Origin: a virus | Lineage: Duplodnaviria; Caudoviricetes | DNA: 64,000 nucleotides | Reading direction: 5' to 3' (one strand) | IMG/VR virus record: IMGVR_UViG_3300032280_000442 | Coordinates: 64,001-128,000 of that record | Part shown: positions 1-64,000 of the stretch, piece after piece | Layout of the letters: each line of letters starts with the position of its first letter | How positions within the stretch are numbered: the first letter of the stretch is position 1 | Position numbers and translations under genes: made by a program | The notes under the pieces: generated by a model | Told to the model about the DNA's origin: nothing | What the model saw: the letters and a program-made list of their open reading frames with translations, nothing else | The model's database searches: none

Positions 1-7
1 GTTTAAA

Positions 8-478
8 TTATATTTCTTCTCCGAAGATATCATCCGTCCAATTCTGAGGAACAAGAATGATTATATATCCTTGTCTAACTTCAATTGATGATTCCGGTAC
101 TATTCCTTCAAGTTGTTCCATTATCTCAGGTTTATCCTTGAAAACAACTCTCAACTTACCATCGGGAGCGGTGTCAACAACCTTATGGTTAAACCCGTCC
201 ATAACTTCCTTGAATCTGTCAAGTCCAACTTTTTCAAACTCTTCCTGTTCATCATCAGAATCAATATCTAAGTCTCCACCTAAAAATCTTTCAGGGACAT
301 TACTCTCCCCACCACTTTTTAGATATTCAATTTCTTCATCAGTCATACCCTCAAGACCAACCTCGTTATATAAATCTAAAATAATATCGTAGTAGTCCAT
401 ATCGAACTGTTCATTCATAATTCTCATTACAATATTTCTTAAATCAGATTCTGTTAATTTTATAATTTTCTTTTTCAT
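8..478 (-). CDS. hypothetical acidic protein with MKKKIIKLTESDL leader
   Basis: ORF track; leader ...LTESDLRNIVMRIMNEQ; TATTTAT motif at ~493-499. Confidence 0.85.
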   Translation of the reverse strand: MKKKIIKLTESDLRNIVMRIMNEQFDMDYYDIILDLYNEVGLEGMTDEEIEYLKSGGESNVPERFLGGDLDIDSDDEQEEFEKVGLDRFKEVMDGFNHKVVDTAPDGKLRVVFKDKPEIMEQLEGIVPESSIEVRQGYIIILVPQNWTDDIFGEEI

Positions 479-512
479 TTTAATTGTTTAATATAAATAT
501 GTGGTTATTCTG

Positions 513-833
513 TTACTGACATTGTTTATCGTAAAAATTCCTAAGATAATATCCAAAATTATGTACCATAAAATTATATAAATCATCTTTAGTTTTATTA
601 TCGACATCTTCACTAGTACTTTGATAAAAATCATCAATAAGGTCTTGAACCATCATATCACAAATATCACTAATGAAATTACCTACACTATCGTATTCAC
701 AAGCATTATTATTTTCTAAAATTGAAAATTCCAAATGGTTTTTAATTACATTATAATCATATCTTCTACGAAATGCAATTGGTATATTCTCCATCAATAA
801 ATCTTCCTGTCTCTCAGTAATTATTATTTTCAT
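513..833 (-). CDS. hypothetical protein with MKIIITE leader
   Basis: ORF in tightly packed operon. Confidence 0.85.
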   Translation of the reverse strand: MKIIITERQEDLLMENIPIAFRRRYDYNVIKNHLEFSILENNNACEYDSVGNFISDICDMMVQDLIDDFYQSTSEDVDNKTKDDLYNFMVHNFGYYLRNFYDKQCQ

Positions 834-840
834 TTAGACG

Positions 841-1161
841 TTATAAATAAATTTTAGTTATATAAATTTTCGCATTAGGAATCCATTGCTCAATACTATA
901 TTCAATCATTGGTAAAATTATTTCAAAATCTTCTCTATCTGTATTTAAATAAAGATTAACATTAACACTAATACCATCAGTTATTTTTATTTCATCAACA
1001 ACAATCTTTTCAACGGAACCAACCTCATTAATTTCATCCATTTCACCCAAACCCCACTCTTCATCAGCCTCTTGACGTAAGTTATTTAACTCATCATCAA
1101 GAATTTCTTGTACTAAAGTTTTTATTTGTCCAACTTTACTTTCTGTAATTATTATTTTCAT
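841..1161 (-). CDS. hypothetical protein with MKIIITE leader
   Basis: ORF; ATGA overlap with upstream gene. Confidence 0.85.
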   Translation of the reverse strand: MKIIITESKVGQIKTLVQEILDDELNNLRQEADEEWGLGEMDEINEVGSVEKIVVDEIKITDGISVNVNLYLNTDREDFEIILPMIEYSIEQWIPNAKIYITKIYL

Positions 1162-1523
1162 TCTTCAACCAATTTATTAATTATTTCACTTAAACTAATT
1201 CCCAACATATCAATATTAAGCATCGACAAGAAATCATAATAGTCAATTTCATAACCGGTACTTGTATCCACAATAAACCAAATTTGTTTTTCTTGTTTCT
1301 GAACCAAATAGTTATGTCCGTGAATATTTGAGAATAAGTACATCGGACCATAGTTATTTTGATAATGATTAAAAACATCTTTTCTATCACCAAATACATT
1401 ATGTTTTTCTGAACCGGTTAAATTCTCCCAACTTGTAATCATCTCAACACGATGGGTCAAATCATACCCAACATATTTGTTGATTAAGTTTTTAAATTTA
1501 TTTTCGGAAATTATTATTTTCAT
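1158..1523 (-). CDS. hypothetical protein with MKIIISENK leader
   Basis: ORF in operon. Confidence 0.85.
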   Translation of the reverse strand: MKIIISENKFKNLINKYVGYDLTHRVEMITSWENLTGSEKHNVFGDRKDVFNHYQNNYGPMYLFSNIHGHNYLVQKQEKQIWFIVDTSTGYEIDYYDFLSMLNIDMLGISLSEIINKLVEE

Positions 1524-1524
1524 A

Positions 1525-1944
1525 TTAACTACCTGTATTTAATCCGGGACAACGACCACCTTTACAAGGAGATTTAGGACCATTATCACTACCCCAAAAA
1601 GTTCTTTCCCCTTTTGGTTCAGGAGCTTCAGCAGCATTCTTCTTTGTTAAATCATCAAACTCTTTATACCATTGGTCAAAAGTTTGTCCTTTTTTCTTAC
1701 CTTCAGAATTATCATAAGATTTTTTCCAAACAATTTTATTTCTTTCTTTCTTTAAAGAATCTTTAACAGCAAACGCTTTAGCCCTTTCTTGACGTAGAGC
1801 CTCTGCCTTTTCTTTATTAAGTTCAATTTGTTTTAACCTTTGTTGTTGAGGTGTTAGAATAGTAGTCGTATTCCCACTTGATACCGGAGGTGTTGGTTGT
1901 TCAACCAAATTGTAATACTGAGATTCTGTGATTCTTATTTTCAT
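1525..1944 (-). CDS. basic coiled-coil protein with MKIRITESQY leader; paralog of the C-terminal half of 48243..48965
   Basis: ORF; TATTTAT motif ~4 nt upstream; shared SG(N/T)TT...I(E/K)LNKEK...KDS pattern. Confidence 0.85.
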   Translation of the reverse strand: MKIRITESQYYNLVEQPTPPVSSGNTTTILTPQQQRLKQIELNKEKAEALRQERAKAFAVKDSLKKERNKIVWKKSYDNSEGKKKGQTFDQWYKEFDDLTKKNAAEAPEPKGERTFWGSDNGPKSPCKGGRCPGLNTGS

Positions 1945-1948
1945 ATTA

Positions 1949-2017
1949 ATAAATATCCCCCAACTCCGAAATAAAAGGGGGCGGGGGGATTTGAAAACGA
2001 CCGGAGGGAGTTCGGGT
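1949..2017. repeat. dispersed GC-rich intergenic repeat A, copy 1
   Basis: ataaatatcccccaactccgaaataaaagggggcggggggatttgaaaacgaccggagggagttcgggt, near-identical to 5760-5828 and partly to 5361-5435. Confidence 0.9.
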
Positions 2018-2094
2018 CCGGAAAGACATAAAAAAAATTCACTGGATTATTTACTAGGTTAAAAATAATTACTATCTTTACAAAAAAAATAAAG

Positions 2095-2541
2095 ATGGAA
2101 AAAATTATAAAATTGTTAGAAGAACATAGACAAGAGTTCTTAAATGTGGTGGATAATTTCTATGATGAAAAATACCCAACAAAAAAACCAAAAACCCTAT
2201 GTACATTTAAAGTTGCGGGAAAACATTACGATAGTGACGTATTCACAAAAAATTATAGGTCGTTCTTATCGGATTTGACCTCATCGATGGGTCCCAAAGC
2301 ATTTAAAAAAGTTTTGGGGAGATATGTGGAATTCGACCCAAAAGATTTTCCTAAATCAGTTTTAGAAAGAGGACAATACGAACAAATCAATGACGCATTC
2401 TACTTATCCACATATTCCTCAACAGAAACAAAAATAAGTCACATTGTAGATTTATGTGAATTCTTAGATATTCCATTAGAATTAGAATATCCAAAAACTT
2501 ACTACACCGACATCGCAAGACAATTAGGTATTATACAATAA
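2095..2541 (+). CDS. hypothetical protein, C-terminus weakly SeqA-like
   Basis: ORF; FYLSTYSSTETKISHIVDLCEFL; TATCTTTA promoter variant upstream. Confidence 0.8.
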   Translation: MEKIIKLLEEHRQEFLNVVDNFYDEKYPTKKPKTLCTFKVAGKHYDSDVFTKNYRSFLSDLTSSMGPKAFKKVLGRYVEFDPKDFPKSVLERGQYEQINDAFYLSTYSSTETKISHIVDLCEFLDIPLELEYPKTYYTDIARQLGIIQ

Positions 2542-2546
2542 AAAAC

Positions 2547-2573
2547 AAACCCCTTCTTTTCAGAGGGGGTTTT
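2547..2573. terminator. bidirectional intrinsic terminator
   Basis: aaaccccttc-tttt-cagagggggtttt between convergent genes. Confidence 0.75.
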
Positions 2574-2576
2574 AAT

Positions 2577-2864
2577 TTATTTTTTGCGGATAAAAGTGAA
2601 AGACCCTTTTCCGTCAGTTCTTTTATAAGTTTTTCCTGATGGGTCGGAACTTAAATCTTTAACTCCTTCAATGTTACGTTCAGATGTGTTATTTAAGTTA
2701 GTAATAATTATCTTATCACCATTTACTCTATCAATTTTAAGAGATTGGTTTTGAGATTTTAATCCGTTGGTTACCATATTTCCAATGAAGACATTTCCTG
2801 AACCAATCATAAGACCTTGTTCTGAAATTAAATCATATTGTGATTCTGTTATAATAATTTTCAT
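2577..2864 (-). CDS. hypothetical protein with MKIIITESQY leader (start corrected to 2864)
   Basis: leader ATG at 2864 with TATTTAT immediately upstream. Confidence 0.8.
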   Translation of the reverse strand: MKIIITESQYDLISEQGLMIGSGNVFIGNMVTNGLKSQNQSLKIDRVNGDKIIITNLNNTSERNIEGVKDLSSDPSGKTYKRTDGKGSFTFIRKK

Positions 2865-2895
2865 ATTAATAAATATACACCAATCCAAAAAAAAA

Positions 2896-3333
2896 TTACA
2901 CCTTACCAAACATATCAAAGAACTTATCCTTGTTTGTTCTTTCGGGGGGAAAGATAAATGACTGAACGTGAAAGGATACAAATTCCATCTCACTACCATA
3001 GGTCATTTTAAAATAATCCCCAATCTCCTTACCGTATTCATTCTTACTTTTCTTCATTCCATTATGATTATCAAAATATAAATCAATACCAACCAAATAC
3101 TTGTATACCGGGTCAAAAGTCATTGGGTTATAAACAGTCTGTTCTCTATACCCAACCGAAACAATATTCAAAATCTCGGGACACATCTTTACAACAACAT
3201 CCTTGAATGTTGAAGGAATAACAATTTCCTTATTATCAGGAAATTCATTGAAGGTAGGTTCCGGTGTGGCAATCCGAGACGGAACACCAACATAGGGTCC
3301 ATCATAAAATAAAATATTATCTTCGTTTTCCAT
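2896..3333 (-). CDS. hypothetical protein (start MENEDN at 3333)
   Basis: ORF following the lipoprotein gene. Confidence 0.75.
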   Translation of the reverse strand: MENEDNILFYDGPYVGVPSRIATPEPTFNEFPDNKEIVIPSTFKDVVVKMCPEILNIVSVGYREQTVYNPMTFDPVYKYLVGIDLYFDNHNGMKKSKNEYGKEIGDYFKMTYGSEMEFVSFHVQSFIFPPERTNKDKFFDMFGKV

Positions 3334-3340
3334 ACTATCT

Positions 3341-3766
3341 CTATAATTGAATTGGTAATAATCTTTCAGGTAGATATTGTTCAGGACAAACAATGGTTAT
3401 ACTATCAATGTAACCCGGATAATCCAATAAGTAACTCATATCCACCTCATAGGTTTCCCTATAGTTCAACACAATATACGGAGTGGTAACCTTATTGTCA
3501 ATTTTGATTCGAACCTTTTCAAAATCAAATTGCATAAAACGATATTCTCCATTAACTTCACCCATCAGTTTTACAACCGTTGAGGTTTCACTCTCGGAAC
3601 TCACCGAACCGGCAATCAAAAAGAACGAACCCGATGTGTGAGTCTCCGTCACATCCTTATTGACCAACTGTCTCAAATAAATTCTATCACTATGATAATC
3701 TTTATATTCCCTTGGCTGACATCCAACCATCAACAACACAGCAAATAATAACAATAACTTTTTCAT
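3341..3766 (-). CDS. putative lipoprotein
   Basis: MKKLLLLFAVLLMVG-C lipobox; TATCTTTG promoter at 3784-3791. Confidence 0.8.
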   Translation of the reverse strand: MKKLLLLFAVLLMVGCQPREYKDYHSDRIYLRQLVNKDVTETHTSGSFFLIAGSVSSESETSTVVKLMGEVNGEYRFMQFDFEKVRIKIDNKVTTPYIVLNYRETYEVDMSYLLDYPGYIDSITIVCPEQYLPERLLPIQL

Positions 3767-3783
3767 CTTAATATATTTTTAAA

Positions 3784-3814
3784 CAAAGATACAAATAAAA
3801 AACCCCACAATCAA
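3784..3814 (-). promoter_or_regulatory. Bacteroidota sigmaA-type promoter (TTG-N20-TATCTTTG)
   Basis: matches the -33/-7 consensus. Confidence 0.7.
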
Positions 3815-3826
3815 GTGGGGGTTAAT
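3792..3826. terminator. terminator hairpin, duplicated at 4191-4224
   Basis: caaataaaaaaccccacaatcaagtggggg ttaat. Confidence 0.8.
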
Positions 3827-3830
3827 TTTT

Positions 3831-4133
3831 TTACTCAGCAGAATCAAATAGCTGATTCCATCTCTTACCTTCTTCGTATGGATTACTAACATACTTGTTA
3901 AGTTCCACCATCGCCTCACTTACATTCGTAAATGGAATCTCCTTACATCCTACTCTAACAACACACCCCACACTCAAGAAACGAAGTTCAATAGTGTACT
4001 CTCTTAAGATTTGTTGTTTGTTCGGAATGTACTCTTTAGTTAATTCCCCTCCGTTACCTGTTGGTCTTGATTCAGACATCATTGGTCTGTCCCCAATTTC
4101 TCTCGGTCTTTCTGTTACGTCTTCTCCGTACAT
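3831..4133 (-). CDS. hypothetical protein (likely start MYGEDV at 4133)
   Basis: ORF flanked by duplicated terminators. Confidence 0.75.
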   Translation of the reverse strand: MYGEDVTERPREIGDRPMMSESRPTGNGGELTKEYIPNKQQILREYTIELRFLSVGCVVRVGCKEIPFTNVSEAMVELNKYVSNPYEEGKRWNQLFDSAE

Positions 4134-4190
4134 AATATTTTTGATTAATAATTTATAATACCCAAACATAGACATTTGACTTTTAATAGT

Positions 4191-4224
4191 CAAATAAAAA
4201 ACCCCACAATCAAGTGGGGTTAAT
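4191..4224. terminator. terminator hairpin, duplicate of 3792-3826
   Basis: caaataaaaaaccccacaatcaagtggggttaat. Confidence 0.8.
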
Positions 4225-4225
4225 A

Positions 4226-5356
4226 TTATTTTATTTTTTTACTAATAGTCAGGATTCTATCTGTTGGTGAATAAACTGGTGGTTCAGGACTTTCCCAATA
4301 TCTACGACCCTGTATTATTTTATAATTACGGTATATTGGTCCATTTGATATTAAGATATAATCTGACTTATACGACAATTTAGGTGGTCTATTCCTATGT
4401 GAAAATGGAATATAATATTTACCATCTAAAGTATAGATTCCATTATTTTTAGCATTTACCGGTTGAAAAATTATTTTTTTCCCTTCATTCTCAACCACAA
4501 TTATTTCAGAATAATCGGTTTTTGTTGACGGACAAAAATTTTGAACAACTCTTGAATTAGGTAAGAATTTTTGAATATACGGTTCATAATTACTTTTAGA
4601 CATAAAAGTTGGTTTATAACTAATATTTTTAAGTAAAGTATTTAAAAATTCACCTTTAAATAACATTTCTCTTTTATCGTACACCCATTGAACAAAATCG
4701 TTATGTTCAAAAGTTTTCATTTGTTTAATATACGATTTAATAATTAAACTTATTGGGTCGTTTTCAAATATAACATAATTAAGTTTTGACCAACTAACAC
4801 CATTTTCATTAATAGAATTTGGTAGTGGATAAATATTTAAAAATCCTTCGGTTTTATCACAATATTTTGAATCATAAACACCATAATTATCACCATAGAT
4901 TTCTTTTAATGATTTTTCAATAACATTACGAAGGTCTTTACAGTAATTGTTATCACAATAACCTTTGTTAGACCTATAAACTTTTGAACGTTCATAAAAT
5001 AATCGTTCAGTTTCTTTCTCAGATAACTTACCAATATGTCGTTCAAACTTTTCATCAAAATTAATATTATATTTTCTTCTAATATCTGATAAATTCATAT
5101 AAAAATTTGAATTACCTGATTTTTGAACCAAATCTGCATCAAATATATATTCCTTCCCTGTTGTAATATCTGTGAATATAAACATTTCAGTTTCCGGATT
5201 TTTTTCAAATCGTCCCGTTGACTTAAATTGGACCATATAAATTCCAAACTGAGGTAATAAATGAGGTTCACTAAACCCATTAAAATCAATACTCTGAGTT
5301 TGTTCCTCAATCTCCTTTAATATTCTATACTGTTCTTCTGTTATAATAATTTTCAT
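4226..5356 (-). CDS. hypothetical 376-aa protein with MKIIITEEQY leader
   Basis: long ORF; TATTTAT at 5361-5367. Confidence 0.9.
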   Translation of the reverse strand: MKIIITEEQYRILKEIEEQTQSIDFNGFSEPHLLPQFGIYMVQFKSTGRFEKNPETEMFIFTDITTGKEYIFDADLVQKSGNSNFYMNLSDIRRKYNINFDEKFERHIGKLSEKETERLFYERSKVYRSNKGYCDNNYCKDLRNVIEKSLKEIYGDNYGVYDSKYCDKTEGFLNIYPLPNSINENGVSWSKLNYVIFENDPISLIIKSYIKQMKTFEHNDFVQWVYDKREMLFKGEFLNTLLKNISYKPTFMSKSNYEPYIQKFLPNSRVVQNFCPSTKTDYSEIIVVENEGKKIIFQPVNAKNNGIYTLDGKYYIPFSHRNRPPKLSYKSDYILISNGPIYRNYKIIQGRRYWESPEPPVYSPTDRILTISKKIK

Positions 5357-5360
5357 ATAT

Positions 5361-5435
5361 ATAAATATACACCAACATCAAAAAAAGGGGGCGGGGGGAT
5401 TTGAGAACGACCGAAGGGAGTCCGGACGGGGAAAG
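5361..5435. repeat. dispersed repeat A, copy 2 (partial)
   Basis: aaaagggggcggggggatttgagaacgaccgaagggagtccgg. Confidence 0.85.
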
Positions 5436-5437
5436 GT

Positions 5438-5755
5438 TTAATTTAAGTCTCTTACAAACAAATTCATATATGGTGAATTAGGTTCACCAAATTTATTGGC
5501 AACATATTCTTTACAGATATAAATCAAAGCTTCTTCATACATCCCAAACATACTTTTAGCCGTTTTAAAATCACTAATGTCAAATCTTATTGCTTCACTT
5601 TCCGTATTATATTCAAAAGCAATACGACCATCATCATTCATATATTCATACAGAACGTGGGGTGACATCATAGTAACCGGTCGTCGGGTGCGTTTCTTAT
5701 AACCCTTATAGGTCATATCAAAATATTTAAAGATGAGTTCTTTCTTTCTGTTCAT
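5438..5755 (-). CDS. hypothetical protein (LIFKYFD...MFG paralog family)
   Basis: ORF bracketed by repeat A copies. Confidence 0.8.
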   Translation of the reverse strand: MNRKKELIFKYFDMTYKGYKKRTRRPVTMMSPHVLYEYMNDDGRIAFEYNTESEAIRFDISDFKTAKSMFGMYEEALIYICKEYVANKFGEPNSPYMNLFVRDLN

Positions 5756-5759
5756 ACAA

Positions 5760-5828
5760 ATAAATATCCCCCAACTCCGAAATAAAAGGGGGAGGGGGGA
5801 TTGAGGACCGACCGGAGGGAGTTCGGGT
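5760..5828. repeat. dispersed repeat A, copy 3
   Basis: near-identical to 1949-2017. Confidence 0.9.
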
Positions 5829-6718
5829 TATGTGAGGTTTGTCAACAATATACAAATCACCGGACAACTATAACTCTTTTCGCCGGTAGACTTATGGTCA
5901 TACACATAATCCACAACGCGGGGGTCATCAAAATTAATATCCCCAACAATCCCCTCAATACCATCCAACTCATACTTCCCATCAATATCAACAACAAACA
6001 ATCTCGGAACATTAGAAAACCGGGACTCATCACCATACATCATAAGATATCTACATACCTCATACGGATTCTCAATGGCAACATCCCTCCAATCATCACC
6101 GTACTCTTTCTTAAATTGGTTGGTAACACTTCTCGATACCTTTTGGTCAAACCCAATTCCATTTATATAGAAATCAATTCCCCCCCTATGAGAAAACGTG
6201 GGGATGACATCAATACTACTGTTGAATATCAAATACTCTATATAGTCATTCCTCAATGTGTTGAAGATTTTCAAATAAGTAAATTTCTCAATGTCATTCT
6301 TTACCTTATCCAATGAACTCTCAAATTTATCAACATCCCCAACAGAGGGGTATACCACATTCTTTACAAGATAGTCATCAAAGTTATTGGATACAAATGG
6401 AAAGTTGTAATCACCATAGGAATACTTATCCCTATAATACTTGAATAGTTCCTTAGCTCCCTGTCCCCTCTTATACTTGTCACTCAAGACAAACATATTT
6501 CTCAATACATCCCGACATACCTCATATTCCCAATGACTTACAATGTAATCAGTTACATCCCCAATCTTTGAAAGGTCCAAAACCTCAACTCCCTTACGAT
6601 TATTCTTAACGGGAAGATTCCACTCACCCTTCATATTCCATAGGAATAACTCCTGAGTGGTTTTCCCCCCAAGAATCAACTTAACCTGTTCTCTGTTTAT
6701 TTCGTATTTTATATTCAT
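5828..6718 (-). CDS. putative PD-(D/E)xK nuclease, restriction-endonuclease-like (start MNIKYE at 6718)
   Basis: E...GIDFYINGIGFDQKVS motif; TTTG-N20-TATCTTTG promoter 6723-6754. Confidence 0.6.
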   Translation of the reverse strand: MNIKYEINREQVKLILGGKTTQELFLWNMKGEWNLPVKNNRKGVEVLDLSKIGDVTDYIVSHWEYEVCRDVLRNMFVLSDKYKRGQGAKELFKYYRDKYSYGDYNFPFVSNNFDDYLVKNVVYPSVGDVDKFESSLDKVKNDIEKFTYLKIFNTLRNDYIEYLIFNSSIDVIPTFSHRGGIDFYINGIGFDQKVSRSVTNQFKKEYGDDWRDVAIENPYEVCRYLMMYGDESRFSNVPRLFVVDIDGKYELDGIEGIVGDINFDDPRVVDYVYDHKSTGEKSYSCPVICILLTNLT

Positions 6719-6745
6719 AGAACAAAGATAATACATTCCCCCGAA

Positions 6746-6778
6746 TTTCCCAAAAATTTTTCCAGAAATTTTTTTTCA
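6746..6778. repeat. phased A/T-tract repeat, copy 1 (copy 2 at 7193-7224)
   Basis: tttcccaaaaattttt..agaaatttttt..ca. Confidence 0.8.
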
Positions 6779-6843
6779 CTATTTGACCCCCATATATATT
6801 AACCGGATATAAAAAAACCCCTCCGTTGAAGAGGGGGTCTTAA

Positions 6844-7143
6844 TTATAATGTTTCGATATACCACCGAATGTCCGGTCTTTGTTTTTTAAGTAACCTAAT
6901 CGTCTTCTCACATTCTTTCCTGTTGTCAAATACCTCAGGAAATTCACCATCACCCATTCTCCTTCTAAATTCCTTAGTATTTGGTACGGCAGAGAATCCA
7001 CCGTCACCCGTATAAATAAACATACCCTTTCCTCTTAAATGGTCAGCATCACCATAAATAACATACCCCGATTCAGATTCCATCAATACTCTCCTAATCA
7101 AATTAGTTAAATCCGATTCCGTTAATCTTATAACTTTTTTCAT
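6844..7143 (-). CDS. hypothetical protein with MKKVIRLTESDL leader
   Basis: start at 7143; TATTTAT upstream. Confidence 0.85.
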   Translation of the reverse strand: MKKVIRLTESDLTNLIRRVLMESESGYVIYGDADHLRGKGMFIYTGDGGFSAVPNTKEFRRRMGDGEFPEVFDNRKECEKTIRLLKKQRPDIRWYIETL

Positions 7144-7169
7144 AATATACATTTATAAATAAATATATA

Positions 7170-7450
7170 CACCCCATATATTGGGGGATTTTTTTCCCAA
7201 AAATTTTTTATAGAAATTTTTTCATCCATACTTTGTTTAAGGGATTATCCCCCTATATAGGAGAAAAAAGGGGGAAGGAGGGGAGGGGGGATACCCCCAC
7301 CGGTAGAGAGGGAGGGGTGTAGGGGGGAGATATGGGGGGTGGTGGAATAAAAAACCCCCCTGTAAAAGATAGGAGGGGAGGGTGTATATTTGTTATATCC
7401 AAATAAAGTTATCAACCTGACAGGGTGACATATGTTAATAACTTCTGATA
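7170..7450. other. G-run-rich non-coding element; candidate replication origin or genome end
   Basis: multiple G4-G7 runs, gggggggataccccc, A-tracts, TGTTAATAA box; synonymous skew flips across it. Confidence 0.45.
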
Positions 7451-7451
7451 A

Positions 7452-7922
7452 CTATCTCATTAAGTATCCGTTCACCTTTAGTTGTACAGGATAGACATAG
7501 ACTTGATTATTAAATGATGATTCAGATTCGTAGTATAGTTTATATTGTTCGGGTAGGTATTCGTATACGGTCCCAAGTAGTTGTACCACATCTTGTTGTA
7601 GTTTATATCCGGGATGGTCATTGTAATCCCCATAGTCATATTCTCTATCGAACTTAAGGTAGGAGAACAATGTATATATCTTTTCGTATTTGGGGTTCTC
7701 CTCTACATATTGTTTCCAATAGGGATTAACCGGAACATCTGTATATTCAGATAGTTTGTTGAGGTCTATTATTAAATCAATGTAGTGAGTTGATACATAT
7801 TGGTCCGTTGTATCATCCATATATCCAATAACAAATGGGTATGTCTTATTGAGTCCTTTGACTGCCATCTCAATACCCTTTCTTTTGATTGGGGTTATAT
7901 CCTTTGGTGTTGTTTCTTTCAT
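7452..7922 (-). CDS. hypothetical protein
   Basis: ORF; TATTTAT at ~7927-7933. Confidence 0.85.
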   Translation of the reverse strand: MKETTPKDITPIKRKGIEMAVKGLNKTYPFVIGYMDDTTDQYVSTHYIDLIIDLNKLSEYTDVPVNPYWKQYVEENPKYEKIYTLFSYLKFDREYDYGDYNDHPGYKLQQDVVQLLGTVYEYLPEQYKLYYESESSFNNQVYVYPVQLKVNGYLMR

Positions 7923-8023
7923 ACTAATAAATATATTGAAATAATGTTTGGTAGAGGTAAATTTATTTACCCGCCCGTTAGGAAGTCTAATTTATTATTC
8001 TTATCTTTGTATCACTGAATTGG

Positions 8024-8092
8024 TATAGAGCCCAACAGGGGGCGCGACGATGGGGTTGGAAGAGTAGACTCCACAGCGCTTTATATTTTTTT
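8024..8092 (+). ncRNA. candidate small structured RNA
   Basis: TATCTTTG promoter at 8002-8009; closing stem UAUAGAGC/GCUUUAUA, inner CCAAC/GUUGG and GAG/CUC stems; U-tract follows. Confidence 0.5.
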
Positions 8093-8253
8093 AATATAAA
8101 TCCCCCATCTTTACTGAGAATATAATAATTGACCCTACGTGGTTTTGAAAATTATTAGTAAAGAATCCCCCATTTATTTGAGAATGTCATAATTTATTTA
8201 TATATTTGTACTTTGACGGTGTTCATCACCGGTAACTATTGATATCTTAAACT

Positions 8254-8454
8254 ATGGAAGACTTTAAATCCGGATTTAATCCATTCTCATCTGAGAACAT
8301 AACTACGTTCCTAATTATATCTGTTATAATGGGGACACTACTTATATTGGTATTTGTAACTGAGAAGTTTATTATCCCCCGACTTAACCAAGAGAGTGGG
8401 TTTGTTAAGTTTTGGAAGAAACATATGATTAGTGTTAACCCCTTTGAGAAATAA
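8254..8454 (+). CDS. small single-TM membrane protein
   Basis: hydrophobic segment; TTTG(8177)-N20-TATATTTG(8201) promoter. Confidence 0.7.
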   Translation: MEDFKSGFNPFSSENITTFLIISVIMGTLLILVFVTEKFIIPRLNQESGFVKFWKKHMISVNPFEK

Positions 8455-8707
8455 ACTCCTCCACATAGTGTAGGGAATGGTTTCGTATCTCCATATTTAA
8501 ATCCTTATAATCCCCCTCATTCAGTGGGGACTCTTCATTAATTACAGTTATGACCTTCCACATATCACATTTGATAAGTTGAAGGACATCCTGCTTGATT
8601 CTCTTCCCCATCCTCTGATAGGAATATACACATTCTCCTATACCATAATCTACGATATAGGTCTCACCTGACATACTGACAGTGGGGTTAAATGATTTTA
8701 GGTACAT
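8435..8707 (-). CDS. hypothetical protein
   Basis: ORF; TATTTAT at ~8726-8732. Confidence 0.6.
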   Translation of the reverse strand: MYLKSFNPTVSMSGETYIVDYGIGECVYSYQRMGKRIKQDVLQLIKCDMWKVITVINEESPLNEGDYKDLNMEIRNHSLHYVEEFISQRG

Positions 8708-9391
8708 AATTGTTCATAACTTTTTATAAATATAGTTATCAACAATCCACTTGTACACACTGTCAGGGGGAAATGTTAATAACTTTTTCTGTTAAAATTC
8801 TTGATTTTGACAAAATGTCAGTCACGTTCGTCGATGGGGATAATCCCTTTACCACTATTTCCCCCCACTTATGATACAGGATTTACCACTTTTTACCACC
8901 ATTTATATCTCCCAGCATAGTGAGAAGTCAATTTTTCCCCTCTGTAGGTACTCTCAGGACCAATTATTTTGGTATATACGTTTCCCAGTAAAAAATGTAA
9001 GTAATGGTATAGTAGGCGTGGGAACCGTTAGGTGTTAGGAAGATTACTTCAACGACCACTTTAGTGGGGTTTAATTGACCCCTAATGAACGAACTCAATC
9101 ATCTATATATGGGACACCATAGAGACACAAAACACCATTAAAAGTTATGTTTCGTATCAGTGTAGTCAGTTTAAAACTCACAAGAATGATACAAAAGATA
9201 ACTTATTAAAACATCCCGTTAAAGTTCAAAATATGGGAATGTTCATTGCAAATGAAAATACGACTACAAATGAACACCATACCGGATAACTAATCGTGTC
9301 TCTCATAAGTCCCACTCTGTACGGGGGGACAGAATGTCCCCAATATAAATGGGGGGAAATATTCGTATTTATCCGTATATATACGAATGAG

Positions 9392-9463
9392 AAAATAGTA
9401 AAGGATGAAACTATGAGTGAATTCCGGAACGGAGTGTAGGACTATGAACGAATAGTTTTATCG
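9392..9463. repeat. dispersed imperfect-palindrome repeat B, copy 1
   Basis: aaaatagt.aaggatgaaactatgagtgaattccgga...taggactatgaacgaat.gttt, also at 12124-12195. Confidence 0.9.
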
Positions 9464-9464
9464 T

Positions 9465-10049
9465 TTAGTATTTTTGTGTAATATATTGTGATATAAACTC
9501 TTTGATTACATCCCATTTTTCATCAGGTAATTCACTATACACAAAATAATCCCCGTGTAAATCTTCATCAACCAAACTAATTAGTTTATCTAAATATTTT
9601 TGTTTTGTTTCATAATATTCGGGATGTAAGTGTTTGATAAATTTGTTAATGGATTTATCTATTAGGTACGTTCTCCGTCTTATGTCATTTAAGTTCATTA
9701 AGAACGATGACTCTTCCCTTAATATTCTTCTTATGGATTCTTGTAAGTTCATATTTGTAAGTTCATCATACTTTTTAATTATTCTTTCCCCGAATATTTC
9801 TTGTATAAACTTATATAAACCTTCTTCCGGTATAGGTGAATCTTCCACCCACCCATCGGTTAATTGCACAAGTATTTCCTCAGTAATTGAACTCACAACA
9901 ATAACCATAAATTTATTCGATGACATATTGGCATAATGTTTGAAGTTCCTTGATTGATTATTTAATTTTTGGTTAAAAATACTCTCAAGTTCATCAATAC
10001 TATATCTTCTTAAGATATATCTCTTTATGTTATTCTTTTGTAAGTTCAT
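9465..10049 (-). CDS. hypothetical two-module protein with N-terminal MNLQ and internal MNLQESIRRILREE leader
   Basis: ORF translation. Confidence 0.85.
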   Translation of the reverse strand: MNLQKNNIKRYILRRYSIDELESIFNQKLNNQSRNFKHYANMSSNKFMVIVVSSITEEILVQLTDGWVEDSPIPEEGLYKFIQEIFGERIIKKYDELTNMNLQESIRRILREESSFLMNLNDIRRRTYLIDKSINKFIKHLHPEYYETKQKYLDKLISLVDEDLHGDYFVYSELPDEKWDVIKEFISQYITQKY

Positions 10050-10094
10050 ACTAATAAATATAAAAAAAGGGAGAATGTTACTTCCCCCTTTTTA

Positions 10095-10718
10095 TTATTT
10101 TCTTATGAATAAATTATCTCTTCTTACTTTCTTCATAGTAGATAGTGAATCTCCTTCTGTATCTCTGTATCCTAATGTAAGAACAACTGTGGACTTTAAT
10201 CCTAATTCTCTTAATCCTAATACCTCATCTACTTTATTAGGTAAGAATCCCTCCATTGGAGTAGAGTCTACTTCTTCGAGTGCTGAAGCAACTAATGAGA
10301 AACCTAATCCTATATACGCTTGTTTCTGTGCCCATATTGTTTTTTGTTCTTCATCCATATTAGATATTGTACCAATCATCATTCCTTTGAAATCCTCTAA
10401 TACATCTACAGGGATATTTCTTTTGGTAGCGATATCATTAATATAATTCTCCACCGCCCATTCGGTAATCTCGTCCCACACCGCGAATACCAATACAGCT
10501 GATGAATCCTTTAATTGAGTTTGCCCGTAACAAGCCGGTACTAACTTCTCTTTTAACTCTTGGTCCTCCACCACGATTACTTGGTAAGGTGTTAGTCCAT
10601 ATGAACTCGGAGCCAATCTTGTTGCCTCTAAAATTCTTTCTAATTTATCTTCCGGGATTTTCTCCCCATTCATTTTCTTGGTGGCATATCTCCACTCTAA
10701 CGATTCTAATAATTTCAT
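10095..10718 (-). CDS. nitroreductase / NAD(P)H-dependent FMN oxidoreductase (NfsB-like)
   Basis: WRYATKK, LAPSSYGLTPY, DSTPMEGF, LGYR motifs. Confidence 0.92.
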   Translation of the reverse strand: MKLLESLEWRYATKKMNGEKIPEDKLERILEATRLAPSSYGLTPYQVIVVEDQELKEKLVPACYGQTQLKDSSAVLVFAVWDEITEWAVENYINDIATKRNIPVDVLEDFKGMMIGTISNMDEEQKTIWAQKQAYIGLGFSLVASALEEVDSTPMEGFLPNKVDEVLGLRELGLKSTVVLTLGYRDTEGDSLSTMKKVRRDNLFIRK

Positions 10719-10722
10719 AGTG

Positions 10723-10914
10723 TTATTTGTTTTTTGTTAGTTTTATTATATTTGTTTGAACATCTATGTTTTCTATATTCCATTTACCCTTTGGTAAAGG
10801 AAAATAAATTTCATCCCAATTACTACTATCGTTTGTGTCAGCAATTAATTTATTGCTAGTAGATATTCCCACATTCATATACCCTTTTGGTATTTTAATT
10901 ATTAATTCTTTCAT
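10723..10914 (-). CDS. hypothetical protein
   Basis: short ORF in operon. Confidence 0.65.
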   Translation of the reverse strand: MKELIIKIPKGYMNVGISTSNKLIADTNDSSNWDEIYFPLPKGKWNIENIDVQTNIIKLTKNK

Positions 10915-10952
10915 AGTATTATTGTTTGTAGTAATATAATAAATTTCCCCAC

Positions 10953-11231
10953 TTAATCAATAGGGAATTCTAATACCTTAGTAACCTCTTTGTCCCACCC
11001 TCTTAACTTATAACCTTTTTGTAAGTTATTAATCATAGTAATGGCTTTGTTTTCAGTATCAAACATAAGTGGATATGTTTCACAATCCCCATTATAACAT
11101 TGGATATCTGTTATATTATCCCATAGTTTCCACCATAGGAACTTTGTTTGACATTGTATGGTATAATGTTCTTTATTTATCTCCCCCTTTTCGTAGTGTG
11201 TATGTTTAACTACTCTATATATTTTTTTCAT
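10953..11231 (-). CDS. hypothetical protein (start MKKIYR at 11231)
   Basis: ORF; KFLWWKLW motif. Confidence 0.7.
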   Translation of the reverse strand: MKKIYRVVKHTHYEKGEINKEHYTIQCQTKFLWWKLWDNITDIQCYNGDCETYPLMFDTENKAITMINNLQKGYKLRGWDKEVTKVLEFPID

Positions 11232-11316
11232 AACGTTAAATATATAAATGTTTATCTTCATAATCAACCCCACCTTTAATAAAAATGTTTTATCTTTGTT
11301 AGATATTTATATTGGT

Positions 11317-11751
11317 ATGAAAATAGTAATCACCGAAAATAAAATGTATAACCTTCTTAATAAATCCCTCGAACATTTGTTTGACGGGTTTAATGATGTC
11401 GATTATACTTGGGCCGACTTTAACTGTGGTTGGGGTGTATGTTGTGATATATATGCCGTTGGTTTTACACTTCCCGGTAGTGAACACGATGACTACCTAT
11501 TTAAACTAATTGATAGTGAGAACTATGATAATAACGGTGACTATGGTGAAGAACTTACCGGCGAGTTACCTGAGATATGTATGGAACATCCCGATATTAC
11601 CAACCCCCAATTTGATACCATTATCTTTTATGAACTATTTGTGGAAGAACTTGAGAATTACTTAGGACCAATACGTAATTGGGGTACTGAGTTGTTAGGT
11701 CTGTTAAACACTAAGTTCGGTATGAATGCTAAGAAAATAATATTCATATGA
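11317..11751 (+). CDS. hypothetical protein with MKIVITENK leader (start 11317)
   Basis: GATATTTATA at 11302-11311 just upstream. Confidence 0.85.
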   Translation: MKIVITENKMYNLLNKSLEHLFDGFNDVDYTWADFNCGWGVCCDIYAVGFTLPGSEHDDYLFKLIDSENYDNNGDYGEELTGELPEICMEHPDITNPQFDTIIFYELFVEELENYLGPIRNWGTELLGLLNTKFGMNAKKIIFI

Positions 11752-12071
11752 GAATAATAATTACAGAGAATAAAAGAAACAAAGCCATAACCAAATGGTT
11801 AGATGAGAACTACGGTGACTTAGAAAAGTATTCTGCTCCGGGTAGTTTTAGATACATCGTCTACAGAGATAATAATGGTGGGAATGTTTTTAATTTTAAT
11901 CGTAACACCGGTATAGTTACAATAGTTAATGAAATTTTGTATCAAGATTTAAAACATATGTTTGGTCTTAACGGATATGAATTAAATGATATCTTTATTC
12001 CTTGGATTATGGAAAGATATAATGTACACGCTGAGAAAGTTCAATACGCCGAGTTTACCCACCTGTTTTAA
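11748..12071 (+). CDS. hypothetical protein with MRIIITENK leader
   Basis: ATGA overlap. Confidence 0.85.
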   Translation: MRIIITENKRNKAITKWLDENYGDLEKYSAPGSFRYIVYRDNNGGNVFNFNRNTGIVTIVNEILYQDLKHMFGLNGYELNDIFIPWIMERYNVHAEKVQYAEFTHLF

Positions 12072-12123
12072 CCATATATTACACATTTCGGTAATATTCG
12101 TGATTATTACACATTTTGGTAAT

Positions 12124-12195
12124 AAAATAGTGAAGGATGAAACTATGAGTGAATTCCGGAGTGGAACGTAGGACTATGAACGAATGGTTTAATCG
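12124..12195. repeat. dispersed repeat B, copy 2
   Basis: near-identical to 9392-9463. Confidence 0.9.
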
Positions 12196-12668
12196 TTGAC
12201 TATTTTACTTAACATTAAATGAAAAATCTTATCCACTATACTATGACTTAAATTTTCATATTTTATGTTAAAACTACCAAGATAAAAGTCATCATAATCA
12301 TAATCATAACCACTTATTTCTTTAGTATATCTTTCTACGACAATATATTCAGGTCTATAATATTCTATTAGTTGTTTTTCCTCGTAAGTTTCATCATACA
12401 CTATTGAACCTCCCCACGAAAATCCGGGACCACCAACCTCAACATCGTCATACTCTTCACAAAGTTTTGTTACAATATCTTTAATGAATTGAATCTTTTC
12501 TTCTTTGGTGAATTCATAATCCCCCATCATTTGTTTGAGTTTGTTATATCCCCCAAAATAACGAATGGTATCATATATACCCATATCGTTAATTAAGTTA
12601 GCAACTTTGTTCTCTTTGATAACCCCCATCATTTGGTGGATTCTATGTATGTTCTCTTGTAAGTTCAT
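12189..12668 (-). CDS. hypothetical protein with MNLQENIHRI leader; paralog of the C-terminal half of 13960..14697
   Basis: MGIYDTIRYFGG/LGVSDAIKYFGN and KYENL/KYESL similarity. Confidence 0.85.
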   Translation of the reverse strand: MNLQENIHRIHQMMGVIKENKVANLINDMGIYDTIRYFGGYNKLKQMMGDYEFTKEEKIQFIKDIVTKLCEEYDDVEVGGPGFSWGGSIVYDETYEEKQLIEYYRPEYIVVERYTKEISGYDYDYDDFYLGSFNIKYENLSHSIVDKIFHLMLSKIVND

Positions 12669-13132
12669 ATTGAATAAAATATATCATCCGGTCTGTTACT
12701 TTTAGTTGTTTTAATTCCGTTATTTAATAAAATTATTTTAACAAAACTCCCGCAATTCACAGCTCTTTTATTTTTAATATTACAAACAATTTCATTTGGA
12801 ACTTCAACTACCTTAGGTAATTTAACTTCATCGTAAAGACCTTGTTCTTTCGCATCCAATTTTGATTTTGACATATTAAATAATTCTTCAGTATCTTCAA
12901 ATCTATATTTAATTGGTGGTAAAGGTTTTACTCCGTCTTTAGTATATCTATGACCACTCATATCTTTCATAGTCCCATCTGTAAGAACAAATCCTATATG
13001 GTCATAATCCCAACCTTTTGGACAATATGGTGATTTCATAACAAATAAAGTATCAGATAAATCCTTATCTTTACTTTCTTTAATAATCCCCATCATTGAT
13101 TGGATTCTATGTATGTTCTCTTGTAAGTTCAT
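12665..13132 (-). CDS. putative permuted papain-like (NlpC/P60) hydrolase with MNLQ leader
   Basis: His (DHIGF) precedes Cys (NCGSFV). Confidence 0.55.
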   Translation of the reverse strand: MNLQENIHRIQSMMGIIKESKDKDLSDTLFVMKSPYCPKGWDYDHIGFVLTDGTMKDMSGHRYTKDGVKPLPPIKYRFEDTEELFNMSKSKLDAKEQGLYDEVKLPKVVEVPNEIVCNIKNKRAVNCGSFVKIILLNNGIKTTKSNRPDDIFYSI

Positions 13133-13133
13133 A

Positions 13134-13541
13134 TTAATTAATATGTTTGAATACTTTTCTAATGTGTTTCGGTAATGAATTTATTGGTATTACCTTTGCT
13201 TTGATTGTTTCTAATCCTTGTCTTGCAGCTTTCTGAGCTCTGTGGTGTCCGTCTATAATTGTTATGAATTTACCATCATCGTTAACAAAGATTAGTATTG
13301 GGTATTGTAAATCAGCACTTTCTATCTTTCTAACCTCATCTTCATCCCCATCCCACGATAGTAAATGTGGCTTTAATTCTTCTACTGAGATATTTTTTAC
13401 CGGAATGTTTTCTGTAGCATTTAATAAATCCATAAGGGTGATTTTATCCCCCTCATTATTTTGCCAAGATGTGTCGTGTAATCCTTCATTGATTACCCCC
13501 ATCATCTGTTTAATTCTATGTATGTTTTCTTGTAAGTTCAT
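13134..13541 (-). CDS. ParB/Srx N-terminal-like domain protein with MNLQ leader
   Basis: ADLQYPILI...IIDGHHRAQKA. Confidence 0.8.
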   Translation of the reverse strand: MNLQENIHRIKQMMGVINEGLHDTSWQNNEGDKITLMDLLNATENIPVKNISVEELKPHLLSWDGDEDEVRKIESADLQYPILIFVNDDGKFITIIDGHHRAQKAARQGLETIKAKVIPINSLPKHIRKVFKHIN

Positions 13542-13542
13542 A

Positions 13543-13956
13543 TTAATAACTTTCTCCTGTCCCTTTATAAATTAGTTTAATACAATCCGATGGTATAGTG
13601 TTGAAAGTTACAATATGTTTTTGGTAGTCACCATCATCAAAATGTCTATCTTTATACCACTCAACCTCCGCACATTCCGTATCTATAATCCAAATGTCAT
13701 CATCATAGGTTGAATCAAACATATCTTCTTTTGTTACAGAATCTGTTGCGAATATGGCTTCTTTACAAGGAGTATCACCGCCAACAAATTGTCTATAACA
13801 ATCACCAACTGATGTTTGTAATCCCATTTGTTTTATGTCTTTCCTCCACATAGGATTTGATTTGTGAGCAACATATTTTCCCGGTTCGTATTTCATACCC
13901 GATGGAGAATATATCTCTTCATTCACAATTCGTATTATGGTGTTAATTAATTTCAT
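13543..13956 (-). CDS. putative ADP-ribosyltransferase/Tpt1-like fold protein with leader
   Basis: AHKS...IKQMGL, AIFAT, IWIID, IPSDCI pattern. Confidence 0.45.
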   Translation of the reverse strand: MKLINTIIRIVNEEIYSPSGMKYEPGKYVAHKSNPMWRKDIKQMGLQTSVGDCYRQFVGGDTPCKEAIFATDSVTKEDMFDSTYDDDIWIIDTECAEVEWYKDRHFDDGDYQKHIVTFNTIPSDCIKLIYKGTGESY

Positions 13957-13959
13957 ATC

Positions 13960-14697
13960 TTAGTGATTTAATAATATCTCAACCAACTCCTCAATTATTT
14001 GTACCGGTAAACTTTCATACTTAGCATAATAGTCCCTTAAATGACTACTAAACTCAGTTTCATATATACTAATGTCTACACTTGTTCGACCTAACCATTC
14101 TATTTGATGTTCCTCCCCATCTTCATCACTATAATGAAGTGGGTCTTCATTTATCTCGTGTAAACCAACACCACTACCATCATCACTTAATTCTCTAACT
14201 TTCTCTTTGATAAAATTAACCTTATCAATAACTTTTAAGTATGGCTCAATTTTATAGTAATTCCCAAAATACTTAATGGCGTCAGAAACACCCAAAGTTT
14301 TAATCATATCAGAAATACTATTATCTTTATCCTCTTTTATAATATCATCACAACTCTTTACGTGTTTGGTAAACATCTCTAATTTCTGTCCGGTGTAGTT
14401 ATATATTAAATCCCACGCTTCATTCATTAAATCATCAAACATACGTCTTACTGATTGTGTCGCTGGCCAATTATCACTCCCATACCCACCAATTAAATAA
14501 AAATCAACCCTGTAGTTATTGTAGGGATATTCCTGATGCGGTAGTTTGGTTCTATTGTCAGGATGTTTAACCTCAACCTTACAAACAACGTCTTTGTGGT
14601 CTTTAACAAACCCATCTAATAATGTTTGAATTACCGAAGTTAAATCTTTTTTAGATTCTTCTACTAATATACTCTTTATGGTTCCTATTAATTTCAT
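13960..14697 (-). CDS. two-domain hypothetical protein with leader and internal IIKE junction
   Basis: C-terminal half matches mature 12189..12668. Confidence 0.85.
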   Translation of the reverse strand: MKLIGTIKSILVEESKKDLTSVIQTLLDGFVKDHKDVVCKVEVKHPDNRTKLPHQEYPYNNYRVDFYLIGGYGSDNWPATQSVRRMFDDLMNEAWDLIYNYTGQKLEMFTKHVKSCDDIIKEDKDNSISDMIKTLGVSDAIKYFGNYYKIEPYLKVIDKVNFIKEKVRELSDDGSGVGLHEINEDPLHYSDEDGEEHQIEWLGRTSVDISIYETEFSSHLRDYYAKYESLPVQIIEELVEILLNH

Positions 14698-15470
14698 TAC
14701 TTATCTTCAGGTAATTTAGTATCTTTGATAAATTTCTTGTGTGAATCCTTATACGATTTTTGGGTTTCATCGTTCACATCTTTGGTGTATTGCCAATTCC
14801 AATACAAGTCATTGTTTGGTTTGAATCCATAAAACTTATGAACATCTTTCTGTATTTCAGTTACATTCTCACCGTTCCAATTCTGTCCAACACAAATGAA
14901 TCCGGTCTCAATATCTTTAACAAGATTTGATTCACCCAATGTTGTATGTCTGTTCTCAATCCAAGTCAATCTCTCAATTAAGTTTTGGTAGAACATATTG
15001 GTTTGTCCCCATCTTATGGAACTAAAGAATATAACTGCGTCAGATTCAAATAACTCTTTGGATATCTTCCATAACTCATCCTTTGGATTGTTATAACTTG
15101 CCCAACATCTATGGTCTCCGGATGGATTCTTTTTCTTATCTTTGAGCATTGCTTTAAGTAACCCACAACTGTTACCGTCTTTTCTTGATACATTTCCTTC
15201 ACAAGGAACGATATTAAGTTCAGAGACATCAATAAGTACTGAAGTATCTTTTAACTCATCGTTAAGATACATTGCAATCATCTTTGATTTTGGTATGTCA
15301 AGGTTTTTTTCATCCCAATTATATCTATTGGAACAACTTAAGATTAGAACCTTTTTCTTTTCTTTAAGAATATCTAATGTTTTCTTAATTGATTTCCACG
15401 CATCTGATTGGACCATCTCTTCCGAAATCATCATTTCTCTTATTCTTTGTATATTTTCTTGTAAGTTCAT
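14697..15470 (-). CDS. flavodoxin-like / NADPH-dependent FMN reductase family protein with MNLQ leader
   Basis: VLILSCSNR, LNIVPCEGN, ESDAVIFFSSIRWG, NLIERL. Confidence 0.8.
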   Translation of the reverse strand: MNLQENIQRIREMMISEEMVQSDAWKSIKKTLDILKEKKKVLILSCSNRYNWDEKNLDIPKSKMIAMYLNDELKDTSVLIDVSELNIVPCEGNVSRKDGNSCGLLKAMLKDKKKNPSGDHRCWASYNNPKDELWKISKELFESDAVIFFSSIRWGQTNMFYQNLIERLTWIENRHTTLGESNLVKDIETGFICVGQNWNGENVTEIQKDVHKFYGFKPNNDLYWNWQYTKDVNDETQKSYKDSHKKFIKDTKLPEDK

Positions 15471-16069
15471 TATTTTGTTTTTTTAACACAATTAGGGTAT
15501 TTCTTACCAAACATTGTCTTCATACCTTTTTGAGTATATCCCGCCCAACATTTTTCCGTAAGTTCCTCCTCCTTCATTTCATTTTTTTTATGTTTACCAT
15601 CACAATGAGCTTTCTGACTAAATCCTTTTGGGTTATTACAGTTAATAGATTTTTTGTACTTTTCTGACCACTTTTCCGTAAACTCACCTTCTTTCATTTC
15701 TTGAGTTTTCTTTTTTGATTCTTCTTTTTTAGATTCAATATACTCAAATGCAGTTCTTAATCTTTTTTTAACTTCAGGGTCTTTTGCTCTTTCTAACGCA
15801 ACTCTCAATCTTTGATGTATAAGATTAATGATTTGTGATTGTCTGGCGTGTGATTTTGATTTGAAACTTTCTTTATTCAAAGTATCAACAATATCTTGTT
15901 TTGTTTTAAACTTAACGGAAACCGTATCATTTGGATTTTCATCGGTATATAACCTTCTATCCGAACCTTCAGGTTTTTTACCAGTCCCAACCTTTAGGTC
16001 ACTCTCATTAATCACTCTTTTAACTAATGAAATAAGTTCTGATTCTGTTAGTCTTATTATTTTTTTCAT
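15470..16069 (-). CDS. modular basic protein with leader and three modules joined by E-[FL]-T-E sites
   Basis: VINE|SDLKVGTG..., EFTE|KWSEKYKKSINC..., ELTE|KCWAGY...PNCVK. Confidence 0.85.
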   Translation of the reverse strand: MKKIIRLTESELISLVKRVINESDLKVGTGKKPEGSDRRLYTDENPNDTVSVKFKTKQDIVDTLNKESFKSKSHARQSQIINLIHQRLRVALERAKDPEVKKRLRTAFEYIESKKEESKKKTQEMKEGEFTEKWSEKYKKSINCNNPKGFSQKAHCDGKHKKNEMKEEELTEKCWAGYTQKGMKTMFGKKYPNCVKKTK

Positions 16070-16070
16070 A

Positions 16071-16472
16071 TTACCTATTATATGGTCTAAACCTTGCTGG
16101 GTTTGCTTTTATTGCCGACTTTGGAAATCTTAATCCAACTCCCTGTTGTCTTGCATTTTTTAATGTTCTTGCGTATTCTGTTAATTCTTCACTATCAATA
16201 TTATCAATAGATTTTACTAATTTATGACATTTATCAGATACACCACCCTTTTCGTGGTCGGTTATGGATATTTTTACTTTATCATAATTTATTTCAATGT
16301 CCGGATGATGGTTTTGTGTTTCAGCAATTTTCGCAATTTTATTAACAAAATCAATAGCATCATTAAAATCTTTGAATTTGAAAGTTCTTTCTAATTTTTT
16401 ATTAGAATTAACCCAATTTTTTGATTCAAACATCATTTCTTTAATCCTTTGTATATCTTCTTGTAAGTTCAT
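16071..16472 (-). CDS. pterin-4-alpha-carbinolamine dehydratase (PhhB/PCD-like) with MNLQ leader and basic C-terminal module
   Basis: LERTFKFKDF..A..FVN.IA..AE.QNHHPDI...THEKGGVS pattern. Confidence 0.9.
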   Translation of the reverse strand: MNLQEDIQRIKEMMFESKNWVNSNKKLERTFKFKDFNDAIDFVNKIAKIAETQNHHPDIEINYDKVKISITDHEKGGVSDKCHKLVKSIDNIDSEELTEYARTLKNARQQGVGLRFPKSAIKANPARFRPYNR

Positions 16473-16475
16473 AAC

Positions 16476-16520
16476 TATAAATATATTGTTTGGTGGAATA
16501 GTTTTAATTTTGTATCTTTG
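16476..16520. promoter_or_regulatory. back-to-back promoters: TATTTATA (- strand, 16476-16483) and TTTG-N20-TATCTTTG (+ strand, 16489-16520)
   Basis: direct motif match in a divergent intergenic gap. Confidence 0.75.
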
Positions 16521-16538
16521 CTTTCTAAATAATACACA

Positions 16539-16916
16539 ATGGAAGTAACTGACAACATCGTAGCAATTAATTTACCTAAAATTAAAAAGTATATTAGAAA
16601 ACATCCTGTAACCGGAATGGTTGAAAGAGAAGAATGGTTTCAGTTTAATTATAGAGTAACCGGAGTTAAATATGAAGAGAGTAAATGGTCTTGGAATAGA
16701 GTTTTGTATGTAAATGTTGAAGTGTCAGATAAATATTGGATATTTAATTCTAACTTAAAAAAATCCGAATGGCGTTATCGTAAATATATGTGGTCATCAG
16801 TAAGAAGAAACCAATATATTAGAGGTTATGTGAGAGACGAAGTTAAACAATTTTTTGATATCTTCTCAATTCCTTGCAGAGTAGAAATTAAAACAATTAA
16901 AATGAAACAGGAATAA
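16539..16916 (+). CDS. hypothetical protein
   Basis: ORF behind sigmaA-type promoter. Confidence 0.8.
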   Translation: MEVTDNIVAINLPKIKKYIRKHPVTGMVEREEWFQFNYRVTGVKYEESKWSWNRVLYVNVEVSDKYWIFNSNLKKSEWRYRKYMWSSVRRNQYIRGYVRDEVKQFFDIFSIPCRVEIKTIKMKQE

Positions 16917-16933
16917 TTTAATATGTTTGAACT

Positions 16934-17230
16934 ATGAAAACAATAAAATTAACGAAGAAGGAATATAATAAATTAATTAAATCCGTAGTAGAGAAAACCG
17001 CTCAGGACATTCTAGCTATGATTGGTGAATCCACCACAATTATCTATAAAGATAAACCTATGGAAGTTGTTAAAACACCAATCAACGTTCCGAACTCTCC
17101 ACTTAAACCTATGGATAAGAAACAAGAGATGATTGAGTCGTTGGAATATCTTAAGAAAAAATCTGTAAAATCTAAACAGGATAAAATATCAATTGAGATG
17201 TTGGAAGCCGTGTTAAGAAATATGAAGTAA
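16934..17230 (+). CDS. hypothetical basic protein
   Basis: ORF. Confidence 0.75.
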   Translation: MKTIKLTKKEYNKLIKSVVEKTAQDILAMIGESTTIIYKDKPMEVVKTPINVPNSPLKPMDKKQEMIESLEYLKKKSVKSKQDKISIEMLEAVLRNMK

Positions 17231-17346
17231 TTACCTTTTGTGGTAGGATAGACCCCATAAATTGGGGTTTATCTTGTGGTGATTGATAATATATTTCATT
17301 CCCCATTCACTACGCATTGTGTAGTGTTGTGCAAACAGAATATAAT

Positions 17347-17373
17347 AAAAAATGTCCGTTATTACGGACATTT
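17347..17373. terminator. bidirectional terminator
   Basis: aaatgtccgt-tatt-acggacattt. Confidence 0.8.
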
Positions 17374-17701
17374 AATCATAATCACCAATTAAATTAACTT
17401 CTTCAGGTTCTATTCTTAATCTATCTTTAAACCACCAACTAATAATACTCTCAAGTTCTTCATCACTAAATGAGAACAATCTTAGTGGTTCCCACATACC
17501 TTTATTAACTTCCAATAAATCATATTTTTCTGACCACCACATCAAAATGTTATCACTTTCATCTCTGAATATTATTTGTTGATTACTAAATACAGAATCT
17601 TTATTTAAATCAATATACTCACGAGTTAATTTACTCAAGATATCGTCTAATATCTTGTAGGATAATTGGTATCTTTTATTTTCTGTTATTAATATTTTCA
17701 T
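17372..17701 (-). CDS. hypothetical protein with MKILITENK leader
   Basis: ORF in coupled operon. Confidence 0.85.
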   Translation of the reverse strand: MKILITENKRYQLSYKILDDILSKLTREYIDLNKDSVFSNQQIIFRDESDNILMWWSEKYDLLEVNKGMWEPLRLFSFSDEELESIISWWFKDRLRIEPEEVNLIGDYD

Positions 17702-18027
17702 AACTCATTATCTATCCACAGCTCAGAATATCTCACTATTTTATCAGTTAATTCCTCATAACATATCCCTATCATTTCCTCAAATTCTTCTTTAGATGAA
17801 ACAAAAGTTCTTAAACTCATAAAGTAATCCGGATATATAATTAATTGACCATTACTTGGTCTATATAACAATCCTGTAACCGCATTATCATCATATACCT
17901 CATCATAGTAGATATAAATAATACTTGTACCACCACCCATTCTTGTTGGAGTTAATTTATTAAACAGGGTTTTAAACTCTGTTCTAAATAACATATCTCT
18001 TTTATTTTCTGTGATTACAATTCTCAT
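17698..18027 (-). CDS. hypothetical protein with MRIVITENK leader
   Basis: ORF. Confidence 0.85.
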   Translation of the reverse strand: MRIVITENKRDMLFRTEFKTLFNKLTPTRMGGGTSIIYIYYDEVYDDNAVTGLLYRPSNGQLIIYPDYFMSLRTFVSSKEEFEEMIGICYEELTDKIVRYSELWIDNEL

Positions 18028-18029
18028 AC

Positions 18030-18329
18030 TTACATCATTTTATATTCAATACCCCAATGTGAACCTGACATATCAATATCTAAACCAAACATACGATTAA
18101 CATCAGCTCTAATTTCTCTTAATGTACGTGTTGGACTATTCTGCATCTCACCACCTTTAAACCCAACATTAATGATGTTTCTATTTATTGTTCTTCGCTC
18201 ACTTTTATCACCACTTGCTAAATAAACATCCTTTGTTGTAAATGTTACATTTTTAACTACATCATAACCATTGAGGATATAGTCCTCAATTAACTTATTA
18301 TACTTACTTTCTGTTATTAATACTTTCAT
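18030..18329 (-). CDS. hypothetical protein with MKVLITESK leader
   Basis: ORF. Confidence 0.85.
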   Translation of the reverse strand: MKVLITESKYNKLIEDYILNGYDVVKNVTFTTKDVYLASGDKSERRTINRNIINVGFKGGEMQNSPTRTLREIRADVNRMFGLDIDMSGSHWGIEYKMM

Positions 18330-18721
18330 TATATGTAATCTGTTGTAAATTGAGTAACTTCTAATCCGGTATTATCTTCAAACCATTTTTTGAATATTGG
18401 TTTCCATATGTCACCAAAAGTAGAATCTAATCTTTTAGCGACAACAGGATAAACAGATAGTAAAGGACATTTATAATTGTGTAGATAACCGTAACCTGCA
18501 AAAAATTCATCTTCCGGACCAGCGTTTGCATTACATCCATAATAAATGTAAGATTCTTGGTCATCAACAAAGAAAACAATATCACCCCACTTATCAACCT
18601 CATCTTGATAACCAATATCTGATTTACTATTACCTTTCCACCCATAATCAGGATAATATAAATCATCCAAATAATCGATAACGACTTTCTCTAATCTACT
18701 CTCAGTTATTACTACTTTCAT
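18329..18721 (-). CDS. hypothetical protein with MKVVITESR leader
   Basis: TAATG coupling. Confidence 0.85.
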   Translation of the reverse strand: MKVVITESRLEKVVIDYLDDLYYPDYGWKGNSKSDIGYQDEVDKWGDIVFFVDDQESYIYYGCNANAGPEDEFFAGYGYLHNYKCPLLSVYPVVAKRLDSTFGDIWKPIFKKWFEDNTGLEVTQFTTDYI

Positions 18722-19323
18722 TAGTTTCCTATTCCGTTATTTCGTGAGTTATAAACACTTCTGTATTTACTTTTTAGTTCATTATCAGGTAACTTTTCTA
18801 AATCATTTCTTTTATGTAATGTTTGGTTATCTAAATAATCAATCATTTCATCTCTACTTATATTATCAACGTCAATCATCTGATAACATTTACGCCAATT
18901 GTCAAAAGTTAGTGTTTCATCAATTTCTAATTCAGGATGACCCGTTTCTTGACCAAACTTGGTTGTGTATTTATCATCATACCATTCGGTAATTATATTA
19001 AGTATAAACGCCTTTCTAACCTGTAATATTTTAGCTAAAAACTCAACTTCTTTCTCATCAACATATAAATCACCAGCAAAAAACTTTTCTTCATCACTAT
19101 CCTCATCATTAAAAAAATATTTTGCCTCCATAACAATATTGTTACCTTTACACCACTCTTCACTATAATTTCCATAATTATCTTCAGGTGGTGGGATGAC
19201 TCTTTTTGAATCGGAGATTAAACTCTCCATATGTTTAATAATAACACGTTCTAAGTTCGGATTAGATTTTTGAAATTTCTTTTGAACTTCCTCTCGTAAT
19301 ATCTTTTTAATTAATTCTTTCAT
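18721..19323 (-). CDS. hypothetical protein with MKELIKKILREE leader
   Basis: TAATG coupling. Confidence 0.85.
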   Translation of the reverse strand: MKELIKKILREEVQKKFQKSNPNLERVIIKHMESLISDSKRVIPPPEDNYGNYSEEWCKGNNIVMEAKYFFNDEDSDEEKFFAGDLYVDEKEVEFLAKILQVRKAFILNIITEWYDDKYTTKFGQETGHPELEIDETLTFDNWRKCYQMIDVDNISRDEMIDYLDNQTLHKRNDLEKLPDNELKSKYRSVYNSRNNGIGN

Positions 19324-19670
19324 TATTTACCACTCTTAATTATTAATTCACCAAGAACTTCAATTAACCCAACCAATTTTTGGAACTGTTCCTGTCCCAT
19401 ATTAACATCTTCGGATAAACCACATAGTTTATCAAGGTGTTCTTTAAATTCGACTTTAGATTCTTTGATATCAAACTTTCCTTCGGAAGCTTTCTTGTAG
19501 TAAGGTAATTTTACAACAAAATGGTAATATGTTAACATTGACGCACCACCTTTTTCTTTTGCATTCTCAGTAATCTTTGATGCACCATCAAATCTTTTTT
19601 GAGCAAACTCTTCAAACTTAGTTTGTTTTTCCTCTTCTTCTCTTAACAATTTTTTAATTAACTCTTTCAT
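19323..19670 (-). CDS. hypothetical protein with MKELIKKLLREE leader
   Basis: ORF. Confidence 0.85.
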   Translation of the reverse strand: MKELIKKLLREEEEKQTKFEEFAQKRFDGASKITENAKEKGGASMLTYYHFVVKLPYYKKASEGKFDIKESKVEFKEHLDKLCGLSEDVNMGQEQFQKLVGLIEVLGELIIKSGK

Positions 19671-20182
19671 ATCATAAATTCACCTAATTTTATTTTTTCA
19701 ATTATCTGTTTAAATATTTGTTGTCTATATTTTTTTCCCAACGTATTTCTTTGTGTTAAAAACCCATAACCAAACCCGGAATCCCCTGACATCCCAACAA
19801 CTTTCCAACTAATAGGTAACCCATATGTATTACTAAGTTTAAATAAACGAGCATTAAAAGAATATCGTAAACTATTTTTATTACCAAACGAAAATTTCCC
19901 TAATTCTTTTTCTTTAGAATTCACATCTTTTAAATTTAATAGTTGAACTAATAAATCATCTAAAATCAGATTGTTACCATCGTTAGCAAATCTAACTAAT
20001 TGAATTCCCTCATTTTCCGCATATTTTTTAAGGTCACCACCATACATTATATTAACATAATTTTTCATCCCACCAACAAAATTAGCCGCTTGACCAATCC
20101 CAACAGAATTACTTAAATCTCGTAACTTTTGTTGATTTGAAGTCAATTCTTCTCTCAATACTTTTTTTATTAACTCTTTCAT
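19667..20182 (-). CDS. hypothetical protein with MKELIKKVLREE leader
   Basis: ORF. Confidence 0.85.
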   Translation of the reverse strand: MKELIKKVLREELTSNQQKLRDLSNSVGIGQAANFVGGMKNYVNIMYGGDLKKYAENEGIQLVRFANDGNNLILDDLLVQLLNLKDVNSKEKELGKFSFGNKNSLRYSFNARLFKLSNTYGLPISWKVVGMSGDSGFGYGFLTQRNTLGKKYRQQIFKQIIEKIKLGEFMI

Positions 20183-20183
20183 C

Positions 20184-20513
20184 TTAATTTAACACTTCTT
20201 TATTTACGTGTTGAACAATCTTAACCGGTAACTCAAAAAATTCTGAGAACCACTCACCAACAACATCTTTAACTTGTTTTGGTGTATAACTTAACATTTT
20301 AATCGGACGAATAACATCTTCACAGATATATAACGATTCCGCACCACTACCATAAATCATAACAACACCTTCACCATTACGATATTCAATACGCATCTTT
20401 TCCCCCATTGAATCAGTGTAATAATTTACATCCTCATACATACCGGAGAACTCATCGGTCAATAACTGTTTGGCTAATCTGTCTCGTTTATCTTCCTTAA
20501 TCACAATCTTCAT
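20184..20513 (-). CDS. hypothetical protein with MKIVIKEDK leader (start 20513)
   Basis: TATTTAT at 20518-20524. Confidence 0.8.
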   Translation of the reverse strand: MKIVIKEDKRDRLAKQLLTDEFSGMYEDVNYYTDSMGEKMRIEYRNGEGVVMIYGSGAESLYICEDVIRPIKMLSYTPKQVKDVVGEWFSEFFELPVKIVQHVNKEVLN

Positions 20514-20547
20514 AATAATAAATATCTTATAAATTAAAAACCCCCAA

Positions 20548-21066
20548 TTAATCTTGGGGGTCATCTAAATATTCGTCTTCATACTTTCTAATCGAAACAG
20601 GTTTATCATATTCACCAATGGTTTCTAATTTATTTTTTAACACATCAATCTCCTTTTGAGTATATACCGGAGCAAAAGATGGTCTTAAATGGAATGGGAC
20701 ATTATCTCTATCCTCCCACTTTTTTAGTTCTTGTTCCGTAGATTTAATCAAATCCATTAAACTTTTGGATTCTTTCCATTTATCATAATCCTCAACAGAT
20801 TTAATATAATTAACCTCACCATAGTTACTAATCTTAGCATCCGGATTGGTTGTATATACATCCACGATACCATCGTAACCATCGTACTCAATACACAAAT
20901 CATTAACAGAAAGTTCGTTGGTTAATACATTCTTCCATCTATTACCGTACGACCTAATTTCACAAATATAAATGAATCCATCATTCATATCGTGTAAGTA
21001 ATGACCTATGCTGTTTTGAAGTTCTCTTAATTCTTCTACCGAGTATTTTGTAAAATCCATTTCCAT
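20548..21066 (-). CDS. hypothetical protein, no leader
   Basis: TTTG-N20-TACTTTTG promoter 21071-21102. Confidence 0.85.
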   Translation of the reverse strand: MEMDFTKYSVEELRELQNSIGHYLHDMNDGFIYICEIRSYGNRWKNVLTNELSVNDLCIEYDGYDGIVDVYTTNPDAKISNYGEVNYIKSVEDYDKWKESKSLMDLIKSTEQELKKWEDRDNVPFHLRPSFAPVYTQKEIDVLKNKLETIGEYDKPVSIRKYEDEYLDDPQD

Positions 21067-21117
21067 TTGACAAAAGTAAGCATAAAAAAAGGAAGTAACA
21101 AATACCTCCTTAATTTT

Positions 21118-22698
21118 TTATTTCTTTTTTTGTATAGCCTCATTCAGTGTCTTGAGAACCTTATTGACCGATTCTTGGACTGCATTAGGTTGGGGTAAAT
21201 TATTCACAGCACAATATTGAGCAACCGGTAATTGAATATTAACATTAAATATTCTACTTAACGCTGATTCAAGTTTAGTAATACCTCCGGTATCACAACC
21301 ATATACTTTAAGTACTTTTTCAATAAATCTTTGAGGGTCTTTTCTTATATTTTGAATAATAGCAGGATTAATATTTTGACCCCTCTTACCAAATAGTCCT
21401 TTAATACCACCTTCTCTACCTACATCAGAAGTTTTTGATTTTAAAACAAATAATTCTTTACGTTTAATATCACCGTAATGTTTTAATTTTTTAATTAATA
21501 ATTCATCATCATCGGTTCTTCTAGGTCTTTCAGATAAAGTATACAAATCCCTTTTAATCGCCTCATTAATTTTTTCTAATTTTAATATTGGGTCTATTGT
21601 TATTTTTCTATTATTATTGTCTCTCAAAACAATTTGTTCAAAATGATAACTTACTTCACCATTTAAATATTTTCTAAAGATATTAGCAACGTGAGTTTCT
21701 TCACCATTAACTGTTTTCCAAATTCTTAACGACAATGTTGGTTCATTAATAAAATTTGTTGGTATTGCAGTTTTTTCTGAATCATATTTATGTCGATTTG
21801 CTTTAACATATTGAGGAAATTGAATCTTAATCATTATAGGATTAATCCCTCCTAAATTTTTAACAATAATAGCATTTTTATTAAAACCAAAATTTTTAAC
21901 ATTAGACACCATATGGTTAATTATATCGTTTTTGGTATATTGATAAACAAGTATTTCATTAAGAGTTGCATAATTTGAAAACATAAAATAATCTATTGGA
22001 CCAAAAGTATTAACTCTATTTAATAATTCTGACACAAAATCATAACCTATATTATTTTCTTTAAAAGCGTCATCAGTTAATAACATATTAAACACTTTAT
22101 TTATATTACCTCCACTGATAGTTGTAATATTATTCTGTAATAATATTTCCCTAACACCTGTTTGGTCTTCTTTAAATTGAGCTTGAGCTCCTTGAACAAC
22201 ACCTCCTAAAGTTTGACTCTTATTTCGGTCAAATTTTTCAGCAAACTTAATTGAAATACTATCATTACCAATTACCGCCTCAGTTGCCGGGTCTTTTACT
22301 TCAACATCAACATCACTTTTATTAGCAGTTCCTTCGGCATTCACCACAGTACCACCAAAAATACCACCAATTAACCCTTCAAAACTTTTACCTCTACTAG
22401 TAACTGAATCCGGAGATTCAATAACATCCATATACCATTGAACAAATCTTTGTTGGGATTCAACTTTATTTACCACTTTTTTATCAACACCCGGCAATTT
22501 TATAGTAGCCGCTTGACCTACCTGAAGAAAATCAATATTATAACTCTTCAAAGCCAATTTCATCGCCTCACAAGTTGCTGTTGGAGAAGTATTAAATGGA
22601 GCTATTTTAGAAATAGCTAATGAATAATCTGATTCAATGTCTTCAGACAACATTAACCTACTATATTGTGATTCACTTATGTGTATATTAAATTTCAT
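21118..22698 (-). CDS. 526-aa protein with leader, possible PD-(D/E)xK nuclease domain and C-terminal QESVNKVL..LNE motif
   Basis: RGKSFEGLI...KSDV...ISIKF. Confidence 0.75.
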   Translation of the reverse strand: MKFNIHISESQYSRLMLSEDIESDYSLAISKIAPFNTSPTATCEAMKLALKSYNIDFLQVGQAATIKLPGVDKKVVNKVESQQRFVQWYMDVIESPDSVTSRGKSFEGLIGGIFGGTVVNAEGTANKSDVDVEVKDPATEAVIGNDSISIKFAEKFDRNKSQTLGGVVQGAQAQFKEDQTGVREILLQNNITTISGGNINKVFNMLLTDDAFKENNIGYDFVSELLNRVNTFGPIDYFMFSNYATLNEILVYQYTKNDIINHMVSNVKNFGFNKNAIIVKNLGGINPIMIKIQFPQYVKANRHKYDSEKTAIPTNFINEPTLSLRIWKTVNGEETHVANIFRKYLNGEVSYHFEQIVLRDNNNRKITIDPILKLEKINEAIKRDLYTLSERPRRTDDDELLIKKLKHYGDIKRKELFVLKSKTSDVGREGGIKGLFGKRGQNINPAIIQNIRKDPQRFIEKVLKVYGCDTGGITKLESALSRIFNVNIQLPVAQYCAVNNLPQPNAVQESVNKVLKTLNEAIQKKK

Positions 22699-22701
22699 TA
22701 T

Positions 22702-23073
22702 TTATTTTTTATTAAATTGTTCATTGTTCATATATTTTATGGTTTGTACTTCCCCATAATTTCTTTTTTTAAATCTATCAGTATACACGTTAAAAACTCG
22801 TTTAATGATATCATCTTTAATTAAATCATAAAACTTATGTGAACCAACAAATTTACTAATCAAATCATAAAACTTCTCATCATTTACCACCGCTAAATTA
22901 ATATCAGGGTAATATCTTGAAATAATATTTTGTCGGGTTCCAGGTGTAAGAAATTCTATATAACGTGTTTCTATACTTCTTGATTGAAAAGAATCATACT
23001 TGTCAACATCAAGACCATCAAAGACAATATCTTTCAATAAATTTAATCTATCCTCACTAATCTTAATTTCCAT
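22702..23073 (-). CDS. hypothetical protein with MEIKISEDR leader
   Basis: TATTTATA at ~23077-23084. Confidence 0.8.
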   Translation of the reverse strand: MEIKISEDRLNLLKDIVFDGLDVDKYDSFQSRSIETRYIEFLTPGTRQNIISRYYPDINLAVVNDEKFYDLISKFVGSHKFYDLIKDDIIKRVFNVYTDRFKKRNYGEVQTIKYMNNEQFNKK

Positions 23074-23279
23074 ATCTATAAATATAACATAAGGGCAAAA
23101 GTTACCCCCGTCTTTTGAACGAGGGTGATAATTACTTTCCTTTTTTCTTAATTAGTTCTTTAACAAATTCTTGAAGTTCAAATAATTCAGGGTCAGTTTC
23201 TAAAATATAACGAGATTTCATATCATTATAGTTCTCTCGGATATCTGATATACACCATCCGAAGAACTCAAATAATAAT

Positions 23280-23402
23280 TTAACTTTTATTTTTAGTTTT
23301 TTTAATCTCATCTTTTATTATATCAATGATTACAATTACACACATTATTCCAACAATAGTCATCATAAAGTATCCAGGTCCAACAGGGTCTTGAAGTTCC
23401 AT
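23280..23402 (-). CDS. 40-aa membrane peptide (not in ORF track)
   Basis: MELQDPVGPGYFMMTIVGIMCVIVIIDIIKDEIKKTKNKS; TAATG-coupled. Confidence 0.6.
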   Translation of the reverse strand: MELQDPVGPGYFMMTIVGIMCVIVIIDIIKDEIKKTKNKS

Positions 23403-23569
23403 TAGTCCTCTTTAACTTTTTTAACTCTTTTTTTATATACCCTTTTCTTCTTCACCGGTGGTTTAATAACCACCTCCTCTTGGACAATTGGTTTAGTTTT
23501 TTTCTTTACTAAATAAAGAACAAGTGACACAAATATCACAAGGATTGCGGCAGGTGCAAAGAATTTCAT
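23402..23569 (-). CDS. 55-aa signal-anchor peptide with basic tail (not in ORF track)
   Basis: MKFFAPAAILVIFVSLVLYLVKKK...KKRVYKKRVKKVKED. Confidence 0.65.
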   Translation of the reverse strand: MKFFAPAAILVIFVSLVLYLVKKKTKPIVQEEVVIKPPVKKKRVYKKRVKKVKED

Positions 23570-23584
23570 TTTTGTTGGGATTAT

Positions 23585-23902
23585 TTATAGATTAGGGAAG
23601 ATTAATACATCTTCATCGGATAAATAGTCGTCTATTTTGCTTTGTTTTCTATTTTGAAAGATTTTCCCAATTTTTTTGATATTTTTACATTCTTCTTCAG
23701 AATATTCGTGAGTAATCTTATAAATAAGACCATCTTCACTAATATTTAACACAATTCCATTCTCATTTCTAATGTGAGGAACTTCATATGAAATCCCATT
23801 TTTACTGTCTACACAAATGGTGTTAAACACTTCACTAACAACACCTCTATTAATCCCACCATACTTTGTGAATTGAACGTACTTATCACCTTCTTTAAAC
23901 AT
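23585..23902 (-). CDS. hypothetical protein
   Basis: ORF. Confidence 0.75.
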   Translation of the reverse strand: MFKEGDKYVQFTKYGGINRGVVSEVFNTICVDSKNGISYEVPHIRNENGIVLNISEDGLIYKITHEYSEEECKNIKKIGKIFQNRKQSKIDDYLSDEDVLIFPNL

Positions 23903-24029
23903 CTTTTTTTTCTTTTAATCGTCTAACAACATTTTTAAATAACTCAAACATTAAAAACAACCAAGACCCAATCCCTAAAACAACAAATATTGAAATTAAA
24001 ATATAACCCCACATACAAATAATAGTTTT

Positions 24030-24542
24030 TTAATTTATAATTGTTTCAATAATAGATGTTAAAATAATACCAACAACCACCCCAATTACAAATCCAGTAA
24101 TAAAAGTATTTGGTTTAGTTGGTTCCGGAATAACCTCAACAGGTGTTGGTTTGTTGTATTTTTTTCGGTAATATGGTTTTTTCTTTCTAACCGGTTTATC
24201 CTCAACCGAACCCAATACAGATTCTTTACGGATTACAGGTGTTGTCTTAATAACTTTTTTAGAGTCAACTCCTTCGTTTAATTTCACTCTGTATTCAGGT
24301 GATATACTTGGTATAACTCTTTTTTCTTTGTTGAATAATTCTTCTTCAACGCGTTCGCTTAATTTTCTTGAACTCATTTCTTTTGTTTTTTTGATTAATG
24401 TTAATGGTGGTGAAGGAATGAACTTACTTCCACCTTTGGATGGTTTTAAGAAACTCCAATAGTTCTTTTGGAAGTTAACTAATTGTTCCCGGTATTCATC
24501 CATAGACTGACCGGGATATGGGACAGGTAATAACTTACCCAT
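24030..24542 (-). CDS. basic protein with C-terminal TM helix
   Basis: FITGFVIGVVVGIILTSII. Confidence 0.7.
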   Translation of the reverse strand: MGKLLPVPYPGQSMDEYREQLVNFQKNYWSFLKPSKGGSKFIPSPPLTLIKKTKEMSSRKLSERVEEELFNKEKRVIPSISPEYRVKLNEGVDSKKVIKTTPVIRKESVLGSVEDKPVRKKKPYYRKKYNKPTPVEVIPEPTKPNTFITGFVIGVVVGIILTSIIETIIN

Positions 24543-24688
24543 TAATGTTTTGATTTACTTGCTCCGATTACAAGAAAAAAAAGTGACGGTATAGCAAATA
24601 CCGCACTAACAGAGAACATTAAAATTATACAACCTAAAGATAAAAAGTCGTATTTATTCTTTACTACAAAGTTTATTAAATTATCCAT
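24542..24688 (-). CDS. small membrane protein (start MDNLINF at 24688)
   Basis: TATCTTTG at 24693-24700; hydrophobic. Confidence 0.65.
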   Translation of the reverse strand: MDNLINFVVKNKYDFLSLGCIILMFSVSAVFAIPSLFFLVIGASKSKH

Positions 24689-25007
24689 ACCACAAAGATA
24701 AATAAAAAACCCCAAGAATTCAACTCTTGAGGTTACTTTTTTTAACATTTACAAATTCCATCACCACCTTTAGATGGATTACAGACACATTCTTTCTTTT
24801 CTTTACTAGTAATCAGTGTATATCCGGGAAATAAAGTCATCAATGATTTAATCTCATCAACTTTTCCGGCACTATTGGTAATTGTAATGGTTTTGTTTTC
24901 GGTATTAATTTTATATTCCATAATGATTCATAATTAATGCACCCACAATTACTATTATATAAATCACAATAAATATTATTGACGGTAAATTAGATTCTTT
25001 TTTCATT

Positions 25008-25727
25008 TTATTTTTTATGAAACTCAATTATGTCCCACTTTCCTTTATTTGTTTCCACTAGTGCGGTACAATTTTCACACCAATCTCCACTATTCATATA
25101 ATTATCTTTTAACTCCGGTTGATGAATGTGTCCACATACGGCAACATCACATCCTTTTTTGTAAGTTAATAGTATTGCGTTATGTTCAAAATCATTTATA
25201 AAGTTAACGGCTTTCTTAACACCACTTTTAATATCTTTGGAGATGGAATAATAAGGTAACCCTCTCATCTCACGATATTTGTTGTAAACTCTATTCATCC
25301 ATAATGCTAAGTCATAACCTATTGAACCGATGTGAGCTAAAAATTTTGCTTTGGTAATGAATACATCTAACACATCTCCGTGAAACACATACATCTTACG
25401 ACCATCTATGGATGTGAAGGTATAATCCTCCGTGATTGTTAAATTGGATAATTGGAATGGGATGAAATATTTTAGGAACTCATCGTGATTTCCTCTGAGC
25501 CAAATAACATTCACACCCTTCTCGCTCATCTTCATTATCTTTCTTAATACTTTGGTATGACTTTCCTTCCATTTCCCCCCTCTTTTAAGAGCCCAACCAT
25601 CAACGATATCCCCATTCAAAATTAAGGTCTCTGTGGTGTTTTTTTCAAGGAATTCTATAACATCGTTGGCTCTACTCGATTTTGAACCCAAGTGAATGTC
25701 AGATAGAATTATTGTTTTGTATTTCAT
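25008..25727 (-). CDS. calcineurin-like metallophosphoesterase (UDP-2,3-diacylglucosamine hydrolase-like)
   Basis: SDIHLG, NGDIVDGW, GNHD, HGD, GHIH, NSGDW. Confidence 0.92.
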   Translation of the reverse strand: MKYKTIILSDIHLGSKSSRANDVIEFLEKNTTETLILNGDIVDGWALKRGGKWKESHTKVLRKIMKMSEKGVNVIWLRGNHDEFLKYFIPFQLSNLTITEDYTFTSIDGRKMYVFHGDVLDVFITKAKFLAHIGSIGYDLALWMNRVYNKYREMRGLPYYSISKDIKSGVKKAVNFINDFEHNAILLTYKKGCDVAVCGHIHQPELKDNYMNSGDWCENCTALVETNKGKWDIIEFHKK

Positions 25728-26437
25728 TATGTCCAGTAATTATGTTCCTTTGTAAAGAACTCATCGTTGTTTCTATTAAACCAAGATTTAATCATCATCT
25801 TAACTACATAGAATAAACCTTTGTTCTTGAATCGTCTTGATGTAGTATAAACAATTTTGTTTGCCACATAAAACTTATTTGGTTTTATCTTTGAACTTAA
25901 ATGATAATCCTCAGCAAACTTATCATCCGGATTAAATCCCCCCAATGAATTGAATACCTCTAAATTAAATAACATAAATCCTCCGACCGCAAATGGTGTG
26001 GAAAATTTGGTTAGATATTGGATAACATCAAATGATTGATACACATAATTGTATTGACCATCGTCAGTTCTCATTTTAGTTGTGGATAAATGATAATCAT
26101 TTTTTTTCATTATCTCAACCATATCCTTTAACAAATTAAAATCATTAAGATATATGTCGGCATCCAAGAATAAAACATAAGGTGTCTTTATCTTCTTTGT
26201 TCCGTTGTTTCTGGCCTCAGCAGGAAAACCTCCTTTAACAATCTTTACATTAATATTATTATGAAATGAACTAAGAATACATTTTTGTGTATATCCATCA
26301 TCTGTTGAAGAATCGGCAACCATTACATTTACACCTTTAATACTAGTTTGCAAGTTTATTAACTCCAAAGTTTTCTTTATGGTTAATCCTTCGTTTTTGC
26401 AGGGCATTACTATTGTTAAATCTTTACTTAAACTCAT
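25727..26437 (-). CDS. family 2 glycosyltransferase
   Basis: IVMPCKNE, ADSSTD, ARNNG, FLDAD, GGF..AED. Confidence 0.92.
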   Translation of the reverse strand: MSLSKDLTIVMPCKNEGLTIKKTLELINLQTSIKGVNVMVADSSTDDGYTQKCILSSFHNNINVKIVKGGFPAEARNNGTKKIKTPYVLFLDADIYLNDFNLLKDMVEIMKKNDYHLSTTKMRTDDGQYNYVYQSFDVIQYLTKFSTPFAVGGFMLFNLEVFNSLGGFNPDDKFAEDYHLSSKIKPNKFYVANKIVYTTSRRFKNKGLFYVVKMMIKSWFNRNNDEFFTKEHNYWT

Positions 26438-26496
26438 ACCTATAAATATACCGGAATTAAATTATTGGTATGGATATTTATTGTTAAATATTAATT

Positions 26497-27087
26497 ATGA
26501 AAAACCTTTTATTAGTTTTACTAACTTTACTATCATTATCTTCTTTTTCTCAAAAAAAATTAAGAGATAGTATCTACATCAAAACCGACATATTTGAAAT
26601 CGTTTATTCGGAAGTGTTGGAACAACCTAAATTTGTTAAATACATCGTTAAATGTCCAAATGGAACAGCATCAAGAACCGGTATGGATTTTTATACTTGT
26701 GACTCAATTAAAACATCCGACAATAAGGATTATGAAAAAAATATGTGGGACAAAGGTCATATGAGCCCTGGCGCTGACTTTAGTTGTGATAAACAAACTC
26801 TATACAAAACATTTACTTACTTAAATTGTTCACTACAACAAGAAAACCTTAACAGAACAACTTGGAGATTACTTGAAGTAAGAGAACGTGAACTAGCAAA
26901 AACAAACAAAGTTGTCACAGTTGAAATTAGATGTATCTTCGGACCAAAATCAATTACACTTCCATCCGGAGCAACCGTTCCAACCGCTTACAGAAAAACA
27001 ATTAAGTATGATAAAGTAACTGAAGTATATTACTTCAAAAATGAAAAACCATTATCAACCGACTTCACCAAATATAAAGTAAAATAA
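26497..27087 (+). CDS. secreted DNA/RNA non-specific endonuclease (NucA/Serratia-type)
   Basis: signal peptide; DKGHMSP...N...Q...LNR..W..LE. Confidence 0.9.
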   Translation: MKNLLLVLLTLLSLSSFSQKKLRDSIYIKTDIFEIVYSEVLEQPKFVKYIVKCPNGTASRTGMDFYTCDSIKTSDNKDYEKNMWDKGHMSPGADFSCDKQTLYKTFTYLNCSLQQENLNRTTWRLLEVRERELAKTNKVVTVEIRCIFGPKSITLPSGATVPTAYRKTIKYDKVTEVYYFKNEKPLSTDFTKYKVK

Positions 27088-27113
27088 AAAAACCCTCCGA
27101 TGTGGAGGGTTTT
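27088..27113. terminator. bidirectional terminator
   Basis: aaaaccctcc-gatgt-ggagggtttt. Confidence 0.85.
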
Positions 27114-27125
27114 GTTTTTATAATC

Positions 27126-27371
27126 CTAATTTTTATCTTTTTTATTTTCTTCGTCTTTATACGTAAAAACGCCTTTCATATTCTTCAAGAACATAGCGAT
27201 GTTATCACCAAAATAGAATATCGGGCCAACAGTTATTAACGCCAACAATAAAAATCCAACATAGAACCACAACGTATCAGATAAATTCATTAAGTAAAAT
27301 GAAAAATCAACCAACTCAATCCAAATAAAGATTCCAATAATAATACCTATAAATTTTAATAAGTTTTTCAT
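27126..27371 (-). CDS. two-TM membrane protein
   Basis: two hydrophobic helices. Confidence 0.75.
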   Translation of the reverse strand: MKNLLKFIGIIIGIFIWIELVDFSFYLMNLSDTLWFYVGFLLLALITVGPIFYFGDNIAMFLKNMKGVFTYKDEENKKDKN

Positions 27372-27372
27372 A

Positions 27373-27588
27373 TTATCTCTGAATTAACATATTTGTATTT
27401 GCCATTGGAACCCTTAACACCGGAACTACTCCTCCGTTTTCCCCTGATTTTTGCATTACCTCGTAATACCCATTCTCAACTTTTACTGTTGGAACATTAT
27501 CAAATGTTTCTAAAAGCACCCCTGATTCTCTTGAACCTGACAACAATTGAACTTTCTTTGTTGTACTATTAAACGTTAATGTTTGCAT
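27373..27588 (-). CDS. hypothetical protein
   Basis: ORF. Confidence 0.75.
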   Translation of the reverse strand: MQTLTFNSTTKKVQLLSGSRESGVLLETFDNVPTVKVENGYYEVMQKSGENGGVVPVLRVPMANTNMLIQR

Positions 27589-27594
27589 AATTTG

Positions 27595-28353
27595 TTATTT
27601 TAATTTTAATTTTTTTAATAATTTATTTAATTTACTTACCCATTCTTTATCAACTTTTGGTCTTTCAATTACTCTTGATTCTATAGAATCACTCATTTGT
27701 TGCCCACCACCAATATATTGTTTCATTCGTTCTTGTTTTTTATAATCAAAAACATAATCATCTCTTAATTGAAGAAACTCTCTAACTTGCCCTACACTAT
27801 CTCTATAAGAATATGGGTCGTGATGTAAAGAAATTTTTTGTGTAACCCTATTATATATTGGGTTTTTAAAAACCCACTCTTTCATTTGTTGGATTCTTGG
27901 ATGCGTATCTAGCAATGTTTGAATAGATGTAAATCTACCATTACCCTCAACCATAGTTATATATTCATATAACAAATCCAAATAAGTAAATCTAAAAGTT
28001 TCATATGGTGTGACGATAAGAATATTGAAATTAAACTTAGTTGTCAAGTCATACCATCTTAAAACTTCATCAGTTGATTCTAAAATAGACCCAATAAGAA
28101 TCCCCACATCGGTGTATCTTTCTCTTATTCTATAAACCAAACAATAATTACCCCAACCCCAATACTTTGTAAAATACACCTCCAACAACATTGTATATTT
28201 ACGAATGTGTTCCCCCAATTCCATATCAAGAACCTCATTAATAACTTTTGTTATCTTATCTTGGTCCTCACGGAAATTACGATTCCAGTCGGGATTGACC
28301 AAATGTCCTCTCCCGGCTAAATCTATACCACTATGTAATACGTCTGATACCAT
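27595..28353 (-). CDS. hypothetical protein (start MVSDVL at 28353)
   Basis: TATATTTG at 28358-28365. Confidence 0.75.
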   Translation of the reverse strand: MVSDVLHSGIDLAGRGHLVNPDWNRNFREDQDKITKVINEVLDMELGEHIRKYTMLLEVYFTKYWGWGNYCLVYRIRERYTDVGILIGSILESTDEVLRWYDLTTKFNFNILIVTPYETFRFTYLDLLYEYITMVEGNGRFTSIQTLLDTHPRIQQMKEWVFKNPIYNRVTQKISLHHDPYSYRDSVGQVREFLQLRDDYVFDYKKQERMKQYIGGGQQMSDSIESRVIERPKVDKEWVSKLNKLLKKLKLK

Positions 28354-28408
28354 AGGGCAAATATAGACATTTTTTTTGAATCCGTCATATTTATAATAAA
28401 AATCTTTT

Positions 28409-28900
28409 ATGAAAAGCCCATACGAAAATCTATCCGATAAAGTTTTATTCAGATTCATTAAAATGTTAATGGAAGAAGTTGATTTTAGTGAGTTAGAAAC
28501 ATCTCAAGATTCTGAGTTAAGTGATGCGATAGATTCTATTAAATCTTATTTTCCAGTTCAAAGTGATGACTACACCATTGATTCGGATTATATATATAAT
28601 CTTTGGAAATTGAATTTTGAATCGTTTGACGAAGAAACACTAACCACACCTCTTTATAGACCAGTATATAAACAAGTAACATTTGATTGGGCTGTTTGGG
28701 AAACTCAATGGGTTAAATTAACTTATCAACACGAAATTGAAACTTACGGGTCAGATAAAGATGATATGCTTAATTATGTTTACGGAATGAGAAATGATGG
28801 TAATCTCAATTGGTATGATGGTAAAGAAATTAATAGTGAGATTACCGAATCAGAAACAACTGACGAGGATATTAATGATAATAGTTTTACAATTCTTTAA
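28409..28900 (+). CDS. acidic hypothetical protein
   Basis: ORF; CATATTTATAA upstream. Confidence 0.8.
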   Translation: MKSPYENLSDKVLFRFIKMLMEEVDFSELETSQDSELSDAIDSIKSYFPVQSDDYTIDSDYIYNLWKLNFESFDEETLTTPLYRPVYKQVTFDWAVWETQWVKLTYQHEIETYGSDKDDMLNYVYGMRNDGNLNWYDGKEINSEITESETTDEDINDNSFTIL

Positions 28901-28905
28901 ATATT

Positions 28906-29721
28906 ATGGAAAAACATAAATTACTTTCATTAGTTAAGAAAACGGCAACCTACTTTGATGACTACTCATCACCTAACTCCGTATACCAATCTTTATGGAA
29001 TGATAAACATTTCAAACCATTATTAGATAAAATGTCACCTGAAGATGTTATTTTTTATAGTTTCTTAGTCCCTATTAACAATAAGGAACAAGACATTGAC
29101 GAATCTTACGACAGAATTGAAGCAAATATGTTTGCAGTTGAATTAATTGAAATTTACAATACCGAACCTGAGGTTGATTGTCCTAATTGTCATAACGGTC
29201 AGGAACCTTGTGACAATTGTGATGGAACAGGTGAAACAGAATGTAGTCGTTGTGATAGTTCCGGTGAAGAGGATTGTGACTATTGCGATGGTTCAGGTGT
29301 TTATGAAGATGGTGAAGAATGTGATATGTGTGAAGGTGATGGAAAACAAACTTGTGGTTTATGTAATGGTAGTGGTTACGAATCTTGTCAATATTGTGGC
29401 GGAGATGGTGAAGTAAATTGTTATAGTTGTGATTCAACAGGAAATATATATAGTGATGAACAAGTTGAGATTCAAAACTTAGATTACATATCTTGGAGTG
29501 GTCGTTGGAAAGATTATTTCTTCAAAGCAAAACCTGACGAACAATTAGATGAAGAAGACACTAAAAACTTTGGGTTCAACTCTCAAACAATATTGTTAGG
29601 TATGTCTGAGGAAATTAGTGAAGAGTATTTAGGATATGAAAATGGTGACGTATTATTATATGTAACTAAAGACACAAAAGATTTAAATTTAAAGAAAACA
29701 AACGAGAGAATTTTACCTTAA
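28906..29721 (+). CDS. protein with DnaJ-type CxxCxGxG zinc-finger repeats and no J domain
   Basis: eight CxxC motifs. Confidence 0.85.
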   Translation: MEKHKLLSLVKKTATYFDDYSSPNSVYQSLWNDKHFKPLLDKMSPEDVIFYSFLVPINNKEQDIDESYDRIEANMFAVELIEIYNTEPEVDCPNCHNGQEPCDNCDGTGETECSRCDSSGEEDCDYCDGSGVYEDGEECDMCEGDGKQTCGLCNGSGYESCQYCGGDGEVNCYSCDSTGNIYSDEQVEIQNLDYISWSGRWKDYFFKAKPDEQLDEEDTKNFGFNSQTILLGMSEEISEEYLGYENGDVLLYVTKDTKDLNLKKTNERILP

Positions 29722-30251
29722 TCCTCATAATTACGATAATTATCCAAATGTTGTGAGATTGCTTCATAAACGTTAGGTAAGTAAAATCTTCTTATCCACA
29801 TACTGTATGAGGCAAGATTATCAAACTCCTTATCCCATTTAATGAATGTATACTGATTATCGCCTAAATCACTTTCACTTAGTAAAATTGGATTACCTTC
29901 TGAATCCACCGCTTCATATAATTCGGTATCCACAGGAATACCATTATTCGCATCCCAAAATGGTGTTGCCATACTAGATGTTGATTCCTCATTATAAATC
30001 TCACCACTCCAATCACATTCCCAATTAACCACACCACTAAAACCATCATAACTTAATAGACAATTTTTATACTTCATAGGGAATAATTTTTCCCTAAATA
30101 AATAACTAAGAATATTATTTGCCATTTCAAAATCTATTTGACAATCACTTTTTTGTATTAACTCTATAGTAGTTAAACCCAACATTGATTTTGTTTCATC
30201 AAACCCCTCTTTATCTATTAACTTTTGTAATGCGATTTCTAACTTTGCCAT
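29718..30251 (-). CDS. hypothetical protein
   Basis: ORF. Confidence 0.8.
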   Translation of the reverse strand: MAKLEIALQKLIDKEGFDETKSMLGLTTIELIQKSDCQIDFEMANNILSYLFREKLFPMKYKNCLLSYDGFSGVVNWECDWSGEIYNEESTSSMATPFWDANNGIPVDTELYEAVDSEGNPILLSESDLGDNQYTFIKWDKEFDNLASYSMWIRRFYLPNVYEAISQHLDNYRNYED

Positions 30252-30293
30252 ATTATTTATTCACTATTTATATAAATATACATATTTATTATT

Positions 30294-30953
30294 ATGAACA
30301 AAGATAAATTATTACGATTATTCCTTAAAGACGTTAACCCACCGGTTAATGTTAATGGATTAATATTACACGCCCAACTTAAATCGGATGACTATATTGA
30401 ATGGGAAATTGAAAACCCTAATGATTTATCCTATAGTAATTTTGTTGTTGATGGACACCTTGAGGAAATGCTATATAATTTTATGGTAATGACCGGAACC
30501 AAAGACAACCCAATGTGGGGTTCAGATATTTACGCAAAATATTGTAGAGTGGGAAATGTAAGATACTTTTACATTAATCAAGAATTAAGAGATGAAATTA
30601 ATGCTAAATGTAATAATTTCACATCTATTAAGTTAGTAGATGGTGAAGAACTTAATTCAGAATGTTATATTATGAATTGGGACATTGGTTACGAAGATGA
30701 CGAAATGTTTAATTTTTACTTATCATTAGAATTAACCAACCCAAAAATTGATGGTGTTGATGTTGATGACGATACACTTCACGAATTTATTGAGAATTTT
30801 GTTTATAATGAGACCGCCCAAGAACAAGAGTTAGACGCTATTTGGGACATTGTCACATTAGTAATTGACAATAAAAATATGTATGATAGCACTTATATGT
30901 TTTCAAACGCAGTTATTGGATACTTTGACCAATTTGGGAATGGTTTGACTTAA
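30294..30953 (+). CDS. acidic hypothetical protein
   Basis: ORF. Confidence 0.8.
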   Translation: MNKDKLLRLFLKDVNPPVNVNGLILHAQLKSDDYIEWEIENPNDLSYSNFVVDGHLEEMLYNFMVMTGTKDNPMWGSDIYAKYCRVGNVRYFYINQELRDEINAKCNNFTSIKLVDGEELNSECYIMNWDIGYEDDEMFNFYLSLELTNPKIDGVDVDDDTLHEFIENFVYNETAQEQELDAIWDIVTLVIDNKNMYDSTYMFSNAVIGYFDQFGNGLT

Positions 30954-31318
30954 TACGAAAAATCAACATCAAGACAAACATTTGGAAACCACATTTCAAT
31001 CTCATCAAGGATTGAATCTTTAATGTCATCCTCTACCCAACTTGGCAAATCTGAAACATATTTCAAATAATCCCAATCACCCTCAAAACCAACCTTTATT
31101 TCAATTGGTTCAAGATATATGGTTCCACTATATTTACACCTTTGATATTTTTCGGTCTCCCAAAGAGCAACTTTACCAATTGTATAAATTACAGACCAAT
31201 CAGCATATTCATCATCGGCAGATGAATACGGCATACTATATTGACCTTCCTTAGTTATAACCTCATCAAATAATTTGATAATGTTTTTTTTAATTGATTC
31301 TATTTTTCTATCTTCCAT
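30950..31318 (-). CDS. hypothetical protein
   Basis: ORF. Confidence 0.8.
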   Translation of the reverse strand: MEDRKIESIKKNIIKLFDEVITKEGQYSMPYSSADDEYADWSVIYTIGKVALWETEKYQRCKYSGTIYLEPIEIKVGFEGDWDYLKYVSDLPSWVEDDIKDSILDEIEMWFPNVCLDVDFSY

Positions 31319-32352
31319 TATACATAGTCAGGAAAAAATTCATTTATATATTTGTCAACTAAACTATAATCAGGGTAATCCGGAATTCTAAAATCAAGCC
31401 AAGGTTCATCACCATTGTCCATAAACGTATTCATCATATTTAACCAAGTAGTTACATAATCAAGGTTATTGGCATAATACCCCCAATTACCACTATCCGC
31501 AACATATTTGCTAATAGAATTAAAAACCTCACCCGGATTAAATTTTAACGAATAATGTTCAACGAGTTTTTCAGGATTATAACTTGAAGGAATTGAGACC
31601 CACTTAGCACTTTTCATATCAAAGAATGTTTCTAACTCATTTTCAACAGCTCGATATATTTCGGTTTCATACGCACTATTATAAGCATTTGAGTGAATAC
31701 CATATAAGTCACCCGATAAATCCCCTAAATAATCATTATCAATTAAATACATAAACGATTCCTCATTCCCAATTATATCACCAACATTCTCAGGCGTTAA
31801 ATAAAAAATACCATCTTCAGAATAATTGTTAAATAAATCAGGTGTCTCATCATCAATCTCAATTTTCCAATTGGTTAATACATCTAATATATGTTTTTTT
31901 AACAATTCAATATTTGCAGGATTTAATTCTTCAATAACATCTCTATATACATCATCGGTTGTGTTACCCCATCTATCCCACACATCATCTTCACCTAACA
32001 CCATTTTGGCAACATCTCTGGCAGAAGTGTCACGACCACCACTATAAAATAACTCAGCTAAATCCTCTCTATCTTTAATTTCTAAATAATACCCATCATC
32101 TTTTATTGTTATATCATCCAATTTAGAAATACAAACTCTAAGTGTTTCTTTATCGTTTAAAACATTTAAAAGATAATTTAATATCTCCAATTGATAATCA
32201 CTTAAGTTATCATCAAAAGGGTCAATATCATTTAATATATTTTGTTTTTGGAAGAAGGTAAGTATTTGTTCCATACTACCAAATATTTTTAGTAAATCGT
32301 CAAATTCACCATTATTAAATTCGTCTATGTATTCTTGTAAATGTGGTTTCAT
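31318..32352 (-). CDS. acidic hypothetical protein
   Basis: long ORF. Confidence 0.85.
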   Translation of the reverse strand: MKPHLQEYIDEFNNGEFDDLLKIFGSMEQILTFFQKQNILNDIDPFDDNLSDYQLEILNYLLNVLNDKETLRVCISKLDDITIKDDGYYLEIKDREDLAELFYSGGRDTSARDVAKMVLGEDDVWDRWGNTTDDVYRDVIEELNPANIELLKKHILDVLTNWKIEIDDETPDLFNNYSEDGIFYLTPENVGDIIGNEESFMYLIDNDYLGDLSGDLYGIHSNAYNSAYETEIYRAVENELETFFDMKSAKWVSIPSSYNPEKLVEHYSLKFNPGEVFNSISKYVADSGNWGYYANNLDYVTTWLNMMNTFMDNGDEPWLDFRIPDYPDYSLVDKYINEFFPDYV

Positions 32353-32354
32353 AA

Positions 32355-32873
32355 TTATTGTTGACTTATGTATTCTGAATCAAAAATTATTTTAATTCCT
32401 GTTTTTGATGTTATGTTCTCTTTAAAATAATCGTTTATACCCCACTGAACCTCGTCACTAACTTCCCATCCGTAATCGTCATCATTTAACGCATCTTCTA
32501 ATGTTCTATTCTCACCATTTGAAACGGTAACTGTTCCCGACAAGTCATTAACTTTTACACTAACAACTACATTTGGTTTCTTTTCATCCAATTCCCAATA
32601 ATCAATGTCATCCACCTCAAAGAAGAAATCGTATCCTCCATACTCATCTATATGATGGGGATTCTGAAGTAATAAGGTTTTAGCAAGTTCTTTAGATTCT
32701 TCCTCTCCTCTCCACTCAATTAAGTATTTGTAGGCTTCATCGTAACTAGTAATACCCTCTCTATTATCCAACTTAAACATATTGATAAATTGATTGTCAA
32801 TTTCACCCCCAAACTTATCAAAGTATTTGAATATAAAGTTCTTATATTTAGATTCCGTTATTATTAATTTCAT
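32355..32873 (-). CDS. hypothetical protein with MKLIITESK leader
   Basis: ORF. Confidence 0.85.
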   Translation of the reverse strand: MKLIITESKYKNFIFKYFDKFGGEIDNQFINMFKLDNREGITSYDEAYKYLIEWRGEEESKELAKTLLLQNPHHIDEYGGYDFFFEVDDIDYWELDEKKPNVVVSVKVNDLSGTVTVSNGENRTLEDALNDDDYGWEVSDEVQWGINDYFKENITSKTGIKIIFDSEYISQQ

Positions 32874-32923
32874 TTATTATTTAGTTTCTTAAATTATAAT
32901 TATAAATAGTTAAAACTACAGAA

Positions 32924-33274
32924 ATGGCACACCCGCTTTTACATTCAAAATCATCCGCCAAAAAATTTGGTGGTATTCCGGAGGATTATATCCATTTACA
33001 TAATTGGTTAGACGAGACTAAAGGATGGTATGGACATTCATTACATAGAATGTTTAGACATCATTCTGAGGGGATATTTGAGATGGAACGACTCTTTGGT
33101 CAATCATTTATAAATAGTGACGGAAAAGTCGTCTATACACGTTATGTGGGAGAACAACACGTAAAAGAGGATTGTTATAATTATATCCCTACAGCCCGTG
33201 AGTGGATACTAGCAATAGATGCTAAAGAAAAACCTATGTGGATGATAAGGACACTAGACATTAATGTAGATTAA
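32924..33274 (+). CDS. DUF6915-like His-rich protein
   Basis: MAHPLLHSKSSAKKFGG...HRMFRHHSEG...EQHVKED. Confidence 0.75.
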   Translation: MAHPLLHSKSSAKKFGGIPEDYIHLHNWLDETKGWYGHSLHRMFRHHSEGIFEMERLFGQSFINSDGKVVYTRYVGEQHVKEDCYNYIPTAREWILAIDAKEKPMWMIRTLDINVD

Positions 33275-33297
33275 CATATTTATAATAAAAAAGATTT

Positions 33298-33999
33298 ATG
33301 CAACCACAAGTTACTGAAGAACAATTAAAATCATTAAAACTATTCGCTCTTTATCTAAACTCATATGGAGCTGAAACGGCAACTAAAGATTATTATATAG
33401 AATATTGTCAGATTGAATATGAAGATGATTATTTTCGTTCACCCGAAACAAGTATACCAATCGAAACTTATAAAAAAATTGATGAAGTTTTAAAAGAAAT
33501 ACTTGAAACTAATGAATTAATTGAAAATGCCACCACAGATTGTGAGCTTAGAGGACAATTAGAGATTGAAATTGATTGCATTGAAAGAACATTAACAGCG
33601 TCCGCAACTCAATGGGAATTTGAAAGTAACGGATTTGAGTTTTCAAAAACTTTAGAAGAAATTTCTGAAGATTATAGTGAAGAAACATATAACGAAGTTT
33701 TAAGGATATTTGAACTGATTGGTGAAAATGGTGAAGGTGAAGCAAGATTTCAAGGTGGTGGTGATAGTGGGTCTTTAGATGGCGATATGTATATCAACGG
33801 GTCATCTGAAGATTTACCAAAACTTATTGAAGATATGTTATATCACTGGTTAGAAGAAACTGATGTAGATTGGTATAACAACGAAGGTGGTCAAGGTAGT
33901 TTTATATTTAGTCCAAAAAATTCAGAAATTTATTTAAATTTAGAACAAAACTATGAAGAAAATGTAACAACACCAATGAACTTTGAAATACATTTCTAA
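33298..33999 (+). CDS. DUF6878-like protein
   Basis: FQGGGDSG...WYNNEGGQG. Confidence 0.7.
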   Translation: MQPQVTEEQLKSLKLFALYLNSYGAETATKDYYIEYCQIEYEDDYFRSPETSIPIETYKKIDEVLKEILETNELIENATTDCELRGQLEIEIDCIERTLTASATQWEFESNGFEFSKTLEEISEDYSEETYNEVLRIFELIGENGEGEARFQGGGDSGSLDGDMYINGSSEDLPKLIEDMLYHWLEETDVDWYNNEGGQGSFIFSPKNSEIYLNLEQNYEENVTTPMNFEIHF

Positions 34000-34085
34000 A
34001 AATACAAAACCCCCTGATTTCTCGAGGGTTTCTATAGTCAGGTTGGAAGTTTAATAAGTAAGTTAAAAGAGCTTTATGTTTTGAC
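33998..34085. repeat. degenerate copy of terminator plus 3' end of the 35056-35240 RNA
   Basis: tatagtcaggttggaagtt...taaaagag.ttta.gttttgac matches 35051-35105. Confidence 0.85.
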
Positions 34086-34155
34086 AAATTAATGTTTTTT
34101 ATTATATTTACAAATATATGAATAAAAATAACAAATAAAATTAAAAAAAAAAATT

Positions 34156-34998
34156 ATGAAAAACTTAAAATTTTACATTTTTGGACTTTTGTTCTTGTCC
34201 TTAAATTTTATATCTTGTAACAAAGATGAAAATCTAAATCTAAATGTTGATAAACAATTAATCACTACTTCATCAAAAATTGATTTAACTAATGAATTAG
34301 ATTTTAACTCGGGTATTGATGTTTCAAACAACTATTCAAGTTATAGTAATAGATTAAATACAATTTCGCAATCAAATTCTGTATTATCTTGTGCAACAGT
34401 AACTGTTAATAATCCAACTCCCGGTGTTTTTCCAAAATCTTTTACGGTTGATTTTGGTACAGGTTGTAATAACAACGGAATAACTCGTTCCGGAATTATA
34501 ACTATAACAATTTCTAATTACATATTAAATAGTGGTAGTATAATGACCATCCAAAGAGGAAATAATTATTATGTAAATGGTGAAAAAATAGAAGGAACTA
34601 TTGTTTATGAAAATACCACTGTAAACCCTAATATTCCACAATGGACTAGAACTATAACAAACGGAAAAATTACTACTTCGTCAGGTATAGTATTTAATCA
34701 TTACGGAACAAGAACAGTTAAACAAATAGAGGGAGCAAATACATTAATTTTTGTAGACAACATTTATGAAATAACTTCAGGTAATCATACAATAATTAAA
34801 GAAGGTGGTTTTCCATTAAATATTACTGTTGTTGAACCATTAATTAAAAAATATACTTGTAATAATATTTCACAAGGAAAATTAAAACTACTTGGAAGTT
34901 TTTTAGATGGTATTTTAGATTATGGAAATAATCAATGTGATAATTTAGCTACTTACACACACTCTAATGGTAGTGCATATAACATAACATTAAATTAA
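34156..34998 (+). CDS. Bacteroidota-type lipoprotein
   Basis: LSLNFIS-C-NKDE lipobox; VDFGTGC...RSG and LDYGNNQCD motifs. Confidence 0.85.
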   Translation: MKNLKFYIFGLLFLSLNFISCNKDENLNLNVDKQLITTSSKIDLTNELDFNSGIDVSNNYSSYSNRLNTISQSNSVLSCATVTVNNPTPGVFPKSFTVDFGTGCNNNGITRSGIITITISNYILNSGSIMTIQRGNNYYVNGEKIEGTIVYENTTVNPNIPQWTRTITNGKITTSSGIVFNHYGTRTVKQIEGANTLIFVDNIYEITSGNHTIIKEGGFPLNITVVEPLIKKYTCNNISQGKLKLLGSFLDGILDYGNNQCDNLATYTHSNGSAYNITLN

Positions 34999-35020
34999 TT
35001 CATAACAAATTAAAAATACA

Positions 35021-35051
35021 AAAAACCCTCACCAAAAGTGAGGGTTTTTTT
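35021..35051. terminator. bidirectional terminator
   Basis: aaaaaccctcac-caaaa-gtgagggttttt. Confidence 0.85.
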
Positions 35052-35055
35052 ATAG

Positions 35056-35240
35056 TCAGGTTGGAAGTTCAATAATAAAATTCTAAAAGAGTTTTAAGTT
35101 TTGACCGTTTAGGTTTGAAAATTTGAATATTGAGGTTTTAATGTCCGTCTTTATCACAATCATTTATCAATGCTCTCTGAATAATTTGTAAGGAAATGGT
35201 AGTTACCATCTTGTCTTATTAAATCCCTCCCGAACTCTGA
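35056..35240 (-). ncRNA. candidate ~185-nt structured ncRNA with periodic 7-nt repeats
   Basis: 5' UCAG(A)GUU(C)GGGAG(GGA)UUUAAUAA pairs with 3' UUAUUGAACUUCCAACCUGA; terminator follows. Confidence 0.65.
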
Positions 35241-35241
35241 A

Positions 35242-35430
35242 CTATACTTTAGGAACCCCACACTCGAAACAAGTTTTAACAATGATAAAATATCCACCTT
35301 CGTTATACAACTTCAAATATTCCTCAGGGTTTTCCGGCTTAACATATTTGGTTGGTCTTAGATAAGTTCTCTCAACCGGTTTTTCTATATGACAAAAATC
35401 ACATTCGTCAAACTCCACACTACCACTCAT
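35242..35430 (-). CDS. small zinc-ribbon-like protein (start MSGSVEF at 35430)
   Basis: CDFC...CFEC. Confidence 0.7.
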   Translation of the reverse strand: MSGSVEFDECDFCHIEKPVERTYLRPTKYVKPENPEEYLKLYNEGGYFIIVKTCFECGVPKV

Positions 35431-35431
35431 A

Positions 35432-35869
35432 TTATATTTCGGTGATTTGGTTATGGTTATCCAAAATATCCTGAAGGTCTTCAATCTGACCCTCCATAAT
35501 TTTAACCATCTCATCTCTATCAACCACTGATACCTCAGCAGTTTTTACCGGTGGATTCTCTCTATTTCGTGAGTAGTAATCAGTACTCACACCTTCTGTA
35601 CAATCCAAAGATTTTAATCTTGCAATTGTAGATTTTAATTCAGACAATCTGAATATTTTATCATACACCGGAGTGTTAGCCTTGTGGATTTTGGTTTTAA
35701 GTTCCACCAACTCATTACTTTTCTCATTGATTTGCTCAAGCATATCTTTAGGAGAATATGGTCTCACATTTCCAACCTCAACTGAATTGTACTGAGACAA
35801 TCTAGCGTAAAGTTCTTGGATTTCTTTAACCAATCGGTTTTTTTCTTTTAACGATTTCTTTACGTTCAT
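35432..35869 (-). CDS. coiled-coil protein resembling the DIP1984/DUF6847 family
   Basis: LKEKNRL...YNSV...LVELKTKIHKAN...IEDLQDILDNHN pattern, recognised by eye. Confidence 0.65.
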   Translation of the reverse strand: MNVKKSLKEKNRLVKEIQELYARLSQYNSVEVGNVRPYSPKDMLEQINEKSNELVELKTKIHKANTPVYDKIFRLSELKSTIARLKSLDCTEGVSTDYYSRNRENPPVKTAEVSVVDRDEMVKIMEGQIEDLQDILDNHNQITEI

Positions 35870-35921
35870 AAATTTGTTTTATTTGTTTAACTAATATAAT
35901 CTATTTTTTTCTAAAGTCAAA

Positions 35922-36260
35922 TTACCACACCTCATATGCACAAGTTTTAAACTCACTACCCCTTAATTCTTTAATGGAATCATCAATAGGCGTAACTATG
36001 TGTTTCTGAAAATCATCCGGTTTCATTAAAACTCCTTCTACAAATCCAAATGTTTTAGCAATACCATTTATTACCAACACCATATTATCAGTTTGATAAT
36101 CATCAGGTATTAAATTTGTTAAAACAATAAAATACTCTCTTGTATCAGGATATGACCAATGTAAATAAAAAAAACGATAGTCAGGGTGTCTCCTTAACTC
36201 AGGAAACTCCTTATACACCTCTTTTAAAATTAACTGTAATCGTTTAGGATATGGATTCAT
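35922..36260 (-). CDS. hypothetical protein
   Basis: TTTG-N19-TATCTTTG promoter 36265-36295. Confidence 0.8.
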   Translation of the reverse strand: MNPYPKRLQLILKEVYKEFPELRRHPDYRFFYLHWSYPDTREYFIVLTNLIPDDYQTDNMVLVINGIAKTFGFVEGVLMKPDDFQKHIVTPIDDSIKELRGSEFKTCAYEVW

Positions 36261-36327
36261 ACGACAAAGATAATACTTTATTTTATATAAACAAAAAAAG
36301 GAACCAAATGTTCCTTTTTTTAATCTA

Positions 36328-37068
36328 TTACATTATGTAGTTTAAAACCCACTCACCGTCCCACTTTTTAACTTGAGATTTAGGAACCCAAAATTCCATT
36401 TCACCAATCTCTTCAACTCTTCTCAAATAATCCTCACGGAATCTATCAGCTTGACTTATGTCAGTGATATATGGGATTCTCATATGTTTTGCGCAAGTTT
36501 TTCCAACACCTGTCAACATTGAAAACTCATCAGTCAATGTTTTAGCACAACATCTACAAATTTTATTTCTACCTGTTGTCATTTTACCTGAGAACTTAAA
36601 CGCCTTTGGTGAAACCGCTAACAACTTAGTAATGTCAATAACCATTGGGTTAAATTCTAATCCGTAAGTTTCTTTCATTTGTTGCCCAATTTTACGTCCA
36701 ACAGTTACAGTATCACCCGGAGTAGGAATTTTGAAATTACGAGTGTTCTCTTTATCGTTATCCTTTTGGATTTGTGTCAACACCGCATTTACTTGTTTAT
36801 CGGATAATGTTCCGTATTTAAGTAACTTCCCTTTGATTTCATTAACGAAATTATTTGGACCATCATATTTAGCAATCTTCTGTAAGTCTTCTGACATTAC
36901 CTCAACATTAACTGTTTGAACACCTTTTAACGCTTTCTCAGCAGATTCAAGTTGTTTTGGTGTTAATGAACCCCATCTTTCTAAAGATGATTTAAGATTT
37001 AATAAGAATTTGTTAGAACCTTGATAATTTCTAACTTTTGATGTCGTTGATGTAGTGGTAGTTGTCAT
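36328..37068 (-). CDS. protein with DUF6011-like Zn-binding motif (start MTTTTT at 37068)
   Basis: CRCCAKTLTDEFSMLTGVGKTC; two LTPKQ/LSDKQ repeats; promoter 37090-37120. Confidence 0.75.
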   Translation of the reverse strand: MTTTTTSTTSKVRNYQGSNKFLLNLKSSLERWGSLTPKQLESAEKALKGVQTVNVEVMSEDLQKIAKYDGPNNFVNEIKGKLLKYGTLSDKQVNAVLTQIQKDNDKENTRNFKIPTPGDTVTVGRKIGQQMKETYGLEFNPMVIDITKLLAVSPKAFKFSGKMTTGRNKICRCCAKTLTDEFSMLTGVGKTCAKHMRIPYITDISQADRFREDYLRRVEEIGEMEFWVPKSQVKKWDGEWVLNYIM

Positions 37069-37089
37069 AGTATATCTGTTTTGTGAGTA

Positions 37090-37120
37090 CAAAGATAATA
37101 CTATTTTTTAACTTACCAAA
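37090..37120 (-). promoter_or_regulatory. sigmaA-type promoter TTTG-N19-TATCTTTG
   Basis: consensus match; downstream TACTCACAAAACA shared with the promoter at 39789-39819. Confidence 0.8.
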
Positions 37121-37159
37121 CTTTTATAAAAAAAAAAGGAACTAATTGTTCCTTTATTT

Positions 37160-38083
37160 TTAATCCACTAATTCTATTTCTGTGTTGTCATCCGTTAAAT
37201 AGTTCGGATAAGTTCTTAATACATCCCATTTAATTGTTTTCATAATATCATTCAACAATACAGGATTGTCTCTAAAATTAGAATCCGGAATCATTTTTCT
37301 ATCAATCATTTTACCAGCTTTAAGAACCTCAACAGATATTTTAATTTTACCATCAACATCTTCAATATCTTTAATCATAAAATTAACTCTAACCGCATCA
37401 TTACCAAAACCACCACTAATTAATTTTGATTGATTAGTTACTTTATCTTTAGACCTGACAAAGTTTGAAACTCTATCAGTTTTAACTCTATCAATATTAT
37501 AACTACCATTTATAAGACGTTCCATTTCACCTTTAGTCACACTCATAACATCTGACTTTAAGTTTGAATCGTATTTAACAGGATTGACCTGACTCATTTG
37601 TTTTCTTGTGGTACTAGAATAAGTATCTAATGTTCTATACCATTGGTCATTAATAAATAAAAATATTGGATACCAACCATATGACTTAACAACATAATAC
37701 CAATCATTATTGTTATTAACGTCCCATTGACCTTCAACATTTGAACCTTTAAACGGCATCTTAGCTGTTGCATATTCATAAGCCGTGTTGTTGGTAACTT
37801 TCCGTTGTTTGAATTGTCTATAGTCCTTAAAGTTTTCTTTTGTTAGATTCTCGTAATCACCATCCGGTCTGAAGTTAGCCGTATATATTTCGTAATACAT
37901 TGTCGCCTCATTTAATGGCATCCCAAAATATCTTAACATTTCCTGAATAAACTTAATCATCTCACTTTTGGTTCCGACTTTCTGTTTATTATCATTAATG
38001 TATTTAAACAACAAAATCTCCTTTTTATTTAAAACAGGAGTTTCTTGTTCTTCACGTAATATACGTTTAATTAATTCTTTCAT
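37160..38083 (-). CDS. hypothetical protein with MKELIKRILREE leader
   Basis: ORF; YVVKSYGWYP...YSSTTRKQ. Confidence 0.85.
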   Translation of the reverse strand: MKELIKRILREEQETPVLNKKEILLFKYINDNKQKVGTKSEMIKFIQEMLRYFGMPLNEATMYYEIYTANFRPDGDYENLTKENFKDYRQFKQRKVTNNTAYEYATAKMPFKGSNVEGQWDVNNNNDWYYVVKSYGWYPIFLFINDQWYRTLDTYSSTTRKQMSQVNPVKYDSNLKSDVMSVTKGEMERLINGSYNIDRVKTDRVSNFVRSKDKVTNQSKLISGGFGNDAVRVNFMIKDIEDVDGKIKISVEVLKAGKMIDRKMIPDSNFRDNPVLLNDIMKTIKWDVLRTYPNYLTDDNTEIELVD

Positions 38084-38084
38084 T

Positions 38085-38543
38085 TTATTTTAAGAATCTT
38101 AATTTGTATAATGTAGAGTAGATTAATTCTTGAATAGTATCAATTTGATTTTGAATAAACGATTCTTTAATAGTTTTTCTATTTTTTTCAACCATAGCAT
38201 CTAAAGCTTTAAAATATTTAATAGTTTGTTCATTACTCTTATATTCCTCCGTTTTAATTGATTTATAACCTGTAAGAACATCATATTTACCTTGATAACT
38301 TTCAATAATACCATCCACAAGTGCATCAATCCCTTCATAATACCCTTGTAGAGCTTTATGTTCTGAATATGATTTTGTTTGTAAATGAAATATATGTACT
38401 TGAGTTTGTGAATGTAATAAAATAGACACCATATCTTTAAAACCTGAGTCGGTTTTTGTGTTGTCTACTTTAATATCACCGTCTTCTTCTTGTTCTCTTA
38501 AAAATATATTTCTTTTTTTGAATTGTATTAAATTTTTTTCCAT
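38085..38543 (-). CDS. ferritin/Dps-like four-helix protein (DUF5856-like) with FLRE leader
   Basis: HIFHLQTKSYSEHKAL..YY...D..IESYQGKY...YKLRFLK. Confidence 0.8.
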   Translation of the reverse strand: MEKNLIQFKKRNIFLREQEEDGDIKVDNTKTDSGFKDMVSILLHSQTQVHIFHLQTKSYSEHKALQGYYEGIDALVDGIIESYQGKYDVLTGYKSIKTEEYKSNEQTIKYFKALDAMVEKNRKTIKESFIQNQIDTIQELIYSTLYKLRFLK

Positions 38544-38544
38544 T

Positions 38545-38865
38545 TTATTTTCCTATTATCAGGTCGTCAAACCCTAGTTTATTCATTCCTCCAATTTCTT
38601 CATCATCTTTTAGTTCATCATACATATATGCTTTAACTACCGATGTAATACTTTGTTCCGCTTGGGCTATTTTACTTTCCATCCAATCGTCCAATTGTTC
38701 ATTACCTTCTTCTTCCATTCTCTCCCACATTTTCTCAGCTAACTTAGCGATGATGTATAGCTGTTGTTTCGCCATATACGAACCTTTACCTTCACCCTCT
38801 TTAATGGTTTTCATTTTGGTAACCAACTTTTCAAGTTGTTTTTCTGTTAATATAATGTCCTTCAT
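38545..38865 (-). CDS. hypothetical protein with MKDIILTEKQ leader (start 38865)
   Basis: YMAKQQL...LDDWMESKI. Confidence 0.8.
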   Translation of the reverse strand: MKDIILTEKQLEKLVTKMKTIKEGEGKGSYMAKQQLYIIAKLAEKMWERMEEEGNEQLDDWMESKIAQAEQSITSVVKAYMYDELKDDEEIGGMNKLGFDDLIIGK

Positions 38866-38978
38866 ACTTATTTTATTTATAAATATCATAGAAAGCAAAA
38901 AACCCCCACTTTATGTGAGGGTTAATTTTAGGACCGACTGAATTGTCGGCGACTCCACCATCCTATCTTTAAAGAGAA

Positions 38979-39482
38979 TTAGGAAAACTCCGCAGTTGAT
39001 GATACTCTTAGACCATCAATTTCTTTATCATAATAATTTGATATATTAATAAAACTTGGTCTGTAATCAGGTTTTTTACTTTGTTCCAAAACGTAATTTT
39101 CATCCAACACATAACCATCCGGTTGACTCCACTCCAACGCCATCTTAATGAATTCTTCAACATTTTGTAATTCACCATATTCATCGATAATTCTACCTGA
39201 ACGAATGAACTTTAATAGCTCTTCCTTATTAATGTAGTATTTACCTTCTTGGAAGTTCCATAAAAATTTCCAACCTAAACTTCTCTTTCCTATATGAATT
39301 TTCATACCATCAAGGAATTCATCCCAAGCGGACCATTTCTCAAAACCTTTATCAGTGGTTCTAAAACCATTATAAATGTTCTCCGGACTCCATATATCCA
39401 AATCATTTATCTTCTCTACTAAGTCAAGGTATTTAATTCTAACCTCACCTGATTTTGGTATTCTGTAATAATTAGTTGACAT
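38979..39482 (-). CDS. hypothetical phage protein
   Basis: MSTNYY...HIGKRSLGWKFLW. Confidence 0.8.
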   Translation of the reverse strand: MSTNYYRIPKSGEVRIKYLDLVEKINDLDIWSPENIYNGFRTTDKGFEKWSAWDEFLDGMKIHIGKRSLGWKFLWNFQEGKYYINKEELLKFIRSGRIIDEYGELQNVEEFIKMALEWSQPDGYVLDENYVLEQSKKPDYRPSFINISNYYDKEIDGLRVSSTAEFS

Positions 39483-39492
39483 ATCTTTTTAA

Positions 39493-39768
39493 TTATTTAG
39501 TTACTAACGCTTCTACTTTACTTCTCATATGGTCCGCCAACGACATCTCAAATGTTGATGTTACGATTATCGAATCCACTAAATATTTGTGTGGAACGTG
39601 AATTAAGAAGTCACTCCCGTTGAAGAAAGTCAAATCATTTTTCAGTTCAAGACAACCCTGAACCATCTTCAAGAATAACTTAAATTGGATTGCATCCACG
39701 AATGTTTCGTGTAATAGTTTCCCGAACTTCTCGTTCTCAATTCTAATGGTGTAATTTGATGTAGTCAT
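39493..39768 (-). CDS. hypothetical protein
   Basis: TTTG-N19-TATATTTG promoter 39789-39819. Confidence 0.8.
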   Translation of the reverse strand: MTTSNYTIRIENEKFGKLLHETFVDAIQFKLFLKMVQGCLELKNDLTFFNGSDFLIHVPHKYLVDSIIVTSTFEMSLADHMRSKVEALVTK

Positions 39769-39816
39769 ATCTATATGTTTTGTGAGTACAAATATAATAC
39801 TTTTATTTTAATAAAC

Positions 39817-39895
39817 AAAAAAAACCTCAACAAATTTTACTCTGTTGAGGTTTTAATAACACCAGCTATAAAGAAAGGGGCTGTTGGCTTATGAG
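39817..39895 (-). ncRNA. candidate sRNA between a TATTTATA motif and a terminator
   Basis: no ORF; hairpin with CCCUUUCUUU loop then AAAACCUCAACA/UGUUGAGGUUUU. Confidence 0.4.
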
Positions 39896-39927
39896 ATTAT
39901 AAATATACAATAAAATTAAAAAAGTTA

Positions 39928-40350
39928 CTATTTTTTTAAGATTCTCGTAATTAATCTATATAATTGGTCATTTTCATCTTCAAATGGTAGATTTTCAAGG
40001 TCAAAATATCCACATTCAGTATGTTCATCACCATCGATAGCATTTTCCAAGTCCGGATGTATCTTTTCATCAGTCTCCATTAAAAACACATACATCAATC
40101 CTTTTACTTCCGAACCATCACGATTATGTCTTTTAACAAATCCAACTAATTTTAAATCATTATCTAAAGTATAATCGGTTTCTTCTTTAAATTCCCTCTT
40201 AATTCCATCCATAGGATGTTCATTTTTTTCCAAATTACCACCAGGTATACTCCATTGTCCGGGCAAACTACCTGTAGCATTTCTTTTACATAGTAATACT
40301 TCATCACTACATTTAACAATTACACCGGAATATCGTTTTACTTTTTTCAT
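39928..40350 (-). CDS. NUDIX hydrolase
   Basis: WSIPGGNLEKNEHPMDGIKREFKEET. Confidence 0.9.
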   Translation of the reverse strand: MKKVKRYSGVIVKCSDEVLLCKRNATGSLPGQWSIPGGNLEKNEHPMDGIKREFKEETDYTLDNDLKLVGFVKRHNRDGSEVKGLMYVFLMETDEKIHPDLENAIDGDEHTECGYFDLENLPFEDENDQLYRLITRILKK

Positions 40351-40379
40351 TTTATATTTTTTTGTGTATTTATAAGTAT

Positions 40380-40727
40380 ATGGAATTAACTATAAATAAA
40401 AATAACTTTAAAGTCAAAACTGTTATTTCATCTAAAGACACTAGTCAAGGAATGATGAACAAAAAATTTGACCATACTTTTAATGGTATGTTATTTATTA
40501 TGTCCGAAGGTCAACACTGTTTTTGGATGAAGAATTGTTTGGTAAATTTGGATATAATTTTTATTGAAGATGATGTTATAACAGAAATTCACCACAACTG
40601 TCCTCCTTGTAAAACCAAAGATTGTAGAAACTATTGTGGTGAAGGTGATATGATACTTGAACTTCAGGGCGGAACCTGTAAAAAGTTAGGTATTAAATCT
40701 GGTGATAAAGTTATTCACTACGATTGA
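40380..40727 (+). CDS. DUF192 family protein (start 40380)
   Basis: GMM...GMLF...FWMKNC..LDIIFI...LELQGG. Confidence 0.85.
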   Translation: MELTINKNNFKVKTVISSKDTSQGMMNKKFDHTFNGMLFIMSEGQHCFWMKNCLVNLDIIFIEDDVITEIHHNCPPCKTKDCRNYCGEGDMILELQGGTCKKLGIKSGDKVIHYD

Positions 40728-42124
40728 TTTATCTTCTCCTGTAATAATTTCACAAACTCATTCTGAATCATTTTAGTAAACTTAACATACGGAGCGTCTT
40801 CCGAATCAGGATTGTATTTATAATTCCCTTTTGGTGGTCTAGTATTTCTACCCATAAAGTTTAATCCTGATATGTTTGTAATACATTTGTGTCCACCACT
40901 ATTTGCCTGAATGAAATCCCAAGCATTTACATTAATACCGTCCAACATTTGTTTATCGTCTTCAGATAACTCAGAAAAAGGTTTTTCCATCATTTGACCA
41001 ATATGGATTAAATCTTTCCTACCATCTTCTCTATTTTTAAATTCTTTACCATACAAGGCGATGAAATCTTTAAATGTAAAACCTGTTGATTCCGGATTAA
41101 AATCTTTTGATGATTCTGAAATCCATTTAATTGTTGATAACGGAATCTCTCTTTGTTTTAATTGGTCTTCCCATTTAGATAAAACCTCTTGAGCAATCTC
41201 ACCTAAATTCACACCTTTTAATTGACGCTCACTTTTAAATGGATTACAAGATGCTTGAACTAATCCTAATGGCCAAGCAATAACAATAAAGTCAGCCTCC
41301 GGATTATTTTTGAATGGTGTATATCTATCGTATGAACCTGGTTTAAACATTGAACCACCTCCATATTGAACTATGACATTCCCTAATACTTTAACATTCG
41401 GATTAGTTTGCATTGATTTAACATACTCATCTTTATTCACTTCAAGTTGTTCCGGCTTAGCATATCCTTTCTCAACCATTATTCTTTTAATTGTATGAAG
41501 AATGTTTAATAAAGATGGTGAACATTCCATAACCAAAGTTTCTAAGAACTCCGGTTTGTTTTTAAATGCTAATAATAGTTTGTTAACAACTAACCCCATT
41601 AACATTTTATTTTTTTGTAATGACTTATCTTTATCTAATTTAAATAAATAAGAAATTACTTCATCTACCGAAATGTTGTTAACCGCATAATTTGCAGAAT
41701 CAACAGTTGAAATAAGTAATATATCTGAAGATGGAAATAATTCTTTAGGAGAAACAACCTGAGAAATTGTTTCAACATTTGAACGAGAACTTCTAAAAGA
41801 TGTTGATTTAGTATCTTCAGCACCGGCTTGTCTATCGTGGTGGTCCGTATGAATTACAAACATTGGTTTTCCGTGAGCAAAATCCACTAATACCGGCATT
41901 GTGTCACCTTTAGCATCATTCTTTTTTACCGCAAACTCTTTATCACCATATTGAATAATGTGAGCCCCAACAACTTTAATACCATTGTTTTCAAGGTATT
42001 GTTTCATTGCTATAGCCGTAGTCACACCATCTAAATCTTGGTGAAAATATATTTCCGCTTTGGGATATCTTTTAGAAAGAGCATTAATATCTCTTAATCC
42101 ACTTTCTTTTATAAGTTTTTTCAT
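40718..42124 (-). CDS. DHH-family phosphoesterase with MKKLIKE leader
   Basis: HQDLDG, VDF, TDHH, SGGH. Confidence 0.85.
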   Translation of the reverse strand: MKKLIKESGLRDINALSKRYPKAEIYFHQDLDGVTTAIAMKQYLENNGIKVVGAHIIQYGDKEFAVKKNDAKGDTMPVLVDFAHGKPMFVIHTDHHDRQAGAEDTKSTSFRSSRSNVETISQVVSPKELFPSSDILLISTVDSANYAVNNISVDEVISYLFKLDKDKSLQKNKMLMGLVVNKLLLAFKNKPEFLETLVMECSPSLLNILHTIKRIMVEKGYAKPEQLEVNKDEYVKSMQTNPNVKVLGNVIVQYGGGSMFKPGSYDRYTPFKNNPEADFIVIAWPLGLVQASCNPFKSERQLKGVNLGEIAQEVLSKWEDQLKQREIPLSTIKWISESSKDFNPESTGFTFKDFIALYGKEFKNREDGRKDLIHIGQMMEKPFSELSEDDKQMLDGINVNAWDFIQANSGGHKCITNISGLNFMGRNTRPPKGNYKYNPDSEDAPYVKFTKMIQNEFVKLLQEKINQS

Positions 42125-42125
42125 A

Positions 42126-42479
42126 TTACATTTCAGGCATTATCACAATTGCAATCACATCACCACTTTTCAAACCCTTACTTAATGAGCAACCTTTGTT
42201 AATTCTAATAAGGTCATCAACACTAGTAACACCAGGATGTTTTGACGCAATGTCACTTAGTGTATCACCTGATTTAACTTTATATAATTTAACATTATAA
42301 CCATAAGCGGATTGAAGTCGTTTTGGGTCACCAAAACAGTATTTACCACCCATTTCAGGTTTAATATTATTCATTTGAACACTAACTTCTTTTTGTCGGT
42401 TCATTTGCTCACTAACTAAACCATATTTAGAAAGGATGTCACCTTTTTCTTCTTCAGTAATTATAAATCTTTTTGCCAT
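42126..42479 (-). CDS. LysM-domain protein with MAKRFIITEEEK leader
   Basis: YKVKSGDTLSDIASKH...LIRIN...LKSGDVI. Confidence 0.88.
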   Translation of the reverse strand: MAKRFIITEEEKGDILSKYGLVSEQMNRQKEVSVQMNNIKPEMGGKYCFGDPKRLQSAYGYNVKLYKVKSGDTLSDIASKHPGVTSVDDLIRINKGCSLSKGLKSGDVIAIVIMPEM

Positions 42480-42523
42480 AGTAATTGTTTTAGTTATAAA
42501 TATACGGAAAATAAAAAAGAGGA

Positions 42524-43387
42524 TTAAACTTCCTCTTCTTTTAACTCTAATTTTGTTTGTCTTCTCTCATCAATTAACGCTTGAACTCTTTTTCTAGCAA
42601 TCTCCGTATAATCCGGTGATAACTCAATCCCTAACCATCTTCGGTCCAATAGTTCCGCAGCGAACGCCGAAGTTCCGCTACCCATAAAAGGGTCAAGTAC
42701 AATATCATTCTTGTAAGTTAATATCTTAATCGCCTTTGATGGAATATCCATTGAGAATGTGGCTTTAGTTAATGACCTAGTATCAGCAAAATATTCCCAT
42801 CTTCCAAATACCAAGTTCATAAACTCTTTCTTATCATCGTCTTGGTATACCATTTTGTTTTTGATTGACCCATCAGGCTGTTCAATATCAGTTGGAACAC
42901 CTTTCCATTGTGATTCTCCTTTGGTTAGTTTCTTATTAGTTTTTTTATAAGCTAATATTATACACTCCTTTGGGTTGTAAATATAAGGACAACTAGCACT
43001 CATCCAACTTCCCCAAGCAGTTTGTCTAACTCTATGGGGACTATCCTCAGTTAAATCAACCATACCAAAGAACTTAAACCCAACCTCTTTCATCTTCATC
43101 CAAAACTCTGCGTTGAATAATATCCTTCCACCTCTCTCTTGAACGTTTATCTCAATTGGAACATTAATCGCCACACGACCGTCATCTTTTAATACCCTGA
43201 ATACCTGACTTAGCCAATCAATAGTGAATTCCCAATATTCGTCCATAGGAATACTATCATTATAAACATCATACTTAATCCCCGCAGAATATGGGGGACT
43301 AGTCACCACCATATCAATACAACCTTCCGGTAATGTCTTCATCACCTCAACACAATCACCATTTATAATCTTTCCTGTCTCTATCAT
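42524..43387 (-). CDS. beta-class amino-DNA methyltransferase (SPPY; likely N4-cytosine)
   Basis: VTSPPY precedes DPFMGSGT. Confidence 0.92.
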   Translation of the reverse strand: MIETGKIINGDCVEVMKTLPEGCIDMVVTSPPYSAGIKYDVYNDSIPMDEYWEFTIDWLSQVFRVLKDDGRVAINVPIEINVQERGGRILFNAEFWMKMKEVGFKFFGMVDLTEDSPHRVRQTAWGSWMSASCPYIYNPKECIILAYKKTNKKLTKGESQWKGVPTDIEQPDGSIKNKMVYQDDDKKEFMNLVFGRWEYFADTRSLTKATFSMDIPSKAIKILTYKNDIVLDPFMGSGTSAFAAELLDRRWLGIELSPDYTEIARKRVQALIDERRQTKLELKEEEV

Positions 43388-43388
43388 A

Positions 43389-43700
43389 TTACTCTTTTAA
43401 TTGGTATTCCCAACCATCTTCTTTTTTAATTGGTGTTATCTCTAAATCCAAGAACACCGCGTTTTGGTCCGAAGCATATAATCCAAGAATATTATAATCA
43501 TAAAACTCCTCAGCCTCACCCATCGTCATTAGGTCTCTCTCTTGTAGGATGTTTAATATTCTTTGTTTGGAATACAACATCTTTCTTCCCGGAGAACCAA
43601 AGTCCTCAACAATCCCAACGATTGCACTTTCTAATCCGTCTAATAGAACCGCACCTTCCGCGTATTCATCAATATCAACTGTTACTCTCAAGTCTTTCAA
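43389..43700 (-). CDS. hypothetical phage protein
   Basis: DGLESAIVG...EAEEFYDYNILG. Confidence 0.75.
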   Translation of the reverse strand: MKDLRVTVDIDEYAEGAVLLDGLESAIVGIVEDFGSPGRKMLYSKQRILNILQERDLMTMGEAEEFYDYNILGLYASDQNAVFLDLEITPIKKEDGWEYQLKE

Positions 43701-43905
43701 TTTTACGATTCAAATAAAACATCGCCTTTTTCAAGTCCTCAATTTCTTTATTCGAATCTTTCTTACCCGCTCTTGCAACATACTTAACCACGTTGAAGAT
43801 GTAAGCATCCTTATCAAGACCCCAAGCCTCACACACTTTTACAACCTCATATGGATTGTCCTGACCACCATAATGTTCCGGGTGGTTTACCATTTCTTTA
43901 CTCAT
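43675..43905 (-). CDS. DUF3310-family protein
   Basis: VNHPEHY...NVVKYVARAGKK...EDLKKA.FYL. Confidence 0.88.
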   Translation of the reverse strand: MSKEMVNHPEHYGGQDNPYEVVKVCEAWGLDKDAYIFNVVKYVARAGKKDSNKEIEDLKKAMFYLNRKIERLESNS

Positions 43906-44123
43906 AATTTTACTATATAATATTTTCCTAATTTTACACTTTTTGTATACCCATTTCTAACGGAGAATAATGGTTTTGTTGTAACATTAACACCAATACC
44001 ATTATTAAATCTTATTGACCAACCTGATGGTGATTTACTGTATAATATTGATTGATTAAACATCTTAATTACAGTCTGACTACATCCATAACCTATGTGA
44101 TATGTTTTTTTAGACAGCCACAT
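43902..44123 (-). CDS. hypothetical protein
   Basis: ORF in coupled operon. Confidence 0.65.
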   Translation of the reverse strand: MWLSKKTYHIGYGCSQTVIKMFNQSILYSKSPSGWSIRFNNGIGVNVTTKPLFSVRNGYTKSVKLGKYYIVKL

Positions 44124-44292
44124 AATATCCGCTACTTAATTTACTTTCTTTTATATAACCCTCAGAAATTAAAATTTCTAATTGTTGTTTTGTTTCATCC
44201 ATATCCTTTTTAAGGATGTATTTGGAGATGTAATTAATATGGATTGGTTGTCTTAACTTATCCATCAAAGTTTTTATTTGTCTTTTGTCCAT
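44110..44292 (-). CDS. small winged-helix-like protein
   Basis: ORF; LEILISEGYIKE. Confidence 0.6.
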   Translation of the reverse strand: MDKRQIKTLMDKLRQPIHINYISKYILKKDMDETKQQLEILISEGYIKESKLSSGYYVAV

Positions 44293-45059
44293 TATGATAA
44301 TAATTTTCTAGTTATTTTAACATTTTGATTAATATATGATAATATTTTTCTTTTAAAAATTGGAACCAATGTTTCTTCTAACGGGAACACATCATTACAA
44401 AACACCTCAAAGATTGGACAATCCTCTTCTTTATTTTTCTCATATGTTTTTGAAAAAGTAGAGATAATTTCCGGTATAGTCAAACTATCCTGTTGTCCTT
44501 TGAAAACTAATTTTAAAGATGTTTTTGTTTGACTTTTGGTTTTATACACCTTTCTTGTGGTATATTGCCAAACATATAAAGTCTCAGGTGTTTTGTAAGA
44601 GAAGAATCCTGATTTACTTTGTAGATTGTTTTTATTTTTCTTAACAACAACATCAATAGAGTCGTAAACAATGCTCCATATTGATTTTGCAAAGTTGAAA
44701 TAGTCGTGTAGTTGTGGTTGACTAATTTTTAAGATTTTTTGATACTCAATAACTTCCTCGTCATCTAACACAGGAATATCTTTAACCTTTAAATCAGATA
44801 ACACTAGTTCATCATCATTAGAAGTTAATTTTCTATCAACATATAAAATTTTGTTTTGTGTAAGTAAGGTCTGTATATTACCCAAATGTAACGAAAGTTC
44901 GATAAACATCGGGTAGACCTCCATTCTCTCAAGATGTTTATTCATCTTTTGGAAGTAGTCCAATAAAACATATTGTTTTTGTTCGGCGTCGAGAATACCA
45001 TCAAATAACCAATCAGTATCCATTATAAAATTATTCTTATTTTTCTGTCTCATTTCCAT
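44292..45059 (-). CDS. hypothetical protein
   Basis: LDAEQKQYVLLDY...PLEETLVPIFKRK. Confidence 0.8.
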   Translation of the reverse strand: MEMRQKNKNNFIMDTDWLFDGILDAEQKQYVLLDYFQKMNKHLERMEVYPMFIELSLHLGNIQTLLTQNKILYVDRKLTSNDDELVLSDLKVKDIPVLDDEEVIEYQKILKISQPQLHDYFNFAKSIWSIVYDSIDVVVKKNKNNLQSKSGFFSYKTPETLYVWQYTTRKVYKTKSQTKTSLKLVFKGQQDSLTIPEIISTFSKTYEKNKEEDCPIFEVFCNDVFPLEETLVPIFKRKILSYINQNVKITRKLLS

Positions 45060-45107
45060 ATTGTATTATTTCAAATATACAGGAAAAGATTAGAAAAAGG
45101 AATAGTT

Positions 45108-46469
45108 TTAATTAATTCTCATTATGTAATAAGTCTCACCGGCAACATTAATACTATCGTAATTACCGTCATAACTATTCATAATACCCCAACCATCAGA
45201 GTCAACTAACCCTTGAGCTAAAGCGTCTTCATCTATATATTCCTTGAAGTCTAAACCATAGTTTCTAAGATAATCTAATGGGTCTCTTTTTACATCTCTA
45301 ACCAACTCATAAACTTTATTTTCAATCATATCTTCGGTTGGTTCAGTATCAACTTCAATACTATCTAATTCTTCTTGGAGAGCTTCTATCTGATTATCTA
45401 AATCTTCTTCGTAGTCATAATAATTGTCATCATCTGAATCCAATTCAAGTTTTTGTTGTTCTAAATCTTCTATTTGTGACTCAATTTGTTCTATTCTTTC
45501 TTCTTGTTCCGAAGTCAATTCATAATCATCATCATTAAAATAACTATCAGGGTTCTCTCTTACTTCATAATCATAATCTTCTTCTGCCATTCTAACAATT
45601 GCATCAACATCCAAATAATCTTCAATAAATGATTCACTAAATCCATCAGCACCCACATCATCAATATAAGACACTGCATATTGTAATGCCGCAGCATCCA
45701 TTTCTTCTTCAGTTCCAACAGTATATTCTCTATCTCTGAAACCAGATATTAAAACCTCAAATTGTTGTAAACCATAATGAGTATATCTTGATGCGTACAT
45801 CATATAAACATCCGCATTATTCTCTTCTAATTCTTCAATTTCTGTTTGTGTTTCATCAATAGTTTCTTGTAATTCATATGCTCTCTCGTCATTATCATCA
45901 AGTCCCTCATACTCTTGTTCCAAATCTTGAAGTTTACGTCTCAAAATTGTTAATTTTTCAATATCCTCATCCGATAATGGTTCAATCTCACCATTATTAA
46001 CTAAATTGTCAAATAATGCGTGAGCTTTCTCTCCGGTCTCATCTCCCTGTTCTAAAGCCCATTCGTCACTATCACGAAGAGATTCTTGTTCACCAAGTTT
46101 AGCATTTAGTTCTTGTTTCTCTCTAATTCTTTCGCGAGGAGAACCACCATCAGAAATATATTTTTTAACTTGTAAACCACCTAAGTCACCCACTTTAGTA
46201 TTACGAATATCTAATGAACCATCAATATAAGCTATTGGCCCAATATCTTTAACATCCTTACCACCCAAATCTAAATCTCCGGTAATGTATAATGGTTTAC
46301 CACCATATTGTTTCATTTTTCTAAAAACATTACCATTATAACTGGCATATCTCATCACATCCAAATAATCCTCAGGAGATATTCTATAATATTCGTCCTC
46401 AGTTTCTTTGATGATTTTCTTAATTACATTATATAATTCGGATTCTGTAAGTCTCAATTTTCTACTCAT
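45108..46469 (-). CDS. acidic coiled-coil protein with MSRKLRLTESEL leader (start 46469)
   Basis: GDLDL/GSLDI short repeat; two acidic coiled coils. Confidence 0.85.
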   Translation of the reverse strand: MSRKLRLTESELYNVIKKIIKETEDEYYRISPEDYLDVMRYASYNGNVFRKMKQYGGKPLYITGDLDLGGKDVKDIGPIAYIDGSLDIRNTKVGDLGGLQVKKYISDGGSPRERIREKQELNAKLGEQESLRDSDEWALEQGDETGEKAHALFDNLVNNGEIEPLSDEDIEKLTILRRKLQDLEQEYEGLDDNDERAYELQETIDETQTEIEELEENNADVYMMYASRYTHYGLQQFEVLISGFRDREYTVGTEEEMDAAALQYAVSYIDDVGADGFSESFIEDYLDVDAIVRMAEEDYDYEVRENPDSYFNDDDYELTSEQEERIEQIESQIEDLEQQKLELDSDDDNYYDYEEDLDNQIEALQEELDSIEVDTEPTEDMIENKVYELVRDVKRDPLDYLRNYGLDFKEYIDEDALAQGLVDSDGWGIMNSYDGNYDSINVAGETYYIMRIN

Positions 46470-46530
46470 ATCAATAAATATCAACGAAGATACAAAATTT
46501 ATTTACTTATTACCATTATTATTGATATTT

Positions 46531-47127
46531 ATGAATAATATGAATTGTGGAATATACAAAATAGTGAATATTAAAAACAATAAAATTTATATTGGAAGCT
46601 CTGTTAATTTAAATAGCCGAGAATATAAACATTTTTGGATGTTAGAAAAAAATATTCACGACAATGATTATTTACAAAATTCATATAACAAATATGGTAA
46701 AGAAACTTTTTGTTTCGATATTGTTGAATTTTGTTTACCCGAAGAGTTAATTGTAAAAGAAAATTATTATATAAATAAGTATAAATCAAACAATTTATTG
46801 TTTGGATATAATTTAGCAACAGTAAACGAATTTAGACGTAACACCTATAACAACGAAGTTAAAATTAAATTATCTAAACATAATTTAGAAAAAAATGGAA
46901 ATATTAAAGTATTTTCATTAACAAATATTAAAACAAATGAAGAATTTATCTTCAATACGTTAGTTGACGGAGCAAACTATTTAATTGAAAATGGATTTAC
47001 TAAAGGTAAACCAAGTTATATTAGAATGAAATTATCATCGTCATTACGGAATGTAAAAGTAAATAATGGTCATAATGGGTCAATTCGTAAAACCTGTTAC
47101 AAACATAAATTTAAAATAATAAACTAA
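46531..47127 (+). CDS. GIY-YIG homing endonuclease
   Basis: CGIYKIVNIKNNKIYIGSS...R...H...E...GYN. Confidence 0.9.
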   Translation: MNNMNCGIYKIVNIKNNKIYIGSSVNLNSREYKHFWMLEKNIHDNDYLQNSYNKYGKETFCFDIVEFCLPEELIVKENYYINKYKSNNLLFGYNLATVNEFRRNTYNNEVKIKLSKHNLEKNGNIKVFSLTNIKTNEEFIFNTLVDGANYLIENGFTKGKPSYIRMKLSSSLRNVKVNNGHNGSIRKTCYKHKFKIIN

Positions 47128-47145
47128 ACTTAAAATCAATTAATT

Positions 47146-47292
47146 ATGGCTTGCGGATGCAAAAATCAAGGAAATCAAACTCCACCACAACCAGCTCAAC
47201 AAACGAATACTCAAACAGGTCAAAGTCAACCACAAACTCAACCTATTCAAGAGTCAATTCGTAAAGTAGTTCAAAGATACTACAAGAAATAA
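47146..47292 (+). CDS. 48-aa peptide MACGCK...IQESIRKVV (not in ORF track)
   Basis: translated by hand; A-rich start context; terminator at 47321-47347. Confidence 0.7.
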   Translation: MACGCKNQGNQTPPQPAQQTNTQTGQSQPQTQPIQESIRKVVQRYYKK

Positions 47293-47394
47293 TAGCTAAA
47301 CGTTTGGGGTAAAAAATCACAGGGGACAATTTTGTTCCCTTTTTTTATTTATAATTAAAATTAATTTCGATATCATTTCGTATAATTTAAAAAT

Positions 47395-48213
47395 ATGAAA
47401 TACATAAATGAAAACTCAAATAGAGGATTGGTTAATTTATTCTCCGATTATATAGTTAACCAAATTAATAAAGACAAACAATACGATGTAGTCATTGAAG
47501 TAACCGATTGTGGTAAATTCTTTGTAATCAACGGAATGACAAACACCGATAAGATTTTAGATATGGTTAAGGTAAAAGAATCTTTCCTTGAATCTCACAA
47601 ATCATTATTAACAAATTTTGGATATGAAAATGTTAATGTGATTGACTTAATAATGTATGGGAAAGAATTATCAAAGAAAAATGAATATACTTTTGACTTT
47701 TATAATTCATCAAGACCAACTTATCATTACAGATTAATTAACTCTATAATTGAATCTCCTCAACCTAAATTCAATTCCATATCTTACACCAATAGATTAG
47801 AATATGAATTGGATTACTCTGAAAACAATACAAGTCATTTAGAATATTACACTTATACCCCGTTAAATATCTCATCGGAATTTCCACACGGATATAGTTT
47901 GAGTATGGGAAGACAAGAGTTATACTATTCAGAATACATCTGTAATCAATTATTTGATGTTATTCTAACCGACAAGTTAACTTTTAAATATTCATCCGTT
48001 AAACAAGACGAGGATAACCAAATAAACATTCAGTCAATGAGTTTATTCCCTAAAAAAGATGTTATCTCTATGATATTGGATGTGTTTGATTTTGATATGT
48101 TAAAATTTAATGATATGATTAAAGGTTACAACATTATGGAAGATATAACTAAACCGTTTGACAAAAAACCTTGGCTTATAAGAGATAAAATTAAAGACCT
48201 TATACTATTCTAA
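47395..48213 (+). CDS. hypothetical protein, weak resemblance to the SAM synthetase fold
   Basis: LFSDYIV...VVIEV...VINGMT; canonical GHPDK/GAGDQG motifs absent. Confidence 0.7.
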   Translation: MKYINENSNRGLVNLFSDYIVNQINKDKQYDVVIEVTDCGKFFVINGMTNTDKILDMVKVKESFLESHKSLLTNFGYENVNVIDLIMYGKELSKKNEYTFDFYNSSRPTYHYRLINSIIESPQPKFNSISYTNRLEYELDYSENNTSHLEYYTYTPLNISSEFPHGYSLSMGRQELYYSEYICNQLFDVILTDKLTFKYSSVKQDEDNQINIQSMSLFPKKDVISMILDVFDFDMLKFNDMIKGYNIMEDITKPFDKKPWLIRDKIKDLILF

Positions 48214-48242
48214 TAAAAAATCCCCAATCAAGGGGATTTTTT

Positions 48243-48965
48243 TTATCTTCTAAACCAACTTCTTCTTTCTTCTTTTGACGCAGATTTAGACACGCCACAT
48301 TTAGTATGCGAAAAATCAGGGTCTTGAGTATCACAAGATGGCACGTTTGGTAATTTTTTTTGTTTTTCTAAATATTTTACATAATCAGCTTCAGTTTTAC
48401 CAGGGTTATTCTTCAACCAAGCATCCACATATTTTTTATGTATTTCTTCAGCCTTTTTTAATTCAGGTGCTCTTTTTTCCTTCCAAGCTTTGGCAATAGA
48501 ATCTTTTTTCTGAATGGTTTTAAGTCTTAATTCTTCAGCAGCCTTCTTTTTAAGTTCAAGTTTTTCTTTATTTAACTTAATTTGTTCTTCTCTACTTAAT
48601 TTAACCGGTGTTGTGGTTGTAGAAGTTGTGGTTCCGGAAGTTGTGGTTTGTTCATCCAAATAATTTTCTAAATTTAATATTACAAATGTTGTATAAGTAT
48701 TATCCTCATTTTGAAATATTTTTTCTTTATCTATTTTACTTGTATTGGTATTATATATTTTTGTTTTAATTTTTTTTGAAAATGCCCTCATTGCATTTTT
48801 TACCGCTAATTCTTTAGAAAAAGACATATTAGGACTTTTACCTTCACCAAACGCTTTTTTACTATTTACATCATCATTACAAACACTCCATTCTTTTCTG
48901 ATATTTTCCGGAGTGGTTTGTTCAACCAAATAATTATACTGAGATTCTTTAATTACTATTTTCAT
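48243..48965 (-). CDS. two-module protein with MKIVIKESQY leader and duplicated NYL(V/D)EQTT junction
   Basis: 23-nt direct repeat at 48643-48665 and 48913-48935. Confidence 0.85.
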   Translation of the reverse strand: MKIVIKESQYNYLVEQTTPENIRKEWSVCNDDVNSKKAFGEGKSPNMSFSKELAVKNAMRAFSKKIKTKIYNTNTSKIDKEKIFQNEDNTYTTFVILNLENYLDEQTTTSGTTTSTTTTPVKLSREEQIKLNKEKLELKKKAAEELRLKTIQKKDSIAKAWKEKRAPELKKAEEIHKKYVDAWLKNNPGKTEADYVKYLEKQKKLPNVPSCDTQDPDFSHTKCGVSKSASKEERRSWFRR

Positions 48966-49013
48966 ACTAATAAATATCTCATAAATAAAAAACCCCCAAT
49001 AAAGGGGATTTTT

Positions 49014-49301
49014 TTATAGTCCAAAATGTTCTTTGATGATGGCTACACCATCTTCAATCTCGTCATAATCTCTGTCGGGAGCGTATAGATAACTCTTATG
49101 GTCATCTGTGTCCGGTGATTCAACAATCATAAACGCAGGAACAAATTCATTCTCAGTAATCTCAACAAACATTTGGTATTCATCTTCGTGTTCATCAATA
49201 TCTCTAACCTCAAATGGTATATTTGATTCCTTTAATTGATTCTTCATTGTCTCACAGTGGGGACAACCTTCCATCGTAAAAAGAATTAATAACTTATCCA
49301 T
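49014..49301 (-). CDS. glutaredoxin-like protein
   Basis: GCPHC...VP. Confidence 0.88.
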   Translation of the reverse strand: MDKLLILFTMEGCPHCETMKNQLKESNIPFEVRDIDEHEDEYQMFVEITENEFVPAFMIVESPDTDDHKSYLYAPDRDYDEIEDGVAIIKEHFGL

Positions 49302-49617
49302 TGATTAGATTCGTTGCTAAATCTTTTAATTGCCCCTCCATTTGAACACCTGTTTTAGAATCCACAACATCACCATTGTTGAATACTTTAATTGTTGGGA
49401 CCGCTCTAACACCATATTTCACAGCAATATCTCTATTGTTTTCAACATCCATAGTGTATAATTGAACAGGGGAGTTATTATTTCGGTATTGTTCCGCTAA
49501 TTTTTCAAAAGTTGGTTTCATCATTTTGCAGGGACCACACCAGCTGGCGTGGAAGTCCACAATTAATTTTTCACCATTTGCAATTTTTTTTGTTAATTCT
49601 TCTGTTGTAATTTCCAT
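49294..49617 (-). CDS. trxA: thioredoxin
   Basis: DFHASWCGPCK...VRAVPT. Confidence 0.92.
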   Translation of the reverse strand: MEITTEELTKKIANGEKLIVDFHASWCGPCKMMKPTFEKLAEQYRNNNSPVQLYTMDVENNRDIAVKYGVRAVPTIKVFNNGDVVDSKTGVQMEGQLKDLATNLING

Positions 49618-49619
49618 AC

Positions 49620-49940
49620 TTAATCTTTTTTTGTTAATCTTTTTAATTGTAGTAACAAATACTCTACTACGTTTTGTTTATCCACTCTTGTTAAAATAAA
49701 TATCTTAGTTTGTGACTTCCGTAAAATTAAAATACCGGTCGCATCATATTCGTATAATCTATCTTTATAAACTATATCGTGTTCATTATTTACAAAATAA
49801 TCAAACCATAGTAAAAGTGATTTACTTAATAATTTATCCGTGTCTTCATTAGACATCGTTGGATACACTTCAATAATACTAGGTTGTGCTAAAAATCTAG
49901 CTTTAAATGTATCTATACAATTTTGTGGTATCTCTTTCAT
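49620..49940 (-). CDS. hypothetical protein
   Basis: ORF. Confidence 0.75.
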   Translation of the reverse strand: MKEIPQNCIDTFKARFLAQPSIIEVYPTMSNEDTDKLLSKSLLLWFDYFVNNEHDIVYKDRLYEYDATGILILRKSQTKIFILTRVDKQNVVEYLLLQLKRLTKKD

Positions 49941-49942
49941 AT

Positions 49943-51697
49943 TTAAAGTGGTAATTCATCATCCCAATTATGAACAGGGACAAGGTTATAATTATTATAC
50001 GAATTTAATTCCATAATTGAATTGTTTTCCCAACATAATTTCATTTCAGTTAGGTCTTTTCCGGTTTTAGTTACAGAATATCTTGTAACTTCTTTTGTCC
50101 CCCAATCAGAAAACAATTTCTTATGTTTAAATTCACCTTCAATCTGTAATGTATCAAACAAATCCTCATATTGGTCAATTTTATTATCCAATTTGATTAA
50201 TGCGTCATCCCAACTTTCATCCAATCTATCATTACGTTTACCCAAAGTTTGAACTCTCTCTAACTCAAAAACATTATCTTGTGAACACAATGTAATACGA
50301 TATTCAATTGACGCTCTCTCTTCAGTTTCACCTTGACCTCGTCTCATAGATATTAATAAGGAATCAATTCTTCTAATATATGTCTTAACACAATTGGATT
50401 GGAATGATGACTCGTTGTTGTATCTTTTGGATGTTGTTAATACTTCCGGATAGTATGGACCATCTTTGGTTAAGATAACCTCATTCACCTTATCCACAAA
50501 CTCTTGGTTGTAGATTCTAGTAAAGTCACCATTGGTATAATGGTTGTATTTCTCTGACCAATCGTAGTGTTCTTGAACAAACTCATCGTGAGTTCTTGAT
50601 GTCCATTTAACAGGTTCCATTTGGTCTAACAAACGATAAAATCTAAAGTGGTCATCAATTACATTATAGTTAATCAATCCTTTTTGAAATAATTTATATA
50701 TCTCAAAAAAATTGGAGAACTCTTTTTTTGTTAATAACCATTTTCCAATATTATTATGAAACGTACTTTGTTTATTATGTTCCAACAATAATTGAACAAA
50801 CTCATCCGGTTGATTTAAAATAAACTTCTCACCAAATATTGAACAAGCGTTATTAAAATTAAGGACACCATCAAATGATTTAACATTATGTAATGCTCGT
50901 TTAACTTTATCCCCCTTTAAATTATGAACCCTCATTAAAGCATCAATATACTTATATCCACACTTTACCAAATCTTTCTTCTTTGGTTGGGGGTAAGTTT
51001 TCATAAGTTCAAACCAATTGTTTGGCATTTTAGTTCCTTGAGCATCCAAATATCTTTTATAGATTCTTTGTTCAGGAAGTAAGTCGGCATATAATTCAGT
51101 TCCGGGAATTGCATTAACAAAGGTTGAGATTACCTGATTGATAATTGTTGGAATATCAACTTTATCTTTATCAACAATAGTATTCAATCCATCTCTTAAA
51201 TATCGTCGCATATTATTAATAGGGTCATTATTAAACATAACTCTACTAACTCTTTTACGACATTTTCTTTTCAAATGGTAGTTATCTAATGAACCGGTGT
51301 ATAACGCATTTGTTTTATAGTTAAAAGTAATAAATTTACAATTGGTCTGAACTTTAAACCACTTACCAGCAACTCGTCTTCTTTTAATATAACTGAATAC
51401 TTTGAATGAAACTTTATCATTCTCTTTAGTCACACAAACAATTACTCTATTAAAAAATAATGAAGCAAGTGGATTTCCGTAATGTTCTACAAATTTTTCT
51501 TCTGTATCATAATCCGCTTTAAAAGTATAGTCACCCCAAGGCGTATAACTTGTATGTTTAGTTGAAATCAGATTAGTTTCAACTAAACCCCAAAAATCAT
51601 CATCAACCTCTTTTATAAGAGGACGAATAGGATTGGTATCCAAGTATTCGGATACTTGATACCTCTTTACGGTATAGTTAAATAATTCTTCTTTCAT
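49943..51697 (-). CDS. large protein with PcfJ-like C-terminal domain (start MKEELF at 51697)
   Basis: ESSFQSNCVKTY...ASIEY...VQTLGKRN; TACTTTTG promoter 51716-51723. Confidence 0.7.
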   Translation of the reverse strand: MKEELFNYTVKRYQVSEYLDTNPIRPLIKEVDDDFWGLVETNLISTKHTSYTPWGDYTFKADYDTEEKFVEHYGNPLASLFFNRVIVCVTKENDKVSFKVFSYIKRRRVAGKWFKVQTNCKFITFNYKTNALYTGSLDNYHLKRKCRKRVSRVMFNNDPINNMRRYLRDGLNTIVDKDKVDIPTIINQVISTFVNAIPGTELYADLLPEQRIYKRYLDAQGTKMPNNWFELMKTYPQPKKKDLVKCGYKYIDALMRVHNLKGDKVKRALHNVKSFDGVLNFNNACSIFGEKFILNQPDEFVQLLLEHNKQSTFHNNIGKWLLTKKEFSNFFEIYKLFQKGLINYNVIDDHFRFYRLLDQMEPVKWTSRTHDEFVQEHYDWSEKYNHYTNGDFTRIYNQEFVDKVNEVILTKDGPYYPEVLTTSKRYNNESSFQSNCVKTYIRRIDSLLISMRRGQGETEERASIEYRITLCSQDNVFELERVQTLGKRNDRLDESWDDALIKLDNKIDQYEDLFDTLQIEGEFKHKKLFSDWGTKEVTRYSVTKTGKDLTEMKLCWENNSIMELNSYNNYNLVPVHNWDDELPL

Positions 51698-51747
51698 CAG
51701 GTTTATTTTGAACCACAAAAGTAAGACATTAAATTTGAATATACAAA

Positions 51748-52038
51748 TTAATTAAGGGAAAAGTGTGCGAATTGTGTGTGATAAATTAAAGATTTAATCT
51801 TATCCATATCAATCTCATCGTTTTGAGATTTTTTAAGTTCCACAACAATAGATATGATTTGTTTTTGAGTTAAGGAAACATCCTCTCCGTTCTCAATATT
51901 ATCTAATGATTGTTGTTTTACTCTGTCGTAGAAGTCATCCTTTAAAACATCCCCAATTAACTGAAGTAAGTCATTGGGGTTGTTGTTAAAGAAAGTTATA
52001 AATTGATTAATGTAGATTTCAACGTCAACATTTTTCAT
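51748..52038 (-). CDS. hypothetical protein
   Basis: ORF. Confidence 0.75.
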   Translation of the reverse strand: MKNVDVEIYINQFITFFNNNPNDLLQLIGDVLKDDFYDRVKQQSLDNIENGEDVSLTQKQIISIVVELKKSQNDEIDMDKIKSLIYHTQFAHFSLN

Positions 52039-52055
52039 AGTAGTAATTTTTTAAA

Positions 52056-53450
52056 TTATTCTTCCATATGGTAGAAACCGTCACCTGAATTGTATTTTTC
52101 TAACGATTCAGGAACTTTAACATTCGGACATCTACTTACATTTAAAAATGTAAGATTTGGTAGTGTTGTAACACACTCAGGAATTGTTCTCAATTCTTTG
52201 TTGCCAGGGAAAGCTAAGAACACTAAGTTTTTTAATTCACAGATTGAATCCGGAACTTTACTAATCATATTTTCAAACAAAATAGCCGTTAACGATGTGA
52301 ATCGACTGATTGTGTCCGGAACATCAATATTAACAGTTTCATTTGACGTGTTAATAATATTTAATCTTTTGATTGTTGTTGGTAGTGAGTTGAACAATTC
52401 TTCAAAACCATATAATGCTACGAACTTACCTGTTGCGGAGTCCGGATATTTAATCTCAACATTATCCGAATTTGGTTTAACAAATCCTGCAGCAAATTCA
52501 GGTTTGAATATTTCTTTAAACTCAGACCATTTTCCATTTAAATACTCAACAACCGGGATGTTACCTCCGTGTTGGTTAGCAAATTTAAATTGGTTTGATG
52601 GGAAGTGGAATTGATATCTTTCAGATGGCAATCCTGTAACCTCACCTACTTTACCTTTATCATCATTAGCGATGAAGATATATAACGGACCTTGATTTCT
52701 ATAAGTGTTTGAATAACTTGAGTTTTCTGCCGCAGTACACCAATTGGTTTCACCTCTATCAAGACCACCATTATAACCCCCAAAATAAGATGCCGCCTTA
52801 GAACCTAAAGCCCCTTTGTCAGCAATTTTGATTAAGGTATATTCAGAACCAACTTTTAAGATTTCAGCACCAGGAATATTATAGTTTGTGTTAACCGCAG
52901 CTCCTGCCTCTTTCTTAACTTTTTTACCACGATACATATTTAAATCAACAGTTTCACCATCGCCCACCTTAACTTTTAAGTGAGATAAGTCATTCAATGA
53001 TTTAACATTATTAATGTCTTTTTTAGAGGCATCCTCTAAACTACCTTTAAATCTATCGTATTTCACCAATAACTCAGTGAATTGAGATAAATCTTCTAAG
53101 AAAAGTCTTCTGTATTCGTTTGCTTTTGCTTTATATTCGTCAGAACCAACTTCAATTGGTTCGTTAGTTACTTCTCTAGTAAGGTTTGGTTTAACAAATA
53201 GATTCAATAACCATTGAGTATATTTACCAACTTTAACCTTGTCACTTGTCATATCTTCAACAGACGCAGCTTCTTTGTCATAGTTCTCAGGAACTCTTGT
53301 TGTAGGGTCAGCAAAAACTATTTGCTTAACAACCTCAAATGGTAAAATACCTTTTTTTCTCTCACCACTAGGTAAAACATATTTCTTGTATAATATTTGA
53401 AAACGAGCGTCTTCAGTAATTAAGTTCGATAATACTTTTGTAATCTTCAT
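52056..53450 (-). CDS. leucine-rich-repeat protein with LITE leader and WCTA domain
   Basis: VPDTISRFTSL, VPDSICELKNL, IPECVTTLPNL repeats. Confidence 0.85.
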   Translation of the reverse strand: MKITKVLSNLITEDARFQILYKKYVLPSGERKKGILPFEVVKQIVFADPTTRVPENYDKEAASVEDMTSDKVKVGKYTQWLLNLFVKPNLTREVTNEPIEVGSDEYKAKANEYRRLFLEDLSQFTELLVKYDRFKGSLEDASKKDINNVKSLNDLSHLKVKVGDGETVDLNMYRGKKVKKEAGAAVNTNYNIPGAEILKVGSEYTLIKIADKGALGSKAASYFGGYNGGLDRGETNWCTAAENSSYSNTYRNQGPLYIFIANDDKGKVGEVTGLPSERYQFHFPSNQFKFANQHGGNIPVVEYLNGKWSEFKEIFKPEFAAGFVKPNSDNVEIKYPDSATGKFVALYGFEELFNSLPTTIKRLNIINTSNETVNIDVPDTISRFTSLTAILFENMISKVPDSICELKNLVFLAFPGNKELRTIPECVTTLPNLTFLNVSRCPNVKVPESLEKYNSGDGFYHMEE

Positions 53451-53556
53451 TTTAATTGTTTTTATTATAAATATTTGTTTTTTGTAAATAATTCATCAAA
53501 CATCACTTACTTTTGTTTGAGTTGACAAAGATAATACTTATTTTTTATAACACAAA

Positions 53557-54414
53557 CTATTTTTGGTAATTCATAATTAGAAGTTCTTCCCCCATATTTT
53601 GAGTTTTTCCCTTCTTAGCCGCTGCCGCCTTAGCAAACTCTTTCTTCTCCCACACATACTGAAGTTGTGGGAACCAAGTGTGTAATTGGGGGAAATCATA
53701 ATAAGATAATGAGAACTTCCCTTGAATACCTTTTAAACAATTCGCCAATCTCTCGTGGTCCTCTCTTCCAAAATCGTGATTTGAATAATAACTACCTTCA
53801 CCCACAATATAATACGGTGGGTCAACATAAAAATAAGTTGTAGGTGAGTCATATTTTTCAATCACTTCTTGGAAATCCATATTCTCCACAAAAGTAATCC
53901 TTTCAAACATTTTTTGCCAATCCGGATTCTTTAATTTATTTTTAAATGAGGTGAATTTTGAATGATACTTACCTTTTAAATCTATAAATTTTGATTTGGA
54001 TGGGTTAGCCCCCGAAAACACTTGAGTTAAAACATAAATGTATTTTGCTGCAACAACATAATCATAAGCCTCTACTCTGAAATTATCATCAAATATTTCA
54101 GCTTGAAACCTGATAAATTGTTCACAACAAATTGGATTTGTCGGAAAAACATTTTTTTCCTGAACAATAAACTTTTCACATTCTTCAAGTAATCTTTGAT
54201 GGTTCTTTAAACATTGATACATATTATAATTCAACGGATTAAAATCATTATAAATCACCGTTTTGAGATTTGGGTAATTTTCCAATTTCATTTTAAAAAA
54301 TGTCCAAAATTGACCACTAAAGGGTTCTATAAATGTCTCAATATCTTTAGGGATATTTGGAATTATTAATTGTGGGGCAATTTTAGACTTACCCCCTACA
54401 TAGGATACACACAT
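53557..54414 (-). CDS. Dam-like (D12 class) N6-adenine DNA methyltransferase
   Basis: YVGGKS, EPFSG, YND, YVDPPY, EELLIMNY. Confidence 0.92.
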   Translation of the reverse strand: MCVSYVGGKSKIAPQLIIPNIPKDIETFIEPFSGQFWTFFKMKLENYPNLKTVIYNDFNPLNYNMYQCLKNHQRLLEECEKFIVQEKNVFPTNPICCEQFIRFQAEIFDDNFRVEAYDYVVAAKYIYVLTQVFSGANPSKSKFIDLKGKYHSKFTSFKNKLKNPDWQKMFERITFVENMDFQEVIEKYDSPTTYFYVDPPYYIVGEGSYYSNHDFGREDHERLANCLKGIQGKFSLSYYDFPQLHTWFPQLQYVWEKKEFAKAAAAKKGKTQNMGEELLIMNYQK

Positions 54415-54415
54415 A

Positions 54416-55195
54416 TTATTTAAATTTTTCTTTTTTTCTTTTTAGGTAATAATCATTAGATGAATTATATAAAATATTTTTAATTAATTCAATATCTAAT
54501 TTTGAATTTACCTGAATTGAGTGAATATTTTTCTTTTTACTTATTTTAGGTGTTGTTTTCATTCCTTTATTTTTAAAAAAATTTAAAACCCATACTAATA
54601 ATTCGTTTGTCCCTAATAAACTAAATTTAAGTCTACCACCATATTTACCAATAGACCCATCCCCATCAAAATAACCTCTAATAAAATGAGGAATAAATTT
54701 ATCTTTCAAATTAGGAGGCATTAATATTAAACTTTTATTCGGAATACATCCTAAATTAATTAAATCATCAGCCATTTTTGAACTATTAACTTCTAACTTA
54801 TAACTTAAAAATTCATCTTTAATTTGTTTAGTAAGTTTATATGTTGACCCCAAATCAATGATTAATTTTTCTAACAAATATTCATCCCCATTTTTTAATG
54901 ATATCCCAACAGTTCCACCTTGTTTATGTTTTCCGTTAAATTGTTTTCGTTTTCTAACATACCCGTCGGCAAATAATAAACCTAACCAATACGCTTTTTC
55001 ATTACTATCTATTTTTTCAAAATAGTCTTCATTACAATTATGTTTACGGATTCTACTTTTAATATTATTTTTCCTTAAAACATTTCCAATACTCCAAGTA
55101 CAAATATTATATTTTTCAGATAATAAATTATAAGACAAACCTAATAAATAATCATCACAAATATTACCACAATCAATTTCAGTCAATTTTATCAT
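54416..55195 (-). CDS. free-standing double-motif LAGLIDADG homing endonuclease
   Basis: KAYWLGLLFADG and FIRGYFDGDGS. Confidence 0.9.
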   Translation of the reverse strand: MIKLTEIDCGNICDDYLLGLSYNLLSEKYNICTWSIGNVLRKNNIKSRIRKHNCNEDYFEKIDSNEKAYWLGLLFADGYVRKRKQFNGKHKQGGTVGISLKNGDEYLLEKLIIDLGSTYKLTKQIKDEFLSYKLEVNSSKMADDLINLGCIPNKSLILMPPNLKDKFIPHFIRGYFDGDGSIGKYGGRLKFSLLGTNELLVWVLNFFKNKGMKTTPKISKKKNIHSIQVNSKLDIELIKNILYNSSNDYYLKRKKEKFK

Positions 55196-55340
55196 AATAA
55201 TCTTTAACTAATTTTTGAATAAACTTGGAAACACTAATCCCCTCGTTTTTCATCTTATCAAAAAGATGTTGGTCAATACTTATCCCGTATTTAACTTTTT
55301 TATCTTTATCTTCTTTATTAGGTCTTCCTATCTTTCCCAT
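55179..55340 (-). CDS. 53-aa ribbon-helix-helix-like DNA-binding protein (not in ORF track)
   Basis: MGKIGRPNKEDKDKKVKYGISIDQHLFDKMKNEGISVSKFIQKLVKDYYDKID. Confidence 0.7.
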   Translation of the reverse strand: MGKIGRPNKEDKDKKVKYGISIDQHLFDKMKNEGISVSKFIQKLVKDYYDKID

Positions 55341-55456
55341 ATATTATAAATATAACAAAGTATAGTAAAAGTGCGTTAAAAAGTAAAGTTTTTTTTAAAA
55401 AAAATATAGTTTCACATTCAATTTTTTTTTACTATATTTGTGGTAAATTAATATTT

Positions 55457-55681
55457 ATGAATATGAAAGAATCAATAGAAACTCAGATTATCGAAGAGAA
55501 AGATATTATTGAGATTACTCCGGACCAAGTAGAACAACCTGAAAAAGAATGTAAGACGTGTAAACAAAAAAAAATAACTAATGGTCAATTAGCTATGTTA
55601 ATATCTTCTTTTTATATTTTATTCTCTTCAATATACGGAACTATAAAATTAATCAAAGAATTAATAAATTATCTTCAATAA
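55457..55681 (+). CDS. small membrane protein with CKTC motif
   Basis: C-terminal TM segment. Confidence 0.7.
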   Translation: MNMKESIETQIIEEKDIIEITPDQVEQPEKECKTCKQKKITNGQLAMLISSFYILFSSIYGTIKLIKELINYLQ

Positions 55682-55704
55682 AAAAGAAACCCCTTTTATA
55701 GGGG

Positions 55705-56616
55705 TTATCTTTTAAATTTCACAAATAGTTTTATATATAAATCACCTCTACCGTGATATCCTTTACTTTTAACTCTTAATGGTTTTGACGTATCAAATTC
55801 ACCCGGTAACTTAATTGAAATCTCACCTAATGGATGAGGAACTTTAACACTATCCTGTTTTAACGAATTTAAATCAAAATAAGCATTATATATTAAATCA
55901 TCCATAGATTTTTCAAAATTATTTTCAGGAACAATTTTAACTTTAACCACTAAATTACCATACATCCCATCTTTATAATCACCTTTACCTTGAACACGTA
56001 AGAATTGTCCTTCATCAATTCCGTTAGGTAATTTAATTGATATTGTTTCAACACTAGATGTTGTAGTACTACCGTGACAGGTTCCACAAGTTGTTTTATA
56101 AGAAAATCCTCTACCACCACAAGAACCACAACTTTGTCTAATTATTTGAGTAAACAATCCGGTTCCTATTTGTTGAGTAATCACACCTTGTCCTCCACAA
56201 GTTGAACAGTTTATTCTTTCCCCTCCAGAACCATTACATCCTCCACAATTATGATTTCTAGTATATGTGATATTTTTTTCACCACCTTTATAAGATTCTA
56301 CAGCACCAACAACAACTTCAATAATTTTATCAGGAACTGCTCGTTTTCTTTGAGTGTGCATTTGATTAAACATATCTTCAAAAGGATTAAATCCTCCACC
56401 ACCCATATTAGCAAATGGGTTTCTTTTTTGATTATCGTATTGAGTTCGTTTATTTTGGTCACCTATCGTATCATACGCCTCTGAAATTTTTTTAAACTTA
56501 TTTTCATCACCACCCTTGTCCGGATGATGTTCAACCGCTAACTTTCTATAAGCTTTTTTTATTTCGTCTTGTGAGGCATTTTCACTAACACCTAATATTT
56601 GATAAAAATCTTCCAT
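55705..56616 (-). CDS. dnaJ: DnaJ chaperone
   Basis: J domain HHPDK, short G/F region, four CxxCxGxG-type motifs, C-terminal domain. Confidence 0.95.
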   Translation of the reverse strand: MEDFYQILGVSENASQDEIKKAYRKLAVEHHPDKGGDENKFKKISEAYDTIGDQNKRTQYDNQKRNPFANMGGGGFNPFEDMFNQMHTQRKRAVPDKIIEVVVGAVESYKGGEKNITYTRNHNCGGCNGSGGERINCSTCGGQGVITQQIGTGLFTQIIRQSCGSCGGRGFSYKTTCGTCHGSTTTSSVETISIKLPNGIDEGQFLRVQGKGDYKDGMYGNLVVKVKIVPENNFEKSMDDLIYNAYFDLNSLKQDSVKVPHPLGEISIKLPGEFDTSKPLRVKSKGYHGRGDLYIKLFVKFKR

Positions 56617-56654
56617 TCTTTACTTAGTTTATATTTAAAGTTAAATTATATATT

Positions 56655-57299
56655 ATGAATTATTTAATTGTTCTATTCAAAAATAAAGTAAAAAAGAAAA
56701 TAATCAAGAAATTTAAGACCTCAAATAGAGCAAATAGTTTCTACGAATCTTTATTGGAAACTAGTAATAACGTTATTTTTGATAAACAATACGAAAATGG
56801 ATTTTTATCTAATTATGAAATAGCAATACTTGAGAAGGTATCCGGTACTTTTTTACCTGTATTTTTAAAAGATGAGTTTGGAAGAAACATTAAAGTAAAC
56901 TTAGATGATGAGGATTTTTCTATTAAAAAAATTAACCCGTATCATATTGATGAATTTATTTTAGACACTACCTTAAATAAAAAAATAAACCCTAAGGAGT
57001 TTATTAAGTTATATTTAGACCCATCAGGATTTAAATTAATATCCAAATTAAATAATAAAATTGTTGTTCAAAATGATGATAAATTTAATTTATTTACTTT
57101 AAAGAATGATTATGACTCAAGCAGATTTATTGATTCGATATCAGAATTCTTTATGAGTCAAAAACGATTTGATTGTATGTTTGTTAAAGATTATTCAAAC
57201 GCTCAAAGAAAATATCTTTACAACTTATTAATTGAAAATGGGTTTTCTAAGTCTTACTTACAACGTCAGACAACGACCCATCCTTCAATAAAAACATAA
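56655..57299 (+). CDS. hypothetical protein
   Basis: ORF. Confidence 0.8.
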   Translation: MNYLIVLFKNKVKKKIIKKFKTSNRANSFYESLLETSNNVIFDKQYENGFLSNYEIAILEKVSGTFLPVFLKDEFGRNIKVNLDDEDFSIKKINPYHIDEFILDTTLNKKINPKEFIKLYLDPSGFKLISKLNNKIVVQNDDKFNLFTLKNDYDSSRFIDSISEFFMSQKRFDCMFVKDYSNAQRKYLYNLLIENGFSKSYLQRQTTTHPSIKT

Positions 57300-57501
57300 A
57301 CTCAACTCCGGACATATCAATTTTAAATTGAGTAAAATTCCTATCAACATCTCTGAAGTTTTTTTGAACTTTTTTATAATCGTCATACTTAAGTTCCATA
57401 GCAATAGCCATAACCCCATCAGGAAATAATGTTTGCAATCCATCAGCAACAAGTGCCAATTTTTCTATTACCCCATCAATACTTTGTGTAGTCTCTCCCA
57501 T
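57247..57501 (-). CDS. hypothetical protein
   Basis: ORF in overlapping operon. Confidence 0.65.
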   Translation of the reverse strand: MGETTQSIDGVIEKLALVADGLQTLFPDGVMAIAMELKYDDYKKVQKNFRDVDRNFTQFKIDMSGVEFMFLLKDGSLSDVVSKT

Positions 57502-57665
57502 AATGTTAATTTTTTAGGTGGTTCAGGTGGTTTTGGAAGAATATCTTCTTTTTTTATTTGTTTAATTTTATTAGCAAAATTCTCTTTATCTCTATCTAAG
57601 ATAATTTTATTTTTGATAATGTCTTTATTCAGTAACTCCAATTCCTTTAACGCTTTCTTCTCCAT
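57468..57665 (-). CDS. hypothetical protein
   Basis: ORF ending KKLTLWERLHKVLMG. Confidence 0.65.
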   Translation of the reverse strand: MEKKALKELELLNKDIIKNKIILDRDKENFANKIKQIKKEDILPKPPEPPKKLTLWERLHKVLMG

Positions 57666-58056
57666 CGTCTAATTTTATTTTAGTAACTTTTGGTTTCATT
57701 TCAAAACTTAAATCTTTTAAATTGTTTAAGTTTTGTTTTTCAAAAATAGATTTTAATTCATTAACTTTATTTTGAAATAATTTATCTTTTTCTTCTAATT
57801 CAAGGTTGTATCGAATAATGTTTTTAAGATTGTCCGAGATTACTCCTACACTTTCTTCCGATATTTCAGACACAAAAGAAAAAAATCTATGATTTTCAAT
57901 TTTACTTGTTTGTTCCATCACCTTTTCTTCATCAACATATTTTTTAGGTAATTTCCAAGTTGTTGGAAAACTAACGTCAAAACTTAAATAGTTTTCTAAT
58001 TTTCTAACTGACTGTAAATAAGGTAAAAGAGATGAAAATTCTTTATATAAACTCAT
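57625..58056 (-). CDS. hypothetical protein
   Basis: ORF. Confidence 0.75.
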   Translation of the reverse strand: MSLYKEFSSLLPYLQSVRKLENYLSFDVSFPTTWKLPKKYVDEEKVMEQTSKIENHRFFSFVSEISEESVGVISDNLKNIIRYNLELEEKDKLFQNKVNELKSIFEKQNLNNLKDLSFEMKPKVTKIKLDDGEESVKGIGVTE

Positions 58057-58058
58057 AA

Positions 58059-58247
58059 TTAATTTTTAATAATAAATGTTAAGCAATACGATATTGCGAA
58101 TCCAAGAAACATAAGTTCCCATTTATTCCATACCATTGGTTTTGGCGGGTTTGAAAATAGGGAACTTATTATTCTACCAACTGTTCTTAAAACAGTTAAA
58201 ACAGAAAAGATAAATACAAATAAAAATACTGTATTAATATTATCCAT
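58059..58247 (-). CDS. two-TM small membrane protein
   Basis: hydrophobic helices. Confidence 0.7.
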   Translation of the reverse strand: MDNINTVFLFVFIFSVLTVLRTVGRIISSLFSNPPKPMVWNKWELMFLGFAISYCLTFIIKN

Positions 58248-58249
58248 TA

Positions 58250-58423
58250 TTAGTCTTTTTTTCTTTCAGATAAAATCTCTTTTCTTAGACTATCTAATAA
58301 TTTTTTTAAATCCTGTGCAGATTTTCTAGCTCTTGTTCCGGCACTATTGTTACCCCCAAAAAACTTTGTTGTGTCAACTGATAATTCTTCAACCAATGAC
58401 TTAATTTGTTCTAATGTTTCCAT
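58250..58423 (-). CDS. histone H1-like Hc1-family protein (not in ORF track)
   Basis: METLEQIKSLVEELSVDTTKFFGGNNSAGTRARKSAQDLKKLLDSLRKEILSERKKD; GNxxAGTRARK motif. Confidence 0.8.
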   Translation of the reverse strand: METLEQIKSLVEELSVDTTKFFGGNNSAGTRARKSAQDLKKLLDSLRKEILSERKKD

Positions 58424-58504
58424 CTGAATAATTTTAGTTAATTTATTTTTTATAATACTGTAAAAGTAATTTTTTTTACCCTATAGTAAATACTAACAAG
58501 GTTT

Positions 58505-58969
58505 TTAATGATTTAAATACTTATCTAATAATTTATAAATGGTAGTTATCATATCTAAATCAGATTTAGTAAATGACTTTTCATTATTAAATAAGTCAGT
58601 AAAAAAAAATCCTATGGAAGATTTAACTTTAGTATCTTTTTGATTATAAAACGTTTCATCAAAAAATGATTCAAAATAATCAAAGTGTTCTCCTTTTTTA
58701 TTAAACTTAATATTTTCTTTACTAAAATTATCAATAAGTTTGTTCCAACACCATTCAAAGTGATTTCTATCATCATCTTCAGTTAAAATGATTTTAGTTT
58801 CATTAATTTCACTTTCACCTAAATAAGTGTTAAATATAAGATTGTTAAGGGAATGCGTAAAATCAGAATATAATTCCAATTTTTCCGATATTATATTATT
58901 ACTTCGGAACCAAACGTCAACGTCTTCCCGTAATAAAGGTTTTGATATGTAGTTAAAAAAATTCTCCAT
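58505..58969 (-). CDS. hypothetical protein
   Basis: ORF. Confidence 0.8.
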   Translation of the reverse strand: MENFFNYISKPLLREDVDVWFRSNNIISEKLELYSDFTHSLNNLIFNTYLGESEINETKIILTEDDDRNHFEWCWNKLIDNFSKENIKFNKKGEHFDYFESFFDETFYNQKDTKVKSSIGFFFTDLFNNEKSFTKSDLDMITTIYKLLDKYLNH

Positions 58970-59015
58970 AGAGTTATCTATGGAGAAATAATAAGTTATA
59001 ATATTTTTTTGTAAA

Positions 59016-60311
59016 TTATTGAGTTTTTTGATTGTACCCCATTAAAGATTTTATTCTTTCAAACTCTTCGTTAATTTGTTTTGTTTTTTTATCTTCAATA
59101 GACTCTAATTTAATGTTTACACCTTTACCTTTTTCAGTCCCACTTTTTTCGTTAAAAACAGGTTGAGGTACTCTATTATAAGATTGGTCTTTTAATTTTT
59201 TAAGTGTATTTTTCTTTCTTAATTTATTAAATCTATCATTTGTTTTAGACTCTAAAGCATTCCCACCCGGTGCGTTACCCGTTTTTGAATCTCCTTTATA
59301 TAATTTTTCCATCCAATCTTCATTAAATTCAATAGCATCAGGTGTTGGTAAATTTAGACCTGCAATTTCATAATTAAAATCTTCTAAATCATCTGTCATT
59401 TGAAAAGCCTTTTTATCCATTTTCTCTAATTCACCATTACCTACCGGAAATATTTTTGGATTCATTTCATATTCACCTTTAGAACCATCTTTAAGGTAAT
59501 CTTTCATTTTTTTGGTAACATCCTTAATATAATCATTATTCTCTTTACCAGAACCGTTGTGAGCTTTTTTATAAACCTCTAAACCTCTTGGAGAACCACC
59601 CATACCTTTAATGTTATTTTTTTCCGCAGGGTCTTTAACAATTTTATTTTTTTGGTCTTTAACAATTTTCTCAATCAAACGAATCATTTCACTTTCAGTC
59701 AATCTATAAGACTCTTTAACAGAATATTTTTTACCATCAACCTCAAAAGAATCTTTACCTTCTTTTTTTGCCTTAGCTAAAGCTCCCGAAAATGCGTTAC
59801 CTTCTTGAGTTTCTTGTTCTTCCATACCGTGTTTTACAGATTTTTTCACACTTTTTTCTTTACGTAAAAGTTTAAAGTCTTCAGAATCAATCTTATTGTT
59901 TTTGTTTCTATCCAATCTTTTTTGACGGCCTTTTAACGCCTCATTAATGTTAACACCTTGACACATTTCTTTAGTAACAGGGTCTTCCTTACCAAAATTT
60001 TCTATATGGTATTTACAAGTTTTTTCTTTGTCTTCGTCAGTATCCTCAACATCAACTTCAATGTCGTCAATATATTCATTCTCACCAACGTAGTCGAATT
60101 CACCGTTAATATCCCCTTCATCGTGAATATCTTCTTCCATTTGACCACCACTATAACCACATTCATTACATTCACCTTCATACATAGTTCCACCACATTC
60201 GCATACATCACCTTTAATTTTAGAAACAAGACTATCTGCCTTTTCTTCTAAAGTTTCTTTTAGAATTTTAGATACTAAATTATCTAAATAAGTTGTATTT
60301 AATTTTTTCAT
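59016..60311 (-). CDS. modular protein with many [ILV]xE sites; candidate head core/internal protein
   Basis: ILKE leader, internal RLTESEMIRLIEKIV, C-terminal INEEFERIKSLMGY; EF-hand-like DRNKNNKIDSEDF. Confidence 0.75.
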   Translation of the reverse strand: MKKLNTTYLDNLVSKILKETLEEKADSLVSKIKGDVCECGGTMYEGECNECGYSGGQMEEDIHDEGDINGEFDYVGENEYIDDIEVDVEDTDEDKEKTCKYHIENFGKEDPVTKEMCQGVNINEALKGRQKRLDRNKNNKIDSEDFKLLRKEKSVKKSVKHGMEEQETQEGNAFSGALAKAKKEGKDSFEVDGKKYSVKESYRLTESEMIRLIEKIVKDQKNKIVKDPAEKNNIKGMGGSPRGLEVYKKAHNGSGKENNDYIKDVTKKMKDYLKDGSKGEYEMNPKIFPVGNGELEKMDKKAFQMTDDLEDFNYEIAGLNLPTPDAIEFNEDWMEKLYKGDSKTGNAPGGNALESKTNDRFNKLRKKNTLKKLKDQSYNRVPQPVFNEKSGTEKGKGVNIKLESIEDKKTKQINEEFERIKSLMGYNQKTQ

Positions 60312-60350
60312 TTTTAGTTTTTATTATAAATATATTAGTTTTTAACTTTA

Positions 60351-61217
60351 TTACTTTAAAAAGGTATTTTCATACTCATAAGCAATAATTGTTTTAATTA
60401 CATTCTCACTTATATTATGTCTCTGACTAATATTTTGAATAGCTTTCTTAACTTTTTCATTCTCAAATATTTTTAGAGCCTTTATGTCACCTTGATTACA
60501 ATATGGGAATTTTTGACATTTCTTTTTAACTTGAACAAATTTACCACCCGGTATTTGTGTTTTCTTTCTACCACCCCAATCTTTTTTATTGGTTGATTTA
60601 GCCCAAGCAGATGTTGTTTCGTATGAACCGGAAGACCCTGAACCCGTAGCTTCGGTAGCTTCAACTTTTTTAGTTTCACCACAAACACATTTAGATTTAA
60701 CTCTATCACAAGAATCGCAATATTCTTCATTCATTTCTTTTTTTGTTGCTGAGAACAATGGTCCTGAGTACCCACCCGCAGAACCTGAACCTGTAGATTC
60801 TTTATTTTCTTCTTTACCAACTCGTTTGTATCGACTTTTTTTAATAAACGGGTCCGACTGACTTACATTTGGTGTACCAAATTCATTATCTTTTTCTTTA
60901 AATTTTTTAAAATCAGAATCTTTTTGTAAATCTTTCTTAAATTGTGATTTAGCACTCTTATCTTCACCCATAATAGGTAATGATGAGGTTAATTTACCAA
61001 TTGGTTTATTAATCTTAGGTTTACCCACTAATTTATCAGCAATACCTTTTTTCATTGGTCGTTTAATTATTTTTAATTTTTTATTCTCAGGAATTTCATT
61101 TTTAAATTCATTTGCAGTAATTACCGCATCAATACCTCCTTGCGACACAACATTAGATTTTCCAATTTCTTCAGAATAAGCCTTTTTCAAATCAGCCCCA
61201 ATACTTTCTTTTAACAT
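60351..61217 (-). CDS. modular basic protein with two E|xTGSGS repeats
   Basis: NKE|STGSGSAGGY and ATE|ATGSGSSGSY. Confidence 0.8.
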   Translation of the reverse strand: MLKESIGADLKKAYSEEIGKSNVVSQGGIDAVITANEFKNEIPENKKLKIIKRPMKKGIADKLVGKPKINKPIGKLTSSLPIMGEDKSAKSQFKKDLQKDSDFKKFKEKDNEFGTPNVSQSDPFIKKSRYKRVGKEENKESTGSGSAGGYSGPLFSATKKEMNEEYCDSCDRVKSKCVCGETKKVEATEATGSGSSGSYETTSAWAKSTNKKDWGGRKKTQIPGGKFVQVKKKCQKFPYCNQGDIKALKIFENEKVKKAIQNISQRHNISENVIKTIIAYEYENTFLK

Positions 61218-61221
61218 AATC

Positions 61222-61467
61222 TTAAGCTTGTTTAAGTCTTGGTTCCCAATAACTTCTATTGGTCCACATAAATTGATAAAATTCTCGGAACATTCTTAAT
61301 GTAATGTCTTTAACATCACCTTCAAGTTTACCTCGTTTAATTTCTTTTGCTATTGTATCAATTAATTTATTTTCATACTGTTGTAAAGTAGAACTCCCCA
61401 GAAAATCTTTAATTTCTTTACGGATTAATGTTTCAATTTCTTTTTTATCTGTTGCTGATAATGCCAT
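61222..61467 (-). CDS. hypothetical protein (start MALSAT at 61467)
   Basis: TAATG coupling. Confidence 0.75.
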   Translation of the reverse strand: MALSATDKKEIETLIRKEIKDFLGSSTLQQYENKLIDTIAKEIKRGKLEGDVKDITLRMFREFYQFMWTNRSYWEPRLKQA

Positions 61468-61913
61468 TATTTTGTTAAAATAAGATATGTTGATGCGATA
61501 ATACCCGCATAAGTACCTACTTTCCATAAGAAAGTTTTAGTTCTCTGACCTTTAAGTTCTTTATGTAAACTGTTAGTTAATTCTTCTGAAATTTTTAATT
61601 GTTCATCTTTTTTACCTAACATAAAATTATTATTCTTATCTTTTTCTTCAAGAAGAACTATGTGAGAATCTTTTTCTTTTTCTCTCTCTTCAGTTTTGAT
61701 TAGTTTTTCCTGAGTCAATTTTAATTCAACTTCACAACCATCACCTTTAAGAATATCTTTAATTGCCAATTTAGCGACCGGAACTTTTAACCTAATCTTA
61801 GTGGTATCACTTTGAGTTGTTGGTATATTAGTTTTTTGATTTGTCGTATCTGTTTGTGAAAAACTGCTCAAGCTCGTTAGCAGTAAGAGTGTCAACACTA
61901 TTAACTTTTTCAT
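61467..61913 (-). CDS. signal peptide plus coiled coil plus C-terminal TM (spanin-like?)
   Basis: MKKLIVLTLLLLTSLSSFSQ; WKVGTYAGIIASTYLIL. Confidence 0.65.
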   Translation of the reverse strand: MKKLIVLTLLLLTSLSSFSQTDTTNQKTNIPTTQSDTTKIRLKVPVAKLAIKDILKGDGCEVELKLTQEKLIKTEEREKEKDSHIVLLEEKDKNNNFMLGKKDEQLKISEELTNSLHKELKGQRTKTFLWKVGTYAGIIASTYLILTK

Positions 61914-62187
61914 TTGTTTGTTTTTTAATTATTGTTATGTTATTGTCTATGTGATGAATTTCTTTTGTAATTTTAACCACATTACCTTTTACAGAATCAA
62001 TCTTAACGTCAATCCCTTCATTAATCGCTTTAGCAGAATCAATTTCTGTTTGAATTGATTCGATTTTCTTTTTATAACTATCAACATCAGTTTTAATTCC
62101 ATTGGTTGTAAAGATGTTCCATCCCGCCAATACAATAACGATTATCAATAATATATTCTGTTTATTATTACTTACAATATCTTTCAT
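61828..62187 (-). CDS. N-terminal TM plus coiled coil (i-spanin-like?)
   Basis: ILLIIVIVLAGW then heptads; overlaps next gene by 86 nt. Confidence 0.65.
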   Translation of the reverse strand: MKDIVSNNKQNILLIIVIVLAGWNIFTTNGIKTDVDSYKKKIESIQTEIDSAKAINEGIDVKIDSVKGNVVKITKEIHHIDNNITIIKKQTNEKVNSVDTLTANELEQFFTNRYDKSKN

Positions 62188-62801
62188 TATTCTTCTGTTT
62201 TAACTGTTTTTTTTCTTGAGGCTAAAACTCCAGCCCATTTTGATTTAAATTTTTCATAATAATTTTTTAATTTACCAATTAAATTTAAAAATTCATCATC
62301 AACTTTTAACATTTCACCATTAATATAAACACCATTTTCTTCACCTATTGAAAAGAAAAATTCAATATCAAATTCTATTAAAGTACCTGACCATTCAACA
62401 TTATTTGTGTATACGTTTAGTTTATTAAAATCCGCCATATCCGAAACATCGGCAACAAATTCATCCATAGTTTCTTGGAATGCAATTTTTTCATCTGTTG
62501 TTAATTCTAAATCTGTTTGGTTTTTACCGTGTAAAACTAATAATCCACCTGAAATTCGATAAACTTGTTTTTTATCGTCCTCAGATTCTTCTTCGTCATC
62601 TTCAGCAGTATCATAATCAATTTTATCTTTAACTGATTTTGTTACATTAATTTTTGAAGTGACATTGTTATCAGTTAAGTCAACACCTTGTTCTGTCAAT
62701 AATCCGTATTGTCTACGGATATCCTCATTAATAGTCTCATTATTTAATAATTTTCTTGAGGCTTCTAATAATTGTTTAATTTCATCGTGTGAATTGTTCA
62801 T
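62187..62801 (-). CDS. hypothetical protein with LLTEQ-type site
   Basis: ORF. Confidence 0.8.
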   Translation of the reverse strand: MNNSHDEIKQLLEASRKLLNNETINEDIRRQYGLLTEQGVDLTDNNVTSKINVTKSVKDKIDYDTAEDDEEESEDDKKQVYRISGGLLVLHGKNQTDLELTTDEKIAFQETMDEFVADVSDMADFNKLNVYTNNVEWSGTLIEFDIEFFFSIGEENGVYINGEMLKVDDEFLNLIGKLKNYYEKFKSKWAGVLASRKKTVKTEE

Positions 62802-63390
62802 TTTCTATATTTTTTAAAAGTTCATTAAATTCAAATGCAGGACTAACATCTGTATAATCAGTACTAAAATTACTTTTAGTTACAACTCCACAATATTTTT
62901 CAATCCTATTTATTTTTGTGTTATGTTCTATTATTTGTGGTTTGATATTACTAACTTCAAACAACTCTTTACATAATAACCCAAGATTTTTAATTTGAGT
63001 TTCAGTATATGGTTGCCAAAAAAAGTAATCTCTCCACTTCTTTTTAAACACCTCACCTTTATAAATATCCCCAATCCAGTTAATGTAATGGTCTGTTAGC
63101 GGTTCTTTTTGTAACCACCCTAAATTTTCTAACGATATAATAATTGAATTACGATTTATATTGGGGTCTTTGAAGTATTCCGAGTGTTCGGTGTTTCCCA
63201 ATAATTGTATAATTTTACCCTCCCGAGTAATAATGTAGTTAGGAATCCTTTTAAAACCCCCATTAAAACGAAACTTCAACGACTGAAGGTAGTCGTTGAT
63301 ATTTCGTGATGTGTGTGTAAGTATGATTTGGTGTTTCTTCTTTTGTTTTCCAACAGGTTTAAATTCACCATAATTAATAATATCTATCAT
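62782..63390 (-). CDS. N-acetylmuramoyl-L-alanine amidase-like protein (Zn ligands look degenerate)
   Basis: IILTHT, NYIITREGKIIQL, NRNSIIISLEN, YTETQIKNL, TDVSP. Confidence 0.7.
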   Translation of the reverse strand: MIDIINYGEFKPVGKQKKKHQIILTHTSRNINDYLQSLKFRFNGGFKRIPNYIITREGKIIQLLGNTEHSEYFKDPNINRNSIIISLENLGWLQKEPLTDHYINWIGDIYKGEVFKKKWRDYFFWQPYTETQIKNLGLLCKELFEVSNIKPQIIEHNTKINRIEKYCGVVTKSNFSTDYTDVSPAFEFNELLKNIENEQFTR

Positions 63391-63408
63391 TCTTCATAGA
63401 TTATAATT

Positions 63409-64000
63409 TTATGATAGTGTTTTAGTATAATTTAACCTAATTGTTGTTGGTTTTTCTTCTATAATCTCTTCCTCAATATCTCCAAATTCTTCATCAAAAT
63501 AATCTTCTTCATCTACTGATTCAGATTGATACACAGGAACCTCAACTATTTTTTCCACAATTTTTTCAACAATTACTTCAACCGGAACCTCAACTATTTT
63601 TTCAACAATTACTTCTTCAATTACCGGAACCTCAACAACAACTTCTTTAATAATCTCTTTTTCCACAATAACTTCTTTAATAACCTCTTTTACCTCAAGA
63701 TTACCTTTTTTTCCATCATCGTATTTTGTGAAGAAATGTAATGATGTTAATGAAATTACCGGAAGTAAACCACCTTCTAAGAACGCTAACCATCTTTTCA
63801 TTGCAATTACATCATTACCCTTTGAACCCAACATCTCCCAAACAGGTCCGGTTAGTTCCATCCAAGATTTAAATAATTCACCTGTTTCATCAATTTCTTT
63901 ATAACAGAAAAAGATATTACCAATCATTTGAATAAAGGTAATTAATCCAAACATAAACCATACTCCACCTTTAATTTTGTTGGTTGCAGCAACCAATGCA
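63409..64000 (-). CDS. multi-TM membrane protein with V(I/P)VE(K/V) repeats, 5' truncated by window edge
   Basis: TM helices; EVIVEKIVEVPV repeats. Confidence 0.8.
   Translation of the reverse strand, partial: ALVAATNKIKGGVWFMFGLITFIQMIGNIFFCYKEIDETGELFKSWMELTGPVWEMLGSKGNDVIAMKRWLAFLEGGLLPVISLTSLHFFTKYDDGKKGNLEVKEVIKEVIVEKEIIKEVVVEVPVIEEVIVEKIVEVPVEVIVEKIVEKIVEVPVYQSESVDEEDYFDEEFGDIEEEIIEEKPTTIRLNYTKTLS

Follow-up and report, generated by a model that had tools for sequence, protein, structure and literature searches.

The window, the 64,000-nt stretch of DNA analysed here, is part of the complete 308,574-bp genome of an uncultured T4-type jumbo phage, the host phylum of which is Bacteroidota. 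About 50 mostly unrelated small proteins per genome start with one of six N-terminal tags, here called leaders, of 7 to about 26 residues. Strong leaders were found on about 30 genes in the window (28 by strict HMM and two, at 2864 and 9752, by six-frame reading only) and on 47 genes in the genome. Weak variants were seen at 21118, 22702, 13543, 13960, 38545, 40718, 52056, 59016 and 62187; the figure of about 40 leader proteins given in the first-pass annotation holds if these are counted and exceeds the number of strong leaders. The classes are A (MK[IVL]xI[TSK]E), B (MKKxIxLTES[DE]L..[IV]..[IV]xxE), C (MNLQE[ND]IxRI..MM), D (MKELIK[KR]xLREE) and E (..EEEKxRIL.xH....[IV]SEQ, for example at 42126-42479), and a sixth class, F, also exists. 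The first-pass annotation had described A to D, all of which are real, and every coordinate that it named carries the N-terminus it gave. The leader genes and related features of the window are as follows, with a slash marking the leader end or an equivalent junction.

8-478, minus: class B gene, MKKKIIKLTESDLRNIVMRIMNE/Q (leader HMM)
513-833, 841-1161, 1158-1523 and 1525-1944, minus: four tandem class A genes (HMM E 2e-7 to 2e-5) with N-termini MKIIITE[RS].., MKIIISENK and MKIRITESQYYNLVE/Q
1935-2017, minus: 83-nt cassette, with further copies at 5345-5427 and 5746-5828
2577-2864, minus: class A1 gene, MKIIITESQYDLISE/Q, from an internal ATG of ORF 2577-2999, the start codon lying 4 nt after TATATTTAT
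4226-5356, minus: class A1 gene, 376 aa, MKIIITEEQYRILKE/I (leader HMM)
6844-7143, minus: class B gene starting at 7143, MKKVIRLTESDLTNLIRRVLME/S (leader HMM)
9465-10049, minus: two-leader ORF with N-terminus MNLQKNNIKRY.. and an internal C/D hybrid, MNLQESIRRILREE, from 9752
11317-11751 and 11748-12071, plus: two class A genes (leader HMM)
12189-12668, 12665-13132 and 13134-13541, minus: three tandem class C genes, MNLQENIHRI..MMG[VI]I[KN]E/x
13543-14697, minus: two genes with another weak leader type, MKLINTIIRIVNEE and MKLIGTIKSILVEE (by eye only)
14697-15470, minus: class C gene, 257 aa (leader HMM), no domain in a Pfam search
15470-16069, minus: class B gene, ..RVINE/S (leader HMM), with internal EGEFTE/ and EEELTE/ junctions preceding small basic Cys modules
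16071-16472, minus: class C leader (leader HMM), pterin-4a-carbinolamine dehydratase (PCD) domain (Pfam PF01329, E=8e-24), SEELTE/ and a 38-aa basic tail, in that order
17372-17701, 17698-18027, 18030-18329 and 18329-18721, minus: four tandem class A genes (leader HMM)
18721-19323, 19323-19670 and 19667-20182, minus: three tandem class D genes, MKELIKKxLREE (leader HMM)
20184-20513, minus: class A gene starting at 20513, MKIVIKEDK, with GATATTTAT 4 nt upstream
32355-32873, minus: class A gene, MKLIITESKY (leader HMM)
37160-38083, minus: class D gene, 307 aa (leader HMM)
42126-42479, minus: class E leader, MAKRFIITEEEKGDILSKYGLVSE/Q (leader HMM), then a LysM domain (Pfam PF01476, E=2e-9)
45108-46469, minus: class B gene starting at 46469, 453 aa, with an acidic coiled-coil body (leader HMM); its G001 orthologue likewise has a class B leader
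48243-48965, minus: class A1 gene, MKIVIKESQYNYLVE/Q (leader HMM)
59016-60311, minus: protein of 431 aa; weak leader at the N-terminus, ..KILKE/T; class B-like motif, RLTESEMIRLIEKIVKDQ, internally from about aa 203; C/F-like motif, ERIKSLMGY, at the C-terminus

The 47 genomic leader genes fall into 42 body clusters that are unrelated to one another; class A includes one four-member and two two-member families of whole-length paralogues. Of the domains named in the first-pass annotation, PCD and LysM pass the Pfam cut-offs, DHH (40718-42124) and LRR (52056-53450) fall below them, and the flavodoxin-like, ParB-like and ferritin-like domains were not recovered by Pfam. Since nearly all bodies are without a recognisable domain, the description of the cargo as enzymes and effectors is mostly unsupported.

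Leader sequence, selection and distribution

Leader HMMs searched over the complete genome, translated in six frames, gave 25, 6, 5 and 4 matches at E<0.01 and none in a reversed-sequence control. N-terminal matches numbered 19, 6, 5 and 4 compared with 0.005-0.055 expected per class from 200 residue shuffles, and, per residue, the motifs were enriched 24-276-fold in the first 31 residues relative to other positions. The idea that the leaders are swappable is borne out only by hybrids such as the A/E leader in G001 and by a few cases in which homologous bodies follow different leaders. The leaders end in hydrophobic-x-Glu (..VINE/S, ..VIKE/Q, ..IIKE/S, ..ISE/Q and IITE/S), as originally reported, and conservation stops there: among 120 class B homologues, divergence begins directly after the leader Glu. 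A second site is present at residue 15 in 20 of 42 class A leaders. The hydrophobic-x-Glu motif carries little information, and many stretches of 30 residues would contain one by chance. At conserved Ser, Leu, Arg and Thr positions, 3-5 different codons occur, including AGT versus TCN, and this synonymous variation at conserved residues indicates that selection acts on the leader peptide. AF2 predictions placed residues 1-6 of the class A2 family protein 18329-18721 in a coil (residues 1-4 below pLDDT 50), with E7 at the start of the first helix, and gave pLDDT below 50 for residues 1-30 of the class B protein 8-478, which has its predicted fold at 82-152. The leaders are thus predicted to be unpacked from the bodies in both families.

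In metagenomes, class B leaders head no fewer than 5,044 clusters at 90% identity and no fewer than 7,020 at 50% identity, and one 296-kb relative has 14 copies. For one class B protein, the 29 Atlas clusters closest to it are viral (97-100% among those listed). An S77 protease was present in each of the eight IMG/VR genomes that carry leaders and have a completeness of at least 90%, in two of which it is just 42-44% identical to that of the window phage; this co-occurrence is confounded by phylogeny. Most cargo bodies lack a homologue in a relative with a 76%-identical major capsid protein (MCP), in line with T-even phages, in which the loci for internal proteins turn over fast. In Flavobacterium phage immuto, the closest cultured relative (41% MCP identity), the protease is present and these leaders are absent.

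Head genes and promoters

The gene layout TerL-portal-bS21(reverse)-protease-MCP places the phage in the bS21 jumbo-phage clade. The MCP belongs to the T4 gp23 family (phrog_138, 2e-67; also tblastn). A Glu-specific prohead protease had been expected from the leader ends, and the genome encodes a gp21-type enzyme (Pfam S77, 1.6e-24) that shares 34% identity with T4 gp21 and aligns with it at the ELNHP and SSRG motifs. The suggested comparison with the MCP cleavage site was likewise fruitful: ..ASFLINE/ATGEG.. aligns with the homologous T4 maturation site ..GSFLTE/AEIGG.., and LINE/A is unchanged in all 80 of 80 relatives, with variation at the residues downstream. A review (PMC9026906) gives the T4 capsid propeptide as 65 residues and places gp21 cleavage after L/I-X-E. 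In a scaffold-like 528-aa protein, LVKE/S is invariant (28/28), and the defining residues of KE/S, E/S and L-I-E/S sites vary little or not at all. The phage protease, like T4 gp21, has an invariant I-L-x-E near its own N-terminus.

Leader genes and virion genes have in common a single-element promoter, ATATTTAT (the L motif), without a -35 element. We assigned the head of the transcription unit for 44 leader genes: 43 have the L motif and one, 37160-38083, has a host-type match, the only such leader gene; for three further genes the walk to the unit head ended at a strand switch. The ratio of L to host-type heads was 65:3 in virion modules, 11:12 in the replication/sigma region and 200:62 over all genes, in agreement with the view that leader genes have the promoter type of virion genes rather than the host type. 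The phage also encodes a sigma-70-family factor, located behind host-type promoters. L heads about three quarters of assignable units, including an operon that contains ribonucleotide reductase, and therefore may be a general (middle plus late) phage promoter.

Proposed capsid targeting and other explanations

Collectively, these results suggest that the leaders probably form a T4-type capsid-targeting and propeptide system, hugely expanded; the overall interpretation of the first-pass annotation, which had proposed portable leaders loading cargo into the head for co-injection, is partly supported, and each of its predictions accessible to computation was borne out. Late in infection, the ATATTTAT promoter would drive head genes and about 50 small accessory genes, the tag on each accessory protein would bind the scaffolding core while the prohead assembles, and the gp21-type serine protease would then cut after the Glu of hydrophobic-x-Glu. 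The cut sites would be L-I-N-E/A in the MCP, several invariant scaffold sites, the leader ends and internal polyprotein-like junctions in the cargo. Cleavage would free the cargo inside the head, and entry into the host with the DNA would follow. We infer core binding, cleavage, virion presence, ejection and late promoter timing. Several points count against packaging: no characterised T4-type head comes near about 50 cargo species per genome, PCD would be a surprising enzyme to find as cargo, the N-termini of the class A paralogue families may be conserved simply by descent, and L may be a general rather than a late promoter. The low information of hydrophobic-x-Glu, the dissimilarity of classes B-F to the T4 targeting sequence, the phylogenetic confounding of the S77 co-occurrence and the lack of leaders in immuto point the same way.

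The leaders could instead be docking motifs for a shared partner other than the prohead, such as a phage chaperone/unfoldase set or a host target, and would then serve to attract folding assistance, timed degradation or a shared binding site. The phage encodes a DnaK-like protein (genome 26871-28838), a J-domain protein (window 55705-56616) and a ClpA/B/C-like ATPase (genome 285504-287549), each recognised by eye from its N-terminal sequence. Starts such as MKKIIRL and MKIIIT, basic then hydrophobic, resemble Hsp70-binding peptides, and the predicted flexibility of the leaders and their detachment from the folds would suit docking, as would the internal copies in about 18% of class B proteins, needless for a pure N-terminal signal. 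We nevertheless consider docking unlikely, as it leaves unexplained why conservation ends exactly at hydrophobic-x-Glu, why the ends match the MCP and scaffold sites, why the promoter is common to virion genes and why the leaders resemble T4 head-protein N-termini.

Leaders without any shared biochemical function, as the conserved 5' ends of recombining mobile cassettes combined with ordinary paralogue expansion, appear still less probable. The 83-nt unit, which recurs three times, has a G/C stem-loop, a (G/T)ATATTTAT promoter-like element and a leader start in that order, and class C gene starts are nearly identical in DNA over about 57-76 nt. The hybrid leaders, the homologous bodies with different leaders and the three whole-length paralogue families of class A are also consistent with such an origin. 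The unit resembles a PeSL (promoter plus stem-loop) cassette, a type documented to mediate modular shuffling in T4-type phages (PMC2839356), in which variable ORFans of plastic genome regions are bordered by conserved stem-loop/promoter units; PeSL-like units are a plausible route for the exchange of leader-bearing genes. They differ in that the promoter here is phage-specific rather than of the early sigma-70 type and conservation of the unit continues past the start codon in the form of a selected peptide. However, leader residues have been retained through synonymous and two-step codon changes, and many leader genes lie inside operons without the cassette. Class B has been conserved in no fewer than 7,020 families, and in phages with a protease just 42% identical, something that recombination alone cannot maintain. 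Recombination thus probably explains the spread of the leaders and not their retention. It is very improbable that the tag serves to be recognised by a modifying enzyme: radical-SAM modification is close to refuted, with no such domain at E<=1 in the complete genome and 14 of 14 control genomes positive, and no other candidate maturase was seen adjoining the leader clusters.

For the capsid-targeting reading, known systems offer partial parallels. Encapsulin cargo-loading peptides are likewise short, portable and terminal and bring unrelated cargo into an HK97-fold shell; they are usually C-terminal, uncleaved and unrelated in sequence, making this an analogy only. Prohead-protease processing of propeptide-bearing ejection and inner-body proteins is reported for the giant phages phiKZ, 201phi2-1 and SPN3US (PMC5694885, PMC7411985, PMC10052503). 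These too are jumbo phages, and their heads enclose dozens of proteins, many of which a Glu-specific prohead protease cleaves; they represent another phage lineage, and the likeness is drawn at the level of head-protein processing. T4 itself differs in having essentially one leader class rather than six and about 4 rather than about 50 tagged genes per genome. The leaders here reach about 26 residues with a predicted helix, include hybrid and internal copies and polyprotein-like junctions, show no sequence similarity to the T4 capsid-targeting sequence in classes B-F, and belong to a phage of Bacteroidota. The two phages nonetheless belong to the same superfamily, and T4 has N-terminal tags of 6-19 residues ending in L/I-x-E, one of which is common to unrelated proteins (MKTYQEFIAE begins both IPII and IPIII); in T4 too, the cargo genes are non-essential and have a quick turnover. 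Other T4 head proteins start MELITE (Alt), MEGLIE (gp67), MLLIPE (gp68) and MAKINELLRE (gp24), and the class A start MKIIITE is similar to that of Alt, the tags being alike in kind and length.

Leader families, their spread and their conservation

The first-pass annotation proposed that portable N-terminal leaders on about 40 unrelated proteins in the window are capsid-targeting tags of the T4 type, removed after a Glu residue by a gp21-like prohead protease. All of the leader N-termini that it named were recovered at their positions. The leaders fall into class A (MK[IVL]xI[TSK]E), class B (MKKxIxLTES[DE]L..[IV]..[IV]xxE), class C (MNLQE[ND]IxRI..MM) and class D (MKELIK[KR]xLREE). An HMM scan of the genome in six frames (E<0.01) gave 25 class A, 6 class B, 5 class C and 4 class D matches and none in reversed sequences. 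At N-termini, the matches numbered 19, 6, 5 and 4, respectively, compared to 0.005-0.055 expected per class from residue-shuffled proteins. We added class E (..EEEKxRIL.xH....[IV]SEQ) and class F (E.I.N.KYL.GYK.G.VISEQ). Hybrid leaders were observed at window position 9752 (C/D) and in a relative (A/E), and leader length reached about 26 residues. Under strict criteria, there are 47 leader genes in the genome, of which 28 lie in the window; the proposed figure of about 40 is reached only if weak variants are included. The bodies that follow the leaders are mostly unrelated, as claimed (47 genes form 42 BLAST clusters), except that three class A groups consist of paralogues over their whole length. 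Among the domains assigned to them, PCD and LysM scored above the Pfam cut-offs, DHH and LRR stayed below them and the other named domains were not recovered. Comparison of ten leader proteins with PHROGs yielded no functional annotation. On a 453-aa leader protein, a match to a 'head maturation protease' family was discounted, since it covers an acidic coiled-coil stretch only.

A complete 296-kb relative (major capsid protein, MCP, 76% identical) contains 14 class B and 16 class A matches. In a metagenome protein search with a 41-column class B alignment, 8,000 candidates were scored, giving at least 5,044 clusters at 90% identity; at 50% identity there were at least 7,020 representatives (E<=0.001). 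A back-translated leader pattern matched at least 120 IMG/VR contig stretches, and the Atlas neighbours of one class B protein were 97-100% viral. Among the 120 class B homologues listed, there were no Pfam domains and the only informative source name was one 'Zn-ribbon' label. Class A and B leaders were both absent from the cultured Flavobacterium phage immuto. A class B search found none in Microcystis phage Mel-JY01, Salicola phage SCTP-2 or the huge phage LR756511, and the huge phage LR756508 gave weak leader matches only. Searching GenBank phages with the 26-aa class B leader (tblastn) or with a 3.5-kb stretch (blastn) returned zero matches.

The leaders had also been called swappable. 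A few homologous bodies do bear different leaders, and for most cargo bodies the 296-kb relative has no homologue, a comparison that agrees with fast turnover and some swapping. An 83-nt unit comprising a G/C stem-loop, a promoter element and a leader start occurs in three copies, stem-loops lie upstream of many copies of the single-element promoter ATATTTAT (the L element), and class C genes have 57-76 nt in common at their starts. PeSL cassettes, through which modules are shuffled in T4-type phages (PMC2839356), have a similar arrangement. Recombination has probably spread the leaders, and we take the 83-nt stem-loop/promoter unit to be the likely vehicle of exchange rather than the reason for peptide conservation. 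Codons at conserved leader positions vary (Ser TCA/TCT/TCG/TCC/AGT; Leu TTA/CTA/CTT; Arg AGA/CGA/CGT/CGC; Thr ACA/ACC/ACT/ACG), and leaders are present also on within-operon genes that have no upstream cassette. These two observations exclude a purely nucleotide-level explanation, whether a translation-initiation region or a recombination box; the constraint acts on the peptide and not on the DNA. A role in translation initiation, as a 'downstream box', was rejected because the peptide survives synonymous and AGT/TCN changes, also within operons.

AlphaFold2 models were made of a class A2 family (22 sequences, mean pLDDT 82) and of a class B protein (14 sequences). In the class A2 model, residues 1-6 are coil, residues 1-4 fall below pLDDT 50 and the first confident helix begins exactly at Glu7; Foldseek found no PDB structure matching this model (E<=0.001). 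In the class B model, pLDDT is under 50 for residues 1-30, where residues 10-22 form a low-confidence helix, and the fold comprises residues 82-152. In both models the leader is predicted to be an appendage outside the fold, as a removable tag would be.

A T4-type head module and candidate cleavage sites

The record is a single virus of 308,574 bp, has a G+C content of 31.5% and is flanked by direct terminal repeats; the window covers its bases 64,001-128,000, in which no tRNA genes or Rfam families were found. The head module lies outside the window, at genome 267-280 kb, in the order large terminase, two virion proteins, portal, 239-aa protein, reverse-strand bS21, 156-aa protein, prohead protease, 69-aa protein, 528-aa hyper-acidic scaffold-like protein and MCP. 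Chen et al. 2022 (PMC9723584) described such a gene arrangement for jumbo phages that infect freshwater Bacteroidota and encode bS21. Two of its genes, both in the stretch L013, and three chaperone-like genes called from their N-terminal sequences are:

Genome 269088-270674 (L013:7088-8674), minus strand: 528-aa scaffold-like protein with conserved helical ends (aa 1-45 and 400-528)
Genome 272571-273290 (L013:10571-11290), minus strand: 239-aa bS21 neighbour, the 'bS21_CN' hypothetical of Chen et al. 2022, with a ATATTTAT promoter
Window 55705-56616, minus strand: J-domain protein (..HPDKGG..)
Genome 26871-28838, minus strand: DnaK-like Hsp70 (..GVDLGTTNS..)
Genome 285504-287549, plus strand: ClpA/B/C-like ATPase

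The last three would together make up a full chaperone set. Between the conserved ends of the scaffold-like protein lies a spacer of ~240 residues, rich in Asp/Glu, that differs greatly in length and sequence among relatives. The 239-aa bS21 neighbour has 14 hydrophobic-x-Glu sites within its 239 residues and looks like a candidate prohead core or scaffold protein.

The MCP belongs to the T4 gp23 family (phrog_138, 2e-67) and matches thousands of T4-like phages by tblastn, the closest cultured MCP being that of Flavobacterium phage immuto (41% identity). The predicted gp21-type protease is present: a 241-aa protein matches Pfam Peptidase_S77 (PF03420, E=1.6e-24, above cut-off) and phrog_207 (2e-43), and shares 34% identity with T4 gp21 across 146 residues, in which the ELNHP and SSRG motifs line up. 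The S77 protease was found in 8/8 of the phylogenetically non-independent source genomes of the back-translated leader pattern that are at least 90% complete; the three genomes without it are 43-71% complete. In two source genomes (412 kb) the protease is just 42-44% identical to that of this phage, yet the leader MKKIIRLTES[DE]L is kept.

In T4, gp21 cleaves after L/I-X-E; the propeptides removed from virion proteins range from 7 residues in Alt to 65 in gp23 (PMC9026906). In gp23, the Glu of ..GSFLTE↓AEIGG is residue 65 (arrows mark proposed cut positions), and the MCP sequence ..ASFLINE↓ATGEG aligns with it, in line with the expectation of a capsid cut site comparable to that of T4. L-I-N-E-A is invariant in 80/80 related capsid genes and the next residues are variable, from which we infer cleavage of the MCP at LINE↓A. 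In the scaffold-like protein, LVKE↓S is invariant in 28/28 relatives, and the K-E↓S, E↓S and L-I-E↓S sites have defining residues that are invariant or nearly so. Residues 15-18 of the protease are an invariant I-L-x-E, parallel to the LIE site near the N-terminus of T4 gp21.

Leaders end in similar motifs, including RVINE↓S, RVIKE↓Q, GIIKE↓S, VISE↓Q and IITE↓S. The class B Glu is invariant in the 6 genome copies and present in 15/16 copies pooled from this genome and the relative phage genome G001. Among the 120 metagenome homologues, the first 22-23 residues are nearly constant and divergence begins immediately after the Glu. ITE is found in 42/42 class A leaders and a second hydrophobic-x-Glu ending at residue 15 in 20/42 (e.g. 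MKIIITESQYxxLxE). The hydrophobic-x-Glu motif at leader ends is in general of low information content. T4 head proteins start with MELITE (Alt), MEGLIE (gp67), MLLIPE (gp68), MAKINELLRE (gp24) and MKTYQEFIAE (IPII, IPIII), which places the 7-residue MKIIITE well inside the known range of tags. Class A, with MKIIITE, is the sole class that resembles a T4 propeptide (Alt MELITE); similarity to the T4 capsid-targeting sequence MKTYQEFIAE was not found, and classes B-F are unlike T4 N-termini.

Sites of the hydrophobic-x-Glu type also precede conserved modules inside cargo (SEELTE↓, EGEFTE↓, LLTE↓A and QLNE↓A), and ~18% of the best class B representatives have two or three leader copies per chain. 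The protease would split such a chain into separate proteins. The minus-strand region at window 15470-16472 encodes small basic Cys-rich C-terminal modules (..KCWAGYTQKGMKTMFGKKYPNCVK and ..YARTLKNARQQGVGLRFP..) after E-L-T-E junctions. In G001 (97421-98713, stretch L105) a single 430-aa frame combines these modules with a Zn-ribbon and another leader and looks like a polyprotein.

Promoter use of leader and virion genes

The most enriched upstream 8-mer of the genome is ATATTTAT, found upstream of 66 genes compared to 4 expected. Genome-wide there are 109 sites, which lack a conserved -35 element; most often they lie 4 nt (23 sites) or 13-17 nt from the ATG. Since it often ends 4 nt before the ATG, leaderless or near-leaderless mRNAs are implied; in a phage that encodes bS21, a ATATTTAT close to the ATG could be how late messages are favoured. 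Copies in the window and the nearest sigma factor gene are:

Window 1949-1957, 2869-2877, 5361-5369, 5760-5768, 20518-20526 and others, minus strand: promoter-like ATATTTAT elements
Genome 128513-129313 (L006:513-1313, a stretch outside the window, 513 nt past the window end), minus strand: sigma-70-family factor (Pfam regions 1.2, 2 and 4)

ATATTTAT precedes the protease, the portal, the scaffold/MCP operon, the large virion proteins and most leader genes, as well as genes whose N-termini, read by eye, suggest sheath-like, tube-like and baseplate-like proteins. Some non-virion genes are also headed by it. The host-type Bacteroidota motif TTG..TAnnTTTG lies upstream of few genes, including the operon with the sigma-70-family factor. 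A different sequence precedes the gp32-like SSB gene. Counting the promoters that head transcription units, the ratio of L to host-type was 43:1 for leader genes (three further units ended at a strand switch); it was 65:3 in virion modules, 11:12 in the replication/sigma region and 200:62 over all genes. Leader genes thus resemble virion genes in promoter use. The L element is putatively a 'late' promoter, judging from the genes that it heads, from a single-element architecture like that of T4 late promoters and from published data that place head-gene expression at a late stage. The sigma-70-family factor, whose two directly upstream same-strand genes have host-type TAnnTTTG promoter matches, is a candidate for reading the ATATTTAT promoters.

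A GIY-YIG-type homing endonuclease gene (MNCGIYKIVN..IYIGSS; window 46524-47127, plus strand) and a class B leader gene are arranged back to back, both with a separate ATATTTAT element; this promoter is likewise found at other GIY-YIG genes of the genome.

Readings of the leaders

Taken together, the sequence evidence makes it reasonably probable that the leaders are capsid-targeting/propeptide tags of the T4 type. The T4 capsid-targeting sequence/propeptide is the closest known system. This phage differs from it in having six leader classes, lengths up to about 26 residues, hybrids and internal copies, about 50 tagged genes per genome, thousands of metagenome families and a Bacteroidota jumbo-phage host range. 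No paper describing these leaders was found in the literature, and a full-text search on leader strings gave mineralogy papers only.

Alternatively, the leaders may dock another shared partner, such as the phage-encoded chaperones or Clp ATPase. A common docking peptide would leave unexplained both the boundary at the Glu and the link to the virion promoter. Recognition by a radical-SAM maturase was rejected, as PF04055 was not detected at E<=1 anywhere in the whole genome while controls were positive in 14/14 cases. Signal peptides were likewise rejected, since the leaders have no hydrophobic core and the true lipoprotein/signal sequences of the genome look different.

A more speculative extension of the T4-type tag reading, which we consider rather unlikely, is that the six classes form a non-redundant combinatorial address code. 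Thousands of cargo families would be sorted by place (for example, inner body versus free internal proteins), copy number or release order in jumbo-phage heads, and multi-leader polyproteins would be cut into co-delivered sets. Such a code would imply a phage-borne injected 'secretome' that, with >7,000 cargo families for one class, rivals bacterial effector systems in diversity.

If the leaders are T4-type tags, the head of a common freshwater Bacteroidota jumbo phage delivers dozens of fast-evolving proteins with its DNA. In T4, the few internal proteins are known to counter host defences and to help take over the host; the tags would therefore flag, from sequence data only, thousands of candidate first-minute proteins of this type in metagenomes. 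What jumbo phages inject would become directly testable, and the tags would be ready-made protein-packaging signals for engineering non-coli phages.

Two further features of leader genes were noted. A class A1 leader protein (genome 28873-29331, minus strand; 8873-9331 of the stretch L003) has an HExxH-like motif in its body (..FIEAHEVTHVLLSHDG..) that is conserved in G001; it has no Pfam match and may be a candidate small metalloprotease cargo. Two copies of an 83-nt non-coding element, 89% identical, lie at window 9392-9474 and 12124-12206. Neither has an Rfam match; each straddles the stop codon of a leader-bearing gene, reaching from the 3' end of the gene into the spacer just beyond it, and the element may be a structured RNA or a terminator.

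What the first reader, a model, noticed from the sequence alone, without database searches (positions are those of the whole stretch)
15470..16472. Polyproteins of tiny modules joined by the same E-(L/F)-T-E site
Seen: 15470..16069 reads leader-VINE | domain | EMKEGEFTE | KWSEKYKKSINC..HC | EMKEEELTE | KCWAGY..PNCVK. 16071..16472 reads leader | pterin dehydratase | SEELTE | 34-aa basic peptide. Inference: internal protease sites release 25-35-aa Cys/basic peptides inside the head, so single genes would encode multi-peptide payloads.
Basis: partly seen in the sequence, partly recalled or inferred. Interest (0 to 1): 0.7.

Follow-up and report, generated by a model that had tools for sequence, protein, structure and literature searches.

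The report
Leader-tagged modular head-cargo polyproteins
Two neighbouring genes of a 308-kb marine T4-related phage encode strings of small basic modules joined by the tripeptide sites that T4's head protease is known to cut, so they are probably capsid-packaged precursors chopped into small peptides, though no cleavage has been shown.

Summary
On the minus strand, 15470..16069 reads leader – 100-aa domain A – EMKEGEFTE – module B – EMKEEELTE – module C. 16071..16472 reads leader – pterin dehydratase – SEELTE – 34-aa basic tail.

- **Protease context:** the genome encodes a T4-type head module with a Peptidase_S77 protease. In T4 this protease is proven to cut at LTE (gp23, Alt C-terminus EELTE) and ITE (Alt, IPI).
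- **Relatives:** across more than 100 related proteins and 80 viral contigs the modules are added, dropped and reordered. Every module stays preceded by hydrophobic–x–Glu: P1 Glu is invariant and P2 is free.
- **Selection:** synonymous variation shows it acts on the peptide, not on DNA identity.
- **Mini-genes:** many encode only leader + spacer + ELTE + the 27-aa module C.
- **Cyanophage versions:** they start with T4-like targeting sequences, and one (S-CREM2 ORF160) was found in virions by mass spectrometry.

Cleavage and packaging of these two proteins remain untested, and one junction is modelled inside a helix. I read this as a new variant of the T4 internal-protein system (confidence 0.6). 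First-stage readers noted similar patterns in other genomes; those notes are unchecked.

The parts
16004..16069 (-). Leader family L1 (residues 1-22, MKKIIRLTESELISLVKRVINE); predicted propeptide ending in I-N-E
   Evidence: The same leader heads 6 ORFs of the genome and dozens of metagenomic relatives. AF2 models a helix at 9-22. It ends in the same INE as the predicted MCP maturation site SFLINE|A.
15701..16003 (-). Module A (residues 23-123, DPKVGTGKKP..LYTDENP..SHARQSQ..), a helical basic domain
   Evidence: Near-invariant in 31 relatives. It stands alone, without leader or junction, as gp40 of pelagiphage HTVC033P, which lacks an S77 protease. It is also present in the P-TIM68 protein encoded next to the MCP gene.
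15674..15700 (-). Junction 1, EMKEGEFTE (residues 124-132); predicted cleavage after Glu132
   Evidence: This is where relatives insert or delete module B or a ParB-like domain. Variants are FTE, LEE, VTE, FGE and LSE, with Glu invariant.
15581..15673 (-). Module B (residues 133-163, KWSEKYKKSINCNNPKGFSQKAHCDGKHKKN), a two-Cys basic mini-module
   Evidence: Occurs in T4-like cyanophage proteins at 60-83% identity and in 14 distinct upstream contexts in IMG/VR. AF2 models helix-loop-helix at pLDDT 70-75.
15554..15580 (-). Junction 2, EMKEEELTE (residues 164-172); predicted cleavage after Glu172
   Evidence: E-[LI]-T-E precedes module C in about 45 distinct contexts. The amino acids are conserved while synonymous heterozygosity is 0.69/0.66/0.36. 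EELTE is identical to the proven T4 Alt C-terminal site.
15473..15553 (-). Module C (residues 173-199, KCWAGYTQKGMKTMFGKKYPNCVKKTK), a 27-aa peptide with net charge about +8 and two Cys
   Evidence: 100% amino-acid invariant at most positions in 47 unique DNAs despite synonymous change. It is the sole cargo of 42-72-aa leader-bearing mini-genes. It is also present in virion protein S-CREM2 ORF160.
16425..16472 (-). Leader family L2 (residues 1-16, MNLQEDIQRIKEMMFE)
   Evidence: The leader-coding DNA repeat has five copies in 12.6-16.5 kb. In PCD relatives the leader end is h-x-E|SK with variable P2/P3 (MFE, IVE, VNE, MNE, ITE, LKE).
16197..16424 (-). Pterin-4a-carbinolamine dehydratase domain (residues 17-92)
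   Evidence: Pfam PF01329, E 8.2e-24, 84 bits against a cut-off of 26. The HHPD motif is present. AF2 core pLDDT is 76-86.
16176..16196 (-). Junction 3, DSEELTE (residues 93-99); predicted cleavage after Glu99
   Evidence: ELTE is invariant in 23 aligned relatives. It lies in a region of pLDDT below 50 just after the folded domain. In other proteins the same tail module is preceded by LDE, LGE or LEE.
16074..16175 (-). Tail module T (residues 100-133, YARTLKNARQQGVGLRFPKSAIKANPARFRPYNR), net charge about +9
   Evidence: Almost invariant. It recurs in unrelated architectures in L028, L032, L035 and L052.
16476..16483 (-). Sense-strand TATTTATA, 3 nt upstream of the PCD start codon (promoter-like motif)
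   Evidence: 34 copies in the window against 18.6 expected. The motif also lies upstream of the portal, protease and scaffold-like genes. It also lies upstream of the DNA polymerase gene, so it is not class-specific.

Best explanation
The two genes encode capsid-targeted precursor proteins of a T4-related jumbo phage. An N-terminal leader (family L1 or L2) would direct each protein into the scaffolding core of the prohead, as the capsid targeting sequence does for T4 internal proteins. The phage's gp21-like S77 protease would then cut after Glu in hydrophobic-x-Glu sites. These sites are VINE|S and MFE|S at the leader ends, and EFTE|K, ELTE|K and ELTE|Y at the junctions. Cutting would release domain A, the PCD domain and three small, strongly basic peptides: B (about 31 aa), C (27 aa) and T (34 aa). 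These would stay with the packaged DNA and enter the host with it. Because each unit works on its own after cleavage, modules can be shuffled freely between genes at the conserved leader and junction sequences. Shown here: the module grammar, the protease gene, the match to proven T4 sites, selection at the peptide level, and virion association of one cyanophage relative. Inferred: packaging, cleavage, and what the peptides do.
For: (1) The genome has a T4-type head module. MCP hits PF07068 at 5.8e-74 and the protease hits PF03420 at 8.8e-24. The protease is 34% identical to T4 gp21, with the ELNHP, SSRG and Asp motifs aligned. There is also a portal. (2) T4 gp21 is proven to cut gp23 at FLTE|A, Alt at MELITE|L and EELTE|S, and IPI at TITE|A (PMC5694885; sequences). 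The MCP here aligns SFLINE|A to T4 SFLTE|A. (3) Among the 120 best relatives the architectures are L1-A-C (80), L1-A-B-C (17), A-ParB-C, A-ParB-B-C, L2-A-B-C, PCD-A-B-C and A-B-C-E. All indels lie exactly at the junctions. (4) In 80 IMG/VR loci, modules B, C and T are preceded by h-x-E in almost all distinct contexts, with P1 Glu invariant and P2 free (T, S, D, E, G, N, L, F). (5) The junction and module C are conserved as amino acids with synonymous heterozygosity of 0.2-0.7. (6) Mini-genes of 42-72 aa consist of leader + acidic spacer + ELTE + module C. One of them was seen on 69 contigs. (7) Cyanophage-type mosaics start with T4-like targeting sequences: L012 MKSFKQYLGE and P-TIM68 MMKSFIDFSE, against T4 MKTYQEFIAE / MKTFKEF. 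(8) S-CREM2 ORF160 carries modules F - NLEE|KKNCW (C) - ISE|GKKDAC (D) and was detected in CsCl-purified virions with 7 unique peptides (PMC10665884). (9) All 5 complete 270-333-kb relatives carry PF03420. The podophage HTVC033P has no S77 and holds module A as a bare stand-alone protein. (10) The PCD junction and tail are modelled as disordered, hence accessible.
Against: There are no proteomic or biochemical data for this phage. AF2 puts junction 1 inside a long continuous helix (98-141, pLDDT 70-77), so it may be structural, although T4 scaffold and propeptide sites are also helical. The conserved EMKEGE stretch exceeds a three-residue site. h-x-E is common in this AT-rich proteome, and site presence alone does not predict cutting outside a prohead. 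About 44 of 399 ORFs carry leaders, including metabolic enzymes, which is far more cargo species than in T4. Leaders L1 and L2 do not resemble the T4 CTS in sequence. A few contexts lack a hydrophobic P3 (TNE, TSE, ATE). The Pfam PCD profile aligns from residue 9, so part of leader L2 may be the enzyme's own N-terminal helix. The shared promoter-like motif is not late-specific.
Confidence: 0.6

Rival explanations
1. These are ordinary uncleaved multi-domain proteins. The acidic EMKEGE-h-T-E stretch is a conserved helical linker or the first turn of each module. The basic mini-modules act in cis as nucleic-acid- or partner-binding tails attached to varied domains.
For: AF2 runs a single helix through junction 1. 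Conservation extends over 9 residues rather than 3. Module C sits as a C-terminal appendage on many unrelated domains. Module A works as a stand-alone protein in a phage without the protease.
Against: This does not explain why three unrelated modules (B, C, T) and several others (D, E, F, AEYQGRK) are all preceded by the same h-x-E, with free P2 and an invariant Glu. It does not explain mini-genes made only of leader + spacer + C. It does not explain the identity to proven T4 sites, nor why modules B and C occur, among cultured phages, only in T4-like myoviruses.
Confidence: 0.25
2. The leaders and junctions are mainly DNA-level recombination handles that let cassettes be swapped in frame, with no role in proteolysis or targeting.
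For: The leader-coding DNA repeat has five copies at 68-100% identity in 4.6 kb. The two junctions in the 199-aa gene are 72% identical over 47 nt. Module indels fall exactly at these sequences.
Against: The junction codons L/I-T-E show high synonymous diversity (0.69, 0.66, 0.36) while the amino acids are fixed, so selection is on the peptide. Distant contexts keep only h-x-E with an otherwise unrelated upstream sequence. This rival is compatible with the best explanation as a secondary effect.
Confidence: 0.1
3. The small leader + Cys-peptide genes are RiPP-like precursors that are processed and exported or modified by dedicated enzymes unrelated to the head protease.
For: The leader-spacer-core layout and two conserved Cys per module resemble ribosomal natural-product precursors.
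Against: No modifying enzyme, peptidase-transporter or other RiPP family was found in the neighbours. The same leaders head large enzymes. The modules are lysine-rich and occur inside large virion proteins.
Confidence: 0.03

Closest known systems
T4 internal proteins IPI, IPII, IPIII and Alt with their capsid targeting sequence, processed by gp21 (Mullaney and Black 1996; Repoila et al. 1994; PMC9026906, PMC5694885, PMC12373910)
   Same: A short N-terminal leader is shared by otherwise unrelated, mostly basic proteins encoded in variable loci. The leader ends in (L/I)-x-E. An S77 protease is present. The sites ITE, LTE and EELTE are identical to proven ones. Alt is also trimmed at its C-terminal side.
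   Different: There are about 44 leader-bearing ORFs in five leader families, against a handful in T4. The leaders are unlike MKTYQEFIAE. Internal sites would split one protein into several small units. The cargo includes enzymes such as PCD. Nothing has been shown experimentally.
T4 scaffold/core proteins gp22, gp67 and gp68, cut at many sites into small internal peptides
   Same: One precursor has multiple h-x-E sites, and the products are peptides that stay in or leave the head.
   Different: T4 fragments are acidic scaffold debris without conserved modular identity. Here the fragments are basic, ultra-conserved, Cys-bearing modules that recur across genes.
Giant-phage (phiKZ, 201phi2-1, SPN3US) inner-body and ejection proteins processed after Glu
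   Same: A large phage has many head proteins with propeptides cut C-terminal to Glu by a gp21-related protease.
   Different: Those phages use an S80 protease, an (S/A/G)-x-E motif and long propeptides (over 100 aa). There is no tiny-module polyprotein grammar.
Adenovirus core precursors pVII and pX (mu peptide) cut by the viral protease
   Same: Small, highly basic DNA-associated peptides are released inside the capsid by the maturation protease.
   Different: The virus, the protease and the sequences are unrelated. This is an analogy only.

Membership tests
T4-type capsid-targeted internal proteins (CTS cargo processed by gp21) | The phage encodes a Peptidase_S77 prohead protease with His/Ser/Asp catalytic motifs | tested here: met
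   PF03420 at 8.8e-24, 84.5 bits against a cut-off of 27. 34% identity to T4 gp21, with ELNHP, SSRG and Asp aligned.
T4-type capsid-targeted internal proteins (CTS cargo processed by gp21) | An N-terminal propeptide of roughly 6-20 residues ending in (L/I/V)-x-E | tested here: met
   The leaders end in ..RVINE|S (22 aa) and ..EMMFE|S (16 aa). Relatives keep h-x-E|S with variable P2. Compare T4 MELITE|, MKTYQEFIAE| and ..TITE|.
T4-type capsid-targeted internal proteins (CTS cargo processed by gp21) | Sequence similarity of the leader to the T4 CTS (MKTYQEFIAE / MKTFKEF) | tested here: not met
   The window's leaders L1 and L2 are unlike the T4 CTS. Related mosaic proteins do resemble it: L012 MKSFKQYLGE and P-TIM68 MMKSFIDFSE.
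T4-type capsid-targeted internal proteins (CTS cargo processed by gp21) | The same leader on otherwise unrelated proteins in variable loci | tested here: met
   44 of 399 ORFs fall in five leader families. Leaders are swapped on the same cargo in relatives (L1 or L2 before A-B-C).
T4-type capsid-targeted internal proteins (CTS cargo processed by gp21) | The protein is physically present in the capsid and ejected | not testable with these tools
   The only evidence is indirect. S-CREM2 ORF160, which carries module C, was detected in purified virions (PMC10665884).
T4-type capsid-targeted internal proteins (CTS cargo processed by gp21) | Cleavage at the site by the prohead protease | not testable with these tools
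   The sites equal proven T4 sites, but there are no data for this phage.
Pterin-4a-carbinolamine dehydratase (PCD/DCoH, PF01329) | A profile match above the curated cut-off and the HHP active-site motif | tested here: met
   E 8.2e-24, 84 bits against 26. NHHPD is invariant in relatives. AF2 core pLDDT is 76-86.
Viral polyprotein | Two or more independently functional units in one ORF, separated by sites of the virus's own protease and released by it | tested here: inconclusive
   Independence of the units is supported by shuffling and stand-alone forms. The sites match the protease family's specificity. Release is untested.
RiPP precursor peptide | A dedicated modifying enzyme or leader peptidase/transporter encoded nearby | tested here: not met
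   Neighbouring ORFs gave no such Pfam or PHROG families.

The most novel reading that the evidence does not exclude
A widespread class of marine T4-related phages uses the prohead protease to convert leader-tagged, freely shuffled polyproteins into a cocktail of ultra-conserved basic mini-peptides of 27-34 aa, each with one Cys pair. The peptides are packed with the DNA and injected, and they act on specific conserved host or DNA targets. This would be a peptide-payload system far larger and more modular than the T4 internal proteins.
Probability: 0.35. Interest if true: 0.8.

Novelty: new variant of a known kind. Interest (0 to 1): 0.66.

Why it matters
If the junctions are cut, one gene yields several independent capsid-packaged products. 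The unit of selection and exchange in these abundant ocean phages would then be a 25-100-residue module rather than a gene. The 199-aa protein alone has more than 5,400 relatives in metagenomes. The T4 internal-protein paradigm of injected anti-defence or DNA-binding cargo would extend to dozens of cargo species per phage, including enzymes. It would also explain why hundreds of unrelated marine phage proteins share the same leaders and tails. The 27-aa module C is invariant across 47 distinct DNA sequences, so it must contact something specific. The sites give exact, testable predictions for virion peptidomics.

Tried and rejected
- **Family searches for the modules:** Pfam, PHROGs, PDB sequence profiles and the ESM Atlas gave no family for modules A, B, C or T. 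The only hits were weak lysine-rich S20-like noise.
- **Helix N-cap idea for h-T-E:** not supported. The AF2 helix runs through junction 1, and P2 tolerates E, G, L and F.
- **Late-promoter argument:** sense-strand TATTTATA precedes the head genes and the PCD gene. It also lies upstream of the DNA polymerase gene and of small MGR.. genes, so it says nothing about timing.
- **Pure DNA-repeat explanation of the junctions:** rejected by the codon analysis.
- **Window ORF 45108..46469:** it gave a weak phrog_530 'protease' hit. It is not the protease, since Pfam shows no peptidase domain. The real S77 gene is at genome 271066-271791.
- **Megablast to cultured phages:** no match.
- **S-SCSM2R virion proteome text:** it did not list the relevant ORF.
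- **S-CREM2 supplement:** it holds no peptide-level data.
- **Script machine:** it was lost, so genome-wide background rates of h-x-E and sequence logos could not be computed. Later counts are by reading.

Full report
**Observation.**
The window is bases 64001-128000 of a single 308,574-bp viral contig with 31.5% GC. Both genes of the finding lie on the minus strand.
- ORF 15470..16069 (199 aa) reads: leader MKKIIRLTESELISLVKRVINE, a roughly 100-aa basic helical domain (A), EMKEGEFTE, module B (KWSEKYKKSINC..HC..), EMKEEELTE, module C (KCWAGYTQKGMKTMFGKKYPNCVKKTK).
- ORF 16071..16472 (133 aa) reads: leader MNLQEDIQRIKEMMFE, a pterin-4a-carbinolamine dehydratase domain (PF01329, E 8e-24), DSEELTE, and a 34-aa Arg/Lys-rich tail.
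- As a DNA pattern, E-(L/F)-T-E occurs five times in the window against 0.99 expected. Three of the five hits are these in-frame junctions.

The description is therefore correct and not a chance pattern.

**What kind of phage.**
The genome has a T4-type head module at 267-275 kb.
- It holds a portal (phrog_213), a Peptidase_S77 protease (PF03420, 8.8e-24), a very acidic scaffold-like protein, and a Gp23-family major capsid protein (PF07068, 5.8e-74).
- The protease is 34% identical to T4 gp21, with the ELNHP, SSRG and Asp motifs aligned.
- The nearest cultured capsid proteins are only 41-46% identical: Microcystis phage Mel-JY01 and Flavobacterium phage immuto.
- The capsid protein N-terminus aligns ..ASFLINE|ATGEG to T4 gp23 ..GSFLTE|AEIGG, the known gp23 maturation site.

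**The sites are known T4 protease sites.**
PMC5694885 reports by mass spectrometry that gp21 removes six residues from Alt at ITE-6 and 63 C-terminal residues at LTE-619.
- I read these sites from the T4 record as MELITE|LF and ..MTTEELTE|SVIY.
- T4 IPI reads MKTFKEFTSTTTPVSTITE|A, and IPII/IPIII read MKTYQEFIAE|A.
- The window's EELTE is thus letter-for-letter the Alt C-terminal site. The commonest leader in this genome, MK(I/V)(I/V)ITE, mirrors Alt's MELITE.
- T4 core proteins gp67, gp68, gp21, gp22 and gp24 all begin with such short (L/I)-x-E peptides.

**Module grammar in relatives.**
The 199-aa protein has 5,421 database relatives.
- Among the best 120, identity within modules is 75-97%, yet the module content differs: leader1-A-C (80), leader1-A-B-C (17), A-ParB-C, A-ParB-B-C, leader2-A-B-C, a PCD-A-B-C fusion, and A-B-C-E.
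- Every gain or loss falls exactly at the EMKEGE-h-x-E junction or at the leader end.
- In 80 IMG/VR loci, module C is preceded by E-(L/I)-T-E in about 45 distinct contexts. In more distant ones it is preceded by LNE, LDE, LGE or VDE, and twice by TSE.
- Module B is preceded by LSE, VTE, LDE, FLE, IDE, VKE, VEE, LFE or ILE, with ATE and TNE as exceptions.
- The tail module is preceded by LTE, LDE, LGE or LEE in five architectures.
- Other modules in this genome's neighbouring gene, and in cyanophage proteins, follow the same rule: ITE|G, TNE|A, VNE|D, VNE|A, LFE|K, LTE|AEYQGRK.
- The pattern is an invariant Glu at P1, usually a hydrophobic residue at P3, and a free P2. That is the T4 logo.

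**Peptide-level or DNA-level selection.**
In 47 unique DNA sequences, module C is 100% invariant at most residues, with synonymous heterozygosity of 0.2-0.6. The junction L/I-T-E is fixed with synonymous heterozygosity of 0.69, 0.66 and 0.36. Selection is therefore on the peptide. Leader-coding DNA is nevertheless repeated (five copies at 68-100% identity), so recombination at these sequences probably drives the shuffling as a secondary effect.

**Minimal units.**
Many small genes consist of a leader, a short acidic spacer, ELTE and module C only. Examples are 54 aa (MKKIIRLTESELISLVKRVMKESELTE|KCW..), 56-72 aa with the MNLQE leader, and one 65-aa form seen on 69 contigs. Others are leader-B-C of 94-105 aa. 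If uncleaved, these proteins would be little more than a leader attached to the 27-aa module. This favours the reading of the module as a released product.

**Link to virions.**
- Cyanophage-type mosaics begin with T4-like targeting sequences: L012 MKSFKQYLGE|, followed by modules F, B and C, and P-TIM68 MMKSFIDFSE|, encoded right after the capsid gene.
- S-CREM2 ORF160 (MSSLSE.., modules F, NLEE|C, ISE|D) was detected in CsCl-purified virions with seven unique peptides (Table 3 of PMC10665884).
- All five complete 270-333-kb relatives carry the S77 protease.
- Pelagiphage HTVC033P has no S77 gene, and it carries module A as a bare 96-aa protein without leader or junction.

**Structure models.**
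- AF2 on the 199-aa protein (mean pLDDT 65) gives a leader helix at 9-22, a disordered stretch at 20-51, and a helical domain A. Its last helix (98-141) continues through junction 1 into module B. Module C is modelled with low confidence.
- For the PCD protein the core is confident (pLDDT 76-86), and the junction plus tail score below 50.
- The models do not support a helix N-cap explanation. They neither prove nor exclude protease access at junction 1.

**Interpretation.**
The best reading (confidence 0.6) is a much expanded and modular version of the T4 internal-protein system. Leaders address proteins to the prohead core. The S77 protease removes the leaders and cuts the h-x-E junctions. 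Basic modules stay with the DNA and are ejected. What the modules do is unknown. Their charge suggests DNA binding, and the extreme conservation of module C suggests a specific partner.

The main rival (0.25) is that the proteins stay intact and the junctions are conserved linkers. Points against the best reading:
- There are no direct data for this phage.
- The number of leader-bearing ORFs is large: about 44 of 399, including enzymes.
- The leaders are unlike the T4 CTS.
- The conserved stretch is longer than a minimal site.
- Pfam aligns the PCD profile from residue 9, so leader 2 may overlap the enzyme's own N-terminal helix.

**Literature and earlier notes.**
T-even internal proteins share only a packaging leader and are diverse injected anti-restriction proteins (PMC3012670; PMC9026906; PMC12373910). 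I found no paper describing module-by-module polyproteins of this kind. First-stage notes on other genomes describe the same leaders and junctions. They are unchecked and count only as leads.

Noticed in passing
whole genome; in the window e.g. 513..833, 841..1161, 4226..5356, 17372..18721, 32355..32873 (all minus strand): Five recurrent N-terminal leader families sit on about 44 of 399 ORFs. They are MK(I/V)(I/V)ITE (24)..RLTESEL..VINE (6), MNLQENI..MMGxI(N/K)E (6), MKELIKKILREE (4) and ..EEEKxRIL.. (4). Each contains h-x-E.
   Followed up: partly
window 59016..60311 (-) and 9465..10049 (-): Leader-like sequences also occur inside proteins: SYRLTESEMIRLIEKIVKD in the 431-aa protein and NMNLQESIRRILRE in the 194-aa protein. 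They may be fused former gene starts.
   Followed up: no
window, 34 sites, e.g. 5360-5367, 7154-7161, 16476-16483, 23077-23084, 26441-26448: Sense-strand TATTTATA lies 1-28 nt upstream of many start codons (34 sites against 18.6 expected). These include the head genes, but also the DNA polymerase gene. With a gap of only 1-4 nt it would imply leaderless or near-leaderless mRNAs.
   Followed up: partly
window 13134..13541 (-): The cargo of this MNLQE-leader gene (GLHDTSWQN..DGHHRA, ParB-like) appears in relatives as an insert between module A and module C of the 199-aa protein family, as in P0032 and P0023.
   Followed up: partly
protein P0026 (metagenomic relative): In one relative the PCD gene and the 199-aa gene are fused into one 292-aa ORF. 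The basic tail is lost and an internal leader-like MVRVTKSDLVRIIKQSVSE is retained.
   Followed up: no
genome 63071-63646 (-), just left of the window: A 191-aa mosaic protein reads MKLIITE..GLITE| followed by modules D (SAYCNG), E (QQAAIAINMKKKG, DUF3008-like) and F (W..KWVD..C..PKC). It follows the same junction rule.
   Followed up: partly
window 45108..46469 (-): A 453-aa extremely acidic protein carries an L1 leader (MSRKLRLTESELYNVIKKIIKE). It has a weak phrog_530 hit but no peptidase domain. It could be scaffold-like or a core component.
   Followed up: no
IMG/VR relative G004 (268,739 bp): This relative has two separate PF03420 protease matches, at 31291-31773 and 233494-233940.
   Followed up: no

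What the first reader, a model, noticed from the sequence alone, without database searches (positions are those of the whole stretch)
35056..35869. DIP1984-like coiled-coil gene followed by a 185-nt RNA with a 20-bp closing stem and seven ~7-nt repeats: candidate RNP system
Seen (minus strand): the 5' end UCAG-A-GUU-C-GGGAG-GGA-UUUAAUAA pairs with the 3' end UUAUUGAACUUCCAACCUGA (20 bp, bulges A, C and GGA). There is an inner hairpin AUGGU-AACU-ACCAU and a G-poor run AAAACCU CAAUAUU CAAAUUUU CAAACCU AAACGGU CAAAACU UAAAACU (35139-35090), and a strong terminator follows immediately. The bulged-C helix (GUU-C-GG/CCAAC) loosely recalls the Ro60-binding stem of Y RNAs. Inference: the upstream coiled-coil protein (35432..35869, family recognised by eye) oligomerises and binds the periodic repeats, as a protein-RNA pair of unknown function (RNA repair, toxin-antitoxin or anti-defence).
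Basis: partly seen in the sequence, partly recalled or inferred. Interest (0 to 1): 0.8.

Follow-up and report, generated by a model that had tools for sequence, protein, structure and literature searches.

The report
Phage helical-protein gene with partner RNA
Behind a small gene of unknown function, this 309-kb phage encodes a conserved folded RNA of about 190 bases that displays a row of 7-base units; the same gene-plus-RNA pair recurs in dozens of related phage contigs, matches no catalogued RNA family, and is probably an undescribed protein-RNA particle.

Summary
On the minus strand a DIP1984/DUF6847-like gene (35432-35869) is followed by a 194-nt RNA (35051-35244) and a strong terminator (35020-35050). 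That ORF is a variable insertion, absent from five of seven close relatives.

One sequence alone folds no better than shuffles (z -1.3). Comparison settles it. A covariance model finds the RNA directly 3' of the gene in 42 of 45 representative phage loci. The 23-pair closing stem is 88% paired against 54% in shuffles, and every pair shows compensatory changes. UCAA units recur every 7-8 nt in a G-poor, unpaired run. In the reverse test, all 31 loci with this RNA and enough upstream sequence to judge also have the gene.

Rfam has no match. The phage genome has no Ro60 or RtcB gene, and the bulged-C helix is not conserved, so the Y RNA idea fails. VIPR systems (RAMP protein, 5-nt GG repeats) are only an analogue.

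Most likely the RNA is made as the 3' end of the gene's transcript and serves as a docking rail for the protein. Binding is inferred, not shown. Other agents of this scan reported the same pair on other DNA. I found no paper describing it.

The parts
35893..35920 (-). Promoter-like site (TTGACT, 16 nt, TATATT) just upstream of the DIP1984-like gene
   Evidence: Consensus scan, 10 of 12 matches. Indicative only, because the host's promoter type is unknown.
35432..35869 (-). DIP1984/DUF6847-like gene, 145 aa: three long helices plus a beta hairpin
   Evidence: PF20935 27.6 bits (cut-off 27) and NF038048 33.8 bits (cut-off 70). AF2 pLDDT 86. 3kdq is the top structural match. It is the only copy in the genome.
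35242..35430 (-). 62-aa CxxC...CxxC (zinc-ribbon-like) ORF inserted between gene and RNA; variable, not part of the conserved pair
   Evidence: Its ATG lies 1 nt after the gene's stop. Absent in L001, L003, L004, L005 and L007; present in L002, L006, L028-L031 and L035. No Pfam, NCBIfam or PHROG match.
35051..35244 (-). The structured non-coding RNA, 194 nt
   Evidence: R2 covariance model: 170.6 bits, E 1e-30. It is the only full copy in the window and in the genome. No Rfam match.
35214..35244 (-). 5' strands of closing stem P1 (35227-35244) and P2 (35214-35221)
   Evidence: MFE and alifold structures; family-wide covariation.
35194..35211 (-). Hairpin P3 (AGAUGGU-AACU-ACCAUUU); variable, absent in shorter family members
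   Evidence: with one compensatory pair among close relatives. Present or absent across alignment A8.
35149..35169 (-). Three GAU units spaced 7 nt apart (UGAUAAA UGAUUGU GAUAAAG)
   Evidence: A8 columns 114-116 and 133-135 are 86-98% conserved; in columns 124-126 G and A are 95-98% and U 70%. Coordinates.
35089..35144 (-). G-poor single-stranded run of seven units ending in YAA (consensus U-Y-A-A-a-a-n), ending in the conserved box GUCAAAACUUAAAACUC (35089-35105)
   Evidence: Period of 7-8 nt; unit logo. G is 7.4% in the run against 17.7% elsewhere, and the run is more unpaired than the rest in 41 of 43 RNAs.
35053..35080 (-). 3' strands of P2 (35073-35080) and P1 (35053-35067)
35020..35050 (-). 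Intrinsic terminator ending the gene-plus-RNA transcript
   Evidence: 14-pair stem plus T-run. An equivalent terminator or T-run follows the RNA in 34 of 40 family members.
33997..34096 (-). Decayed duplicate of the RNA's last ~90 nt plus terminator (context, not a second RNA)
   Evidence: 81-85% identity to 35011-35105. Only a partial R2 hit, E 0.27. Lacks the 5' arm.

Best explanation
This is one member of an uncatalogued family of phage non-coding RNAs, 145-202 nt long. Each is made as the 3' extension of the mRNA of a DIP1984/DUF6847-like gene and ends at a terminator.

A long, irregular closing stem (P1/P2) locks the two ends together. It holds out a G-poor, largely unpaired interior that carries three GAU units and six to eight U-Y-A-A-a-a-n units at a 7-8-nt period, ending in the box GUCAAAAC-UUAAAACUC.

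Shown here:
- the RNA structure is under selection;
- its strand is the sense strand of the gene;
- the periodic units are a family-wide feature;
- the RNA is tied to the gene in both directions;
- it starts a median of 4 nt after the stop codon and is followed by a termination signal.

Inferred: copies of the small helical protein, translated from the same transcript, dock side by side on the periodic units, roughly one protomer per 7 nt. The stem would act as a stabilising handle, giving a discrete protein-RNA particle.

The particle's job is unknown. The weak hint from gene neighbourhoods is RNA or tRNA metabolism during infection.
For: Gene to RNA:
- Model R1, built only from the closest relatives, hit directly after the stop codon, always on the sense strand, in about 55 of 77 further loci.
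- Model R2 did so in 42 of 45 representatives (E <= 0.03), with one hit per locus.
- The DIP1984-like proteins in these loci are only 43-97% identical, and the flanking genes differ between lineages.

RNA to gene:
- A 17-mer scan for the conserved box over IMG/VR gave 85 stretches (80 listed as loci). In 31 loci the gene lies upstream on the same strand.
- The 42 loci without the gene have no R2 hit, so they are chance 17-mers.
- Of 7 matches too close to a locus edge to judge, 2 have the RNA.

Structure:
- 23 of 23 stem pairs show double changes; 88% are paired against 54% in shuffles (0 of 500).
- In an alignment-free test, each 5' end pairs best with its own 3' end in 14 of 45 cases, where about 1 is expected.
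- G-U pairs and wobble substitutions fit only the sense strand.

Periodicity and single-strandedness.

Not coding: a 7-nt period cannot be a reading frame, and the short ORFs over the run use different frames in different relatives (read by eye).

Co-transcription: the stop-to-RNA gap has a median of 4 nt (range -8 to 16), and 34 of 40 members have a terminator or T-run right after the 3' arm.

Selection: within close relatives the RNA is 88-99% identical where the gene's DNA is 81-86% identical.

Protein: DIP1984 fold, with invariant basic and polar residues (K8, K10, N11, Y38, K58, N65; H62 in at least 90% of sequences).
Against: - No binding, oligomerisation or expression datum exists here.
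- The interior helices I proposed (GAG/CUC, UUGA/UUAA, UGAU/GUCA) show no covariation, 60.1% paired against 60.2% in shuffles. How the interior folds is therefore unknown, and the conserved letters could be pairing partners rather than protein sites.
- Part of the gene-RNA linkage reflects general gene order among related jumbo phages. The same convergent DUF6915/DUF6878 genes follow in 9 of 36 loci.
- The high conservation of the RNA's 3' third in close relatives could partly reflect recombination, since that part is duplicated around a variable cassette.
- A zinc-ribbon ORF can sit between gene and RNA, so strict adjacency is not required.
- The stem covariation was counted on an alignment fitted to the model, which leans towards the structure.
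Confidence: 0.5

Rival explanations
1. A cis-acting 3'-UTR element. The structure protects the DIP1984-like mRNA from 3' exonucleases, or lets the protein feed back on its own message. It never acts as a separate particle.
For: The RNA starts a median of 4 nt after the stop codon. Its first pairs include the stop codon, and it is followed by a terminator in 34 of 40 loci. There is no room for a promoter of its own in most relatives.
Against: A simple stabiliser needs neither 145-202 nt, nor invariant sequence boxes, nor a 7-nt periodic unpaired run conserved across proteins only 43% identical. The inserted zinc-ribbon ORF separates the RNA from the gene without loss of the RNA. Autoregulation would still require the protein to bind the RNA, which merges this rival with the main reading.
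Confidence: 0.2
2. A decoy or sponge for a host factor. The repeated U-Y-A-A-A-A units would titrate a host RNA-binding protein or a tRNA-directed nuclease or modifier, and the DIP1984-like protein would be a helper.
For: - tRNA genes lie within 2.5 kb on the same strand in 8 of 44 representative loci. In three of them (L078, L079, L090) the gene sits inside a tRNA array.
- Some neighbours are RNA-repair-type genes: HAD_SAK_2 in 4 loci, RNA ligase in 1, AAA_33 in 1.
- The unit resembles 7-nt tRNA loops (Y-U-YAA-A-A anticodon loop, U-U-C-A-A T-loop). This comparison rests on my own knowledge.
Against: In this genome the tRNA cluster is about 89 kb away. The phage's own tRNA-Leu(UAA) loop reads UUUAAGC, and most T-loops are UUCGA, so there is no specific mimicry. 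The loci with tRNAs nearby fall into about five lineages only. A host-directed decoy does not explain the obligate link to this one gene.
Confidence: 0.15
3. A guide RNA in the manner of VIPR or CRISPR. Conserved parts of each unit would bind the protein, and the variable letters would together specify a nucleic-acid target.
For: Units alternate conserved (U-Y-A-A) and variable positions. VIPR systems show that phage proteins can polymerise on short tandem repeats for noncontiguous target recognition (bioRxiv 10.64898/2026.04.26.720920).
Against: The variable letters are not hypervariable. Among close relatives, the stretch from the third unit to the 3' end has about 11 variable columns in 84, less variation than the gene itself. 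There is no RAMP fold and there are no GG-containing 5-nt repeats. No antisense match of the run longer than 13 nt exists in the phage's own genome. Only one RNA per genome.
Confidence: 0.05
4. A bacterial-type Y RNA working with Ro60 (Rsr).
For: The ends pair into a long stem with bulges around a large loop, as in Y RNAs.
Against: No Rfam Y RNA or YrlA match even at E <= 10. No TROVE or RtcB gene in the phage genome. The stem sequence and the bulged C are not conserved across the family. The linked gene is DIP1984-like, not Ro60.
Confidence: 0.03
5. No function: an AT-rich spacer, recombination scar or type III toxin-antitoxin remnant.
For: The single-sequence fold is not significant. The 3' end is duplicated around a mobile cassette.
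Against: Family-wide covariation, periodicity, and linkage between RNA and gene in both directions. No PADLOC hit. The 7-nt repeats lie downstream of a helical protein gene, whereas type III systems have repeats of about 36 nt upstream of an RNase gene.
Confidence: 0.02

Closest known systems
DIP1984 family / Pfam DUF6847 (PF20935, NCBIfam NF038048; crystal structure 3KDQ of Corynebacterium diphtheriae; sometimes labelled 'septicolysin')
   Same: The protein matches the family HMMs and its model superposes on 3KDQ (Z 11.8, 140 residues, rmsd 4.4 A).
   Different: It belongs to a divergent phage branch, scoring 33.8 bits against the NCBIfam cut-off of 70. The family has no known function, and I found no paper linking it to an RNA.
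VIPR systems: Vipr protein plus vrRNA (bioRxiv 10.64898/2026.04.26.720920 and 10.64898/2026.04.26.720927)
   Same: Mostly phage-encoded: a small protein gene flanked by a non-coding RNA made of short tandem units with conserved and variable positions. Vipr protomers polymerise along the repeats. This is a model for how the present pair might work.
   Different: Vipr is a RAMP (RRM-type) protein, while this protein is all-helical. vrRNA units are 5-nt YNNGG, while these are 7-8-nt, G-poor U-Y-A-A-a-a-n. vrRNAs are about 100 nt and often arrayed, while here there is one 145-202-nt RNA closed by a long stem. The papers do not mention DUF6847.
TRAP with the trp leader, and HutP with the hut leader, of Bacillus (own knowledge)
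   Same: Oligomeric proteins read a row of short conserved triplets separated by short spacers in unpaired RNA. HutP's UAG triplets have a 7-nt period.
   Different: Those are cis-regulatory leaders upstream of operons and are bound by ring proteins of unrelated folds. Here the RNA lies downstream of its gene, is closed by a stem, and ends at a terminator.
Y RNAs with Ro60/Rsr (Rfam Y_RNA, YrlA)
   Same: The 5' and 3' ends pair into a long bulged stem around a large loop, and the RNA gene lies next to its protein partner's gene.
   Different: No model match, no Ro60 gene, no conserved Ro-binding helix, and a different partner protein.

Membership tests
DIP1984 / DUF6847 protein family | Match to Pfam PF20935 at or above its gathering score | tested here: met
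   27.6 bits against a cut-off of 27, E 3e-6, residues 11-116. Borderline. A genome-wide scan gives 26.8 bits, or 27.2 with neighbouring matches in the frame.
DIP1984 / DUF6847 protein family | Match to NCBIfam NF038048 (DIP1984_fam) at its curated cut-off | tested here: not met
   33.8 bits against a cut-off of 70, E 3e-8. It is a divergent relative, not a member of the curated subfamily.
DIP1984 / DUF6847 protein family | Fold of the founding structure 3KDQ | tested here: met
   Foldseek top hit 3kdq_A, probability 1.0, TM 0.55. VIA Z 11.8 over 140 of 145 residues; the next hit scores 8.6 and is a generic helical hairpin.
Y RNA / Ro60 (Rsr) system | Match to Rfam Y RNA or YrlA covariance models | tested here: not met
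   No hit at gathering score over the window, and none at E <= 10 over 34900-35500.
Y RNA / Ro60 (Rsr) system | Ro60 (TROVE) gene, often with RtcB, in the same genome | tested here: not met
   PF05731 and PF01139 are absent from the complete 308-kb phage record, while the control genomes gave matches. The host genome is unknown.
Y RNA / Ro60 (Rsr) system | Conserved Ro-binding helix with a bulged C | tested here: not met
   In alignment A8 the stem sequence differs between lineages, and the C bulge occurs only in the closest relatives.
VIPR (Vipr + vrRNA) | RAMP / RRM-fold Vipr protein | tested here: not met
   The model is three long helices plus a beta hairpin, and the best match is 3KDQ. 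The definition of Vipr is taken from the preprint.
VIPR (Vipr + vrRNA) | Tandem YNNGG (or related G-containing 5-nt) repeats | tested here: not met
   Units are U-Y-A-A-a-a-n with a 7-8-nt period, and the run is 7.4% G.
Type III toxin-antitoxin | Array of repeats of about 36 nt upstream of an endoribonuclease toxin gene, separated from it by a terminator | tested here: not met
   The repeats are 7-8 nt long and lie downstream of the gene. There is no PADLOC hit above noise.
Any Rfam 15 family | Covariance-model match | tested here: not met
   No hits at gathering score in 64 kb. The sub-threshold hits all lie on the terminator.

The most novel reading that the evidence does not exclude
DIP1984/DUF6847-like proteins form a new class of ribonucleoprotein. 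Helical protomers polymerise one per 7-nt unit along a dedicated stem-closed RNA encoded right behind their gene. Large phages carry this particle to act on tRNA or other RNA during infection. This would also give a first function to a widespread domain of unknown function, which has more than 1,800 clusters at 50% identity.
Probability: 0.35. Interest if true: 0.85.

Novelty: categorically new. Interest (0 to 1): 0.72.

Why it matters
The protein family has had a crystal structure since 2009 and no known function. A dedicated, covarying partner RNA with a periodic display of short units gives a concrete hypothesis that can be tested at the bench.

The recent VIPR work shows that phage proteins polymerising on short tandem RNA repeats can carry out unexpected biology. 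This pair has a different fold, a different repeat length and a different RNA architecture, so it would be an independent example.

It would also add a well-defined new family to the few structured RNAs known from large phages. Other agents of this scan have reported the same pair on other DNA, so this window adds one more well-resolved member rather than a first sighting.

Tried and rejected
- **Single-sequence folding significance.** z = -1.33, not informative.
- **Rfam.** Nothing at the gathering score or at E <= 10. RAGATH-27, named by earlier scan notes, is not among the sub-threshold hits either.
- **Interior helices.** The ones I proposed by eye (AGAG/CUCU, UUGA/UUAA, UGAUnnn/nnnGUCA) show no covariation, 60.1% paired against 60.2% in shuffles. 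RNAalifold on the family alignment predicts none.
- **Phage T5.** Neither PF20935 (E <= 1) nor my 38-sequence profile (E <= 10) finds a relative in AY543070. I could not reproduce by sequence the T5 link stated in earlier scan notes.
- **GenBank phages.** Only two uncultured huge phages carry a relative, at 31-36% identity. No DNA match.
- **Canonical bacterial DUF6847.** Found in 2 of 401 sampled Bacteroidota genomes. The phage RNA model does not hit either locus.
  - L109 has tRNAs just upstream, about 310 nt of non-coding sequence with a T-arm-like hairpin downstream, and a weak CAC period of 7.
  - L110 has a terminator right after the gene and no periodicity.
  - The extension to bacteria is therefore inconclusive here.
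- **tRNA-loop mimicry.** The phage's own tRNA loops do not match the units specifically.
- **Antisense targets of the run.** Nothing beyond 13-nt chance matches in the phage's own genome.
- **Weak uL29 similarity.** Pfam E 0.004 and PDB E 0.047, both below cut-offs, and uL29 is absent from the structural hit lists. I treat it as noise.
- **Cognate versus non-cognate duplex test.** It works, but it is noisy, because many lineages share G-rich and C-rich arm motifs.

Full report
**Setting.** The window is bases 64001-128000 of a complete 308,574-bp virus record with direct terminal repeats. It is about 30% G+C and packed with small genes, mostly on the minus strand. This is a jumbo phage known only from a metagenome.

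**What is at the flagged place (minus strand).**
- A promoter-like site lies at 35920-35893.
- A 145-aa gene occupies 35869-35432.
- A 62-aa CxxC...CxxC ORF (35430-35242) starts one base after that gene's stop.
- About 190 nt of non-coding sequence follows.
- A 14-bp terminator hairpin with a T-run lies at 35050-35020.

Its energy is ordinary for this composition: z = -1.33, with 21 of 200 shuffles folding as well. Rfam finds nothing in the whole window. At E <= 10 it reports only sub-threshold terminator look-alikes.

**The protein.**
- Pfam DUF6847 scores 27.6 bits against a cut-off of 27.
- NCBIfam DIP1984_fam gives E 3e-8 but only 33.8 bits against a cut-off of 70.
- An AlphaFold model (pLDDT 86; helices 3-27, 40-86 and 115-142, plus a beta hairpin) has 3KDQ, the DIP1984 crystal structure, as its clear best match. 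Foldseek gives probability 1.0 and TM 0.55. VIA gives Z 11.8 over 140 residues, with the next hit at 8.6.

It is therefore a divergent DIP1984-fold protein. The profile finds 1,834 clusters at 50% identity in the large protein library. I found no paper giving the family a function.

**Comparative evidence that the RNA is real.** IMG/VR holds at least 256 stretches encoding relatives of the protein, of which I fetched 96 loci.
- In five of the seven closest relatives the zinc-ribbon ORF is missing, and the non-coding stretch abuts the gene's stop codon. That stretch is 88-99% identical where the gene's DNA is 81-86% identical.
- In distant relatives (43-53% protein identity, different flanking genes) the gene is again followed by about 200 nt with no ORF and the same layout. 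The arms differ in sequence but still pair, for example GGAUUGGG with CCCAAUCC, or a 23-bp perfect stem in L058.
- A covariance model built only from the closest relatives hit directly behind the gene, always on the sense strand, in about 55 of 77 further loci.
- A second model, built from 29 of those hits, found it in 42 of 45 representatives at E <= 0.03, with one hit per locus.
- On that alignment the 23 stem pairs are 88.0% paired against 54.1% in shuffles (0 of 500) and 37-48% when the partner is slid. All 23 pairs show changes on both sides. The alignment was fitted to the model, which favours the structure.
- As an alignment-free control, each 5' end forms its most stable duplex with its own 3' region in 14 of 45 cases, where about one is expected.
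- G-U pairs and wobble substitutions place the RNA on the gene's sense strand.

**The interior.** Several features are conserved across the family:
- an ACAAnyU motif;
- three GAU units;
- a run of U-Y-A-A-a-a-n units;
- a terminal box, GUCAAAAC-UUAAAACUC.

TCAA-to-TCAA spacings peak at 7-8, 14-16, 22-24 and 29-30 nt, with 33 pairs at d = 7 against 0.34 in shuffles. The run is 7.4% G against 17.7% elsewhere, and it is predicted to be less paired than the rest in 41 of 43 RNAs.

A 7-nt period cannot be a reading frame, and the short ORFs over the run use different frames in different relatives. The helices I proposed inside the interior show no covariation. Hairpin P3 is present in the longer members and absent in the shorter ones.

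**Linkage in both directions.**
- Gene to RNA: see above.
- RNA to gene: a scan of IMG/VR for the 17-nt box returned 85 stretches (80 listed as loci).
  - In 31 loci the gene lies upstream on the same strand.
  - The 42 loci without it have no match to the RNA model, so they are chance 17-mers.
  - Of 7 matches too close to a locus edge to judge, 2 have the RNA.
- The phage has one gene and one full RNA.

**Transcript anatomy.** The RNA begins a median of 4 nt after the stop codon (range -8 to 16, or 187 where the zinc-ribbon ORF is inserted). It is 145-202 nt long. A hairpin terminator follows in 27 of 40 cases, and a T-run directly after the stem in 7 more. It is therefore made as the 3' end of the gene's transcript. 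Whether it is then cut free cannot be told here.

**Function.** The data support a dedicated pair. The most economical mechanism is that the protein, translated next to its RNA, binds the periodic units, with the stem as a handle. That step is an inference.

Context gives only weak hints.
- tRNA genes lie within 2.5 kb in 8 of 44 loci, and inside tRNA arrays in one lineage.
- A few neighbours are RNA-repair-type genes.
- In this genome, however, the tRNA cluster is 89 kb away, and there is no RtcB or Ro60 gene.

The Y RNA reading fails on every testable feature. VIPR systems are the nearest published analogue in logic. They differ in protein fold, repeat length and composition, and RNA architecture, and the variable letters here are not hypervariable.

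**Relation to earlier notes of this scan.** Other agents reported the same kind of pair on other DNA, including bacteria, giant viruses and phage T5.
- I confirm the pair for this phage branch.
- I could not find a sequence relative in T5.
- My small bacterial sample was inconclusive.

**Verdict.** This is a real, uncatalogued structured RNA family obligately linked to a DIP1984-fold gene. It is probably a protein-RNA particle. Its function is unknown.

Noticed in passing
window 33997-34096 and 35011-35105; gene 34156-34998 (+): The last ~90 nt of the RNA plus its terminator are duplicated (81-85% identity) on either side of a plus-strand gene with a lipoprotein-type signal peptide (MKNLKFYIFGLLFLSLNFISC...). 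The cassette is absent in L002 and L005. In L006 and L007 a 305-aa NAD-binding epimerase-like gene sits at the same spot, and L006 carries three repeat copies. The RNA's 3' end appears to act as a recombination site for gene cassettes.
   Followed up: partly
window 35242-35430 (-): The 62-aa CxxC...CxxC ORF is an insertion/deletion polymorphism at exactly the gene-RNA junction. It is present in two separate subgroups (this phage, L002 and L006; L028-L031 and L035) and absent in their nearest relatives. It has no family match.
   Followed up: partly
window 36264-36321 and 37089-37159: Two intergenic modules, 81-88% identical, each holding a terminator hairpin (AAAAAGGAAC...GUUCCUUUUU) and an A/T-rich stretch, follow successive minus-strand genes. 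This looks like a repeated terminator-promoter cassette.
   Followed up: no
L078, L079, L090 (1-2450); L084 (56-378); L012 (3911-5051): In some relatives the DIP1984-like gene starts about 50 nt after the last tRNA of an 11-12-tRNA array. L012 has tRNA-Ser, a tmRNA (tag GVNNYALAA) and tRNA-Met just downstream of the RNA.
   Followed up: partly
L109 (about 1187-2240): A canonical bacterial DUF6847 gene (163 bits) in a Bacteroidota genome lies right behind tRNA-Gly and tRNA-Val. About 310 nt of non-coding sequence follows, containing a tRNA T-arm-like hairpin (GUGGGUUCGAUCCCCAC), a short CACAnnn period-7 run and a terminator.
   Followed up: partly
L010 1803-2939: The gene upstream of the DIP1984-like gene is an RNA ligase (Pfam RNA_ligase plus PHA02142 OB-fold domain). 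Four other loci have a HAD_SAK_2 'Swiss Army Knife' RNA-repair domain gene as a neighbour.
   Followed up: no
G000:C1:227640-228669 (outside the window): A 10-nt piece of the run (UCAAAUUUUC) recurs at 75-nt steps. This points to a tandem repeat array elsewhere in the phage genome.
   Followed up: no
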